IMG/VR virus record: IMGVR_UViG_3300042691_040811
Length of the DNA stretch: 51,231 nucleotides
Direction: 5' to 3' (one strand)
DNA from: a virus
Lineage: Duplodnaviria; Heunggongvirae; Uroviricota; Caudoviricetes
The position numbers were made by a program, and so were the translations under genes. Of this stretch, positions 1 to 51,231 are shown piece by piece (position 1 is the stretch's first letter; the number at the start of each line of letters is the position of its first letter). The notes under the pieces are model-generated. The model saw nothing but the letters and a program-made list of their open reading frames with translations. It was not told where the DNA came from and did not search any database.

Positions 1-2
1 GG

Positions 3-839
3 GGAACTGTTAGCGTAACAAATAGCAACTCTGACTTCGGAAATTATGCCCTTTATGCCGATGGCGTAGGTCCTTTAGAGCAAGCCGGGCAGATAGATGG
101 AGGGGGACAAGTTGGGAGTACCTTTAAGCTTAAAAACATGACGTCACTTGATAAGCCTTATGACGGTCAAGTTGTAGCCTTGGGGGAACTTTACTACAAT
201 GTGTCTGGTTTTGAAATAACTAATGTCGGCACAGGTTATACATCCCCCCCTGACGTATCAGTGAGTATTGGCACTGGGCCAAATGCTATTGCAGCACAAG
301 GGGTTGCCTTTATTGACGATTCAGGTAAGCTATCCAGAGTCGAGTTGGTATCTTCAGGACAGAACTATAAATCTACAGACACTATTACGGTAACATTATC
401 AGGGGGTGGGGGGTCTTTTGCCGCCGTCTCTGCCATTAAAAACCCCGTTTACTACACAATACAATCATCTACCCCTGTTGTTGCAGGTAAATGTAGCATA
501 ACTTTAGTGGAAACTTTACCCTATGATGTAAGTACCGGAGATTCTGTGGCCTTTTACAGGGTAAGTAGAATTATCGCAAACTCTCACTGTATGGAGTATG
601 TGGGCACGGGTACAGACATTACTACAGCGTTGCCTTTTGCAGGGGGAGTCTCTATACCAGATAACCAAGTTGTACAGATAAATGGGGGCAGAGTCGCTGT
701 TACTAGCACAGACCAACTCGGCAATTTCAGAGTTGGCGAAGGTTTAGTGATCAATCAAAATACCGGAACTATTTCAGGGGTGGACTTCACCAAATCCATC
801 TTAGCCACAGTTCTCCCATACATTTTAGCTTTATCTTGA
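3..839 (+). CDS. Virion structural (tail/baseplate-associated) protein, 5'-truncated by window edge
   Basis: Frame is open from base 3 (GTVSVTNSNSDFGNYALYADG...) into ORF 138..839. Contains Gly/Thr-rich GTGYTSPPDVSVS-type motifs and a C-terminal STDQLGNFRVGEGLVINQNTGTISG segment typical of cyanomyovirus structural proteins. Confidence 0.6.
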   Translation, partial: GTVSVTNSNSDFGNYALYADGVGPLEQAGQIDGGGQVGSTFKLKNMTSLDKPYDGQVVALGELYYNVSGFEITNVGTGYTSPPDVSVSIGTGPNAIAAQGVAFIDDSGKLSRVELVSSGQNYKSTDTITVTLSGGGGSFAAVSAIKNPVYYTIQSSTPVVAGKCSITLVETLPYDVSTGDSVAFYRVSRIIANSHCMEYVGTGTDITTALPFAGGVSIPDNQVVQINGGRVAVTSTDQLGNFRVGEGLVINQNTGTISGVDFTKSILATVLPYILALS

Positions 840-840
840 C

Positions 841-1176
841 ATGGCCCTCCCATTAAATGTATTTAAGACCATTCCTCTGGACGTGCCTTTAGTGGGTACG
901 GAGGTTTATGAAACCCCCATTGGATACACCGCTATAGTTCTATTAGCCCAAGTAACCAACACAAACGCAAACATACAGACCGTCTCTTTAACCTATAACA
1001 CCCCTTTGGGAGGTACCCCGATTGTATACAACTACGAGATTTACCCTAATGCCGTTCTAACAATATCAGGGGGGACTGCCGGGAAGCTAGTAGTGGAGAC
1101 AGGGAACAAGTTAATTTTATCAGGTTCATCTACGGATCTAAAGTTTATTTTAAGTATTATTGAAACCCTGAAATAA
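841..1176 (+). CDS. Small beta-rich virion structural protein
   Basis: 111-aa ORF starting 1 nt after the previous stop, in the + strand structural block; beta-strand-rich composition. Confidence 0.5.
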
Positions 1177-1186
1177 CGGTATTGCG

Positions 1187-3616
1187 ATGGCTGAATTTTT
1201 AGAAGGGAAAGTAATTCCCCACTCCCCCAGTGAGGCTAACCCTGACAGGTATGGGATTTTAGGGCTTGAAGATACTGAGCCAAACTTAGGTGTCCCCAGC
1301 AGTAATAACTTTGTCCTAACAAGTGACACATCTGGAGTTAGAGATTGGGTAGACCCTGCTTCTTTAGGGGTATTTGGCCCTACTGGTCCCACGGGTCCCA
1401 CTGGCCCCGCTGGCACGGGAATTACCGGGGCAACTGGCCCCACGGGTCCTTCCGGTCCTGTAGGTGCCACAGGTATAGGGTCAACAGGAGCTACGGGGAT
1501 TGTGGGACCCACGGGTCCTACTGGTCCTAAAGGAGACACGGGTACTTCTGTAACTCTTGTGGGGTCAGTTTCTGATGTAAATGCGTCTTACCCTGGAGGG
1601 GGACCTAATGACCCTCAAGGACTATTAAATTATTATTTCCCATCTGCTGTTGCAGGGAATGGTGTCATTGATCAAAATAATGGCGACCTGTGGATTTACG
1701 ACGGCTCCGTGTGGAGCAATGTCGGGAATATTGTGGGCCCCCAAGGTGCTACAGGGGCTACAGGTGTTGGGGCTACAGGGGCTACTGGAGTATCGGGGGT
1801 TCAAGGGGCCACAGGGCCTACAGGACCTTCGGGGGGTTTGGGGGCAACTGGTGTTGGGACTCAAGGGGCGACAGGGGCGACGGGTATCGGAGCGACAGGA
1901 GCAACGGGGGCGACAGGGCCTCAAGGAGCGACGGGTATCGGAGCCTCAGGGGTTGCCGGGGCAACGGGGGCAACTGGTCCCTCGGGGCTTCCGGGTCCTA
2001 CCGGGGCAACGGGGGCTGTTGGGGCAACTGGGGTGGGGGCAACTGGCCCCACGGGCCCCCAAGGTGCAACTGGAGCCGGGGTTACGGGGGCAACTGGGGC
2101 GACGGGACCTCAGGGGGCTACGGGAGTGGGCCCCACAGGGGCTACGGGAGTTTCTGGCCCTACGGGTGCGACTGGCCCTGCCGGAGCAACCGGGTTGGGG
2201 ATTACCGGGGCAACCGGGATTGCTGGTCCGACTGGGGCAACGGGGGCAACTGGAGCCGGAGTCACAGGAGCAACCGGGGTTGCTGGCCCTACGGGTGCGA
2301 CTGGCCCTGCCGGAGCAACCGGGTTGGGGATTACCGGGGCAACCGGGATTGCTGGTCCGACTGGGGCAACTGGCCCTGCCGGGGCGACAGGATTGGGGGC
2401 AACCGGGGCGACAGGAGCTTTAGGGCCTACGGGGGCTACGGGTCCAAGTGGTTTAAGAGGGGGGGTGAACTATGTCTTCAGCACAATCATAACAGACTCG
2501 GACCCCGGTAATGGCACCTTCCGCTACAATAGTGCCACTATCTCGGCTGTCACACAGATTTTCATAGACAACCTTGATGCTGCTGGGAATTCTCAGACAG
2601 GCTGGTATGACACATGGGATGACTCTACCAGTGCCACTAAAGGGTATTTAACGGTTCGTTCGGCCTTAGGGACGGGAACCGTTGCCAACATCTTTAGAAT
2701 CACAGCAATTACCGTGGCCGCCGGTTACTATAAGGTATCGGTATCTTATTTATCAGGGTCTTTACCTGCAAACTCCGATAATCTTGTCATAGATTTTTCC
2801 AGGACAGGGGATCAGGGGGCTTCCGGTATAAATGGGGCCACAGGTGTTATCGGGGCCACAGGTGTTATCGGGGCCACAGGGGCGACAGGGTTGGGAGTAA
2901 CTGGGGCGACAGGAATCGCCGGGCCTACAGGTATAACCGGGGCGACAGGCCCTAGTGGTTTAAGGGGAGGGGTTAACTATACGTTCAGCACTACAACTAC
3001 AGATTCTGACCCCGGTAACGGAGTCCTTAGGTATAACAATGCTGCCATAGGCTCTGTAACTCAGTTCTTCATTGATAATTTAGACTCTGCTGGAAACTCT
3101 CAAACTGCATGGTATGACACGTGGGATGACTCTACAAACACAAACAAGGGCACTCTGACTTTACGATCTGCCCTCAGCACTGGTAATATAACCAATATCT
3201 TTAACGTATCCTCTATAACTGTTGCTGCGGGTTACTACAAGATCACAGTTAGCTATGTATCTGGTTCCTTGCCAGCTAACCTGGAAAATGTTATCCTATC
3301 CTTTTCTAGAACAGGGGATCAAGGTGCTACAGGTATTGTGGCTAGTTACAATGTAACAACCACTGCAATCAGCAAAACTGTGGCCACAAGGGAGTTTTGC
3401 ACGGTAACGGCTTCAGGCCAAACAATCACGTTGCCTGCATCTCCAGCGGCGGGCGATGAAGTTGTTATCGGGGTATTAGATTTTTCTAATACCACTGTTG
3501 CTAGAAACGGCTCTAACATTATGAGCTTGGCTGAAAACATGACACTAGATGTTGTTAACAGCGCTTACACTTTTGTCTACCTAAATGCTACCTACGGTTG
3601 GAGGATTATCTCCTAA
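1187..3616 (+). CDS. Collagen-like tail fibre protein
   Basis: Long G-X-Y runs (GAT/GPT/GVT), two copies of a ~120-aa globular insert, and a C-terminal [14 protein letters not shown]...TVARNGSNI domain typical of phage fibres. Confidence 0.85.
2154..2370 (+). repeat. Exact 88-bp direct repeat (2154-2241 and 2283-2370) inside the collagen region
   Basis: The two segments are identical base for base; period 129 bp. Confidence 0.9.
2441..3328 (+). repeat. Duplicated non-collagen domain (~2441-2820 and ~2948-3328)
   Basis: [25 protein letters not shown]...WYDTWDDST...FSRTGDQGA occurs twice, with diverged codons. Confidence 0.9.
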
Positions 3617-4510
3617 TAGTTGCAACCAGGGGTCAATAACCTTGGACCAATCATAATGCTCCCTGGCATAATCTTGTGCCATTAAGCACATGGCCCTATG
3701 ATAATTAGGACTTTTTTCTAATTTGTCAATAAGTTCTTTACCTTCCTTAAGAAACCCCTCTTTGTTAAATGGAAGTATGAAGCCAGGGAAATAGTCGTCG
3801 TCTCTGGCTACACCTACAGGAGTTGAAATTGGCAACCTCCCTGAAGCAGCAGCTTCCATCAGGGGCAATGCGCAAGATTCTTCCGTTGAGGTTACCACTA
3901 TACAATCTACTTGTGAGTAGTATTGAGGCATTGTTAGATAGGACTGACTTGGGGCCGGTTTAAAGGGGAGATTAGTATTTGAGGCTAATTCAAGGGCTAA
4001 AACACCTCGTTTTATGTCCGTATTTCCGTAGAAGTCTAAGTGAGCAATGGCCCCAGCATAACCAATTGCCTTTAATCGAGCGGAAGCATTTTGGTAAAAA
4101 TAATTAAAGTCTACCCCGTTTCTCACTAATTTCATCTTTCTCTCTACCCCTAAACCTTCGGCAAATTGAGCTAGATCCGGGCTTACCCCTGCAAACTGCT
4201 TAAGCTCCTTAAAATTGTTTCCCTCCTTTACTCCGGAAAGGATGTCATAACGGCCATGGGCAATAGCAATGATCCTGCTCAAGGGGACTCCAAAAGTTTC
4301 CACCAATACGTTGATTGCATTACCTGGGGTAGTAATAAATACATCATAAATTTCCCCCAGGGCTATTCTTTCACTCGGGGAGAAATCCCTGTTCCAGTCA
4401 ATAATGTTAGCTAGAATACCATTCTTATAAAACTCTTTTACCAAAGAATTATGAATGGAGCCGAATGCCCACTCAGGGTATGTAAAAAATGCTACTTTCA
4501 CGGGCGACAA
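3581..4510 (-). CDS. Glycosyltransferase, GT-B fold (GT4-like)
   Basis: [10 protein letters not shown] and [32 protein letters not shown] match the GT4 C-terminal E-x7-E region. Confidence 0.8.
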
Positions 4511-6213
4511 CTTGTTTGTTTAACTGCTAACCAATCGTCCCCTTCCCTTCTCACCCTATACCCCTCTCCAATAAGAAGCTCTCGGAGAGTAGCTTGATTT
4601 CTAAATGACATTCTAATCACTTCAATCAGAATTACTTGGGGCCTAAACCCAAGATCCCAAATCTGTTCAAAAATATCAAAATCTGCACCTTCGGCATCAA
4701 TCTGAAGAATGTTAATGCGGGTGATGTTGTGTTTGCTGACTAAGGTTTCAAAGCGGACGCATTCCACCACCTCAGTTATAGCTTTATCTGAAATTTGGGA
4801 GAAGGCTCCCCCCTCTGGGAAAAAAGTTGAGATACCATCTGCCCACTCTGGCAATTCTTTCCCTACCATTTCAGAGGGGATCTTGAAGATATCTCTAAAA
4901 CCCTCCTCCCTCATTATGGCGACATTCTCAAATTTCAATCCCCCCCTATCCCCATAGTTTGCCTTAAGCTTATCAAAGTATTCCTTGACAGGCTCCACCA
5001 GCATACCTTTCCAATTTAGATTAGGGGCAGCGTGCTCAAAAAGGCGATCGTGTTTAACGCCGTCCATGGCCCCGATAGACACAAAGTAGCAACTTTCTTC
5101 GGCTAACTTTTTAAGTTTGCTACTGTAAGAAAAATTATCACAAAAATACCATCCTTTGTCATGGAGTTCATAAAGGGAAGTAAAAACTTTATCGTATTGC
5201 TTAGAGCAGGTTTCTAAGCTATAAAGGGATCTAGAGGTGTTGGCCACTACCTCCCTATCCAGATACCTTACATTGTCTACGGCATCTACCCATTCCCCCA
5301 GGGTTCTACACTTAAACCCTGTAACTCCTTGCGTTACAGTTTCGGTGAAGGCTCCGTAGTCCACAGCAATTAGGGGAGTCCCGCATAGCATAGCCTCCAC
5401 ACCGGAACCCCCGAACGGCTCTGTGTAAACGGTGGGCATCACTGCACAATAGGCATTTCTCAGAAAGTCGCTACGTTCCCTTCCGCTTAATGGCCCCAAG
5501 TATTCCAAGTTTGGGTGTGACCACGGGGATGGATCACCTTGACCTGCGATTTTCACGGGGTAGGGGGATCTACGGGCGATTTCTAAAACTGTGTCCAGGC
5601 CTTTATTGGGGCAAATTCTCCCTAAGAAGGCAATGTAGTTGCCCCTGTCATACTTAGGTTCCCATTCATCCAAGTCAAAGTAATTAGGGATAACCCATTC
5701 GTAATTTGCTCCGTTTCTACCATCTTTGCCTTGATGGTAGTGCATCCACGCATAGCTCTCAAATACCCTAAAACTGCCTTCCATTAAGGTAGGATAGCCT
5801 ATCCCAGTCTCAACGTGCTGATTGTTGGAAAACTCGTTGAGGAGAATTTCGTGAGCGTGACCGAACGGGTGACAAATTATGTCCCTAGGTTCTACCCTTT
5901 TCTTTAGCTCTCTGATAAGAGCGCCTTGGAACATTGTATGGGCAGCACTACCTATGGAAGCATTGTCTCCGTAAAAATCTGTTTTCTTTCTTCCCTCAAA
6001 TAAAGCCTCAAATACATCTTTAGACAGCATTGTCACATGCTCATCAGCCGTAGACTCGCTGCCCTCATTAGAATATTCTACAATTCTATACCCAGCAAGC
6101 TGCATCATTTTGGGAAAGCGTAAGGCTTTTCCTGTGAATGCACAGTGGCTGAATTTTGTGGTTGATTGAGTGTGGAATAGGCCGATCAAATGGAGTGTTG
6201 GTTTATTCCTCAT
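4498..6213 (-). CDS. GT4 glycosyltransferase fused to FkbM-family methyltransferase
   Basis: N-part: FLGRICPNKG, PTVYTEPFGGSGVEAMLCGTPLIAVDYGAFTE. C-part: VSIGAMDG, GMLVEP, INILQIDAEGADFDI (FkbM-type motifs). Confidence 0.85.
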   Translation of the reverse strand: MRNKPTLHLIGLFHTQSTTKFSHCAFTGKALRFPKMMQLAGYRIVEYSNEGSESTADEHVTMLSKDVFEALFEGRKKTDFYGDNASIGSAAHTMFQGALIRELKKRVEPRDIICHPFGHAHEILLNEFSNNQHVETGIGYPTLMEGSFRVFESYAWMHYHQGKDGRNGANYEWVIPNYFDLDEWEPKYDRGNYIAFLGRICPNKGLDTVLEIARRSPYPVKIAGQGDPSPWSHPNLEYLGPLSGRERSDFLRNAYCAVMPTVYTEPFGGSGVEAMLCGTPLIAVDYGAFTETVTQGVTGFKCRTLGEWVDAVDNVRYLDREVVANTSRSLYSLETCSKQYDKVFTSLYELHDKGWYFCDNFSYSSKLKKLAEESCYFVSIGAMDGVKHDRLFEHAAPNLNWKGMLVEPVKEYFDKLKANYGDRGGLKFENVAIMREEGFRDIFKIPSEMVGKELPEWADGISTFFPEGGAFSQISDKAITEVVECVRFETLVSKHNITRINILQIDAEGADFDIFEQIWDLGFRPQVILIEVIRMSFRNQATLRELLIGEGYRVRREGDDWLAVKQTSCRP

Positions 6214-6249
6214 TGTTTCTATGTGGTTTTGCTTGAAGGGTTTTACCCT

Positions 6250-6606
6250 CTATCTCGTTAAGACAAGTACAATAGCAAAGTAGGTAAGGTGGTGTAACAG
6301 TTGGTCCGCCCCCATTAGCACCCAAAACTTTTTGTCTGTTATGGTTAACCCTGATGAAAGATTTTGCTTCGCCCAATCTATGTGGTAGTGGATTGCAAAG
6401 TCTGCAAAGGCTACAACGAATGATAAAGTAAGGTCATACCCAAGCCCTATCAGTATGCACTGGGTTAGGATTGCATGGGTTAGGGAATGCTGTAACCCTC
6501 CGGGGTGCAAGTATTTACCTTTATTCGCAATCTGGTAATTAGTCTGTAAAACCCAATCCGCCAAAAAATGCTTTATTTCTAATAGAGTCAGCAAGAGTAG
6601 TACCAT
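6250..6606 (-). CDS. DUF3307-like membrane protein
   Basis: KHFLADWVLQT...HSLTHA...HYHIDWAK...GADQLLH His/Asp pattern with hydrophobic segments. Confidence 0.8.
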   Translation of the reverse strand: MVLLLLTLLEIKHFLADWVLQTNYQIANKGKYLHPGGLQHSLTHAILTQCILIGLGYDLTLSFVVAFADFAIHYHIDWAKQNLSSGLTITDKKFWVLMGADQLLHHLTYFAIVLVLTR

Positions 6607-6651
6607 ATGTTGTAACTTTTTTGAAAAATTTCAAATGTTTTCTAAAGTGGT

Positions 6652-6828
6652 TTAAGGTGTTAAGAACTTCACCACAAAATTACCTACTTTAAAAACCCTG
6701 CTGTAACCCCTTCTCTCCGAGAAGAGAATTTTGCTTCTACGGAGGTCTCTCCAGTAGATTCCGAAACCAAAAAGGCGGAACCCTCCGGCTCCGTCATTCA
6801 CGTACCAACTAATTGCTCTATACTTCAT
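6652..6828 (-). CDS. Hypothetical protein (probable start MKYRAISW at 6828)
   Basis: Fits the minus-strand tiling; the longer ORF-track start overlaps the upstream gene. Confidence 0.45.
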   Translation of the reverse strand: MKYRAISWYVNDGAGGFRLFGFGIYWRDLRRSKILFSERRGYSRVFKVGNFVVKFLTP

Positions 6829-6862
6829 TATTTTGCACCTATGGTAAATGCCTAAACAATTT

Positions 6863-7162
6863 TCAAAAATGGTCGATCTGCAAGTAGCCGACTCCGTCAC
6901 AAGTTTCACAGTCATACAACCAGCATTCACCCCAAGAATACTCTGGAGGTAAGTTGTTTTCGTCAAAGTCAGCGGCAAATTGAGCACTCACGTCTTTTTG
7001 TTGCTCTTCTTGGTCCGGGTCATTCACTAAAGTGTAGTGAAGGGTCCAAGACTCCCCCTCCCCTTGACAATCAGGGCACTTACGAAACACTATCTCCCCT
7101 CTAATAATGGCCCGGAGTTCTTTTGGCCTAAATGAAAACTGCATCAGGGCCTCTCGTTGCAA
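6863..7162 (-). CDS. CxxCxGxG zinc-finger protein (DnaJ-type repeats); paralog of the N-half of 17933..18400
   Basis: CPDCQGEG...CETCDGVGYL versus CPRCNGTG...CEVCDGVGYL. Confidence 0.65.
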   Translation of the reverse strand: MQREALMQFSFRPKELRAIIRGEIVFRKCPDCQGEGESWTLHYTLVNDPDQEEQQKDVSAQFAADFDENNLPPEYSWGECWLYDCETCDGVGYLQIDHF

Positions 7163-7470
7163 TTAGAGAAGATTTGCAGAAACTTGTTCCCATCGGTGTG
7201 AGTATCTACGACAACCATCGTATAATCCTTGCCCCTGTAAACCCATTTAGGCAAATGACCGTAGGTGAAAATTTCGTTTTCGTAGTAGTTGCCGGATTGA
7301 GACTCTAGCTCCTCCTCCGTGTCTGCAAACTCTACCCTGCCTTCCTCAGCATCCAACCTCCAAAAGTATTTACGACTGTCGTCAATAGGTAAAACTTTCC
7401 AATCTTCCTGATAGCCGAAGTAATCGTAAATTTCCTTCTGAACGCTAAAGTATGAATCTAAGAGCTTCAT
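7144..7470 (-). CDS. Hypothetical phage protein
   Basis: 108-aa ORF tiling with its neighbours. Confidence 0.6.
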   Translation of the reverse strand: MKLLDSYFSVQKEIYDYFGYQEDWKVLPIDDSRKYFWRLDAEEGRVEFADTEEELESQSGNYYENEIFTYGHLPKWVYRGKDYTMVVVDTHTDGNKFLQIFSNCNERP

Positions 7471-7498
7471 CTAAGTTTAATTTTTAAAAGTTAAGCAG

Positions 7499-7702
7499 TT
7501 AGTATAGGCTTCCGGGTTGCCCTGGTTCGTTACTACCTGTACAGTCTAGATTGTGGTTGGTGGCTCTGGGGCAGCGCTTGTTGCCGCACTGGGGACACAA
7601 TACCATCTGAAACAAATGGTGGTACCCCGTTTCTTTCTTGCAACATTCCTGACACCAACATTTTACATTCCGTTGTTTTTCTATGAAGTCTAAATCAAAC
7701 AT
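7499..7702 (-). CDS. Small Cys-rich hypothetical protein
   Basis: CWCQEC...MVLCPQCGNKRCPRATNHNLDCTGSNEPGQPGS, a recurrent small phage ORF pattern. Confidence 0.6.
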   Translation of the reverse strand: MFDLDFIEKQRNVKCWCQECCKKETGYHHLFQMVLCPQCGNKRCPRATNHNLDCTGSNEPGQPGSLY

Positions 7703-7713
7703 TTTGTTCCCCC

Positions 7714-7911
7714 TTAGGAATAAATTTCGGGAGCAAGATGCCGTTCTTCAGGGAACAGTCCCCATTCATCTAAATCCTCAGCGCAATACCCGCAACACCA
7801 CTCATCGGTCCACATTGGCACCGCCCCTTGCCTCTTAGTAATGTACTTGTCATGACGTGGGGCACCATAGCTAACAATTTGCTTACCGCAGCAGCAGCAA
7901 TCTACTCGCAT
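7714..7911 (-). CDS. Small Cys-rich hypothetical protein
   Basis: CCCCGK...CCGYC zinc-binding pattern. Confidence 0.5.
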   Translation of the reverse strand: MRVDCCCCGKQIVSYGAPRHDKYITKRQGAVPMWTDEWCCGYCAEDLDEWGLFPEERHLAPEIYS

Positions 7912-8122
7912 AGCTCTTTAGTGCCCCCTTCCAAACAACTACCTTAACCAGTTTACTCACGTGAACACTCTCCCTCTTGATAGCTTTTGAGGAGATCCTT
8001 AGCTTCCTTAATTAGTTCAAATTCCTCAGGATCAGGAAAGTAAAGCAACCTATGCTCAAGGCAAATTTCCAATTCATCTGCCAATTTGTTAATCATGTCT
8101 AAAAGAGGTTTGTTGCCCATTT

Positions 8123-8794
8123 TCAATCAGAAAGACCCAGAACACGCTTCTGCTCATCAGTCAAAGACGCCAAAGTTTCCTCTTTGAGTTTGGCATCACT
8201 GCGGGCTTTTTCCAAGTCCACGTCAACGGGTTTTCCGTTTTCGGCAAGAAGGTAGGTTTCTCCATTTACCTCCACAGAGTTAACCACTTCAATGGTGGCA
8301 TCATCGCCATAAGGGCCTTTACCCTTGGCCTCACCCTTGGCAACTTGCTCATTACTGAAATACCCTATAATGTGGTATCCAACGTAGAAACCTCCGTCAT
8401 TGCTATTTACGAAAACTTTGTATAGAGGTTTGATTACTGTCATTTCAGGGCCGGAATGGGTGGAGGACTTGTATCTAAGAATGTTGCTACTATCCTCAAT
8501 TTTACTGAGGAGCAACTTGTTAATTTCCCTTACAAGTTCATCAGTATTATGGTGAGGATGCCCAGCAGCATACTCAGAAAGCCTCCAGGATGCCTGAGTT
8601 AAGGCATCCACCAAAACATCTACCTTAGCCTGTTGCTTGTCAAGGTAATTTTTTAGTTCATTGGAAACCCATTCGTGAAAACGATCAGCGACATACTCAG
8701 ACGGGTGAGGGTCACTGTTAGTAAACTGATACGGGGAATCCCCCCACCATTTCTCCATAAGTTCTTTAGAGGGCCTCAGGTTAGGCAACATCAC
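8123..8794 (-). CDS. Hypothetical protein
   Basis: 223-aa ORF in the tiled minus-strand run. Confidence 0.6.
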   Translation of the reverse strand: MMLPNLRPSKELMEKWWGDSPYQFTNSDPHPSEYVADRFHEWVSNELKNYLDKQQAKVDVLVDALTQASWRLSEYAAGHPHHNTDELVREINKLLLSKIEDSSNILRYKSSTHSGPEMTVIKPLYKVFVNSNDGGFYVGYHIIGYFSNEQVAKGEAKGKGPYGDDATIEVVNSVEVNGETYLLAENGKPVDVDLEKARSDAKLKEETLASLTDEQKRVLGLSD

Positions 8795-8948
8795 TGATTC
8801 TCCTTCTGTTTAAGTTGTTGAACGTGGGTCACGTAGGCAAATGTGGCTCTGGCCCAATCTTCTTTGATGTTAGGGTTAAGCCCATGCTTCTCACAATACT
8901 CAACTTTCCAGTTGTGAGCAAGTTCTTTGTTTTTGTAAGGAAGGTTAA

Positions 8949-9131
8949 TCATTTTGTCTTGGGGAATTGGTTTGTGTCCCTCTGAGGGTTAAACTTTTGT
9001 TGCCTACCTTGAAGACCACAGGTCCACTGATTGTCGCATCTGGGGCACTGATAAGCTCTGCGCCCATCAAACGCACGACCCCTTTCCGGTTTAGGGTGAT
9101 TGCATCTAGGGCATTTCACTTCTTTGGGCAT
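8949..9131 (-). CDS. Small zinc-ribbon protein
   Basis: CPRC...YQCPRC. Confidence 0.5.
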   Translation of the reverse strand: MPKEVKCPRCNHPKPERGRAFDGRRAYQCPRCDNQWTCGLQGRQQKFNPQRDTNQFPKTK

Positions 9132-9290
9132 TAAGACCCCTTCTTAGATTTATCAAGTGGTAGGATTAGAGGTGCAGCTATAGCAATGACGCCTCCAATT
9201 AAAGTTGCATTCAAACTGTCTGAGATGAACCCTGCACTTAGCAAGATACTGAAGCAAAGAAGGCCAACTTGGTGGTTGTTCATTTTGTCC

Positions 9291-9509
9291 TCATTGACGA
9301 GTCGGGATTGCGCTTTGAGGCAACCAGTAGTTAGGGTAGTTAGCCTTGTAAACTTGCTCGTAAATCCTAAAAACCCTGGCACAATCATCGTCGGAAAGAC
9401 CCGTAGATGCTGAAAGGTCATGCTCTTTAACCCCGTCCAAAACCTTGGTCAGAGCCCAAGCCAGATCATCCTGGGACGGCAGATTAGGATTCTCATTGAT
9501 GGGGGCCAT
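9291..9509 (-). CDS. Early hypothetical protein; paralog of 17214..17486
   Basis: PSQDDLAWALTKVLDGVKEHD...TGLSDDDCARVF versus PSQSELIWALANLMDGVKEHD...TGLSEEDASRIY. Both are the first gene after a promoter-hairpin. Confidence 0.7.
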   Translation of the reverse strand: MAPINENPNLPSQDDLAWALTKVLDGVKEHDLSASTGLSDDDCARVFRIYEQVYKANYPNYWLPQSAIPTRQ

Positions 9510-9523
9510 AGTCTCTTGGCGGT

Positions 9524-9579
9524 GGCAGCCTAGGGCCGCCTTACTACCTTATTTTAGCAGACCTTAGAACCACCGTCAA
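9524..9579 (-). promoter_or_regulatory. Sigma70-type early promoter with 5' hairpin
   Basis: TTGACG-17-TAAAAT with TG extension, followed by GGCGGC-CCTAG-GCTGCC-AC. Confidence 0.75.
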
Positions 9580-9588
9580 GGGGGGGGG

Positions 9589-10080
9589 CTAGACCCATGA
9601 ATGAGCAGTTTTTACTAAGGTGGCCACATCTTCAAGGCCAAATACTAAGGGGCCGCTGGCATAGCCCCCATACTGAGGTACTTCCCAAAGATGTAAGTTG
9701 CTCCCTTTTCTGTTGACGTCCTCCCCACCGTTTACGGTGGGGGTTCCTAACCTCGCGGTCAGGGTTTCCTGCTTCTACTCCCTAAACTCAAAAGGTTTTT
9801 GGATCCACAGGCTAACGCCGCTCGCCCAGCGGCTTTTAGGTAGTTTACTGTCTTGTTAACTAAAACTGTTTGGTTTTCACAGCCTACAGCTAACAAGAGT
9901 TTTGTAAACTCACACCTATTATACCCAAGCCTGTTGTTGCCCACAAAAGCCGGACTAAAGTCCGGGGTTTTCAACCCAAAAACAACCCGTGATAACTTCT
10001 CCTCCCCCACCTTGAAACCAATTGATGCAACAAGTTTCCCCATCTTTCAGGGAGGATACTCTGGCAATGTCTTCCTCCAT
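9589..10080 (-). pseudogene. Small phage gene interrupted by an IS200/IS605 derivative
   Basis: MEEDIARVSSLKDGETCCINWFQGGGGEV (10080-9992) rejoins in frame with RKGSNLHLWEVPQYGG...AHSWV* (9711-9589) when the element is removed. Confidence 0.7.
9713..9977 (-). mobile_element. Non-autonomous IS200/IS605 (tnpB-deleted) derivative carrying an omegaRNA region
   Basis: Left-end hairpin CCGGACTTTAGTCCGG and right end ...ACGGTGGGGAGGACGTCAA match the tnpB element at 33438-34724. The left boundary could extend to 9991. Confidence 0.9.
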
Positions 10081-10082
10081 GA

Positions 10083-10478
10083 CTAGGGCTCAACCCTAGT
10101 CGGGAGGCGCCTAAAGATGGCAGGATAGGGGACAGGGTCGGCCTTGAAATTGGCCGGTAGGGAAGGAACATCGTGGGGCAACCAATGAGTGCCTATTTTG
10201 TGGCAAGAAAACACCCAGCTATCGTGGACAAGGAAAGGGCTTGATAAGCCGGGGTTGCCGGGGTTAAACCGCCAACATTGCCCTTTGCTATTGCAATCCT
10301 TGGCCTCAGGTTCCCTTTCCGTGTAGGGAATGGGGGCAAGTTGTTGATCAGATGAGGAGAAAAGGTCTAGCAAAGCATCTGCCTGAGCGTCAATGCCCAG
10401 GCTGTGCCAGTGTTCCACCTTCCTCAAGGCCTCAGCTAGCGTCCTGGCGTTCTTCATTTCAACCCCCGGTGATTCCAC
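10083..10478 (-). CDS. DUF551-like family protein
   Basis: PIPYTEREP..DC...G.CW...W...THWLPH motif shared with five other ORFs in the window. Confidence 0.6.
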   Translation of the reverse strand: MESPGVEMKNARTLAEALRKVEHWHSLGIDAQADALLDLFSSSDQQLAPIPYTEREPEAKDCNSKGQCWRFNPGNPGLSSPFLVHDSWVFSCHKIGTHWLPHDVPSLPANFKADPVPYPAIFRRLPTRVEP

Positions 10479-10492
10479 GTTATTGTAGCCAT

Positions 10493-11359
10493 TTATCCGT
10501 CTGAAGTCAAGTCCCCCTCGGCAACCGCAGGGACGGAAACCCCAAGGTCATTCAGGTTCTTGATTAACTCTTCAACTTTTTCCCTTTTAACCTTGAGATC
10601 CTTGTCCTTTTTGTAAGAAACCCAGTCCTCTGGCGGGGTTATCCAGGGGTTTGCATCAAGAGTACCTTGAATGTTCCCTCCAGAAAACCCAGTTCTCCAT
10701 GCCCTTACATCGTTATCCAAGAATAACTCTAAGAGCTTGGTTTTTGCCTCCTCCTCGCTTTTGCAAGGGTGCATCTCTTTCCATGACCCGCTACCATCAT
10801 AGTATTGATTTAACTTCCACTTTGTCTTGAGCTTGTAACCCTCCTTTACTTGACCAAATAGGCATAGAAGCCTGACCCCTTTGTCACAAGATTCGTTAAT
10901 CTCTAACTCCTCCTTAAAGGTTTTGATTGCATAGCCAGAATAAGACCTTACAACAAAGTGCGTAATCCTGCCTTCAAGAAAGTCTAAGGCTTGGCCTATA
11001 CAAGGATACTTTTCGTTATTCTCCTTAATTAGCTTCAAGTTTGACGAAAGGGCGGACTCCTCTTTACGAAGCCTCTCTATGGTTTCGTTCAATCCCTCGA
11101 TAATCTTCTCCTTCTCCTGGATTACTGAGCAATACTCTTTGGCATACCTTTCAACAGGAGGTTCGGAGAACAACTCATCTACAACTTCGATCTTACTATC
11201 CCTGATGCTTATGCTGTGACCATAAAACTCGTCATACTCCCCTGTGGCAACCTCAAAGATAACAGAGACAACATGAGAGTGCTCATCTACAGGGCACACG
11301 TAGGATGCCTCTCTACCGTCAAGTAGAAACACCTTGTCGCCTTTGTTGAAGTTTTTCAT
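10493..11359 (-). CDS. Hypothetical coiled-coil-containing phage protein
   Basis: 288-aa ORF with a central heptad-like segment. Confidence 0.7.
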   Translation of the reverse strand: MKNFNKGDKVFLLDGREASYVCPVDEHSHVVSVIFEVATGEYDEFYGHSISIRDSKIEVVDELFSEPPVERYAKEYCSVIQEKEKIIEGLNETIERLRKEESALSSNLKLIKENNEKYPCIGQALDFLEGRITHFVVRSYSGYAIKTFKEELEINESCDKGVRLLCLFGQVKEGYKLKTKWKLNQYYDGSGSWKEMHPCKSEEEAKTKLLELFLDNDVRAWRTGFSGGNIQGTLDANPWITPPEDWVSYKKDKDLKVKREKVEELIKNLNDLGVSVPAVAEGDLTSDG

Positions 11360-11369
11360 AGGGGGTAGT

Positions 11370-11780
11370 TCAGTTGGGTTCTGGCAGGGAGATGAGAAAC
11401 TCCCTTAGGGCAATCATTTCCGGGCAACGCCGAAGAGAGTCGGCATAAATCCTGACGCCATCATAACCTTTGTAGTTATGCCCATTTAGTCGTAAATGTT
11501 CTTTACAACCCTCCTCTGTAAGGGCAACCATTAAGACCTCATCGACTAGGGTGAAGTAGACCTTTCTTGCCCACTTTGGAGGGTTATCCTCATCGGCGGG
11601 TGGTTCCATTTCCTCACAGTCGTCCGTGTTGATCCACACATAATTATCCTCCCCATAGTCAGGGTCTATTCCATAGATGCGGCGTTTACCTCTGACTTGG
11701 AAGATCGGGTCAGCCGTACAACGGTTGTCCTGCTCCCTTAACCTCTTCCCGATTTCCAAAAGTTCCTTAGGGATTTCCAC
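11370..11780 (-). CDS. Ead/Ea22-like protein
   Basis: EIGKRLREQDNRCTADPIFQV...CKEHLRLNGHN...IYADS...EMIALREFL resembles the Ead/Ea22 family signature. Confidence 0.6.
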   Translation of the reverse strand: MEIPKELLEIGKRLREQDNRCTADPIFQVRGKRRIYGIDPDYGEDNYVWINTDDCEEMEPPADEDNPPKWARKVYFTLVDEVLMVALTEEGCKEHLRLNGHNYKGYDGVRIYADSLRRCPEMIALREFLISLPEPN

Positions 11781-11972
11781 TGGTAGTTTGGGTTAGGTCA
11801 AGGGTGAGTGAAAGAGACGTCACAAGGTTCACAAGCCTCTCCATTAGGCCCCTTAAACCTCACGAACACGACCTTGTTATTCCAGGAGGATAAAACCCCA
11901 TACTCCTCCTTACAGTATTCACGGTGATAGCGGACATGACGTCCCACGTCTTCTTTGGTTAACTTGCTAGGG

Positions 11973-12266
11973 TCAATCATTGCTCTTAGGAGTGACTTCT
12001 TCATCAGGAACAACCTGCTTAACAATATAGGAGCCGTCCCGGATAAACCCTCTACGGAGGTTGCCGGTCAGGGGGCTCACGTCCCAGCCGCACAGGGGGA
12101 CCAGCTTTTCAGCGATGCTGGCAAAGTTGTCGAGGTCCACCCCATACTTGCTGATAAACGCATCCTCAATCTTCTCAATGTCCTTATCCTCCTCTGGAGC
12201 GGCGACACCTAGGACAGCGGCGGCAAGCTCCGCACTTTCCCAGTGGTCTATCATTACACGATCCAT
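11973..12266 (-). CDS. Hypothetical protein
   Basis: 97-aa ORF in the tiled run. Confidence 0.55.
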   Translation of the reverse strand: MDRVMIDHWESAELAAAVLGVAAPEEDKDIEKIEDAFISKYGVDLDNFASIAEKLVPLCGWDVSPLTGNLRRGFIRDGSYIVKQVVPDEEVTPKSND

Positions 12267-12302
12267 AGGTGCTGAGGGGTGCTGAGGTTACAGTGTAGCA
12301 CT

Positions 12303-12578
12303 CTAGGCCGGGGGTGGCAACCCCTCGCTAAGAAAAGGCTGGGGGCTGGGGGTGAAGTTAAGCTCAAACCATTGTTCTTCGCTATTGCAATACAAGAGTT
12401 TGGGGTCTTGCCCATCCGGGTGATACCAAACCAGCATATTGAGCATCTTACCTTCACCCTCTACAGGGGCTGACTTCCCCCTACGGAGCTTGTAAGTTAT
12501 CCCCTCAGGGTATTCAGGGCAAGGGAGCACAATGGTGATTCCCTTTTCACCATCAAATCCACAATCTAAAGGTTTCAT
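12303..12578 (-). CDS. Hypothetical protein; paralog of 18775..19023
   Basis: MKP...GFDG.KGI....PC.E.P.G..Y.L.RGK...LVWY.P.G.D..LLY.N shared by both. Confidence 0.75.
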   Translation of the reverse strand: MKPLDCGFDGEKGITIVLPCPEYPEGITYKLRRGKSAPVEGEGKMLNMLVWYHPDGQDPKLLYCNSEEQWFELNFTPSPQPFLSEGLPPPA

Positions 12579-12610
12579 TTTTCCGGGCTATCGGGTAAAT
12601 GGCCAACCCC

Positions 12611-12910
12611 TTAATTACGAAGTTGACTCGCTACTTTTTTAATCAGGTCTTGGGTATCCAACTCTTGATTTAGCTTCCCCAAATCGAAAAGGTTTGTGAA
12701 CCCTCCCTCAGGGGTTTCCTCGCAAATTTCCCACAAGGTTTTTCCTTTCGGGAAGCCATCAGACAACGCAAGTAAAGAACAGGATGCCATGAGGCAACAT
12801 TTCTCACATAGAGATTTACAGGGCTTACTAGCAGCGGGGCGATTCACTAGGCAAACGGACTCAGCAATGCTCCGAGCCAACTTACTCAGCTTCCTTTTCC
12901 TTTCCCTCAT
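12611..12910 (-). CDS. Hypothetical Cys-rich protein
   Basis: 99-aa ORF with Cys clusters. Confidence 0.45.
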   Translation of the reverse strand: MRERKRKLSKLARSIAESVCLVNRPAASKPCKSLCEKCCLMASCSLLALSDGFPKGKTLWEICEETPEGGFTNLFDLGKLNQELDTQDLIKKVASQLRN

Positions 12911-13484
12911 AGGTTTTTGATTGAGTATCGAGGGACGGGATTAGTTTGTCAGCAGCGCTGAATACACGGTCCCACCCAACACCGTATAGACGTCCGTATG
13001 AATCCTCAATGTACCTAAGTCCAGAGACAGCGTCACGAGCAAGTTCCTTCAAGTCCCCATAGTTGTCATCAACAGAGACGTAAAGATCAATCGTGTCCCC
13101 CTTATTCTCCAAACACCAAACCTGTACTGAACGGGAGTCATCGTTTGGCATTATTAGGTTGTACCTTACTTCGCCCTCAGAACCCTTAGTAGTATCAACT
13201 ACATTCTCTTCGTAAGCACGCTTGGCCCCCCTAAGAGCCTCGTTAGGTTCCATGGGGTTTAAAAGAGCCTCAGCAAGTTGAACTTGATCCTCAGCAGATA
13301 GAGTTATCTGACGGGCCTCACATGGTGGTTCCCCACTAGAACAACTTTCAGTCCTTGGGCATCCCCAACGGTCTAGAACCTCTAGGGCAAAGAGGACGGC
13401 TCCATCCTCTTCATCCTTGGACTTCCACCCCAACCTCCAAAGCTTCCGGATATCCTCCTCTGTGGGGGTATTGTTATCAATCAT
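12882..13484 (-). CDS. Mosaic hypothetical protein (probable start MIDNN at 13484)
   Basis: Contains LARDAVSGLRYIEDSYGRLYGVGWDRVFSAADKL, also present in 19990..20514; the start overlaps the upstream stop. Confidence 0.65.
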   Translation of the reverse strand: MIDNNTPTEEDIRKLWRLGWKSKDEEDGAVLFALEVLDRWGCPRTESCSSGEPPCEARQITLSAEDQVQLAEALLNPMEPNEALRGAKRAYEENVVDTTKGSEGEVRYNLIMPNDDSRSVQVWCLENKGDTIDLYVSVDDNYGDLKELARDAVSGLRYIEDSYGRLYGVGWDRVFSAADKLIPSLDTQSKTYEGKEKEAE

Positions 13485-13831
13485 CAGACTTTGGGCAAAG
13501 GGATAGCGTTGAACGGCAGGAGGAACTGATGGACGTAGGGGAATCGTTTCGCCCAATCTACGGGACCGTAGATCCAGACCAGATCCGCCCCGTTGATTTG
13601 GCAACCTCCAAGCCAGCAATAACCGTTACCATCACACCACCCTGGACGCTCCCAGGGGCACTCAGACGACGGAACGGGCTCAAGGGACGGTGCCTCGGGA
13701 GCTTTCACCAGGGTATCCATAGCATCTACAACATCGCTAACAGCCGCTCTAAGGGAGGGATTGCCCCCCTCAAGCCTCAGGTCATGGATCTCGTTGAGCA
13801 AGCGGTAAACAGCAGTGTTCAGGTCCGTCAT
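13484..13831 (-). CDS. DUF551-like family protein
   Basis: PVPSSECPW...WCDGNGYCW...FLLPFNAIPLP; first gene after a promoter. Confidence 0.6.
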   Translation of the reverse strand: MTDLNTAVYRLLNEIHDLRLEGGNPSLRAAVSDVVDAMDTLVKAPEAPSLEPVPSSECPWERPGWCDGNGYCWLGGCQINGADLVWIYGPVDWAKRFPYVHQFLLPFNAIPLPKV

Positions 13832-13850
13832 TGGTAACCCTTAAAGAGTG

Positions 13851-13903
13851 GCGGCTTAGCCGCTTTACCTCGTTATTGTAACATCGTTCCCCGTGAGGGT
13901 CAA
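13851..13903 (-). promoter_or_regulatory. Sigma70-type early promoter with 5' hairpin
   Basis: TTGACC-17-TACAAT with TG extension, followed by GCGGC-TAA-GCCGC-CAC. Confidence 0.75.
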
Positions 13904-13908
13904 CCCCC

Positions 13909-14253
13909 TTAATCTTTTCGGGTGCGTCTGATGGTTCCCTCCCCATCAGAGTAAATCTCTTGTGAGGACGGTCTGTGCCTAAAGTAAACGCTCCATAGCC
14001 CATCTTCACATTCCATATCACAGTAGAACTCAGGATGGTCTATGTACCAACCCTCTACCCCATCCTCTCTAGACCCAAGCTCTTTAACGCAAGTTCTGCT
14101 GGGAAAGTCTGGGTCAGCAAGTAGGGACTCTGCAATGGATAAACTAGGGTCATAACCCAAGTCGTTAAGAACCTTGCACTTCCTTAGGGCATTGTAAACA
14201 GATGCTGCCAGGTCTCTCAACACCCTTTCCGAACTGTTAGTTGTACGGTCCAT
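13909..14253 (-). CDS. Hypothetical protein
   Basis: 114-aa ORF in the tiled run. Confidence 0.5.
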   Translation of the reverse strand: MDRTTNSSERVLRDLAASVYNALRKCKVLNDLGYDPSLSIAESLLADPDFPSRTCVKELGSREDGVEGWYIDHPEFYCDMECEDGLWSVYFRHRPSSQEIYSDGEGTIRRTRKD

Positions 14254-14425
14254 TTTCTCTCGACAGGTCTCCTAAGATAGACTTTAGGTCACTCACTGTA
14301 AGAGTTGCCTCTCTAGTTTCGTGACCTGAGTTCAAGGTCAGGATTTCCTCCTGGTCAACTCCCCTCATTCTAGAAAGCTCTTTTAGAAACTTCCTGACTC
14401 GGTTAGCAGAGTGTTCACTAGTCAT
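14237..14425 (-). CDS. Hypothetical protein
   Basis: 62-aa ORF overlapping the next start. Confidence 0.5.
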   Translation of the reverse strand: MTSEHSANRVRKFLKELSRMRGVDQEEILTLNSGHETREATLTVSDLKSILGDLSRENGPYN

Positions 14426-14498
14426 TGACGGTGTATCCCGGATTTACCCTACGGACAACGGCCTTAAGGCCTGCATAATGGCAGTTTTCATTACTTCT

Positions 14499-14726
14499 TT
14501 ACTTGCAGGACTGGTAGGCATCCCAGTAAACATCGGATAGCTCCCTATCTGTTACTTTGTTATCCGGGTCGTAGAAACACTTTGATAGGGCATAGTAGCA
14601 TAACCAGGAAACTTGCTGGGCGGTTACATTACCTATGAGACATGCACCAGGTTCCCAACTTAAGGCACATTTGAGAGTTTCCTCGGCAATGTCTTTAATG
14701 GAGGGGTTGTCCGAGTAGTCAGTCAT
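14499..14726 (-). CDS. Hypothetical protein
   Basis: 75-aa ORF with ATGA-type coupling to the upstream gene. Confidence 0.55.
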   Translation of the reverse strand: MTDYSDNPSIKDIAEETLKCALSWEPGACLIGNVTAQQVSWLCYYALSKCFYDPDNKVTDRELSDVYWDAYQSCK

Positions 14727-14941
14727 GACGTTGGTGATTCGTTTCTAGCGATAGCAGCGTTAGCCCAGAAAATAGCTTGCTCTAGGTTGGTTAGAGCTAA
14801 AGATTGCTCCCTGGATTGCGGAGTAAGGTTTAAAATAGTATCCGCAAGAGAGCGAGCTTGGCTGCGAAGTTGGTTGTAGCGCTCTGGCTGATCTCCGAAC
14901 GGGGCGTGATAAGTGAAGTTGGTTTCAAGGTTGTAACTCAT
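14723..14941 (-). CDS. Acb2/Tad1-like helical-hairpin protein (putative anti-defence nucleotide sponge)
   Basis: NFTYHAP..DQPERYNQLR...TPQSREQSLALTNLEQAIFWANAAIARN; the C-terminal helix resembles the Tad1 SRE...ALT..EEA..W motif. Confidence 0.65.
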   Translation of the reverse strand: MSYNLETNFTYHAPFGDQPERYNQLRSQARSLADTILNLTPQSREQSLALTNLEQAIFWANAAIARNESPTS

Positions 14942-14948
14942 GGTTTAC

Positions 14949-15206
14949 TCATGTGGTGGATTTACTTTTACCCATCCATGCTTTTTTAACAGCACGGAAT
15001 AGTACAAAAATAGAGTTGTACACTTCGCTAACCGACTCCAGAATTCCCCCTAGCATACCTTTGACTGCCCCGACCCCAAGGTGGTAAACTGAGACAGTGA
15101 CTACAACAGGTATTGCTATAGCCAAGGTAACTATTATTAGAGGTTTCCTTAAGAGGTGGGATTCAATACTTGCCAGGTCTTTTGGAAGTCTTGCTCTCAT
15201 AATCAT
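14949..15206 (-). CDS. Small membrane protein
   Basis: Hydrophobic segment PLIIVTLAIAIPVVVTVSV. Confidence 0.5.
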   Translation of the reverse strand: MIMRARLPKDLASIESHLLRKPLIIVTLAIAIPVVVTVSVYHLGVGAVKGMLGGILESVSEVYNSIFVLFRAVKKAWMGKSKSTT

Positions 15207-15592
15207 TCCCCCTGGCTAGGGTTAGCGTCTTCAAAACTGGCGGGAACCCACTGAGGTGTATGCTTCCAAGGGGGTTGTCTCCACACTTTGTCCCAAGGGG
15301 AATACTGAGGGGTTTTCCAATCTTCATTCATAGAGAGAACACAACCCTCCCCATCTGCATCTTCTTTGGTGGGCGCCCTGTCAGTGATCCATTCTTCCCC
15401 GCTGGGTAGGTGGGCAGGCGCCACCCAACTTTCTGTATGCGTCCAGTGCGCCCCCACCATCACATTGCACCATGCTATCGGAGTGTAAGAGCTAGTGTGG
15501 GAACCTACAAATCTTACATAAACATCACCTTCCTCGTCAGCATCCTCAAAGGTTGGCGAGCGATCCGTAATCCACCTATTGTTCACATCCAT
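15203..15592 (-). CDS. Tandem two-domain DUF551-like protein
   Basis: WITDR.PT.EDAD.EG.V...W..V....W.HT..WV.. occurs twice. Confidence 0.7.
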   Translation of the reverse strand: MDVNNRWITDRSPTFEDADEEGDVYVRFVGSHTSSYTPIAWCNVMVGAHWTHTESWVAPAHLPSGEEWITDRAPTKEDADGEGCVLSMNEDWKTPQYSPWDKVWRQPPWKHTPQWVPASFEDANPSQGE

Positions 15593-16080
15593 TCTTCACT
15601 CCATTCAGTTTTTTTCTTAATAGCAAAATTAGCAAGTTCCTCTAATGTATCACATTGAGGTATGGAAAACTTTTGGCAAACAATGTCTACGTTTCCCTTT
15701 CTCCAGAACCCATCAGGGCAACAAATTGCCAACTTGCGTGAGGCAGCACAGAGGCCCAACTCCAGGAGAGAAATAGGGCTTTTTGTTCCGGGCTGCAGAT
15801 ACATCAGGATCAAATCAGCCCTATTTAAAGCAGCAAGTTCCCACTCAACTTGTTCCCTAAACGGAGGATTATCAGAGCGCTGCTCCCAACTTGAGTCCCA
15901 ATCGTCCCTCCTCGGATTATAAATGATAAGACTGTGGTCCTTAAGTAAATCTTGCAGCTCAATTTGCCAATCCTCAGCAACCCCCATCTCAATAGAGCCT
16001 GCTAAGAAAATAGACAATCCTTCGTAACCTAAAATTGGAGAAGGCGGTTTAACAACAATGTTTGTTCCCATAGTGTTCAA
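15583..16080 (-). CDS. Nucleoside 2-deoxyribosyltransferase-like protein
   Basis: IFLAGSIE...WQ, YNPRRDDW, QVEWEL..L..AD, SPISLLELG. Confidence 0.8.
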   Translation of the reverse strand: MNTMGTNIVVKPPSPILGYEGLSIFLAGSIEMGVAEDWQIELQDLLKDHSLIIYNPRRDDWDSSWEQRSDNPPFREQVEWELAALNRADLILMYLQPGTKSPISLLELGLCAASRKLAICCPDGFWRKGNVDIVCQKFSIPQCDTLEELANFAIKKKTEWSEEWM

Positions 16081-16277
16081 TCCAAATAAGCAACTTCCCA
16101 GGTAGGGTGGAGTAGTAGGGGGCGTTGATCCCCCTCAAGTCTAACACGGATGTAGGGTCCTGACGACCCCAAAATCTTTCCCTCCCTTCGCTGACCATTA
16201 TCCCCACCTGTATAGACGATTTTCCTCCCTCTAAAAGCAGGTACTCCGTAGAAGTTTCGTATGTAGTTCAAACTCAT
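16077..16277 (-). CDS. Hypothetical protein
   Basis: MSLNYIRNFYGVPA.RG...HPTW, a recurrent small phage ORF pattern. Confidence 0.6.
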   Translation of the reverse strand: MSLNYIRNFYGVPAFRGRKIVYTGGDNGQRREGKILGSSGPYIRVRLEGDQRPLLLHPTWEVAYLD

Positions 16278-16510
16278 TGCTCTGGTTTTTTACTCTTTGA
16301 TCTTAACTTTTCTAGAGCTTTCTTTAACTTTTCGTTACTCTCATCAATCCTTTTATTGTGCTGCTCAAGCTCCCTGACACTTTCCTTTAAAGATTCTAAT
16401 ATTTCCCTCTCCATCTTTTCGTTTTCCTTGGTTATCTTTACAGTTTCTACAATTAAAAGAATGGATAGTGCAATAAGGGCAGCATCTAAAAGATTCCAAA
16501 GAATTGCCAT
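16274..16510 (-). CDS. Membrane-anchored coiled-coil protein
   Basis: N-terminal hydrophobic helix followed by an E/K-rich coil. Confidence 0.6.
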   Translation of the reverse strand: MAILWNLLDAALIALSILLIVETVKITKENEKMEREILESLKESVRELEQHNKRIDESNEKLKKALEKLRSKSKKPEQ

Positions 16511-16655
16511 AGTTTAAACCAACCTATTTTTACAGCAGGGTCATGACTTTTGAGGGGACCTACCCTGAAACGAACAGGCTTACCTTTCTCCCTCCAGCAA
16601 TCGCTCAGACTCAAGTAAAAAAGCCCATTTTTCCATTCATGCCTAATTAACTTGA

Positions 16656-16844
16656 TCATTTTTCTTTGCAAAGGGAAACCCCTATGGTAGAGGCAATTGC
16701 CAAACAAACGACTACTTTAACCCAGCTTGCATCGTAATTAGGATTTGTAGGAACAAGGTGAAACAAATTACCACATACGGTAAACCCACAGGTGAACACT
16801 GTTAGAATGGCAAATGCTTTCAGCGGGGTTGGGATTTTACTCAT
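16656..16844 (-). CDS. Small two-TM membrane protein
   Basis: Two hydrophobic segments. Confidence 0.5.
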   Translation of the reverse strand: MSKIPTPLKAFAILTVFTCGFTVCGNLFHLVPTNPNYDASWVKVVVCLAIASTIGVSLCKEK

Positions 16845-17213
16845 CTAGCTCACTCATATAAGGATTCAAGGCTTTCTGTCAGTACCTCAAAGAGAGACCG
16901 AGAGATTTCTGGAATACTTTCTACGTCGTTGCTCAGGATAAAGCTCTCAATGAACTCTAAAGACTTCTTAGCTTCTCTCTCATTAAAAACTAAGGTAACA
17001 CTAGAACTCTCGTAAGGGAAAGAGAGGGGAAAGAGTTGGCTCAGGAGTCTATCTGCTAAACTGGAAAGTAAAGGGTCACAAATATCCCAGTATCTTACTA
17101 TAAACTCCTTCAGTTCCTGACTCTCTTTGCCACTAAGACGCAAGAAAGAAGCTCTTTCAGTGGTAAGTTCCATTAGTATCGTGATAGGTGAAGGGTGACG
17201 CTTTTGTAAAGCG

Positions 17214-17486
17214 TCAAACAGAGTGTTTGACGAAGGAATTAAGGTCAATAAACTCCCCTGACCACCCTTCAGCATTACGGGCAATTTGGTAGGCAGCCAT
17301 TGATGTCTTAATAGCCCGAGAGGCAATTTCATAAATGCGGGAAGCATCCTCCTCAGAAAGCCCCGTCATGCCTTGCACATCATGCTCTTTTACACCATCC
17401 ATTAGGTTAGCCAAAGCCCAAATCAATTCGGACTGAGATGGGATTTCCACTTGGCCAACGGACGGGGATCCAATAGTGAGACTCAT
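17214..17486 (-). CDS. Early hypothetical protein; paralog of 9291..9509
   Basis: Shared W-AL...DGVKEHD...TGLS motif. Confidence 0.7.
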   Translation of the reverse strand: MSLTIGSPSVGQVEIPSQSELIWALANLMDGVKEHDVQGMTGLSEEDASRIYEIASRAIKTSMAAYQIARNAEGWSGEFIDLNSFVKHSV

Positions 17487-17500
17487 GGTTCTTCAGCGGT

Positions 17501-17556
17501 GGCGGCCTCAGCCGCCTTACTTTGTAATTGTAGCACCCTCGCCCCCAGGGCGTCAA
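17501..17556 (-). promoter_or_regulatory. Sigma70-type early promoter with 5' hairpin
   Basis: TTGACG-18-TACAAT (TGCTACAAT), followed by GGCGGC-TGAG-GCCGCC-AC. Confidence 0.8.
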
Positions 17557-17852
17557 CCCCTGCTAAGCTCACAAGGATTATTCGGATTACAACCAACAAA
17601 ATTGCTATTTAGTAGGCCGACACTTACCTGAATGTGACCCAGTTTAAGCTCAATGTCCAAAAGGGATACCTTTGATAGAATCTTAACCCATAGGTTGACC
17701 CCACCGCCCGAAATCACATAGGAACGATCCTTTGGGTTTTCCCGGTCAAAGAAAAACATTAGGAGGTTTTTGTTGCCTACCCTAATAAGTTCTAGACAGG
17801 CATAAAACTCCCCTCTCTCATCCAGATTTTTCTCAAATTTCCAAAGCTTCAT
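17553..17852 (-). CDS. Hypothetical protein
   Basis: 99-aa ORF directly after a promoter. Confidence 0.55.
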   Translation of the reverse strand: MKLWKFEKNLDERGEFYACLELIRVGNKNLLMFFFDRENPKDRSYVISGGGVNLWVKILSKVSLLDIELKLGHIQVSVGLLNSNFVGCNPNNPCELSRG

Positions 17853-17867
17853 TTTTCTCTTAGATGT

Positions 17868-17922
17868 GGCGGCTCAGCCGCCTTACACAAACATTGTGGC
17901 ATCTTGCCCAGAGAGTTGTCAA
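17868..17922 (-). promoter_or_regulatory. Sigma70-type early promoter with 5' hairpin
   Basis: TTGACA-18-CACAAT (TGC extension), followed by GGCGGC-TGA-GCCGCC-AC. Confidence 0.7.
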
Positions 17923-17932
17923 CCCTTAAGAA

Positions 17933-18400
17933 TCAAGGCATGGGCAAATCCTTTAAGGAAACCCAGTGGGTGTAACGTTTGTTAATGCGATCAAACTCCT
18001 CTGGCTCACACTCGTCCTCAAACACACAGGTATCCTTAACCCAAGCTCCGTGCAAGGAATCAAACCACAAAACCTCCCCCCACTTATCCACATCGTCCCC
18101 ACTAGGTTGCCTCTCTGCAACAGGTATGATCCTTACTTTTGACCATAACTCTAAAGTGGTTTTACTATTTTTAACTAAATACCCCACTCCATCACAAACT
18201 TCACATTTCTCCGTGTCAACCTCTGCCCAGTCGTAATCAGGGTAATCATCCAAAAAGAAATTGTTAGCTTGCTCCGGGGTTAATTCCCTATACAATGAAT
18301 CATGAGGGCGCTCCTTTAGTGTAAATTCTAAATACCAGATGTCCCCGGTACCATTGCACCTGGGGCACCTCATTGCTTCCCTCCCTTCAGTTTCCATCAT
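17933..18400 (-). CDS. CxxCxGxG zinc finger fused to DUF551-like domain
   Basis: N-half resembles 6863..7162; C-half IPVAERQP..D.D.WG.V.W...YTHWVSLKDLPMP. Confidence 0.7.
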   Translation of the reverse strand: MMETEGREAMRCPRCNGTGDIWYLEFTLKERPHDSLYRELTPEQANNFFLDDYPDYDWAEVDTEKCEVCDGVGYLVKNSKTTLELWSKVRIIPVAERQPSGDDVDKWGEVLWFDSLHGAWVKDTCVFEDECEPEEFDRINKRYTHWVSLKDLPMP

Positions 18401-18433
18401 TTTTCTAAAATAATAAACTACCCAGTTTAATCG

Positions 18434-18754
18434 TTAGAAAAGCCCTGCATAGTTATCATCTAAAACATCTTTAAAGCTCTTTGCAGGTTTAGGGTAACGA
18501 CCATGTTCTTTCAGAACCTTTCTAACCCTTTGTAAGGCATTTACCATAACCTCCCTGTCAGGTTCCAAATTTTCGTCTTCAAAATCAGAAAGAACACTTT
18601 CTACTTGAGCCAGCTCAAAGAGAAGGTCGTTTTTGTCGTCAATGGAGTGAGACCAACTACCTGCGCTGAAGTTTTCATCATACACAAACTCCTTTCTCTT
18701 TTCTTCATCAAGGTCCTTAAGGACCACAGTGAAGTAATTTTTTGAAAATTTCAT
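18434..18754 (-). CDS. Hypothetical protein
   Basis: 106-aa ORF. Confidence 0.6.
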   Translation of the reverse strand: MKFSKNYFTVVLKDLDEEKRKEFVYDENFSAGSWSHSIDDKNDLLFELAQVESVLSDFEDENLEPDREVMVNALQRVRKVLKEHGRYPKPAKSFKDVLDDNYAGLF

Positions 18755-18774
18755 CTTGCCTCAAGTAGGGTAAA

Positions 18775-19023
18775 TCAGTCGAAGGGTTTATCGACAGGGA
18801 TAAAGTCTAGTCTAAAGAACTTTCCTTCCCTGTTAGCATACAGCAAGGTAGCATCTTTACCCTCAGGCGTATACCAGACAAGTTGGTTACAAAAGTTATA
18901 GCTCTTTGAGGGCTTATTTTTACCCCTGAGAAGTTGGTAAAGAGTTCCGTCAGGGAACTCCTCACAAGGTGGAATTAAAAAAATTCCTTTCTTACCGTCG
19001 AACCCTGCTTCAGTTGGTTTCAT
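18775..19023 (-). CDS. Hypothetical protein; paralog of 12303..12578
   Basis: Shared motifs listed under 12303..12578. Confidence 0.75.
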   Translation of the reverse strand: MKPTEAGFDGKKGIFLIPPCEEFPDGTLYQLLRGKNKPSKSYNFCNQLVWYTPEGKDATLLYANREGKFFRLDFIPVDKPFD

Positions 19024-19772
19024 TTTGGTATAAGTCTGGTCTTAGTGTGAAAGCACCACATTTTGTGCAGCGCCATTCAGAACGGGCATTCAGGAAGTTA
19101 ATCTCATCTCCGTAGATATTACGGTAATGCTCCCATGAATGATTACAAGATAGCCATTTTGGTAACTTTCCCTCAAATGATTTCACTGGTTGTCACCGTT
19201 TGCCAAGGCAATCTCAGAAAGGAGCATGGAGCGAATGCGTTGCCCTTTGTGCCATTCCGCCCACCTATGGGCAAAGGCAAATTCCCCCTGAGGGGTAGCG
19301 TAGTCATCAGCGCAACGCATCGGCTCAGGTTCCTCCGGAACCACCCTATCTATTATGTCCTTGAAGTAGGCAACGTCTTCTCTCGTCATTTTTGAAAGAT
19401 TTTCAATCCCCTCAAAATAGGTCATCAAACAGGTCCCACAATAGATTGTAAATCGTAGCAGCGTAGAAAGCAACACATAGGGCAACAATAACGATAACGA
19501 AAATGGGGAAGCACTTGATTGCCAGAGTCACCATGCCCCCAATAGTCAAGGTTGCAAGTAAATGGTTTTTACATTCCTAGGCAGAGTTGGCAGTTCGATG
19601 CGCTTCCACCATCTGTCGTGATCACTACACCATTCCCCCTTAAGGGTAAGCTTGCCGTCACGGTCAATGGTAAAAATTGACGTAACTCTATGGTTGTAGC
19701 AACCGATGTGGTTGCAACATGGTGTGTATTCAGTTTCCTTGCGAACTGCTATTGTAGGGAAGTTCCGGTCGG

Positions 19773-20054
19773 TCATTGCGGATAAGGGATTGCGTAATGA
19801 GGTAACCAGTGAGTGTAGTTCCACAAAGAGGATTCGTTGTACTCGTGGACTTTGTAAGGGAGGATGGCCAGTTCCCAGAATTCCTCAACACCATCCGTCC
19901 TCCAAAGCCAACAGCGGTCCTCTTTATCGCAATCTTCCCTTTGAGGTAGTCTTTCCTCCACAGGGATAGGTTTAAGGACGTCTTTCAACTCAGTCATTTT
20001 TAGGCATGGGTAATATGAAGGCATTAAACGGGAACCAATACTTACACCTCTCAT
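19773..20054 (-). CDS. DUF551-like family protein
   Basis: PIPVEERLPQREDCDKEDRCWLW...YTHWLPHYAIPYP; the true start is probably the internal MTELK. Confidence 0.7.
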   Translation of the reverse strand: MRGVSIGSRLMPSYYPCLKMTELKDVLKPIPVEERLPQREDCDKEDRCWLWRTDGVEEFWELAILPYKVHEYNESSLWNYTHWLPHYAIPYPQ

Positions 20055-20514
20055 TCAAGTTGGGGTCGTTCAACCATTTATGGTCAATAAGCATTATCTG
20101 GTAGTCTCCAAACATAGCCCAACATCTTCCCATTTTGTCACAATCTTCCACATCGGGCATTCTTTCACCTGTGACCACTGGTACGACCCGACACCCCAAT
20201 AATTTCTCTGTCAGTTCTTTCGACTCCTTCCTTGAAACTTCTAACTCCTGAGCGGATATAGGTTTGCACTTGTTGCAAAGTAGCAAATCGGCAGCATTAA
20301 ATACTCTGTCCCAACCTACCCCGTAAAGACGCCCATACCCTTGTTCAATATAGCGCAATCCCCCTACAGCGTCATGAGCCAGAGCCTCTAATTGTTTTAG
20401 CAAATAGGCAGCCTGAGCAAACTTACCGCCATCTGTTGATCCACCCCAGGCGTCACTAGCTTTTGCTTCCAAAAATCCCACCGACTCCTTAATGATATTA
20501 GAGATTCCGTCCAT
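19990..20514 (-). CDS. Mosaic protein: GWDRV module plus DUF551-like domain
   Basis: HDAVGGLRYIEQGYGRLYGVGWDRVFNAAD followed by ERMPDVEDCDKMGRCWAM. Confidence 0.7.
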   Translation of the reverse strand: MDGISNIIKESVGFLEAKASDAWGGSTDGGKFAQAAYLLKQLEALAHDAVGGLRYIEQGYGRLYGVGWDRVFNAADLLLCNKCKPISAQELEVSRKESKELTEKLLGCRVVPVVTGERMPDVEDCDKMGRCWAMFGDYQIMLIDHKWLNDPNLNERCKYWFPFNAFILPMPKND

Positions 20515-20820
20515 TGGCTTAACTTTTCTTGCGATAGCTTATAGGTTTACAACCGCAAGGGACTATTGCGGCAGGGCCGTCGTGAATGGCAATGATGCCT
20601 ACGATTTCAGCATCCCGACCCTCAGAGATTTGCAAAACTGCTGGGCCATCGGCAGGAGTATAAACGTCGCCCACGACAATGAGGTCCCCAGCAGCCAGCA
20701 CCTTGAGCAAAGGTTGGCGAATGGTGCGCATAAGCCCACGCCATGCCACCCTAGGTAGATCCGCTAAATTGTTCCCGACCATCGCCATTCCCAGATAACC
20801 GTCAGTTTTTAGCTAAATTA

Positions 20821-20859
20821 GAAAGAAAGCCCACCCCCCCCTTAAACAGGAAGGTGGGC
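20821..20859 (-). terminator. Probable intrinsic terminator
   Basis: GCCCACC...GGTGGGC stem followed by a T-rich tail on the minus strand, just after the stop at 20881. Confidence 0.45.
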
Positions 20860-20880
20860 ACTTAGACTAAGCCTATGCAA

Positions 20881-21357
20881 TTAGACAGAAGCCTTCAGAG
20901 AGGCAAGCTTGGCCTCCAGGTCCTCAATGGAACCAGAAGTGAGAGTCTCCCGCTTCTTGAGGACAATAGCCTCTTGCAATTCCTTGATTTCGCTGGCACG
21001 GGCAGCAGCTTCGCTCTTCTTCCTATTTTCCTCTTGACGAATCGCAATGATTGTTTTGAGGATTTCAAGCATGGCGCTCAGATCATCCCGGCGGGGATTA
21101 GGAGCAACCTCAACAAAAGATTCCTCCTCAAGGGAACGAAGCTCCCGCTTTACTGCGATGGCGACGTTGTTAACGCTGAAACCGTTCTTAGCAGTGAGGG
21201 GCATGTCCCACAGTTGCTCTACGGTGAGATCACCCTTGTCAGAGGGGAAGCGGAACTTCTCACGGCTGGCCAGCATGAACAGATTGATGTCAGACATTTT
21301 GCTTAAGAGCTTAAAGGTGTAAAGGTTTAACCTACGGGGAGTCCCCGCAGGGATCAA
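20881..21357 (-). CDS. Conserved large-phage coiled-coil protein (probable start MSDIN)
   Basis: ASREKFRFPSDKGDLTVEQLWDMPL motif; translationally adjacent to the 664-aa gene. Confidence 0.75.
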   Translation of the reverse strand: MIPAGTPRRLNLYTFKLLSKMSDINLFMLASREKFRFPSDKGDLTVEQLWDMPLTAKNGFSVNNVAIAVKRELRSLEEESFVEVAPNPRRDDLSAMLEILKTIIAIRQEENRKKSEAAARASEIKELQEAIVLKKRETLTSGSIEDLEAKLASLKASV

Positions 21358-23348
21358 AATTGTAGCAGATAGGGGCGGCCATCAGCGATAGCCGTCACAG
21401 TATCTGAACGGGTGGATGAGAAGCCAACTCCTGAGAGTTGGTTATTGCTCGGCACACATTTGGTTTTGTTGCCAAGCACCTCAAAGACTTTGCGATGAGG
21501 TTCAAGTTCATTTGTCAGGAACTCATTGTAGATACCACGGGTTGGTTCAGGGTTAAGACATTTGTCTAGAATGAAGAACCAATGCTTGTTGCCTACTCCC
21601 TGGGAATTCTCCCAGTGATTAGGGGAAAGCATGAGCATGTTCACCCTGGTTGGCTGAAGGGTTTTCACCCCCCACTTTTCCGTAGAGATTTCTACGCCCT
21701 TACCAACACCGTTAAAGGTGTCGATTTTTGTTAGCTTTCCACCTGAAACAGTGAGGGTCAACATGTGAACCTCTTGCTTAAAGGAAATGGGTTTTCCGTA
21801 GGAAAACTGATGTACAACCCCTTCAAACTCAACCTCCAGTTTGCACCCCGTATCGGAGGTTTCCCTTTGGTTGAAGTTGTGGACGGTAATCTTATACTCG
21901 CCATCTTTAAGGGAGTTCCAGCTGAGGTTCTCCACAGGTTCCCTGGAAGTCCCCCCTCCGGCGTTCATGTCAACATCCAAAACCCCACATTTGTTGCCGT
22001 AGTAGATGTGGTTGTTTTTCTCCCATGCACCTTGGCCGGGAGCGTAGCAATGAATGTCAAGGTCATCGTAGTTAAACCATGCCAAAGAGCAGCGTAGCTT
22101 AGCATTGATGTTTCCCCCTGCCTTCTTCACCCTTTCTTTGATGGAGTCAGCAACATCCCCATCATAGGACCATGCAAACGAGTTCCCCCACTTGAACAAG
22201 ATGCCAGAGTCGGGGATAGCCGGGGCCGTCAGACTGACGAAGTTGGAAAGGTGGCGATTCTCCAAAATAAGCTCGATTTTCTTATTGCGCATTGCAATAA
22301 AATCTTCGATTTTGATGGAGGTGGGGTCTTTAGGGACTTTTACAGGCCTCACCTCACCCATCAAGAGATCGGTAATACCATCCTTCGTCTTCCCTACCAC
22401 TTCATTATCAACGAAGATAACGTCATTGACGCTAATGTCTTCGATGGCGGCAAAGCGGCGATTGATCGCATCCTCAAGGTCAAGTCCCTTAAGCTTAAAC
22501 ACTGCCTGCTCAATCATCTTGGGGGTGATGAGGGCTGTGGGCCGCTTGTAGTTTGTAGGGGCTACCTTGGACTCAAAGGCCCTAACAGCACCTTCCAAAT
22601 CAGTGCCTTGTGCAAGGTCAACCAGCAGAGTTCCGATCACTGAATTACGGAAACGACATGCTGGCGAGTTAATGTTTGACCAGCAAAACATCTCCTTGCC
22701 CTTAGGGTTTTCGATCTGGATATACTTGCGTTGCAGCGAACGAAACTCCACAACCGCCTTACGAAACTCTGCCCCCCTGTAAATGGAGTTTGAGTCAATT
22801 AGGGAAACTACTTCATCAAGATCATCTTGGCGGATCTCATCAAGACCACGCTTAAATACTTGATAAGTAGAGTTGTAGGAACCGATAGTTTCCCCAATAG
22901 AGGAGGAAGGTGCGATGGCCTTACGTGGTGTATCACCGTGGAAGTGATTCCAAATGATGTTGTTGGCATGTTCGACCGTTTTCTCAATGCCAAAGGATGG
23001 TTCCTTTGTCCTGAAAATGGATTGAATGGGGGAACTGCCTACGATTTTGCTTAGGGCTTGAGAAACAACGTTGTAGGGATGAGGGAGACTTTCATAGTTA
23101 TCCCACACCGTACACACCTTGTTGTCCTTAATCGTTACAAGGAGGCCCAGATTGCGAATGAATTGTTTGCAGCATTGGCAATCATGTTCCGTCCGCTCTC
23201 GGAAAATCGGGTTAGCTCCCTCCGGGAACGCAGCAAGGTATTTGTCGAAAATGTCGGGGCATTCTACTTTGTAGAACTCGGACGCCGATGACATTCCCGT
23301 CAGAGTGGCGTTAACGGCGGCGGAAAAGTCCTTAAAGTTCTCACTCAT
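21354..23348 (-). CDS. Conserved large-phage protein with a YfaP/DUF2135-like beta module
   Basis: HDCQCCKQFIR near the N-terminus; LRCSLAWFNYDDLDIHC...LDVDMNAGG...PVENLSW in the C-half. Confidence 0.7.
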   Translation of the reverse strand: MSENFKDFSAAVNATLTGMSSASEFYKVECPDIFDKYLAAFPEGANPIFRERTEHDCQCCKQFIRNLGLLVTIKDNKVCTVWDNYESLPHPYNVVSQALSKIVGSSPIQSIFRTKEPSFGIEKTVEHANNIIWNHFHGDTPRKAIAPSSSIGETIGSYNSTYQVFKRGLDEIRQDDLDEVVSLIDSNSIYRGAEFRKAVVEFRSLQRKYIQIENPKGKEMFCWSNINSPACRFRNSVIGTLLVDLAQGTDLEGAVRAFESKVAPTNYKRPTALITPKMIEQAVFKLKGLDLEDAINRRFAAIEDISVNDVIFVDNEVVGKTKDGITDLLMGEVRPVKVPKDPTSIKIEDFIAMRNKKIELILENRHLSNFVSLTAPAIPDSGILFKWGNSFAWSYDGDVADSIKERVKKAGGNINAKLRCSLAWFNYDDLDIHCYAPGQGAWEKNNHIYYGNKCGVLDVDMNAGGGTSREPVENLSWNSLKDGEYKITVHNFNQRETSDTGCKLEVEFEGVVHQFSYGKPISFKQEVHMLTLTVSGGKLTKIDTFNGVGKGVEISTEKWGVKTLQPTRVNMLMLSPNHWENSQGVGNKHWFFILDKCLNPEPTRGIYNEFLTNELEPHRKVFEVLGNKTKCVPSNNQLSGVGFSSTRSDTVTAIADGRPYLLQF

Positions 23349-23422
23349 TGCTTAAAAGGTTCATTGACCCGTGAACACAGAGCTATTGTAGCACAGGGAG
23401 GGAGGGTGGCAACCGGGGAAGG

Positions 23423-23893
23423 TCAAAGGTAATGGTTTCTTAACAAACCGAACTGGTCTCCAGGCGGAAGGTCGTGGAAAAATTCATCAGAGACATAATC
23501 AAAGGTGCTATTTCCATGCCCCAAGCAGACATAGTTGTCCTTTATTTTTCGGGCTAACCCTCTGGGACCCCTGATGGCACGATTTGCCAGGTACCATTGA
23601 TTTGAATGGCTAATGTGCCCTTTCTGCCTATGGGAGACTATGTTCTCAAAAGCCTCTACGCTAAGGGTCATTTCATTTGTGCTCTTAATGACCCAACCTT
23701 CACTGACCTTAACCCTGACGTATTTTAGGAGGTTTTTCCAATCAAGGATGTTCCTGTTAGGGTAGACATGCAGAAAGAAGCACCATCCGCTTGCACTTCT
23801 CCCCAGGTAAACTTTTCGGGAATCTCCTAGAGGAACGCTCGAATTTTCCACAAGATAGTAGTCTATCCCCCTTACTAGCATTTTAGTCCGCAT
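23423..23893 (-). CDS. Hypothetical phage protein
   Basis: YLGRSASGWCFFLHVYP motif; preceded by TGCTACAAT at 23903-23911. Confidence 0.65.
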   Translation of the reverse strand: MRTKMLVRGIDYYLVENSSVPLGDSRKVYLGRSASGWCFFLHVYPNRNILDWKNLLKYVRVKVSEGWVIKSTNEMTLSVEAFENIVSHRQKGHISHSNQWYLANRAIRGPRGLARKIKDNYVCLGHGNSTFDYVSDEFFHDLPPGDQFGLLRNHYL

Positions 23894-23958
23894 GGTTGCC
23901 TAATTGTAGCACCTTGATGGGCGGCCTGATTCATGGCTGTGCCAATTTTACCTTTGGC

Positions 23959-24192
23959 TCAATCACTCGCCCACTTCCTGCCTAAGACATCAATCTCAAA
24001 TCCTACCCTGTAGACGTAAAAGAAGAAGTTTAGCAATCTACCATAGCCTGAGGACAGTTGGAAATAGGGCCAAGACGGGTAGTCGTTCCAACTTAGTGAC
24101 ACTTGTAGTAAGCAGTTGCCTTTGACTTCAAGCAGAGAGAACTTTACTTCTTTGCCAAAGTTTTCTTCGAAAGTTGTCGTAAAAAGATTCAC
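23959..24192 (-). CDS. Cyanophage-type hypothetical protein
   Basis: 77-aa aromatic-rich ORF. Confidence 0.6.
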   Translation of the reverse strand: MNLFTTTFEENFGKEVKFSLLEVKGNCLLQVSLSWNDYPSWPYFQLSSGYGRLLNFFFYVYRVGFEIDVLGRKWASD

Positions 24193-24344
24193 CCTTCCCC
24201 CAATGCCTGAGCAATTTCAATGATCTCTTCTTTGGTGTAGATCAGGGAAAGTATTAGAATTTCAGCAACTAGCTTCTCCTCAGTATCTGCCCCACTATTC
24301 CTACTTTCCCAAATGCTATCCATTAGTTCTTTATGCTTTTCCAT
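24189..24344 (-). CDS. Small hypothetical protein (not in ORF track)
   Basis: MEKHKELMDSIWESRNSGADTEEKLVAEIL...; 51 aa, GTGA-coupled to the next gene. Confidence 0.55.
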   Translation of the reverse strand: MEKHKELMDSIWESRNSGADTEEKLVAEILILSLIYTKEEIIEIAQALGEG

Positions 24345-24592
24345 TTTTATAGGAAATTAGAAAGCCCCAGGAATGTAGTAAATACTTGTCCCCAGGGCGT
24401 AATAGTTAAGGTCTACCTGTGTAAGTAGGTTGAGTTGTAGACCTTAAGCAATTAGAAACGAGTGAGAGGGCCATCAAAGCAGTTTGCTTTTCTTCGTTCG
24501 CCCTCCGTAAATCATCCTTCTTAAGGCTGGTGCAAAGAAAAGACCATCTGCCAATAGCACAAAAATATACATTTTCGAAGATTTTAGCCTGT

Positions 24593-24817
24593 TCAGGCTT
24601 GTACGAGTTGTTCAACTTGCTCCGCAGACGTGTATTTTTCAATCAGGTCTACATAACCTGCTGTTTCCAAAGCTGAAAGGAGTTCCCCATCGTCTAGCTT
24701 CTCAATCTCATTTTGCACAGCCAGGGAGTAAACTCTAAGGACTTCGCTGACAGGTGCGTTATTAATCACTCGTGAAATAGTCTCACTGACCAGTTCTGTT
24801 CTATTTTCAATTGTCAT
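24593..24817 (-). CDS. Cyanophage-type hypothetical protein
   Basis: 74-aa acidic helical ORF. Confidence 0.65.
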   Translation of the reverse strand: MTIENRTELVSETISRVINNAPVSEVLRVYSLAVQNEIEKLDDGELLSALETAGYVDLIEKYTSAEQVEQLVQA

Positions 24818-24971
24818 AGTTTTTAAACTTTTTTTGTTGTTCTAAGGTTAACCACTGCTTAAGGGCGTGGGCCTCTCTTAATTTACCCTCTTTTAAAGAG
24901 GTGTTGTTTTCAAGGAAAAACCCTATTGCTTCTATAGCAAGGTTGTAGTCCTTTTGCGATAGCAAAGACAT
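24807..24971 (-). CDS. Small hypothetical protein (not in ORF track)
   Basis: MSLLSQKDYNLAIEAIGFF...ALKQWLTLE, 54 aa, directly after the tRNA. Confidence 0.55.
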   Translation of the reverse strand: MSLLSQKDYNLAIEAIGFFLENNTSLKEGKLREAHALKQWLTLEQQKKFKNYDN

Positions 24972-25018
24972 TTCTTCCTACGTTCTTCAAAAGGTTTGGC
25001 ATCTTTGTAGGATGCCGA

Positions 25019-25093
25019 TGCACGCTGTGGGAATCGAACCCACCTTCTGCAGGTTATGAGCCTGCGGCATTCCGACCAGATTGCTAAGCGTGC
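25019..25093 (-). tRNA. tRNA with CAT anticodon (elongator Met or Ile2)
   Basis: Acceptor GCACGCT/AGCGTGC, anticodon arm GCAGG-CTCATAA-CCTGC, T arm GTGGG-TTCGATT-CCCAC; no encoded CCA; lacks initiator hallmarks. Confidence 0.9.
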
Positions 25094-25194
25094 GCTCTAA
25101 AGGAGGTTGCCCTCCCCCAGCAGTGTAGCAGACTGGAGAGGCCCTGACAACCCCTTTAGGCCAGGGGGGGGGATTCTCACCTACATCATTAAAC

Positions 25195-26616
25195 TCATTG
25201 CTGAGGTTCAATTGGCGTGAGCTTTACTGTAGTGCTACCGTGGTTGTAACCCTTGGGGGGATTAAAACTAGGTTTAGTATCCCACTCCTCTTTAGATCTG
25301 ATATTCCATTCGGAGCCTTCCGTCGAATCAGAGCCGTCCTCATCACAAAACGATAGGGGCCTTACAAAAAAGTCTTTCCTCAACCTCTGAATCAGCTCGT
25401 AAAATTTGTCATTTGCCCCCACATTCATACCTAACTTTGGCACTCTTATCCTTAGAGATCCAAAAAATCTACCCTTGCCGACATTATACGTCTTTACGAT
25501 TTTATCGAATGCCTCCCCGCTAAGGATTTCATCTTCTGTCAGTTCTACCACCCCCTCAACCATTTCCTTCGTAGGAGCTTGCCGAACATTCTCATCCTTA
25601 GAGAGACGGCTAAATATAGTGTTGTCCACGATGCGATAAAGCCTTCCCATCACCCCTGAAAATAGCTCATTGTATTCTTTAGCCTTTCGCTTTACTTTCC
25701 TGAGAACTGAGCTTCTTAAGGGGTCATACCCGATAATCTTGCAAAAGTACAGGTCTTCATATCCCTGGTTCTTAGTCAAGGTTTGAATTTCGTTTGTTGC
25801 ACAAGCGAACAGAACCTGAAGTTTCATTAGTTCAGGTCCTCCGGGGAAGTTGGAACGAAAATAGTCGTATGGGGCGATCCAGCCAAAGTATGCACGGGAA
25901 TAGTCGCCTACTACCGTCGCATTTCCCTCCTGAGGGCTATCATTGGGGTACTGCTTAGCCCACTCCAGACCAGGGATAACCCTAGGTTGGTGTTGATTGC
26001 TTGAGTTAAAAATCTTGAATGACGGGATCTCTTTAACAACCTCTTCTTCAGTTTTCTTAACAAACCCGGAAGGATCTAAAGGTTTTGCTCCCCCCAGCAA
26101 GTAGTATAGGTCTGGGGTGATAACGTCTAAGCTCTCTGCTGAAGCCTTCAACTCAATCTTCCTTGACTCATACTCCTTTGAACCTACTTTATCCGACATT
26201 GCCTCCTTCAACTCATTTAGCTTTTCCTGAGGGATGGAATCAATAAAGTACCAAAACTCCAGCACCTTATCCCAGTTTTTACCTAGGATTCTCTCTGGTT
26301 GAGTCAGGACAATGGCAGGGTTTAGGCTTGAGAGATCGTTGAACCTTCGCAAAAGCACAGAGTGAACCGTACTAATACCTAAAGTTTTGGCAGTGAATTT
26401 GTCAAGGTTTAATCCCTGGTTGTCATAGCTTGAAAGCGAACCTTTAAGGAAAGCCTCAAAGTCCATCACTCCCATGCCCTTAGAGAGCATGACTGCCTCG
26501 CTCTGAGCACAGGGGATTAGGCCACCCTCGTCTCTGACTATCTCATAGCCTTTGCCGGGTAGGCTATCAGGTTGAGACCATTTTTCGGAAAGTTTTTTAA
26601 TTAGTTTGTTGTTCAT
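25195..26616 (-). CDS. Large hypothetical protein embedded in the tRNA cluster
   Basis: 473-aa ORF; no motif recognised. Confidence 0.75.
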   Translation of the reverse strand: MNNKLIKKLSEKWSQPDSLPGKGYEIVRDEGGLIPCAQSEAVMLSKGMGVMDFEAFLKGSLSSYDNQGLNLDKFTAKTLGISTVHSVLLRRFNDLSSLNPAIVLTQPERILGKNWDKVLEFWYFIDSIPQEKLNELKEAMSDKVGSKEYESRKIELKASAESLDVITPDLYYLLGGAKPLDPSGFVKKTEEEVVKEIPSFKIFNSSNQHQPRVIPGLEWAKQYPNDSPQEGNATVVGDYSRAYFGWIAPYDYFRSNFPGGPELMKLQVLFACATNEIQTLTKNQGYEDLYFCKIIGYDPLRSSVLRKVKRKAKEYNELFSGVMGRLYRIVDNTIFSRLSKDENVRQAPTKEMVEGVVELTEDEILSGEAFDKIVKTYNVGKGRFFGSLRIRVPKLGMNVGANDKFYELIQRLRKDFFVRPLSFCDEDGSDSTEGSEWNIRSKEEWDTKPSFNPPKGYNHGSTTVKLTPIEPQQ

Positions 26617-26642
26617 CCTTTTAAGTGTCGTTTAAGGAAAAA

Positions 26643-26714
26643 TACCTCTACAGGGATTCGAACCCTATTCATTCGGTTATAGGCCGAAGGCTTTAACCCA
26701 TAAGCAATAGAGGC
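26643..26714 (-). tRNA. trnI: tRNA-Ile(UAU) with C at position 33
   Basis: Acceptor GCCTCTA/TAGAGGT, anticodon arm TTCGG-CCTATAA-CCGAA, T arm TAGGG-TTCGAAT-CCCTG. Confidence 0.85.
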
Positions 26715-26767
26715 AGAAAGGGAGGATTAAACTCCTCCTAACTTAGCAGTTGGCGCTAATACGGGGT

Positions 26768-26930
26768 TTGGCGTTAAACTGTCATTAACAGATTCTTAAT
26801 CTCACGATTAAGTGTTCCTGCTTCGTTCTTTTAGACTCAATATTGGCCTTAAAGTCCACAGGCTTAGTCCGCTCGCCCAGCGGTATTTTAATTGTCCCTT
26901 ACTTACCCAGGAAAATTGCTTGGTTTTTGC
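26768..26930 (-). ncRNA. Diverged stand-alone omegaRNA-like copy lacking the IS left end
   Basis: CCGCTGGGCGAGCGG hairpin, AGCCTGTGGA, GAAGCAGGAA, CGTGAGATTAAGAAT and terminal ACGCCAA align with the tnpB 3' end/right end. Confidence 0.7.
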
Positions 26931-26980
26931 AACTTTCCAGTTGAATGAGCTTTGAAGACTTATTTTGTTACCTTAATCAA

Positions 26981-27103
26981 TCACCCCTCCGCAGCATCAT
27001 CATAGGCATCCAGAGCATCTTGAATTTCAGCAGAGGTTTCAGCCTTATCCAGCGCATACAGTAAATCGGAAGCGGCGGGGCTCAGTTCAGCAGCCTTCAT
27101 CAT
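26981..27103 (-). CDS. 40-aa acidic peptide (not in ORF track)
   Basis: MMKAAELSPAASDLLYALDKAETSAEIQDALDAYDDAAEG. Confidence 0.5.
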   Translation of the reverse strand: MMKAAELSPAASDLLYALDKAETSAEIQDALDAYDDAAEG

Positions 27104-27187
27104 TAGGGAAATGTTCACTTTTTACTTAAAGTAGAGGTTTATAGAGTTGATTCTCTCTGTTGTTTCATGCCCTTTGTACAAGGGCAA

Positions 27188-27261
27188 CGACCTCTGATGG
27201 ATTCGAACCATCGACATACTGCTTAGAAGGCAGTTGCTCTAATCCGCTGAGCTAAGAGGCC
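27188..27261 (-). tRNA. trnR: tRNA-Arg(UCU)
   Basis: Acceptor GGCCTCT/AGAGGTC, D arm GCTC/GAGC, anticodon arm ACTGC-CTTCTAA-GCAGT, T arm GATGG-TTCGAAT-CCATC. Confidence 0.95.
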
Positions 27262-27349
27262 CTGCTTAGGGGTTATCAACTTAAGGGGGAAGGTTGACCC
27301 TGTTCCCTCACCCTTCGCTATTATAGCCGGTTGACTTGGAAAGGAGCAC

Positions 27350-27637
27350 TCAGAAAACGGAAGAATGTATTAAGTGGTGGGAGCCTGGGGAACGTTGCCT
27401 AAGAAGATAATCCACCATTTTAATTTCATCCGTTTTGGAAGATGCCCTGTCCAGGTCACCCTGGGATACCCAATGCAAAAGCAACTCCACTTGGTTTGGG
27501 CCAATAACCCTGGAAGACTTGTTAAGAAAACCTTGCTGCTGTCTAAGCCAGGGATTCCAAACATCAGCATCTGCCTGCATAAAATCCTTGACAAACTCTT
27601 TAGGTTCAACCTGGTAAAGCAATCGCTCAGTTATCAT
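27350..27637 (-). CDS. Cyanobacterial ABM-like dimeric alpha/beta-barrel protein (TIGR03792-like)
   Basis: E.L.YQV...F..AD..VW.PWL..Q.GFL.K pattern recalled from that family. Confidence 0.55.
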   Translation of the reverse strand: MITERLLYQVEPKEFVKDFMQADADVWNPWLRQQQGFLNKSSRVIGPNQVELLLHWVSQGDLDRASSKTDEIKMVDYLLRQRSPGSHHLIHSSVF

Positions 27638-27902
27638 CTTGCTCCCCCTTGTATTCTTCCCATTTGTCTAAAGGGCACTTCATGTTAGCAAAGGACGTCT
27701 TTATTCCGAGAATACACAAGCAAATTTGACACTGATCGGACTTTGGTAAGTACCGGTCGCAAGAATGACATAATTCTAATCGGTTTAAGCGCACATCTCT
27801 GGGAACCAGTTTGGGATTTTCTAAGACCCTGCGTGCGCTATCCTTAAGAGAGTCCCCGAAGGATCTCCTACAACATTCCTCTTTATGCTCTTCCATACTC
27901 AT
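27627..27902 (-). CDS. Cys-rich hypothetical protein
   Basis: RLELCHSCD...QCQICLC...K...CPLDKW. Confidence 0.65.
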   Translation of the reverse strand: MSMEEHKEECCRRSFGDSLKDSARRVLENPKLVPRDVRLNRLELCHSCDRYLPKSDQCQICLCILGIKTSFANMKCPLDKWEEYKGEQDDN

Positions 27903-27903
27903 C

Positions 27904-28182
27904 TCAACTAGAAATTTTTTGAGAATTGTCTAAAGGGCTAACCCCAAGCAATGCTTCAAAAAATGCCACCCTATCTTTCTCCATCGTGTAATCAACTTGG
28001 TATTTTTTACAAAGTTCTACTATGGCTTCCTCATGAGGGGAGCAAGCCCCCCGTGTATAATCGCAATAGCGGATATGGTTTAAGAAGCAATCTTTTACAA
28101 TGTCGTATAGTTCGGCCATGTCCGCCTCGGGCACCGATAAGAATCTGTCTTGGAGAACGTGGGCCGGAAATGAAACTTCCAT
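27904..28182 (-). CDS. Hypothetical protein
   Basis: 92-aa ORF in the tiled run. Confidence 0.55.
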   Translation of the reverse strand: MEVSFPAHVLQDRFLSVPEADMAELYDIVKDCFLNHIRYCDYTRGACSPHEEAIVELCKKYQVDYTMEKDRVAFFEALLGVSPLDNSQKISS

Positions 28183-28237
28183 TTTGTTTAGGTGTTGGTT
28201 GGGGGGCGAAATGTCTCACCCCCCTTAGCAATTTAGG

Positions 28238-29071
28238 CTATGCCGCAGCCATTTCCAGGGCAACTCCCATAGCCCTCAAGTTGAGGGTGCTGCCCCGGCC
28301 AAAGTTGGCATAGTTGAAGCGGCCCTCATCGGTTTTACGGCTATGATTAGATGAATAGTCAGTGATTGCGTTAACCGCATCATAGAAGGTTTTACCCTCA
28401 TTACCTGCCCCATTATAGAACAGACCGTTGAGGGTTTCAACCAGAGAGTCCCGCATCTTAACAATCTCTTTGTCATAGACCCCCTCAAGAAATTTGCTGA
28501 ATTGATTAGCGCTGCAACTCGCCTTAGCGAGTTTCTCAGCATTTACACTGTAGGCCGCCATCGCCACATTAACAAAGTCAATGACTTCCTTAGTCTCTAG
28601 GATGCGATCGTTCACCCCTTCGTGATGACGAAACTTACTCTCAATGGACGCATAGCTCATTGCAAAGGTGTTGTTGCAAATTACTCTTACGTTTGAGGGT
28701 CCGATGGCCACAGAGTGATTGCCCACGTGCCCATTAAGCAGCGTAATGAATGCTTTATAGTCCTCGCCCAAAACTTGGAACTCTTGGGAGATTTGAGCCT
28801 GGATGAAAACCTTAGCCCCATGGTTAAGGTGACCGATATTCTCAATGGTAAGAACACCCTCCTCAACCATAGGATTTACCAGTCGGAGCAAATCTCGGTT
28901 TTGAACAGTTTCGTAAGCCCCTGAGACAACCCCAAGAGGAACCTCGTTATCCGAGCGAACGATGGCAACCTTGTCGTCAAGACGAATCATGTTGCCCTGG
29001 TGGTCTGGGTAGTAAATGGGGCGTTGCTCAACTTGCCAGTCAAGATTGTTGGTAATGGCGAATGCAGTCAT
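28238..29071 (-). CDS. DUF932 phage/plasmid-like protein
   Basis: LDWQVEQRP...AIVRSD...LGVV...Y..VQN; LLNGHVG...SNVRVICNNT. Confidence 0.9.
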   Translation of the reverse strand: MTAFAITNNLDWQVEQRPIYYPDHQGNMIRLDDKVAIVRSDNEVPLGVVSGAYETVQNRDLLRLVNPMVEEGVLTIENIGHLNHGAKVFIQAQISQEFQVLGEDYKAFITLLNGHVGNHSVAIGPSNVRVICNNTFAMSYASIESKFRHHEGVNDRILETKEVIDFVNVAMAAYSVNAEKLAKASCSANQFSKFLEGVYDKEIVKMRDSLVETLNGLFYNGAGNEGKTFYDAVNAITDYSSNHSRKTDEGRFNYANFGRGSTLNLRAMGVALEMAAA

Positions 29072-29272
29072 TGTTTTAAGGGGTTTAAGGTCAGGAGGTA
29101 TAAGCTAAGGATTAAATCCTAGTTGAATTTTCCATAGAAAGCGTAAGCCTCGGCCTCATCGTAGAAAGTGCGATAAATCGTGGTAACCCAGCGGTTTGCA
29201 CGATACGTTCCAACCTCAACAACCCACTTCTCCCCCAGATCCTTGATCTTGGCCATCGTGCCCTCAGACGGT

Positions 29273-29327
29273 GGCGGCCTCGGGCCGCCTTACCCCTTTA
29301 TTGTAGCACATTGCTCTAAGGGGTCAA
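29273..29327 (-). promoter_or_regulatory. Sigma70-type early promoter with 5' hairpin
   Basis: TTGACC-16-TACAAT (TGCTACAAT), followed by GGCGGC-CCGAG-GCCGCC-AC. Confidence 0.75.
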
Positions 29328-29340
29328 GCCCCTTGAGAGT

Positions 29341-29577
29341 CTAGTCCTTGTTCCCCCTCCCCCACCATTGAGAGCACCTTTGATCGCACTCTAAAGTTCC
29401 AGTGGGGTAGTCCATCCCTGCCTCAAAGGCATTTTGCATCAGCTCCTGAGGGTTTTTACCTGTGATCCTTTTCTGGTAGTCTGCTCTGGCCTCCGTTGGA
29501 CTCAAGAGAAAGAGCAAGGTCAGAAAAGAAGCCACAATGCTAGGTGTCACAGCCATGTCAATAAAGCAAAGAAGCAA
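29341..29577 (-). CDS. Small exported or membrane-anchored protein
   Basis: Hydrophobic N-terminus ending in TEARA. Confidence 0.5.
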   Translation of the reverse strand: MLLCFIDMAVTPSIVASFLTLLFLLSPTEARADYQKRITGKNPQELMQNAFEAGMDYPTGTLECDQRCSQWWGRGNKD

Positions 29578-30303
29578 TTAGGCAAATTGGTGTAACTCTT
29601 CCGAGTCCACATCCCAGACACATAGTGTATCGTGGTTGTCCTCATCCGCTTTAGTGCGGGTAGAACCCCCCATTCCCCCATCTAGAACAAGGTTTTTTTC
29701 GGAAATGTAAATAGCATGGTAGTGACCTGCTACACGCACCCATTCCCGATCGGTTTCCCATTCCCACCAGAACACCCGATCCTCTTGCTCAGGCCATTTA
29801 GCCCCCTTCACCCTAGGTCCATAGATCATAGCATCTTTCGACTTTGTAGTAACTTGGTCAATGCGATGGAACCCCTCATAAGTCGGAGGGAGAATCCAAC
29901 GGGGGAACATTGCATGGGCACAGCGGTATTCCTTGCCGGAGCAATCACGGAAAATAACACCGTAGGGAAAAGTGTTAAGCCAGTCTGCAACTTCTTGAAT
30001 CGGAATGTTTTCTTCCTCAAAATCTTTCAAAGTTCTCTGAAAGTCTTCGGAAGGATACACCTTATTACCTTTGGCAAATCGCTCTAGTTTGCTTTGGTGA
30101 TTAGACCTGAGCACTACAGCACCCATGTCCTTTTCGATGTTTTTAACAAGGTGGTAAACACCGGCAGAGTCGCTCGTTTCGACCCGGCTATCAAAGAGGT
30201 CTCCCAAAAGGATAGGAGTCAGCTTATTGCGATGGCAAAAGCTAACAGCTTGCTCTAAAGGTTTTAGCTGGGAATGGACATCCCCGATAATTGCATAACT
30301 CAT
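29578..30303 (-). CDS. Calcineurin-like metallophosphoesterase (true start MSYAII at 30303)
   Basis: IGDVH, LGDLFD, RSNH, AHA, AGHYH, LDGG motifs; the extra N-terminal ORF-track sequence comes from the inserted element. Confidence 0.9.
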   Translation of the reverse strand: MSYAIIGDVHSQLKPLEQAVSFCHRNKLTPILLGDLFDSRVETSDSAGVYHLVKNIEKDMGAVVLRSNHQSKLERFAKGNKVYPSEDFQRTLKDFEEENIPIQEVADWLNTFPYGVIFRDCSGKEYRCAHAMFPRWILPPTYEGFHRIDQVTTKSKDAMIYGPRVKGAKWPEQEDRVFWWEWETDREWVRVAGHYHAIYISEKNLVLDGGMGGSTRTKADEDNHDTLCVWDVDSEELHQFA

Positions 30304-30313
30304 TTGAAATAGG

Positions 30314-30578
30314 GGGTTTGAGATCCCGGACTTTAGTCCGGCTTTTAAGGGCAACAACAGGCTTGGGTATAATAGGTGTGAGTTTACAAAACTCTTGTTA
30401 GCTGTAGGCTGTGAAAACCAAACAGTTTTTGTTAACAAGGCAGTAAACTACCTAAAAGCCGCTGGGCGAGCGGCGTTAGCCTGTGGATCCAAAAACCTTT
30501 TGAGTTTAAGGAGTAGAAGCAGGAAACCCTGACCGTGAGGTTAGGAATCCCCGCCGTTTGAGGTAGGGAGGACGCCAA
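30314..30578 (+). mobile_element. Non-autonomous IS200/IS605 (tnpB-deleted) derivative carrying an omegaRNA region
   Basis: Near-identical (inverted) to 9713-9977; left hairpin CCGGACTTTAGTCCGG; right end partly decayed (...GTAGGGAGGACGCCAA). Confidence 0.9.
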
Positions 30579-30596
30579 GTTGTTTTACCTGAAGAC

Positions 30597-30655
30597 GGGC
30601 AAGAGACCCTTGCCCCATACCCCCTTATAGTAGCACACTTGGGGGCCAGGGTCAA
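30597..30655 (-). promoter_or_regulatory. Promoter of the phosphoesterase gene with 5' hairpin
   Basis: TTGACC-17-TACTAT (TGC extension), followed by GGGCAAG-GGTCT-CTTGCCC. Confidence 0.65.
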
Positions 30656-31158
30656 GGTTTTTCAGAGCCGTAACTAACTAAAGTAACTTTACCCCACTTT
30701 GCTACGTCGTCTGAGAACCTTTCAATCATTGGGATTATCCGGGTTTTATCTCCACGTGCATACCCGCACCCGATCATTGGAAATCCGACATTCACTCTCC
30801 TCCCCATACTCTCACAACCTTTGGCTATAAACGGGCACAGCCTATTGAGAAAGGTTTCAAAAGCGTCATACTCAAAGACATCTTCATACCCACTCCACCT
30901 ATACTGTGTATAGGCGTTTATGGCGCAAAACCTATGGCCATTGTCACCATCAACATAGGCAAAACTAAAATTCCCCAACTTTCCCCTATCCCCTTTGAGG
31001 GTAGCAAAGTCAGCCGCTTCAACACTGGGATACTTAGCAGCAATTTGCTTAGCAATCCCTGACCTCATTTTGTGAAAGCAGTTGCACCCCTGAACCACAA
31101 TATCGAATTGGCCCCGTTCGGCCAACTCAAGCAGATCCCCCTGAACCCTTTCCATCAA
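30652..31158 (-). CDS. Macrodomain (ADP-ribose binding/hydrolase) protein
   Basis: VQGDLL...IVVQGCNCFHKMRSGIAKQIA.KYP...INAYTQY...FPMIGCG.ARGD. Confidence 0.9.
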   Translation of the reverse strand: MMERVQGDLLELAERGQFDIVVQGCNCFHKMRSGIAKQIAAKYPSVEAADFATLKGDRGKLGNFSFAYVDGDNGHRFCAINAYTQYRWSGYEDVFEYDAFETFLNRLCPFIAKGCESMGRRVNVGFPMIGCGYARGDKTRIIPMIERFSDDVAKWGKVTLVSYGSEKP

Positions 31159-31327
31159 TACCCCAACACTTTGATTTCACAACCAGGGTTCAGCTCCTTT
31201 GCGATGAACCAGGCATTGGTAGCTCCGTTAGCAACCAACTCGATAACCCTTTCTTTTTTGTTTTTACCTGTGATAGAAACTTGATAAGTTTGTACAGACA
31301 TTTTGCAAAAAGGTTTAAAATTACTAT

Positions 31328-31687
31328 TTACCCACATCCTGACATGGACTCGAACCCCATCTGACTTACACGGGAGGGATTATTCCTGTATTCGACCACA
31401 AGATCAGAAATTTCCCCTATTTCGTCTTTTACGGAAGAGTCCCCTGTATCAACCCCAAGGATTAACTCCTCAACCTTTTCCTTTAGGTAGCCATCTCCAT
31501 CAAATAAGTAGTGAGAGTTGAGACTTAGGTAAAGGTCAACTGTGCAAGGGTCAAGAGTGTAGGGGACATCTTGCAAGAATCCAAGGGAGGATAGGCGCTC
31601 CAGTGTCCCAATGAGCCACAAAGTCTGTAAATCCTTGCGGCTGATGCTAAGTTCCATAGAATTGAGAAAAGGCGGCCACTCCGCCAC
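31328..31687 (-). CDS. Hypothetical protein
   Basis: 119-aa ORF. Confidence 0.55.
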   Translation of the reverse strand: MAEWPPFLNSMELSISRKDLQTLWLIGTLERLSSLGFLQDVPYTLDPCTVDLYLSLNSHYLFDGDGYLKEKVEELILGVDTGDSSVKDEIGEISDLVVEYRNNPSRVSQMGFESMSGCG

Positions 31688-31787
31688 TTCCCTACCAGCT
31701 TAGTTGCTCTCTACGTTCCCGACAAACTAATTTAACAAATTCTTCCGTTTTTGCGGAGGGGTAGCGATACAAAACTTTACACAATAG

Positions 31788-32105
31788 TCAGGGGGCCCTC
31801 CTGTCGGAAACCTTAAGGGTGATTGTATTGCCATAGGCTCCCTCTTTTAGGTATTTTTCAAATTTTAGGAAAGCAATGGCAGCCTTCTCTTCCTCAGTAA
31901 GAGGTTTCTTAAATAGGCCCCCAACAGAGTAACCGATGCTATATCCAACTACGCAACTTAGGAAGAATTTTGCGTAGGGTCCAAAGTTAGGGGAACTGCC
32001 AATAGCGCTGCCAGCAGATGCTCCTAAGAAGATTGCAACAGATACCCCCATCGCATTATTAAAAATTGCCCTGTTTGCAAATGTTAGGAATTTGTTAAAT
32101 TTCAT
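31788..32105 (-). CDS. Two-TM membrane protein
   Basis: Two Gly/Ala-rich hydrophobic segments. Confidence 0.6.
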   Translation of the reverse strand: MKFNKFLTFANRAIFNNAMGVSVAIFLGASAGSAIGSSPNFGPYAKFFLSCVVGYSIGYSVGGLFKKPLTEEEKAAIAFLKFEKYLKEGAYGNTITLKVSDRRAP

Positions 32106-32136
32106 GACGATGGTAAGGCTGGTGCCACCTTAGCAC

Positions 32137-32164
32137 AAAAAAAGAGGGGGAGCAGCCCCCCTCT
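32137..32164 (-). terminator. Intrinsic terminator
   Basis: AGAGGGGG/CCCCCTCT stem followed by T6 on the minus strand after the DUF6011 gene. Confidence 0.7.
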
Positions 32165-32192
32165 ACCCATCCGTAAGGACGATACCACGGGA

Positions 32193-32858
32193 TCAGGCCA
32201 TAGCCAGAACCTGATCCAGCAGCGCCTCAGCCTGATGCTCCCGGTAGTCGGCCTCAAGCTCGGCACGGGCGTCAGGGCCAGCGAGGTTGCTCAGGCAGAT
32301 CGGGCCAATGCCCCCGAGCACACTCACAGGGTCGCTCAGCTCACGGCCACAGCAGCTACAGTTTCCGGTTTGGCGGCCATAGGCAATGGCGGCCTGCTGA
32401 GGGTTTTCAGAAACCTTAGCCAGGGCCTCGGCAATCCGGCTATCCCCGTTGAACACCCCTGCAGGGGTGATCTTGCCAGCGTAGGCACCCGTGGAATAGT
32501 AAACATAGGCAGATCCAGCATTAAAACCCTTGGTGACAGCCTTGACCGTGACTCCATCAAAGCGGAGCACAACCTGGCGTTTGGCACCTTCCTGCATACG
32601 GTTCACCGTGGTGACAAGGTTGAGAAATTCCCCTGTGGCTTCGGGAATCACAGCGGTAGCGTTGGCGTTGAGGAAATCCTGAGCCACCTTGAGCGCCCAC
32701 AGATCATTCTTCTCCCAGCCCTTGTCCTGGCCGCCCAGAATCCAGTTAAGGAAGTCGGTGCGGGGAAGCTTGGCGACGATGCCATAGGCATCGGTGACGT
32801 TCAGATCGGTCGAGAAGGAGATGACCTTGCCAGCGTTGGTGGTGAGGGTGAAGTCCAT
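32193..32858 (-). CDS. DUF6011-containing protein (start MDFTL at 32858)
   Basis: C-terminal TGNCSCCGRELSDPVSVLGGIGPIC zinc motif; high-GC coding. Confidence 0.8.
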   Translation of the reverse strand: MDFTLTTNAGKVISFSTDLNVTDAYGIVAKLPRTDFLNWILGGQDKGWEKNDLWALKVAQDFLNANATAVIPEATGEFLNLVTTVNRMQEGAKRQVVLRFDGVTVKAVTKGFNAGSAYVYYSTGAYAGKITPAGVFNGDSRIAEALAKVSENPQQAAIAYGRQTGNCSCCGRELSDPVSVLGGIGPICLSNLAGPDARAELEADYREHQAEALLDQVLAMA

Positions 32859-32872
32859 GGTTTTGAGGCGGT

Positions 32873-32980
32873 GGGGGCGTCGCCCCCTTACCCCATTATT
32901 GTAGCACCTTGCCCCAAGGGTTGACGACTCCCGGAGTTTGGAAGGGGGGGCAAGCACCTTGCCTAGGGGGTTGGCGACTC
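32873..32980 (-). promoter_or_regulatory. -35-less promoter with two 50-bp tandem repeat units and a 5' hairpin
   Basis: TGCTACAAT at 32898-32906; + strand AGCACCTTGCC..AGGG(G)TTG(A/G)CGACTC at 32903 and 32953; hairpin GGGGGC-GAC-GCCCCC-AC. Confidence 0.7.
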
Positions 32981-33028
32981 AATGGTTTGGCGGAGGGACA
33001 AGCGAAGTTAGTGAGTGGCACCCCTTTC

Positions 33029-33277
33029 TTAAATTCTGGCATTTTTAGGTGTCTTGCTAATTGGTAGGGGCTCTCCGGCAGGAATCCACCCCCGCTTTAG
33101 CGCATAATGGGGGTCACCTTTCTTATTAACCCACACCCAGTAGTTCCACCCTTCAAATTTCACAAAGATTCTATCCTTTTCTTCTACGTCAACAGTGACA
33201 TTACGGGGGCGATCTCCCCTCCGCTTCGCTCTTTCAGACTTTGGTACCAGATGATACTTTTTTACTTTAGTTGGCAT
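33029..33277 (-). CDS. Basic hypothetical protein
   Basis: 82-aa K/R-rich ORF. Confidence 0.55.
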   Translation of the reverse strand: MPTKVKKYHLVPKSERAKRRGDRPRNVTVDVEEKDRIFVKFEGWNYWVWVNKKGDPHYALKRGWIPAGEPLPISKTPKNARI

Positions 33278-33437
33278 TGAGGGGTAAGTGTGGTTGCTGC
33301 CATGCTATAGGCCCTTACCTAACCCGCAACCCTCCATCACCGAACCCACACGTTGCCCCTAGGCACCTTAAGAAATTCTTTAGTTTCCCCATGCGTTCGT
33401 GGCGCCGTTCCTTCAAATGCCCTCGTACAACTTCTCT

Positions 33438-34724
33438 TTGACGTCCTCCCCACCGTGAACGGTGAGGATTCCTAACCTCACGATTAGGTTTTCCTGCTTC
33501 TTCCCCTTAAACTCAAATATGGTTTAAGGATCCACAGGCTAACGCCGCTCGCCCAGCGGCTAGAACATTCTTAGCTGCGTTGATGTCCCTGTCTAATAGG
33601 GCTCCGCAGTTTTGACAATTCCAAACCCTATCACTAAGGGAAAGCCTATCGGCTTTCTTGGAATTACAGACGTGGCAAATTTGGCTGCTGGGGTAAAAGC
33701 GGTCTATTTTAACCACCGTTCTTCCATACCACTCAGCTTTATACTCCAACTGTCTTGTGAACTCATACCAGCTAGCATCATAGATAGACTTTCTTAAACC
33801 TTTGCTGGCGTTTTTAACCATCTCAGTAACACACAAGTCTTCAACAAAAATCGCTTGGTTTTCACGAATCAGCGTTGTCGACAATTTGTGTAAAAAGTCT
33901 AGTCTGCAATTTACTACAGTTTCATGAACCTTAGCAACTTTTCTTTTTTGTTTTAAATAGTTCCTACTACCCTTTTGTTTCCTGCTAAGTCTCCTTTGCT
34001 CCTTAGCTAATTTATGCTGAAATTTTCTGTAAAACCTAGGGTTCTCAACTTTGAAACCTTTGTCCGTGGTCAGAAAACTTTCCAACCCAAGGTCAATTCC
34101 TACGGAATTGACACTGTGAGGGAGTTTAGGGGGCCAAGAACCCTTAAACTTGAAAGAAATAAACCACCTCCCACTACTTTTCTTGGTGATAGTAGCAGAA
34201 GTTATCTCAGAATCTTCTGGAATGAGCCGGGAGTAAACAACGGGCAAGGGTTCCTTAACCTTAGCAACATAAAGCTCCCCTTCTTTAAACCTGAAGGCGT
34301 TTTTAGTCAAGGTGATGCTATAGGTTCTCCCTTTCTTTTTAAAGTTAGGGAATTTAGAACGCCCATCAAAGAAACTCTTGAAAGCTCTATCGACATTACG
34401 AACAGACTGCTGCAAGGCATCAACAGAAACTTCCTTAAGGTAAAAAAGTTCAGGAATCTTTTTCCAAACTGTAATTTTCTTTACAGCTTCATAACCATTC
34501 CACTTAGCTTTAGGGTTAAGTTTTCTTTCTTCTTTATGCTCAAACAACGCTTTGTTGTAAACAACACGGGCGCAACCAAGCGTTTGGTTCAGGAAAACTT
34601 CCTGTTCCAAAGTCGGATAGAACCTGTATTTGTAAGAGAAAAGACGTTGTTTGCTCATGGCCTTCTTTTACCCAAGTCTGTTGTTGCTCTCAAAAGCCGG
34701 ACTAAAGTCCGGGGTCTCAAACCC
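33438..34724 (-). mobile_element. IS200/IS605-family (IS1341-type, tnpB-only) element
   Basis: Left-end hairpin CCGGACTTTAGTCCGG; right end GAAT-CCTCACCG-TTCA-CGGTGGGG-AGGACG-TCAA; no tnpA. Confidence 0.9.
33513..34658 (-). CDS. tnpB: RNA-guided endonuclease TnpB
   Basis: N-terminal YKYRFYPT HTH, RuvC motifs GIDLG / FVEDL / DRDINAA, and CHVC-CQNC zinc ribbon; catalytic D-E-D intact. Confidence 0.97.
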   Translation of the reverse strand: MSKQRLFSYKYRFYPTLEQEVFLNQTLGCARVVYNKALFEHKEERKLNPKAKWNGYEAVKKITVWKKIPELFYLKEVSVDALQQSVRNVDRAFKSFFDGRSKFPNFKKKGRTYSITLTKNAFRFKEGELYVAKVKEPLPVVYSRLIPEDSEITSATITKKSSGRWFISFKFKGSWPPKLPHSVNSVGIDLGLESFLTTDKGFKVENPRFYRKFQHKLAKEQRRLSRKQKGSRNYLKQKRKVAKVHETVVNCRLDFLHKLSTTLIRENQAIFVEDLCVTEMVKNASKGLRKSIYDASWYEFTRQLEYKAEWYGRTVVKIDRFYPSSQICHVCNSKKADRLSLSDRVWNCQNCGALLDRDINAAKNVLAAGRAALACGSLNHI

Positions 34725-34830
34725 ATTACCTAGGGTGAGCATCCCCGCGCATGATCCCAACCTTGTGCAGATTAATAATTCCCTTAATCTTTACTCATAC
34801 TAATTTACCCCGTGTTTTTTTTTTTTTAAG

Positions 34831-34863
34831 AAAACAAAACCCCTCCACGGTTAGGTGGAAGGG
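34831..34863 (-). terminator. Intrinsic terminator
   Basis: CCCTTCCAC-CTAACC-GTGGAGGGG followed by TTTTGTTTT. Confidence 0.75.
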
Positions 34864-34887
34864 TCTGTTTGGAGTTATGTTCTTAAA

Positions 34888-35205
34888 TCAAAAAGCAGTT
34901 TTCAAGTCGTCACGAATGCTGGCTGTATCAGAGTCTCCAGCAACTACAATGACAGCCTCCTGACCCCTACACCACACCCCCAAGGAGTATTCCCCGATGT
35001 ACCCCCAAATCGTACTACCGGAGGACAGGTTAGATACTCTGGTCGCCCCCATTGCATACATCTTGTTTTGGGCTCTTTGTTTGCAGGCAAAGGAGCCGAA
35101 GGGCGTATCTACCACAGCCATACTAACGTACGGAGCTGCCATGGAGGGGGTGGCTACCAAAGTGGTCGCCATCAAAGATAGCAAAGAAGCGGTCAGAACT
35201 TTCAT
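34888..35205 (-). CDS. Secreted/periplasmic protein with Sec signal peptide (start MKVLT at 35205)
   Basis: MKVLTASLLSLMATTLVATPSMA-A signal-like N-terminus; two Cys. Confidence 0.65.
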   Translation of the reverse strand: MKVLTASLLSLMATTLVATPSMAAPYVSMAVVDTPFGSFACKQRAQNKMYAMGATRVSNLSSGSTIWGYIGEYSLGVWCRGQEAVIVVAGDSDTASIRDDLKTAF

Positions 35206-35251
35206 CTTAGTTCGGTTGGTTGAATACTTCGGAAGTTTACCCAATTGAGAT

Positions 35252-35443
35252 TCAGTTATTATTACTGAAAGATCTGGCCATGCTTTCAATGTTTTTCCAA
35301 GCATGGTGACACGATGGAGAAACACTTGTCGTTATGGTTTTCCCCTTACTATTAACCCACATAATGTGCTTCCCAGTCCTTCTTTTCTCAGAAAATCCGT
35401 ACCTGCTCATCAGGGTTTGAAGTTCTCGGTAGAATTTCTTCAT
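35252..35443 (-). CDS. HicA-like toxin / dsRBD-fold RNase (start MKKFY at 35443)
   Basis: ELQTLMSRYGFSEKRRTGKHIMW...ITTSVSPS pattern with the conserved G-x-H. Confidence 0.6.
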   Translation of the reverse strand: MKKFYRELQTLMSRYGFSEKRRTGKHIMWVNSKGKTITTSVSPSCHHAWKNIESMARSFSNNN

Positions 35444-35554
35444 TTTGCTACGAGGGAAAGATTGGAGTAGGGCAACCCCATCCCACATAATAAAAGGGTT
35501 AGGGGCAAGTGACTGTGCGTTGCCCCGTAAGCCCCAACAATCTTCCGTATCTCT

Positions 35555-35968
35555 TTAGATTTCCGACTGTTTGCACTTAGAGGTGATGTTGATGGTTGCA
35601 GTCTCCAGCAGCTTGCCGTCAGGGAGTCGGCAGATGACTGAGCTGGTGTATGCCTTTCGTTTTGCACCTTCCACCGACACCCTACCCTCAAGGTGATAGT
35701 TGGCTTGCTGAATGTTGCTCAGGGTCCTAAACCCGTACAAAGTGTAGGAACGGATAAACCCATTTTCCCACGTGATGGCAACAGCGGGGGCCTTGTATCG
35801 GACAGGGATCTGCCAGGGTCCCATTGTCTCAAGGTCCCCACGCTGATCCTCCAGGGATGGGGCAATGTATTGCAGCCATTGCTCAGGGGTAAGGGGCAGG
35901 GCTCCCCCGTCAAAGGGCAGGGTCAGGGGTTGCAAGGTCGGCATGGTGCTCTTGGCATTGGCCTTCAA
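35555..35968 (-). CDS. Hypothetical protein
   Basis: 137-aa ORF. Confidence 0.55.
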   Translation of the reverse strand: MKANAKSTMPTLQPLTLPFDGGALPLTPEQWLQYIAPSLEDQRGDLETMGPWQIPVRYKAPAVAITWENGFIRSYTLYGFRTLSNIQQANYHLEGRVSVEGAKRKAYTSSVICRLPDGKLLETATINITSKCKQSEI

Positions 35969-36011
35969 TTATACTCCATTGCCCTGGCACAGTCAACCTT
36001 CTTACTAAACC

Positions 36012-36840
36012 TCATCCCAAATCGTCAAAATACTCGTTGAGCAGGTAGTTTATCTCTTGAATTGATAATGCCTCCACAAAGGCCACATTGTTGTAGAACC
36101 TACTATAGTTTACGCTCTTTAAAGCATTTAGAACGTCTGAATTAGCCACCTTTAAGAACATCTTAGTAGTGTTTTTCTGGCGGGGGAAGTCCGTGCTCAA
36201 TGATCCACACCCTCTGCCAAAGATGGTAAGGCTAACATCAGCGTGTTCAGGGGTTGTCTTAACGATGTATCCTCTATCTTCAATCTTAATAATATCCCTA
36301 GTAAAATCTTTTTTCTGATAAATTTGAAAAATTGTATTTAGTTTCCCCTTACTACCCTGACCGTCTGTAGTGTAATCTACGCAAAGGTCTTCATCATGCA
36401 TTAAGTGAAATCTAGTATCTAAACGATTTAGAACAGACCACTTTCTCCAACTCTTAGGGGTAATAAACCCAATGTAATCACTGACTTCAGCGCACTTATT
36501 AAAGAAAGGTACTGATAACTTATTAGCTCTTCCGAAAGGCGGGTTCGACAAGGTAACACAGTTTCTTAAGCCAGATAGGTTTTCTGTGAGAAAGTCGTCC
36601 GTCTTTTTAACCATTGGGTGCTTAGGTTCTATGTCGTAAGACACTATTGAGGATGGGGGGATTTTCCCCCTAACCATAGAGTCTATGAAAGAACCCGTAC
36701 CCCCCCGCAGGCTCTAGCCAAGTTCTTTGCAGTGTGTCAATCTTGCCAAGCATTGTGATAAAACAATGATCCGCAGTTTCCTTAGGAGTATAATACTGCT
36801 CTTTCCCAGTTACTCTTTTATTCTGTGGTTCCTTTCCCAT
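36012..36840 (-). pseudogene. DNA amino-methyltransferase split by a +1 frameshift in a G7 tract (36700-36706)
   Basis: The frame from ATG 36840 gives EQYYTP...WLEPAGG then stops at 36670. Removing one G gives EPAGGTGSFIDS joined to ORF 36012..36677 with SYDIEP and SNPPFG (275 aa). Confidence 0.85.
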
Positions 36841-37456
36841 TCAGGTTGTAAATATAGTGGTCAGAAGTCTCAAAGTTTCTGGTGTTTTCTACAGAGTACA
36901 CCGTAGTATCAATTTCGTAGCCAGGGTTACGTTCAATGCGGTTGAACGTCCATGCGCTATCATACCATATTACCCTATTGTTTGGATAGGAGTAATAATT
37001 CCCTGTCTCTGCCTTGAAAAGATGGGCACACTTATGCTCTGGCGTCTCAGAATAGTTGAAATCAGTAAGGGCCTTATTCTCAAAGGACCAATCCAAGGTA
37101 AACATGTACTCCCCTTGGACTTTTGTGTTGTCGGGACGGATAAGGTCCGCCTTCAACCCCGCTAACCTGTTACGCCTCTGCACATCAATGTATGAGGAAA
37201 AACAATCCCAATACGTTATTTGGGACAGCGGTTCCGGTTCTGCATCTGGTTTCCAACACAGTGCGTGCAATGGTCTACGGGTCCAGTTTACGCCATTTTC
37301 CAAAAAGCATTCAAATAGTGGAGTTCTCTTTTCCATTGATGCGACGCAATGGACATCACACTTTGTTACTTTGCCATGACCCTTTTTGTGGTTGTAGAGA
37401 AACTCGTTGCGAATGTAGCAGGACCAGTCTGGAAGGTTGTGATTTAAGTATGCCAT
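36818..37456 (-). CDS. Conserved cyanophage-type hypothetical protein
   Basis: MAYLNHNLP...YIRNEFLY...LENGVNWTRRPLHA...WDCFS...PEHKC.H...YPNNR pattern. Confidence 0.8.
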   Translation of the reverse strand: MAYLNHNLPDWSCYIRNEFLYNHKKGHGKVTKCDVHCVASMEKRTPLFECFLENGVNWTRRPLHALCWKPDAEPEPLSQITYWDCFSSYIDVQRRNRLAGLKADLIRPDNTKVQGEYMFTLDWSFENKALTDFNYSETPEHKCAHLFKAETGNYYSYPNNRVIWYDSAWTFNRIERNPGYEIDTTVYSVENTRNFETSDHYIYNLNGKGTTE

Positions 37457-37462
37457 TTTGCC

Positions 37463-37942
37463 TTAAATAATAACATCTAATTTATCTAAGATGCGGTCTA
37501 ACTTTCTGCCGATGATGGGCCTGCCATCGTCCCATGCAAAGTCCGCCAATCTACCCAGCTCAGATTTAATCACCCATAGTTCCTCAATGGTGTAGACAGA
37601 GCGAAAGTTAGGGCCAGAGGCAAATTGCTGTAGTCTTTGAGTAACATCAGAAGGCATATGCCCATCCCAGCGTCTCCCACGTTCCAACTCTTGAGCACCT
37701 GTCTTCTGAGCAATTTCCCACATTTCTACGGGGAGGTGGTACGTGATGGTTCCGTTGGGCAAGTCTACCCCGATGATAAACCACTCTCCATCGCCAAAGC
37801 AAAGCTCCCCATCTTCATGCCTTCTACTAAACCACGATAGCTGAGGCATTGCCTTCATTAAGGCTAGGCAGAGGGAATGCCTGTGCTCGTATAGTTCGGC
37901 AAAGGTATGGTACCCGTCGCTTTGCTCTGATACGCTAGTCAT
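37463..37942 (-). CDS. Conserved phage protein (WDGH motif)
   Basis: SDGYHTFAELYEHR...WFIIG.DLP.G.ITYHLP...WDGH. Confidence 0.75.
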   Translation of the reverse strand: MTSVSEQSDGYHTFAELYEHRHSLCLALMKAMPQLSWFSRRHEDGELCFGDGEWFIIGVDLPNGTITYHLPVEMWEIAQKTGAQELERGRRWDGHMPSDVTQRLQQFASGPNFRSVYTIEELWVIKSELGRLADFAWDDGRPIIGRKLDRILDKLDVII

Positions 37943-38055
37943 GTTAATTCAAGATAATACGACTTAGTAGAAATTTTTTAAAAGTTTTCAAACTGTTCTA
38001 CATAGTTAAAACTTACTCTGTAGACCCATGAGTTTTTTTTTGCAAAGATGTTCCA

Positions 38056-38391
38056 TTACTCACCCAAATCACCCATATCCCTAGGGAGTAGTTGTTCCCG
38101 TATATCAAAGACAACAAACTTACCGTAGTCGTCCAATCTGTACACAAAATACCACCCCTCAGAGTTGTCGCCAATAATCTCCCTGACTTGCACGAAGCTA
38201 AGTAGGCCTATGGGTCCCCAGTCACTCCATTCCCCAGTCTCCTTGAAATACTCGTAGTTTCCGTAACTGAGGAAAAGTAGGGAGGATTTCTCAATTGCCC
38301 CGTCTTCGTTGACTCGGACCCTGTGGGGACCCTTATCCAGAATTAACCCAGGGTTTGTCATTTTAACTTTACCTTGATGAATCTTTGACAA
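38056..38391 (-). CDS. Hypothetical protein
   Basis: 111-aa ORF. Confidence 0.5.
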   Translation of the reverse strand: MSKIHQGKVKMTNPGLILDKGPHRVRVNEDGAIEKSSLLFLSYGNYEYFKETGEWSDWGPIGLLSFVQVREIIGDNSEGWYFVYRLDDYGKFVVFDIREQLLPRDMGDLGE

Positions 38392-38608
38392 TTTCCAAGA
38401 GCTTCATAAATTCTGGATCGTAACCCTTAATAAGTTTTTCAATAGATGTAACAAGCTCCCGCTGTTGAGCAGCCATTTCCCTATACCCGCTACCTACGTA
38501 AAACTGTCCAGAGCAAACTGCAATTGTAGCAATCCCCCAAAATACATAGTACCACTTTGACTTAACCTGATGCTTGCCCATTGCCTCTTTGTCTTCCATC
38601 TTGCTCAC
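38369..38608 (-). CDS. Small single-TM cyanophage-type protein
   Basis: KSKWYYVFWGIATIAVCSGQFYVGSGYREMA. Confidence 0.65.
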   Translation of the reverse strand: MSKMEDKEAMGKHQVKSKWYYVFWGIATIAVCSGQFYVGSGYREMAAQQRELVTSIEKLIKGYDPEFMKLLEIVKDSSR

Positions 38609-39426
38609 TGGTTATCAATTAGGTTCCACAGTTTGCCCTCATTTACAAGGTTAGGGTCGAACCTTGAAAATATAGCAAATTTTAGAACCTTATTACCTGG
38701 AACAGAGCAAACACTGATCACCTCAGCGCCTTCCTCCGTCAACTTTTGTACAATAAGATGAGCTTCAGAGATGTCTTCCGCATACATCGTCAATGCTTTC
38801 TTTGCCGTCTGCTCTTTGTCCAATGCCCCTGCATCCTTACTTTGCACCTTTGGGGCTGTGCATTTGTCAGTGGGCAGCCCTAACCTACCAATAACCCTTT
38901 CCTGAACAAACTGCACAACTTCGTCCAACCCCAAGGAATCCCAACCATTGTAGGCATCAGCCTCTGCATTCCAAGCATCCTCAATTTGCTCTAGGGTTTC
39001 GTAGTTGTAATGGAATGGTTCGGAGGACGACATAAGTAGATTTTCTAAGAATTTTGCTCTATTGTAACCATCGAGGAAAGAATCTCCGAAGCACTTGTTA
39101 AAGCCTTCCTTGATTTTTATTCGGTCAACGCCTTTAGCCTTTAGCAAACCATCCCAAAAGGAAGTAAAATCTAATCTTTCTGTACCTTGGGGGCTAATCT
39201 CAAAGTAACCGCACTCCCTGACAATCTCACTTTGTAGTCGTCCCTCAGCATTCATCTGGAAAAACTTTTCCAATAGCTCTTTGCCTAAAAGTTTCCCTTG
39301 GCCGTTTACTTTAGCCATGTAGGGGCAACTGTCGGGTAGCGAGCATTGCCCGCAAGACGAGTTGTTAGTGATGTAGTCGGGGGCGTAACACCATCCTGCA
39401 TCCCAATATTGGCACTTGTGTTCCAT
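38605..39426 (-). CDS. Mosaic hypothetical protein
   Basis: 273-aa ORF with a Cys-rich N-terminus. Confidence 0.6.
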   Translation of the reverse strand: MEHKCQYWDAGWCYAPDYITNNSSCGQCSLPDSCPYMAKVNGQGKLLGKELLEKFFQMNAEGRLQSEIVRECGYFEISPQGTERLDFTSFWDGLLKAKGVDRIKIKEGFNKCFGDSFLDGYNRAKFLENLLMSSSEPFHYNYETLEQIEDAWNAEADAYNGWDSLGLDEVVQFVQERVIGRLGLPTDKCTAPKVQSKDAGALDKEQTAKKALTMYAEDISEAHLIVQKLTEEGAEVISVCSVPGNKVLKFAIFSRFDPNLVNEGKLWNLIDNQ

Positions 39427-39830
39427 CAGTCACCCTCAGAGTTTGACTTATCCAGACTTGACATGATAATACCCCTTATAAGCTGTATTTTGCTCCTATG
39501 GATGTAAGCATCAGAGGACTCTAACGCTTCCTTAATCTCCTCCAAGTATCTCAAAGCATCTTGCTCTCTGGCCCCCAAACGACGGTAATACCTAAGCTCG
39601 GCTCCCCAATCCTCACCAAACTGGTCGTCAACCCACTTCTCGCAAGAGTCTAGCTCAAGGTCCGCACCATGCTTTGACATTGCGGATGCGAACTTCATCG
39701 CCTCAGCTTTAGGGAAAGCAGGCATTACATCTGGGTCAGGCACGTCATAACCTGCTTCAAACATCGCTCTTTGGATAACTGCCGGAGTTACCAAGTCTGG
39801 CTGATTAGTCAATATGTGGCTTTTTTCCAT
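39426..39830 (-). CDS. Hypothetical protein
   Basis: 134-aa ORF, coupled stop/start. Confidence 0.6.
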   Translation of the reverse strand: MEKSHILTNQPDLVTPAVIQRAMFEAGYDVPDPDVMPAFPKAEAMKFASAMSKHGADLELDSCEKWVDDQFGEDWGAELRYYRRLGAREQDALRYLEEIKEALESSDAYIHRSKIQLIRGIIMSSLDKSNSEGD

Positions 39831-39835
39831 TTTTC

Positions 39836-40084
39836 TTAACAGTTTTCTGGTAAAGAGCCCAGATTGGGGACAGTGTATGCAACTTCTACGGGTACATACC
39901 TGACGATTTCCACTTTGCGGTGATAGCTGTATCTAGTTGGAGGACAATTAGGTCCGTCGTCAACTTCTCTAAGGCAATCCTCAAAGGTATCTCCTCTGAT
40001 TGCGATTGTCTCTGGGCCGTTGCTTGTATGGATAACTACCCTGTAAACGTCCGGGTAAGCATCCATTTTGCCATCATTCAACAT
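39836..40084 (-). CDS. Hypothetical protein
   Basis: 82-aa ORF. Confidence 0.5.
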   Translation of the reverse strand: MLNDGKMDAYPDVYRVVIHTSNGPETIAIRGDTFEDCLREVDDGPNCPPTRYSYHRKVEIVRYVPVEVAYTVPNLGSLPENC

Positions 40085-40338
40085 CTCATTAGCTCCCCAT
40101 TAGGCCCATTGGGCCTATTCCAGCTTGGCGACAGGGGATTACCATCATGCAAATCTTGTAACTTTTGCTGATACTCTGGGGGACCAGCCTTAGGGTCAAT
40201 GTCGTGCTTAAAAGCCAAGGCAAGATGGTTGCGCACAATGGCTACTTGGGCCGGAGTTAAAGAGACTTCCTTCTGTTCTCCACTTGCGGCAATTTCAAAG
40301 TAGCCTTGCAGCCAATAGCAAAATTCGGTAGCATTCAT
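40078..40338 (-). CDS. Conserved small phage protein
   Basis: EFCYWLQGYFEI...LT..QV..VRNHL.LAFKH.ID motif. Confidence 0.7.
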   Translation of the reverse strand: MNATEFCYWLQGYFEIAASGEQKEVSLTPAQVAIVRNHLALAFKHDIDPKAGPPEYQQKLQDLHDGNPLSPSWNRPNGPNGELMRC

Positions 40339-40479
40339 TTTTGTAAAATCAAAAATTGTTGTTGCCGTCTACAAAACCCAGAAGATAGCCGATGTAAACC
40401 CCGCCGAGAAAGGCAACGAGGAAGTATAGGGAGCTTATGGCTAATTTGGCAAGTTCTTGGTATGTGATTTCTAACTGCA

Positions 40480-40716
40480 TTAGTAGATGTGAGAAATGAA
40501 GGCGACGGTGCATTCACCGTAAGGGCGAAGCTCCCACATGTCGCCATGATTGTAAGTACGGCACCTTGTGCCAGTCAGACCTAGAGCTTTCTTGGCGGCG
40601 ATGACAATGCTTCGATCTGAGGCATTATCAGGAAGCTCGACATCAGCTCGCCTAACCCACGAGTAGTTGGCTTCCCCGCCGAAGGTATCGGTGTGCTCAC
40701 ACTGCAGTTTAATCAT
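40480..40716 (-). CDS. Conserved small phage protein
   Basis: EHTDTFGGEANYSWVRR motif. Confidence 0.7.
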   Translation of the reverse strand: MIKLQCEHTDTFGGEANYSWVRRADVELPDNASDRSIVIAAKKALGLTGTRCRTYNHGDMWELRPYGECTVAFISHIY

Positions 40717-40741
40717 TTTGCCTCCGAGAGTTAAGGTGAAA

Positions 40742-41023
40742 TTAGGGAGCTTCCGCTACAAGGAAGATTGCGTAAAGGGTTGCTAAAATGGCTAGAAAAA
40801 CTAATGTCAGCCAAACTGGGGCAAAAACCCACAGCCATGGCAGCGGTGCCCCTACCACTTTAGCAGCCAGGAGCCCCAGTGTCAACTTCCATGTTGCTCC
40901 AATGTTTCTGGTGATACCCATTTTGCTCCAATCAGGGGGTGAAAACACGGGTCCAAAGGAAACGATTATTGACAGTGCACCAAAACTTGACAACCTTATG
41001 TTTATTGCGGAGCCACGGGGCAA
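40742..41023 (-). CDS. Small membrane protein; paralog of 48841..49047
   Basis: LLAAKVVGAPLPWLWVFAPVW versus FIGLKLTGYITWPWIWVLSPIW. Confidence 0.55.
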   Translation of the reverse strand: MPRGSAINIRLSSFGALSIIVSFGPVFSPPDWSKMGITRNIGATWKLTLGLLAAKVVGAPLPWLWVFAPVWLTLVFLAILATLYAIFLVAEAP

Positions 41024-41105
41024 ACTCCGAGAGGCTGGCCAGGGCGGCTTTACGGGTGGTCCAGACGGCGGCCTGAGGCATGGGAATCTGAGCAGTTACC
41101 CCTAC

Positions 41106-41240
41106 ATTGTAGCACCTTGCTTCCAGGGTTGACAACCCTTACGGTTTAAGCAAGGGGGCAAGCACCTTGCCCCTAGGGCTGGAAACTCCCAGAGATTTAG
41201 TGGTGAGCAGGCACCTTGCTCTTAGGGTTGCAAACTTTGG
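41106..41240 (-). promoter_or_regulatory. -35-less promoter with three ~50-bp tandem repeat units
   Basis: TGCTACAAT at 41106-41114; + strand (A/G)GCACCTTGC...AGGG units at 41111, 41161 and 41210. Confidence 0.7.
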
Positions 41241-41297
41241 GGCTTCAAACCCTAGGCTGGAGGGGCAGCCCGCTGCTGAGGCCACCCCTGTCTCACC

Positions 41298-41834
41298 TCA
41301 AGGAAGAATCACAGATTTAGACTCCATCATGTTGTGAAGGATGCTCTTAGCAGTTTCTCCGCAATGGGGGCACTTGGTAGAGTGTTTGATTGCGGACTTG
41401 ACGGCAGGGTTGGGGGTGTATCCAGAAATTAGATCCCGATTATACCTATAGACGGCATTGACCAACTTGATGACCTGGCGCATCTTAACATCGTTCCTAT
41501 AACGACTAGACACAGTCGTCATCTGCAGCAAGTTATTACTCTTTCTCACCTTGAGCAAGCCCCCCTTAACCTGTTCAACAACAGTCTCAGGGATGTGCCC
41601 CTTAATAGACTCCTCAATGGCAAGCTCCAGCTTAACAACTTGCTGTACTTTAGTGAGCTTCTCTGCGAAGGAAACAACCTTTTGCTGTTGCTTAGGTTCC
41701 CACTTTGCCTTGATGATGCTATTGAGTTTTTCACGAGGAGAACGTTGCTCCTCAAGCTGTGCCTTGCGGTGTGCAAGACGTTGCATAAGGTTTTCAATTT
41801 TGCCAGGTTGATGATGCTGTTGTTGAGCGGACAT
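41298..41834 (-). CDS. Hypothetical coiled-coil protein with C-terminal CxxC
   Basis: 178-aa ORF ending KCPHCG. Confidence 0.6.
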   Translation of the reverse strand: MSAQQQHHQPGKIENLMQRLAHRKAQLEEQRSPREKLNSIIKAKWEPKQQQKVVSFAEKLTKVQQVVKLELAIEESIKGHIPETVVEQVKGGLLKVRKSNNLLQMTTVSSRYRNDVKMRQVIKLVNAVYRYNRDLISGYTPNPAVKSAIKHSTKCPHCGETAKSILHNMMESKSVILP

Positions 41835-41872
41835 TTTTGAAAAGTTGCTTGAGGGTCTAAACAGATAGGCAG

Positions 41873-42463
41873 TCAGTCGGGCAAAAGCCCAACCTCAGAA
41901 AATGCGTTAAGAGTTGATAGTGCGACAGGGTTGCCGCTCTTTTTAAACTCCCTGATGTACTCCATCGCCCTCTTAGGCTTCACGTAGTCACCCCTGACCC
42001 GGTTAGAAAGGTGCAAGCGGTAAACGGCGAATCCTACTTTCGCAGTTTCAACAACCTCACTATCCTCTACGGTCTTGTAAAACCTTTGGGTAAACTTGAA
42101 ATCCCTCTTCCTGACGCAATCTCCCAGAGTCTTGAAGAAAAGGTCTGTGTTATCCTTGCCAATGCGACTCTCTAGGACAATCTTGAACCCTTCCTTAAGG
42201 ATAAAGTCTTCTTTTTCTTTGAGGGTGTCCCTCTTAAACTCCTCGGTAAGCTCATTCTCTACATCAGTCCAAACTTCTGCAAACTTTTCCTCAACAACCT
42301 CACTAATGTGTCTTTGCTCCTTAGCCTGTTTCTCTTTGAGCTTTGCTTCCTCAAGGGCCGCAGCCAGTTGAGGCATCAAGCTGTCAATATCCTCAATTGA
42401 CATTTTGTCAATTTCATCCCAGTCAAAGGAATCATTGAAGGGAGACTTTTGGGAAAGGCCCAT
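41873..42463 (-). CDS. Hypothetical E/K-rich protein
   Basis: 196-aa ORF. Confidence 0.65.
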   Translation of the reverse strand: MGLSQKSPFNDSFDWDEIDKMSIEDIDSLMPQLAAALEEAKLKEKQAKEQRHISEVVEEKFAEVWTDVENELTEEFKRDTLKEKEDFILKEGFKIVLESRIGKDNTDLFFKTLGDCVRKRDFKFTQRFYKTVEDSEVVETAKVGFAVYRLHLSNRVRGDYVKPKRAMEYIREFKKSGNPVALSTLNAFSEVGLLPD

Positions 42464-42591
42464 TTCGATTTATCAGTTTTGTAAACAGGGGCAAACTCCT
42501 TCGCCCCTGCTGCCATGGTAGCCTCTTGTAGCTTGGGTGGCAAGCCTTTCCCCTCAGGCTTAAGATTCCCTTCTGACTTGGCCCTTAAGGG

Positions 42592-42777
42592 TCAATCCTC
42601 ATCGCCATCCTCATCAGAAATCATGTCAAGAGTAAATCCCTTAAACATGTCCTTGATTTTAGGATCCGAATAGTTGTCTTTGAGGCTCCGCTTCAGACTT
42701 TCCGGGGTCAGCTTCATCCCGTCCAAGTTCGGAAAGTTCTCCTGACGGGGGAATTTGACGAAATCGTTAATGTTCAT
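42592..42777 (-). CDS. Small acidic-tailed protein
   Basis: 61 aa, first gene after the promoter at 42840-42869. Confidence 0.55.
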   Translation of the reverse strand: MNINDFVKFPRQENFPNLDGMKLTPESLKRSLKDNYSDPKIKDMFKGFTLDMISDEDGDED

Positions 42778-42839
42778 TTTAGGTGTAGGGTTGAGGTAAG
42801 GTGGTCACCAGGCTCTGCCGTGGCTCCCGATTCCTAAGT

Positions 42840-42869
42840 ATTGTAGCACGTGCAGCAAAAGGGCGTCAA
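42840..42869 (-). promoter_or_regulatory. Sigma70-type promoter
   Basis: TTGACG-18-TACAAT with TGC extension. Confidence 0.7.
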
Positions 42870-44011
42870 CCCTCTTCCCCGTAGCGATCCCGGAAGTCCT
42901 TGGCTGCCGGGGCATCCTCAGAGGAAACCTTACCCCCATCATACCTCATGATCTCCCTTCCGGATAAACCATCGGTTATTGATGCAGAGTCTACCAACTT
43001 GGCTAGTGGTTCGAAGTTCCTAGGTACGTTCTTGTAGGCATTTTCTATGGCCTCTATAGGGACGAATCTGCCCCCGCCCATGCTAATGGGCAGACCAGAC
43101 CTCGCTATGGCCCTTTGAATCCCTTCTCTCGCTGGGACATGCTGAGCAATAATCTCTATGTTATAACCTTTCTTCCTCAACTCTTTTATTTGCTCCTGGT
43201 AGTGATTTAGGCTGGCACCCGTCCCGTCCCAAATGTAGTTTAGCTTGGCGGACCTTGCTTTTCTCCCTAATTTAGAGGCTATGGTTCCACTACTTGCATT
43301 AACGGTGTTCGCTATGCCCTTAAACCCCATTGCTACACCGAATTGGTACTCAGGGAGTAGGGCCTTAATAGCATCGGGATCAATGTGGACAAACCCACTC
43401 TTTCCTTCCATCATCTTGGCCAGCAAAGTAGTTTTCCCTGAGCCGGGGCCACCCATCATGTAGATGGCTTGAGGCGGATCTCCCTTAGCACCTTTGTCCA
43501 GGAATTGCTGAACCATAGATTCTATGTATTTTTCTCTTGCCTCTGTTTTGAACTTTGTAAATTTTTCCTCAAGGTTGAACCTGTCAGGGTACCACCTCTT
43601 AGGCTGATGTTCAAATGGCTTCCCGTCAGCACCAATTCTTATCTCCATAGGTCTCCCTTCCAGTTTGTTCAATAAGGCATCTATGGCCTCAGTTTTTCTA
43701 CTTAAGTTCGCTAGAACTCTGAAAGTTTTTTCGTTAGGGTTTTCGAAATGGGTTCCCTGGCCGTCCCCTCTGTCTTTGCTGAGAAACGCATAAACCTCAT
43801 CAACTTTTTGGGCACGAGCACTCTCAAGCCTAGCAATCTGCTCTTTTACTGTTCCCTTTTTAGAGCGTTTATTTACCTCACCAGCCACCGTGGATAACCC
43901 TTGACCCACACTATCCCTGGCTTCCTTTTGACATATCTTTCTTCTTTCGATGCAGGTTGCCCCGCAGGGCTTACCCTTATCACACAGCCTCTTCCCTTTC
44001 CCCTTATTCAT
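42866..44011 (-). CDS. Zeta-toxin-like P-loop kinase with N-terminal Cys4 module
   Basis: YMMGGPGSGKTT, HIDPDAIK, IWDGTG, GGRFVP.E.I...Y; N-terminal CDKGKPCGATCIERRKIC. Confidence 0.85.
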   Translation of the reverse strand: MNKGKGKRLCDKGKPCGATCIERRKICQKEARDSVGQGLSTVAGEVNKRSKKGTVKEQIARLESARAQKVDEVYAFLSKDRGDGQGTHFENPNEKTFRVLANLSRKTEAIDALLNKLEGRPMEIRIGADGKPFEHQPKRWYPDRFNLEEKFTKFKTEAREKYIESMVQQFLDKGAKGDPPQAIYMMGGPGSGKTTLLAKMMEGKSGFVHIDPDAIKALLPEYQFGVAMGFKGIANTVNASSGTIASKLGRKARSAKLNYIWDGTGASLNHYQEQIKELRKKGYNIEIIAQHVPAREGIQRAIARSGLPISMGGGRFVPIEAIENAYKNVPRNFEPLAKLVDSASITDGLSGREIMRYDGGKVSSEDAPAAKDFRDRYGEEG

Positions 44012-44035
44012 AACTGCCTTAAGTGTATAAAAAGG

Positions 44036-45451
44036 TTATACCCCTTTGCCTCTACTTTTGACCTTTTTACCAAGATTCTCGGGCAAGGTCATTCCCTTAA
44101 TCTTCGCAACCCTTTTGTTCAACATAGCCCAATCATCCTCATCGAGGAACTCAAAATGCACAGTGCCCTTTTTGTGCGCCTTAAATCTAAAGAAGCCATG
44201 CTCATACCATGAGCCAGCGTGCAGTCTGTCCATTCCACCGATAGGAAATTTCACATCATCATAGGATTTACCTGTGATAGAACAAAGGGCCTTGACAAGG
44301 TCATCAATTTTGGTAGCTTCACCACCATAACTAGGGATTCTAACTCCTCCCCCAGACCATTCCAATTCAGCAAGGTGTGGAAAAATAAATTTTTTGTTGA
44401 ATAGGTAGGAACCATTGGTTACCCACCCTTCAACTTGCCACCTATTTTCCTTAGTATGCTTAGTTAGTTTATCGAAAATTTCCTCAACTGCCCTGTCAAC
44501 CCTTTGCTCCTGAGTTCCCATCACGATTTGCACCATACGCAAAATGTTCCTCTCTGTGAAAGGGATATGAGATTGTTGTTCTACGAATTTGTTGATGTCG
44601 GAGCGCAGACCGGAAGTTGCCATTTTCTCTGGCAAAATGCGCTTAAACACGTATTTCCAAGCTTCCTTTTGTAGGTCTTTGCGAAACCTATTTCTCGATA
44701 CTGGTTCCCCATCTTGCGTAACTTGCATACCCAAGTCCCCTCCATAAAACCCTTTGAGGACATTTTGCAACCTAACTGCCGCAGCAAGCTGCTCATCGTA
44801 GATGCGGCAAGCTTCCACATAACGGTTTACAATGTCCCGTGTTACCCTATAAGGGATCAGTCCTTGACCTTGGGCCTCAACCTCATCAGGTCCCATAAAG
44901 AACCCCTCGTATTGCTCCTCCGTGGAATAACCGGGTTTTTCCAAAAAGATTAGCCCGATTTCAACACGGGTAGCCCTCTCGGCATCCTCAAACGCTGCTC
45001 CCACATTTTGACTATTGCCATAGCCTTCAATTAATTGTTTAAGCTGCTCCCTCTTTTTCCCATAAGAGTAATTGTTGAGGGTACTCCAGTTACAAAGGGA
45101 GATAATTTTGCATCCTGGCGGCGCAATTTCCCAGGCGTGCAGAATGTGATCCTCATCCGCAGAAAACGGAGGGTTCATCACAATGAAATCTACGTGGCTT
45201 ATTGCCTCGGGTTGAAGTTGTAGGAAGTCGCCACCGATTAGGCGACTGTTCGGGATAGCGGCGAGAATTGAGCGAAGTTTGGGTTCTACCTCCGCTGTTA
45301 GAACCTCTGACGCCCCACGACTAAGGCATTCTTGCACAAGGTTGCCGCTGCCTGCGCTGGGTTCCAAAACGATGCACCCTTTGATGTCAAAAGGGTCAAG
45401 CATCGCCGCTGCAACTTCGGGAGGGGTCGGATAAAAGTCTTTGTTTAGCAT
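44036..45451 (-). CDS. Class I SAM-dependent DNA methyltransferase with DUF4942-like C-terminus
   Basis: DFYPTP, VLEPSAGSG, IVMNPPFS; C-terminal FFRFKAHKKGTVHFEF. Confidence 0.9.
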   Translation of the reverse strand: MLNKDFYPTPPEVAAAMLDPFDIKGCIVLEPSAGSGNLVQECLSRGASEVLTAEVEPKLRSILAAIPNSRLIGGDFLQLQPEAISHVDFIVMNPPFSADEDHILHAWEIAPPGCKIISLCNWSTLNNYSYGKKREQLKQLIEGYGNSQNVGAAFEDAERATRVEIGLIFLEKPGYSTEEQYEGFFMGPDEVEAQGQGLIPYRVTRDIVNRYVEACRIYDEQLAAAVRLQNVLKGFYGGDLGMQVTQDGEPVSRNRFRKDLQKEAWKYVFKRILPEKMATSGLRSDINKFVEQQSHIPFTERNILRMVQIVMGTQEQRVDRAVEEIFDKLTKHTKENRWQVEGWVTNGSYLFNKKFIFPHLAELEWSGGGVRIPSYGGEATKIDDLVKALCSITGKSYDDVKFPIGGMDRLHAGSWYEHGFFRFKAHKKGTVHFEFLDEDDWAMLNKRVAKIKGMTLPENLGKKVKSRGKGV

Positions 45452-45511
45452 CTTGCTTTAAGTTTTGTTTGTCTAAAGGTTATAGAATTGTGTCTTAGGG
45501 CTCCATCAGCC

Positions 45512-45817
45512 TCACTGGCGATTGGCGGCATCCATTCCCGCCTGATAGGCAGCTTCCAAGGCATTCTTCAAAAGGATCACGCCAACCTCATAGAAGTCCA
45601 GATCGTCCCGGCCCCGGCGTTGCAAAGTTTTCACCCCCATTTCCTTTCGGGCAATGCGTTCCAACACCGTGTCCCGGTTGAAAGTACGCATTGCGTTGGC
45701 CGTATCCCGGTGGTTCAGGATGGCTTCTGCCAGTGCGGCTGCCCCCAGGCTGTTCGACCCGTCAACCTGACGGATGATCTGGGCCAAGCTATCAATTGCT
45801 TCTACGGGTGCTTCCAT
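45512..45817 (-). CDS. DUF6900-like small protein
   Basis: LERIARKEMGVKTLQRRGRDDLDFYEV...ALEAAYQAG. Confidence 0.55.
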   Translation of the reverse strand: MEAPVEAIDSLAQIIRQVDGSNSLGAAALAEAILNHRDTANAMRTFNRDTVLERIARKEMGVKTLQRRGRDDLDFYEVGVILLKNALEAAYQAGMDAANRQ

Positions 45818-45831
45818 GGTTTCCTAACAGT

Positions 45832-45985
45832 GGCGGCCTCGGGCCGCCGGACTTGAGTATTGTAGCACCTTGCCCTTAGGGTTGGCGACTCCGGGGTTTG
45901 ATATGGGGGCAAGCACCTTGCTCTAAGGGTTGGCGACTCCCAGAGCCCCAACGCCGGGACACCCTGCCCTTATGGTTTCCGACCT
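45832..45985 (-). promoter_or_regulatory. -35-less promoter with three 46-48-bp tandem repeat units and a 5' hairpin
   Basis: TGCTACAAT at 45859-45867; + strand AGCACCTTGC.C..AGGGTTGGCGACTCC at 45864 and 45912, degenerate unit at 45958; hairpin GGCGGC-CCGAG-GCCGCC-AC. Confidence 0.7.
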
Positions 45986-46005
45986 TAGGGTTTAGGCAGG
46001 AAGTC

Positions 46006-47292
46006 TTAAAGCTCTTCTACTTCAAAAATGTGGTATTTATCGCCGGAGTATTCGTCGGTATGGGTTCTATACGACCTGTAGCGGTAGTTGGTATTTGAGG
46101 GAGTCAATATTTCGTTTTCGGAAGGGATGTTGCTCAAGGGAGAAATAGGGGAGCCCCTCCTATTTGACGCTATATAGAAAACCCTATGCTGATAGTCACC
46201 GTTTGTGTCAGCATCGGCAAATTTCTTAGCTTGTTCTGGAGAGTTAGACCATGAGGTTAGGGAGGCGAACGAAAAACCTTTCCCTGCTTTTGTATCCGCA
46301 ATCATCTTGTTCAGGGTTTCTGTTGTTGCCAACTTCCCTCTATACTTTTCCACATCGGGTTTAGGCAACGCTGATAACAGTCTCTCAATAAAAATTGCCT
46401 TACCTCTAATTTGCTTACCCATTTTCCTCATGTATGCAGTCTCATCAAATGGATCCGGGAATTTTTTATCCTTCAACCCCTGAACCATTTTTATCTCAGT
46501 GTAGCCGCTCGACGTGAACTCCTTCAAGTTGATTAAAGCTCTTTCTAATTTTTTGATGGAACCGCCAAAGGCTGCCAATGCTCTTTCTCTTAGGGAACTT
46601 CCCTCCTCCTTAATTTTTCTAATACCTGAATGAGGCAGATCAGGTGAGGCACTAAACTTCTTTCCTACAAATGGGGACTCCAAATCCTCTTTCATCCTCC
46701 ACCAAAGATCCATCGGAACCGCCTTACTCTCCCCTAACTTAGAGCCCAACTTATCATGCAATCTTGCAAGTTTTTCTTCCAATTTCTCATATTTTTTAAT
46801 GTTGTCTTCCCTAACAGCCTTCAACATGTCTTCTTTAATTAGGGCGGTGGCCTTCCCATACGCCTCTTTAACTTGTTGCAATCTTTCCCAAGTCACAGGT
46901 ACCTTTAAAGGCCCTACTTGCTTACCCTCCTCCGTCTTACTTAGTTTTTCATTTAGAGTAATAATCTCATTGCGCATCTTGTCGTAGTATTGTTTATCTT
47001 CGTTGCGGATCGCATTGAGCAGCTTTTTCTTCGTTTTTTCGTCCACATCCTGGACGTATTCCCTAACGAAAGCCAACTTATCATCGTCCCCACCACCTAT
47101 AACCATATCTGCAACCTTAGACAAAGATTGCCCAGCCGAGACAGGAATCTCAACCAGGCACATGTCGGTTTTGGTTATACAAGCTGCTGAGCAGGACTTT
47201 CCAATGTTGCACTTGGGTCTAGCTCCGCCTACGGCCTTAGCTTGGGCCGCCCTTATCTCCCCTTGCGTAGGTTCGTCATACTGCATTAACAT
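46006..47292 (-). CDS. ADP-ribosyltransferase (R-S-E class, VIP2/Alt-like) with N-terminal Cys4 module
   Basis: FTSSGYTEIK, KYRG, SLTSWS, SENEIL; N-terminal CNIGKSCSAACITKTDMC. Confidence 0.8.
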   Translation of the reverse strand: MLMQYDEPTQGEIRAAQAKAVGGARPKCNIGKSCSAACITKTDMCLVEIPVSAGQSLSKVADMVIGGGDDDKLAFVREYVQDVDEKTKKKLLNAIRNEDKQYYDKMRNEIITLNEKLSKTEEGKQVGPLKVPVTWERLQQVKEAYGKATALIKEDMLKAVREDNIKKYEKLEEKLARLHDKLGSKLGESKAVPMDLWWRMKEDLESPFVGKKFSASPDLPHSGIRKIKEEGSSLRERALAAFGGSIKKLERALINLKEFTSSGYTEIKMVQGLKDKKFPDPFDETAYMRKMGKQIRGKAIFIERLLSALPKPDVEKYRGKLATTETLNKMIADTKAGKGFSFASLTSWSNSPEQAKKFADADTNGDYQHRVFYIASNRRGSPISPLSNIPSENEILTPSNTNYRYRSYRTHTDEYSGDKYHIFEVEEL

Positions 47293-47474
47293 TTCGCTCA
47301 GTGGGCAATTTCCCTACTTTTACCCCTTTGCCTAACTGTTAATTTTTCTACAGTTTAACTACAGTGAAACCCTCAATCTTAGCAGCCTCCTCTACAAGGT
47401 CAAAATCTTGGGGTGATGTGAGGACGGTGCCGCCTGAAGGTGTAGTTAGTCCAAGCAAATACTTAATTATGTTA

Positions 47475-47951
47475 CTAAGATGGAAGGCCTTTGGCTCGGC
47501 GCTGACGTTTATAGGAGTTTATCTTATCACGATTTCTCTTTCTATAATCACGTTTTCTCTGTAAGACAGCTTCTCTATTCCTTTCAGCATATCTCTTTTG
47601 AGCCTCATTCATGTAACATTGGCGGCATTTCCCTTTTGCATAGTGTGGTCGATCTGGATGACAATCCGCTGCCCCCCTCTTTATGTGGGCATCTTTCAAT
47701 TCTCCTGATTCCCAATGATGTTTAGTATGATCACTTCTTGTCACTAATTCTAGATTTTCCAGCCTGTTATCCGTTTTATCGCCGTTTATGTGGTGAACAC
47801 ACTCCCCATCTACAAGACTCCTCCCAAGATGACGCTCCATTACTAATCTGTGCTCTCTAACGTAATTATTAGGTCCAACTCTTACCTGGACATAGCCACG
47901 GGTATCAATGTAACGACCTCCTTTCCAGTTTGGGTGATTTTCAGTTTGCAT
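47475..47951 (-). CDS. HNH homing endonuclease
   Basis: HPNWKGG, YVREHRLVME, VHHINGDKTDNRLENLEL; C-terminal C/H-rich and basic tail. Confidence 0.9.
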   Translation of the reverse strand: MQTENHPNWKGGRYIDTRGYVQVRVGPNNYVREHRLVMERHLGRSLVDGECVHHINGDKTDNRLENLELVTRSDHTKHHWESGELKDAHIKRGAADCHPDRPHYAKGKCRQCYMNEAQKRYAERNREAVLQRKRDYRKRNRDKINSYKRQRRAKGLPS

Positions 47952-48068
47952 AATAAGGTATTTAAGGAAATAACTATACTCTACAAGTATTATTTACTTG
48001 GCGTAGTTAGCAATTTGTTTAAAAAGTGATTAAGGGGGTAAGGACAACTATACTCAAACCCCAGAAAA

Positions 48069-48833
48069 ATGATAAAGTTAGAAGGTGTTGTAGTTTGTGT
48101 AAACTACTCTGATTTCTTAGCCCACACCTTACCAAGCATCTATACCCAATTCGACAAATTAGTTGTTGTTACGGATTTAAAGGATGTGGACACTAAGGAA
48201 TTGTGCTCCGCCTATGGCGTTGAATGTGTGCAAACTGATTGTTTTTACGGGAGTAAAGATCCGTTCAACAAGGGGAAGGGCATCAATGCAGGGTTAGAGA
48301 GATTAGACAAAGATGGTTGGGTCATACAACTCGACTCAGACATTTACTTTCCGCCTTGCACCCGCTCCATTCTTAATGTTAGGCACCTAGATCATGAGAA
48401 GATTTACGGGGTGGATCGGTTGATGTGCCCCAGCTACGACAGTTGGGTGAACTACTTAAGGAAGCCAAACCCTCTACACAGCAAAACAGTTTTCGTAAAC
48501 CTTAACGCCTTCCCCGTAGGCACCCGTCTATCTGAATTTCACAACCCCAAAGGGGGCTATGAGCCCATAGGTTTCTTTCAGCTTTGGCATCCTCAGGGTT
48601 CCGGGGTATTTGACTACCCTCAGTGCCATGGGGCTGCGGACAAAACTGATGTGTTGCACTGTAAGAGATGGACCAGGGATAAAAGAGAGTTGATGGCGGA
48701 TGTTGTAGTTATCCATCTTGCCAGTGGGAGGGGTTGGGGGTTGAACTGGAATGGTAGAAAGTCTCCCAAGTTTGGCCCCCTTTTACCACCACAGATTGAC
48801 CAGGCCCCTGACTTTTATCCCCATTCCTATTAG
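48069..48833 (+). CDS. GT-A fold glycosyltransferase (GT2-like)
   Basis: VVCVNYSDFL, FNKGKGINAG, IQLDSD (DxD), GFFQLW; the only + strand gene outside the structural block. Confidence 0.8.
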   Translation: MIKLEGVVVCVNYSDFLAHTLPSIYTQFDKLVVVTDLKDVDTKELCSAYGVECVQTDCFYGSKDPFNKGKGINAGLERLDKDGWVIQLDSDIYFPPCTRSILNVRHLDHEKIYGVDRLMCPSYDSWVNYLRKPNPLHSKTVFVNLNAFPVGTRLSEFHNPKGGYEPIGFFQLWHPQGSGVFDYPQCHGAADKTDVLHCKRWTRDKRELMADVVVIHLASGRGWGLNWNGRKSPKFGPLLPPQIDQAPDFYPHSY

Positions 48834-48840
48834 CTTTTAG

Positions 48841-49047
48841 TCATTTGCCAGTAATAACAACGTAAATAGCAAAGATTAAAACTGCCACCACAAAAATGGC
48901 GAGGGAAATCCAAATAGGGGACAACACCCAAATCCAAGGCCACGTGATGTAGCCCGTAAGCTTGAGTCCAATAAAAAGAAGGGTCAACCACCCTGAGAAG
49001 CCCATAGAGGCTGCGGAAGATGAAGATTGCATTTTGCTTCTTGTCAT
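48841..49047 (-). CDS. Small two-TM membrane protein
   Basis: LTLLFIGLKLTGYITWPWIWVLSPIW motif. Confidence 0.7.
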   Translation of the reverse strand: MTRSKMQSSSSAASMGFSGWLTLLFIGLKLTGYITWPWIWVLSPIWISLAIFVVAVLIFAIYVVITGK

Positions 49048-49091
49048 TTTGCTAATGGTTTTTTATTAAAAAGTTGGTTATCTATAGGGAA

Positions 49092-50198
49092 CTACTCTCC
49101 CTTCTTAAGCAACCACTTGTTACTGATGGCCTTGAATTTGAATCCCGTTTTAACAGATTTGAACACTAAGCCCTCCCGTTCAACCCTCTCATTTAACGAC
49201 GGTCCTTCCGCATATTGCAGCAAGGATTCCACATTGTTTATGTGGTCCGTAAGCACATAGTTTCTTTCCAATATAGGTACATGCTCTAGGCTTACACCCA
49301 ACTCCCTTAAAGACTCAAGTACGTTGTAGCGATCTTCCGGGGACAAGTAACATTTCTGGTCGATATCATAAATGTCGAACAAGTAGAGGCGCTGCCCCTT
49401 AATTCTTTCCTGATTCAGCTGAATCCCCTCACCGAGAAGCTCCATCTGCAGGGCGATGCTGCGCCCTGTGTCCCTATTATAGCCTGCAACCCCCTCAATA
49501 AGCCCCTGAGCACGGGCCGCCATCCAGTAACTATTTGTTTCAGTTTCCTGCAGGTCAAGATTCCTACTGCATACCCCAACGTCCCCCTCATTTACGTACA
49601 CCGTGCAGGAGGACCCGTCCAACTTCACCGTAACCTCATAGGCTTCACCCTTATGCTTTTCAAAAATGTCATAAACAAGGTTTTGACAACGCTCAGCATC
49701 TGTCTTAGGGCAAAACGACGGGAAATTCCCTTTTGCCATGCCTGCCAGGCAGGCTGGAACCGGGGCCTCCCACTTTTGTAACCCCGTCTTTTCCCTCAAA
49801 AACTCCGTAAAGTCTTGGCCTTTTTCCACCTGAGTGAACCGGGGAAACCACGGATCTTCGGGATCCATCTTCTCCCAAATTTCATGTATTTTGCTTACAC
49901 TAAGTAGTAAACCTTGTGATAACTGACCTCTCAAGCGAATACTTTTCAATCTTTCCCCCTTAACCCCGTTATACTCCCTAGGTTCCTTCCCTTTAGATAA
50001 GAATGGGGTCAGTTCGTGTGGAGACCATACGTCTAGTTCAAGGTAAAGAGCAAGATCTCCAACCTCAAACTCACCCTTACGGATTACCACAGTCCACCCA
50101 CCATCAACTACGGCACATTCGATGGCATCAGCCCCAGGAATAGGCCTCACCTCTGTAATTTCCTTAATACAAGCTAACTTTCTTTCGTTACTCTGCAC
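49092..50198 (-). CDS. RNA ligase (DRB0094/Rnl2-like, N-terminal OB-like domain)
   Basis: RKLA.I..I....PIPGADAIE, motif I KLDGSS, REGLVFKS, FKAISNKWL; GTG start. Confidence 0.92.
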   Translation of the reverse strand: MQSNERKLACIKEITEVRPIPGADAIECAVVDGGWTVVIRKGEFEVGDLALYLELDVWSPHELTPFLSKGKEPREYNGVKGERLKSIRLRGQLSQGLLLSVSKIHEIWEKMDPEDPWFPRFTQVEKGQDFTEFLREKTGLQKWEAPVPACLAGMAKGNFPSFCPKTDAERCQNLVYDIFEKHKGEAYEVTVKLDGSSCTVYVNEGDVGVCSRNLDLQETETNSYWMAARAQGLIEGVAGYNRDTGRSIALQMELLGEGIQLNQERIKGQRLYLFDIYDIDQKCYLSPEDRYNVLESLRELGVSLEHVPILERNYVLTDHINNVESLLQYAEGPSLNERVEREGLVFKSVKTGFKFKAISNKWLLKKGE

Positions 50199-50297
50199 AG
50201 TGCTTATAGGGCAAAACTACCGGAGGGAAACCCCCTCACCTATTGTAGATTTTGCCCCTCAGCTTAGAGCCTAAACTGTGAAACTTTTATTAAGCTT

Positions 50298-50603
50298 TCA
50301 CTTGAAGGAAAACCTCTCAGGGTATTCCTCCGGTTGCAGCTCCCTAACATAGCAACCTGTAAACCCTTCAACCTTCTCTAAAATACCAAGTTCCTTCTCC
50401 ATGAGGCGCATCGGAGTATTTACAAAGTAGTCACCCAACCCTTCTATACTTTCCAACTTCCAATCCCCTTCAGCTCTTTTAGCCAACACTCCAATGCAAA
50501 ACCTAACTTCATAAACCTTCAAATCACTTCTCAATTCCTTTTGCCTTTTAATCTCTTGTTCTAACTCTGTAAGCTCTTTGAAAGATAGCTTGCTAAGATC
50601 CAT
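50298..50603 (-). CDS. Hypothetical protein
   Basis: 101-aa ORF. Confidence 0.6.
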   Translation of the reverse strand: MDLSKLSFKELTELEQEIKRQKELRSDLKVYEVRFCIGVLAKRAEGDWKLESIEGLGDYFVNTPMRLMEKELGILEKVEGFTGCYVRELQPEEYPERFSFK

Positions 50604-50651
50604 TTTGCCTAAGTTTATCTAATAGTAAGGGTAGTAAAACGATTCGATCCC

Positions 50652-50840
50652 TTAGCCCTTAGCAACATCCTCATCGTAGTCGGTGCCAAAGATCATCGTA
50701 TAGAACAATTTTGTTTCTTCGTCCACCTTTGGGCTGTCCCCCTCAGCATAATCACCCTCAGGGTCACCCTTGTAAGGCGGCGAGATAAAGTCATCAACCA
50801 TTGCCCGCTGCTGAATTTCCTTCTTAGTTCTTTCTTTCAT
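50652..50840 (-). CDS. Small acidic protein
   Basis: 62 aa; follows the promoter at 50878-50907. Confidence 0.5.
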   Translation of the reverse strand: MKERTKKEIQQRAMVDDFISPPYKGDPEGDYAEGDSPKVDEETKLFYTMIFGTDYDEDVAKG

Positions 50841-50877
50841 TTTCCCTCTAGGAGTGTCATTTAGGGTTTACCCTAAT

Positions 50878-50907
50878 ATCTTAGCACGAGAGCTGCCCGT
50901 CTGTCAA
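50878..50907 (-). promoter_or_regulatory. Sigma70-type promoter
   Basis: TTGACA-18-TAAGAT with TGC extension; hairpin TTAGGG-TAAA-CCCTAA downstream. Confidence 0.55.
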
Positions 50908-50930
50908 CTTGCCCCAGCCATAAAACTTTG

Positions 50931-51231
50931 TTAAAACTCTTCAACATCAAATACATGGTATGTTACCCCACCTACCTGTATAGGTGAATAGCCTAAATGC
51001 TTGTATTTGGTTCTACCAGGAGTAAGCATCTCATATTCTTCGGCATTTTCCGTAACATACTCAATGGGGACCCCTCTCCTATTAACGGCCCTATAAATAA
51101 CTCTCTGATCTCTTTCTGGCAAGTCCTTAATGCGCTGATCTGCAAAATCTCTGCCTATCATCAAGGAACTTGACCACGAATACATTGTCTCATGATTGAA
51201 ACCTCTTTTTGCATTAGCGTCAGAAATCATC
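50931..51231 (-). CDS. C-terminus of a second ADP-ribosyltransferase, 5'-truncated by window edge
   Basis: YSWSSS...FA...VIY...NRRGVPI...EEYEMLTPG..KY...YHVFDVEEF aligns with the C-terminus of 46006..47292 (TSWSNS...FA...VFY...NRRGSPI...ENEILTPS...YHIFEVEEL). Confidence 0.8.
   Translation of the reverse strand, partial: MISDANAKRGFNHETMYSWSSSLMIGRDFADQRIKDLPERDQRVIYRAVNRRGVPIEYVTENAEEYEMLTPGRTKYKHLGYSPIQVGGVTYHVFDVEEF

Follow-up and report, generated by a model that had tools for sequence, protein, structure and literature searches.

The window, that is, the whole 51,231-nucleotide stretch of a tailed virus genome that was analysed (Caudoviricetes; IMG/VR record IMGVR_UViG_3300042691_040811), harbors four related elements, which are best explained as selfish IS200/IS605-family elements in the genome of a large, uncultured freshwater cyanophage: one nuclease-only element, two PATE/MITE copies (A and B) and one truncated relic (C) (Table 1). 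A preliminary description had located four copies, and BLAST, a repeat finder and a covariance model each led back to those places. For three of them its left ends fall short of the true ones by 10-11 nt, the complete elements spanning 33438-34734, 9713-9988 and 30304-30578. Relic C is present as described but runs on to ~26963, with its left end gone. All derivatives keep the omegaRNA/right-end region, as had been proposed, and the MITEs in fact retain both ends. The claim of a single TnpB holds within the 51-kb window, to which it is limited.

Table 1. Features of the tnpB element, its protein-less derivatives and their surroundings in the window
Feature	Position	Strand	Remarks
tnpB-only IS200/IS605 (IS1341-type) element	33438..34734	(-)	1297 nt; left end 34734, right end 33438, terminating ..GACGTCAA
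Likely TAM / TnpA target of tnpB element, TCAC	34735..34738	(-)	adjoins left end; TCAY register of six independent insertions
Putative guide of tnpB element, AGAGAAGTTGTACGAGGGCA	33418..33437	(-)	flank 3' of right end
tnpB ORF	33513..34658	(-)	381 aa; D189, E273, D358; CxxC pairs at 328 and 348
omegaRNA scaffold of tnpB element	33438..33561	(-)	overlaps final 49 nt of ORF; four stems, z -5.0
MITE/PATE copy A	9713..9988	(-)	276 nt; left end, conserved interior, omegaRNA scaffold; model score 152 bits
Likely TAM of copy A, TCAC	9989-9992
Putative guide of copy A	9693-9712
TATAAT box of copy A	9918..9923	(-)	within 45-nt block identical in three MITE copies
MITE/PATE copy B	30304..30578	(+)	275 nt; orientation opposite to A; model score 146 bits
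Likely TAM of copy B, TCAT	30300-30303
Putative guide of copy B	30579-30598
TATAAT box of copy B	30368-30373	(+)
Relic C	26768..~26963	(-)	older right-end half, MITE-type interior, without left-end hairpin; model score 117 bits
Putative guide of relic C	26748-26767
Metallophosphatase gene	29578..30303	(-)	ATG is the reverse complement of the copy B TAM

The tnpB gene is intact with a RuvC D-E-D triad, as first proposed. Its product contains the OrfB_IS605 (PF01385), TNB (PF07282) and N-terminal HTH (PF12323) domains, all above the Pfam cut-off, and aligns with ISDra2 TnpB (8H1J/8EXA; E 2e-66), retaining the catalytic triad and the two CxxC pairs of the zinc finger. D189, E273 and D358 align with D191, E278 and D361 of ISDra2, in the numbering reportedly given by Karvelis 2021. 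A dN/dS of 0.13-0.18 (~0.15) against phage relatives indicates that TnpB is under purifying selection. Members of its clade at 59-87% identity occur in metagenomic, cyanophage-like contexts only, and the nearest cellular TnpB is only ~50% identical (all relatives ≤50% in a protein scan of genome contigs). A DNA-pattern scan of genome contigs gave no match to a close cellular relative of the element, and the phage genome collection contained no nucleotide relative of the window. Another ORF of equal length (381 aa, 42866-44011), considered as a second tnpB, encodes instead a zeta-toxin-type kinase.

Both ends of the elements are marked by subterminal hairpins, CCGGAC-TTTA-GTCCGG at the left and CCCCACCG-loop-CGGTGGGG at the right, the latter ending 10 nt before a terminal TCAA. 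The right end of IS608 likewise terminates in TCAA 10 nt past its hairpin. TCAY adjoins the left end in six of six independent insertions and is likely the TAM of the element family. Full-length copies of the tnpB element, 81-82% identical in nucleotide sequence, occupy other sites in G001 and L092, and a contig of the same phage (99.8%) from another metagenome, L096, carries it at the identical site. Samples containing this phage or near relatives are ERZ27247984, ERR10034889, SRR27446117/8 and SRR27446123. The TnpB domains, the D-E-D triad, subterminal hairpins and motif-specific insertion with neither duplication nor terminal inverted repeats place the element in the IS1341 group of IS200/IS605. 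It shares with that group (ISDra2/IS608 relatives) the HTH, RuvC D-E-D and zinc ribbon of the protein, the subterminal hairpins, an omegaRNA overlapping the tnpB 3' end, and a mode of insertion that duplicates nothing and places the element 3' of a short motif. However, it differs in belonging to a cyanophage lineage, in its TCAY TAM, in having no partner TnpA in the window or G001 and in the ~50% identity of the nearest cellular TnpB.

The same four-stem scaffold is kept in all four copies, each of which folds alone into those stems. The consensus structure is 97% paired with five compensated pairs, exceeding shuffled and slid controls, and substitutions preserve pairing through compensatory and G-U changes, even in relic C. 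When a covariance model derived from the right ends was searched across the 51 kb, it found exactly four sites, 33438-33575(-), 9713-9848(-), 30443-30578(+) and 26768-26899(-), with E values of 1e-56 to 4e-40, and it also detects the omegaRNAs that accompany cyanobacterial TnpB elements. Between the window and G001, 94% of the scaffold is conserved, against a difference of 52% at synonymous sites. Nothing in the window reached the Rfam gathering score; the omegaRNA-type families HgcC (22 bits, cut-off 50; E 0.056) and sot0042 (17 bits; E 0.32) scored weakly. To judge from sequence and predicted folding, the right-end RNAs are TnpB omegaRNA scaffolds whose structure is conserved by covariation.

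Copies A and B, 93% complementary to each other, have two ends homologous to the full-length element (88-92% identity at the left, 86% at the right), encode nothing (the overlapping ORFs run in from flanking DNA) and belong to a type known from three sites (n=3), the third lying in another phage contig, L008. The L008 right end is 100% identical to the tnpB-linked right end of L010, and the MITE scaffolds share only 86-87% identity with that of the resident tnpB element, with six to seven changes at positions invariant among tnpB-linked scaffolds. Between the ends lies a conserved interior of 85 nt, whose homology to the tnpB coding region did not rise above shuffled controls, and a scan of IMG/VR for the MITE-specific block gave no match. 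The difference in promoter sequence pointed out earlier is real and consistent across all copies compared: TATAAT occurs in three of three MITE copies and TAAAAG in all tnpB copies. The box and the bases following it form the best-conserved part of the MITE, with 45 nt identical in copies that otherwise differ by 7-12%. The MITE box was missed by a scan for consensus promoters, in copy A because of a weak -35. Relic C, sited between tRNA-Arg and tRNA-Ile, shows ~65-68% identity to the other copies across the 124 nt of the scaffold, and ~78-80% in the best local match; it is missing from the syntenic L097 and L099, with homology breaking at ~26963.

These features bear on an alternative, that the derivatives are inert, decaying leftovers once moved by TnpA and now drifting, with scaffolds that survive through youth or a need in transposition and RNAs that TnpB does not use. 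Copies B and C have changes in the last hairpin and the terminal TCAA (copy B reads GCCAA, with CCAA in place of TCAA, and its last hairpin is weakened), and these lesions, together with the missing left end of C, speak in its favor. Cyanobacterial genomes too contain protein-less omegaRNA remnants beside TnpB fragments, for example the best G002 match, which adjoins a TnpB fragment of only 78 residues, and no off-site or matching targets of the guides were found. However, every copy keeps the whole 124-nt scaffold, and the homology between MITEs and the tnpB element spans all of it, far beyond the terminal hairpin, the known requirement of a Y1 transposase. Moreover, the substitutions retain pairs, relic C still folds despite its divergence, and the promoter block is the most conserved part of the MITE. 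We regard inert leftovers as a serious but rather unlikely explanation.

Two related phage contigs (L098 and L099; 79-85% nucleotide identity) skip exactly 30304-30578, their junction reading CTCAT|GTTG with nothing duplicated, which demonstrates that copy B is a clean insertion without target duplication. Reconstruction of its excision and the empty-site alignment indicate that copy B separates the metallophosphatase gene from its promoter and leader. Homologues of this gene start at the same ATG, and in comparison with a relative whose phosphatase is 95% identical the gene spacing is 72 nt versus 348 nt, which fits an empty site. The MITEs could have been co-opted by the phage as regulatory modules, in which the -10 box, the left-end hairpin and antisense transcription tune neighboring genes: copy B sits exactly between promoter/leader and ATG and faces the promoter, the left-end hairpin with its T-run scores as terminator-like, and the TATAAT block is conserved. 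However, close relatives manage without the insertion, positions and orientations vary between copies, and any such effect is indistinguishable from a side effect of insertion; co-option appears improbable.

The copies have four distinct 3' flanks, which read as the preliminary description gave them, and from TnpB biology we infer that the flank at 33418..33437 serves as the guide of the tnpB element. The same description had anticipated element-free alleles in related phages. These exist for the copy B site, yet guide B would fit neither of the two empty alleles perfectly, given a mismatch and a deletion of 1 nt, and no other guide target with ≤3 mismatches plus TAM was found in the window or 11 related loci, where matches stayed at chance level. 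Exact empty-site junctions of copy A and the tnpB element had no match in IMG/VR, a search of IMG/VR through the genes flanking the copy B and tnpB element sites found no relatives, and at the tnpB element site the relatives L097 and L105 are rearranged. L105 ends in a tnpB fragment at a different place and in a different orientation. That the guides now address something other than their own empty sites, such as host DNA or rival phages, forming a true multi-guide weapon, seems very improbable: several distinct flanks beside one nuclease are all that recommends it, whereas each flank is local phage sequence at the insertion and lacks a second match in the loci searched. Nor do the copies form a CRISPR-like multi-guide array, as they lie scattered across 25 kb, in both orientations, and the guide of each copy is its own flank.

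No Y1 TnpA was detected in the window, as noted earlier: neither a motif scan nor phmmer of the six frames with a Y1 transposase returned anything significant, and none was found in G001 (Pfam PF01797); the tnpB element is therefore non-autonomous. The elements insert 3' of TCAY and duplicate no target, a pattern that suggests single-strand 'peel and paste' transposition by a Y1 TnpA. This enzyme would have to come from elsewhere, either from the host or from phage sequence outside the window. The MITEs may likewise have been mobilized in trans by TnpA, the precise TCAY-linked insertion being the one indication of this.

The window provides an instance, in a phage, of a transposon arrangement that is already known; the concepts of guides acting in trans and of homing have also been published. 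PATEs often encode omegaRNAs, for which the TnpB of other elements is required in trans (Meers et al. 2023; PMC10055086). Like the PATEs of Geobacillus stearothermophilus, other bacteria and archaea (PMC10055086), copies A and B are protein-less, have two IS ends and carry omegaRNA scaffolds, but they reside in a virus genome, have a perfect -10 box peculiar to the MITEs, contain an 85-nt conserved stretch between the ends without detectable homology to the tnpB element, and are few (three known). Homing of transposons into co-infecting phages is among the entries in Table 1 of a 2026 review (PMC13565253). According to the same review, the demonstration of non-restorative homing concerns IS605 in plasmid populations, not phages. 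The predicted outcome here would be the same as in non-restorative homing and with phage homing endonucleases, namely that an element-free allele in a co-infecting genome is cut and the element copied by repair (PMC13565253); however, phage homing endonucleases are protein-guided, whereas the window system would be RNA-guided and its homing is a prediction. The cultured cyanophages A-1(L), Mic1, PA-SR01 and MaMV also carry tnpB genes (e.g. bioRxiv 10.64898/2026.02.14.705889), thereby sharing a tnpB-only element inside a cyanophage genome. In contrast to the A-1(L) copy, which is identical to host copies (bioRxiv 10.64898/2026.02.14.705889), the window lineage has no close host copy and does have protein-less derivatives.

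Collectively, membership in this element family, combined with use of the guides at the elements' own empty sites and consequent spread of the elements, is the explanation that we consider probable on sequence grounds. Under this explanation, each copy would be transcribed, in the case of the MITEs from the -10 box that they carry themselves, while phage promoters could additionally read through copies A and C, and TnpB from the full-length element would bind the RNAs. The complex would then cleave its own site (TCAY plus flank) wherever the element is absent, and recombination with an occupied genome would restore the element or pass it on between phage genomes that replicate or co-infect. 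Against this stand the limited identity of the MITE scaffolds to the resident one, the damaged ends of copies B and C, the promoter scan that missed the MITE box, the imperfect fit of guide B to the empty alleles, and searches that yielded neither a TnpA source nor a close cellular relative of the element. Use of the extra guides in trans by the one nuclease is plausible, and we infer that homing may occur between co-infecting phages. A more far-reaching version, in which the dispersed, self-promoted omegaRNA cassettes act as extra guides and one TnpB drives several loci into element-free relatives during co-infection, is possible but doubtful. The mismatches to guide B, the end changes of copies B and C and the absence of other targets weaken this stronger trans/drive claim.

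Cas12 descends from TnpB, whose natural role has been studied mostly in bacterial chromosomes and plasmids. With an intact nuclease under selection, three guide cassettes set apart from it, a defined TAM, defined targets and relatives with the empty site, this phage lineage is a compact natural test case for two questions: whether TnpB homing operates between viruses, and whether guides encoded away from the nuclease serve it in trans. The defined TAM (TCAY) and 124-nt scaffold also open the system to direct testing in a heterologous host. If the multi-locus scenario were true, viruses would possess a natural RNA-guided gene drive that acts on several loci independently of TnpA, and these elements would show, in a living system, guides already separated from their nuclease gene, a step thought to precede CRISPR arrays.

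Both a BLAST search of the window with the tnpB region and a repeat finder recovered the four copies named in the preliminary description, namely one tnpB element and three protein-less derivatives (A, B and C), and a covariance model derived from eight right ends gave hits at these four places and nowhere else in the window. Because the tnpB ORF lies on the minus strand, the left end of the element falls near 34734 and its right end at 33438. Derivatives A and B (9713-9977 and 30314-30578 as first reported) are 93% complementary and match both ends of the tnpB element (left ~60 nt at 88-92%, right ~124 nt at 86%); in C, which starts at 26768, the match is confined to the right end (~78-80% in a 93-nt core, ~65-68% identity across the full 124-nt scaffold). 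The four different 3' flanks were those already described, but the left edges had been placed too far inward. Comparison of the tnpB element, A and B with four further copies (full-length in the IMG/VR contig G001 and the Logan contig L092; a third miniature element, or MITE, in the metagenome contig L008) revealed that every left end extends 10-11 nt further. These nucleotides are common within subfamilies and differ between them, so they are part of the element. TCAC or TCAT directly precedes each left end, a placement shared by six independent insertions that each have a flank of their own.

The boundaries of B are confirmed directly by empty sites in two related contigs, L098 and L099 (79-85% nucleotide identity), in which both flanks are collinear with the window and precisely 30304-30578 is missing, leaving the junction CTCAT|GTTG without duplication. 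A third relative, with a 95% identical phosphatase, has a 72-nt gap against 348 nt in the window. Three traits are hallmarks of the IS200/IS605 family: duplication-free insertion 3' of a fixed tetranucleotide, subterminal hairpins, and termination of the right end in TCAA 10 nt past the hairpin, which is also the geometry of IS608. These elements belong to that family as an IS1341 type and its PATE derivatives. The reported lack of tnpA in the window was borne out by a motif scan and by phmmer with a Y1 transposase in six frames, and Pfam Y1_Tnp gave no match in G001; all copies are therefore non-autonomous.

The TnpB protein contains all three Pfam domains and aligns end to end with ISDra2 TnpB (8H1J/8EXA; E 2e-66), with both CxxC pairs in place and the RuvC aspartate, glutamate and aspartate intact, as originally read. 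Its dN/dS of 0.13-0.18 against three phage-borne relatives indicates that the protein is maintained by selection. About twenty protein clusters, all metagenomic, share 59-87% identity with it, below which identity falls sharply to cyanobacterial proteins at 53% or less.

The MITEs are homologous to the tnpB element from 49 nt inside the ORF end up to the right end, the usual location of an omegaRNA scaffold. In an RNAalifold consensus of eight copies there are five helices, 97% of cells are paired and both sides have changed in five pairs, and many single changes convert G-C to G-U, which preserves RNA pairing but not DNA pairing. Pairing and compensation exceed those of shuffled and slid controls, and the window copies fold singly into the same stems (z -5.0 to -2.1). 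The scaffold model finds full-length matches beside cyanobacterial TnpB genes (e.g. 78 in one Okeania genome), and thus represents this TnpB clade's omegaRNA. Rfam gave weak, sub-threshold matches to HgcC and a Haloferax 'sot' RNA, both of them RNAs later tied to TnpB elements; these matches point in the same direction but do not constitute evidence. The window and G001 share 94% identity in the scaffold but differ by 52% at synonymous sites in the adjacent ORF, thus indicating strong scaffold conservation in full-length elements.

Whether the MITEs are functional cassettes or debris can be weighed from several features. In favor of function, they retain the whole 124-nt scaffold, and although A, B and the L008 MITE differ overall by 7-12%, a 45-nt block comprising TATAAT and the following bases is their best-conserved part and is identical in all three. 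At the homologous place all tnpB copies have TAAAAG and then the tnpB ribosome-binding site, upholding the box difference noticed earlier. In addition, the right end of the L008 MITE (L008:1456-1579) and a tnpB-linked right end in L010 (L010:133-256), a contig from another sample of the same project, agree at all 124 nt, while the left part of this MITE is MITE-type (only ~88% like the window MITEs). This identity hints at exchange by recombination or gene conversion, or at co-evolution, between MITEs and full-length elements. Against function, a consensus promoter scan misses the TATAAT box because its -35 is weak, A and B carry 6-7 changes at sites invariant among tnpB-linked scaffolds, B has a weakened last hairpin and CCAA in place of TCAA, and C lacks a left end, its homology with relatives stopping at ~26963. 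Cyanobacterial genomes also hold protein-less scaffold remnants: in a cyanobacterial MAG (G002:C4:191812-192149), the best omegaRNA-model match lies beside only the last ~78 TnpB residues and is such a remnant, so these leftovers occur in host-type genomes.

The window is phage DNA, with a collagen-repeat tail-fibre gene, phage glycosyltransferases, a phrog_1735 protein, an RNA ligase and three tRNAs, and almost all of its genes lie on the minus strand. No nucleotide relative was found in a cultured-phage collection; the record bearing this TnpB is a 117.8-kb contig. Among related contigs, L092 carries a photosystem reaction-centre gene and Thg1, and L093 a phage capsid gene. Given this gene content and that the nearest cellular TnpBs (~50% identity) are cyanobacterial, the virus is most likely a large freshwater cyanophage. 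The collagen-repeat protein explains the dense families of GGN direct repeats at 1367-2949. A repeated intergenic cassette, common to the window, G001, L008 and the related contig L097, comprises a TTGAC.. -35, an extended -10 (TGCTACAAT / TGCTACTAT) and a GC-rich hairpin.

Coordinates of elements and neighboring features in the window
Feature	Position	Strand	Remark
tnpB element	33438-34734	-	
tnpB ORF	33513-34658	-	381 aa
MITE A	9713-9988	-	
MITE B	30304-30578	+	
Relic C	26768-~26963	-	
Collagen-repeat protein	1187-3616	+	809 aa; matches phage tail-fibre families
Metallophosphatase (mechanical ORF)	29578-30438	-	begins at TTG within MITE B
Zeta-toxin-type kinase	42866-44011	-	381 aa; length equals TnpB's, yet unrelated
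Methyltransferase with DUF4942	44036-45451	-	adjoins zeta-toxin-type kinase
tRNA-Met(cat)	25019-25093	-	
tRNA-Ile(tat)	26642-26715	-	
tRNA-Arg(tct)	27188-27261	-	
Repeated intergenic cassette	32882-32948, 41090-41156, 45843-45909, 29284-29350, 17527-17559, 9520-9559		minus-strand reading

The three sites all fall between genes or at gene edges. MITE B sits between a repeated phage promoter/leader cassette and the metallophosphatase ATG; this start codon and the TAM of MITE B are reverse complements, and the putative guide runs antisense to the leader of the gene. The ATG at 30303 is the real start, as homologues and the empty sites show, so gene callers will over-extend the gene by 45 codons. 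MITE A is flanked by a gene and a terminator-like hairpin, and C lies between tRNA-Arg and tRNA-Ile on the same strand, and so would be co-transcribed with them.

Since each guide is a local flank, the element-free allele is its only predicted target, and the guides have no other match with a TAM in the window or eleven related loci. Element-free alleles exist for site B, but the two for which DNA is available have diverged by 15-20%, and relative to guide B they show a 1-nt deletion and a mismatch. IMG/VR contains no exact empty junction for either A or the tnpB element. In another metagenome, the same phage (99.8%) has its tnpB element at the identical position. A more distant relative, L105, syntenic with window 37948-34888, lacks the element at the tnpB site and ends ~1.7 kb further on in a 37-nt tnpB piece of opposite orientation (L105:3969-4005), indicating that the element is located elsewhere in that phage and that positions vary between lineages.

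TnpB genes are documented in cultured cyanophages. Meers et al. 2023 (PMC10055086) described PATE-like elements and stated that PATEs often carry omegaRNAs which have to be used in trans by the TnpB of other elements. A 2026 review (PMC13565253) has an entry for 'transposon non-restorative homing' with co-infecting phages or plasmids as recipients, and cites a plasmid population in which IS605 spread independently of TnpA. No description of phage-borne PATEs with omegaRNAs was found. The proposal that one TnpB uses several guides in trans is reasonable, unproven and already anticipated in the literature. With the TAM, scaffold, guides and an empty site now defined, this multi-guide, trans-acting reading becomes sharply testable.
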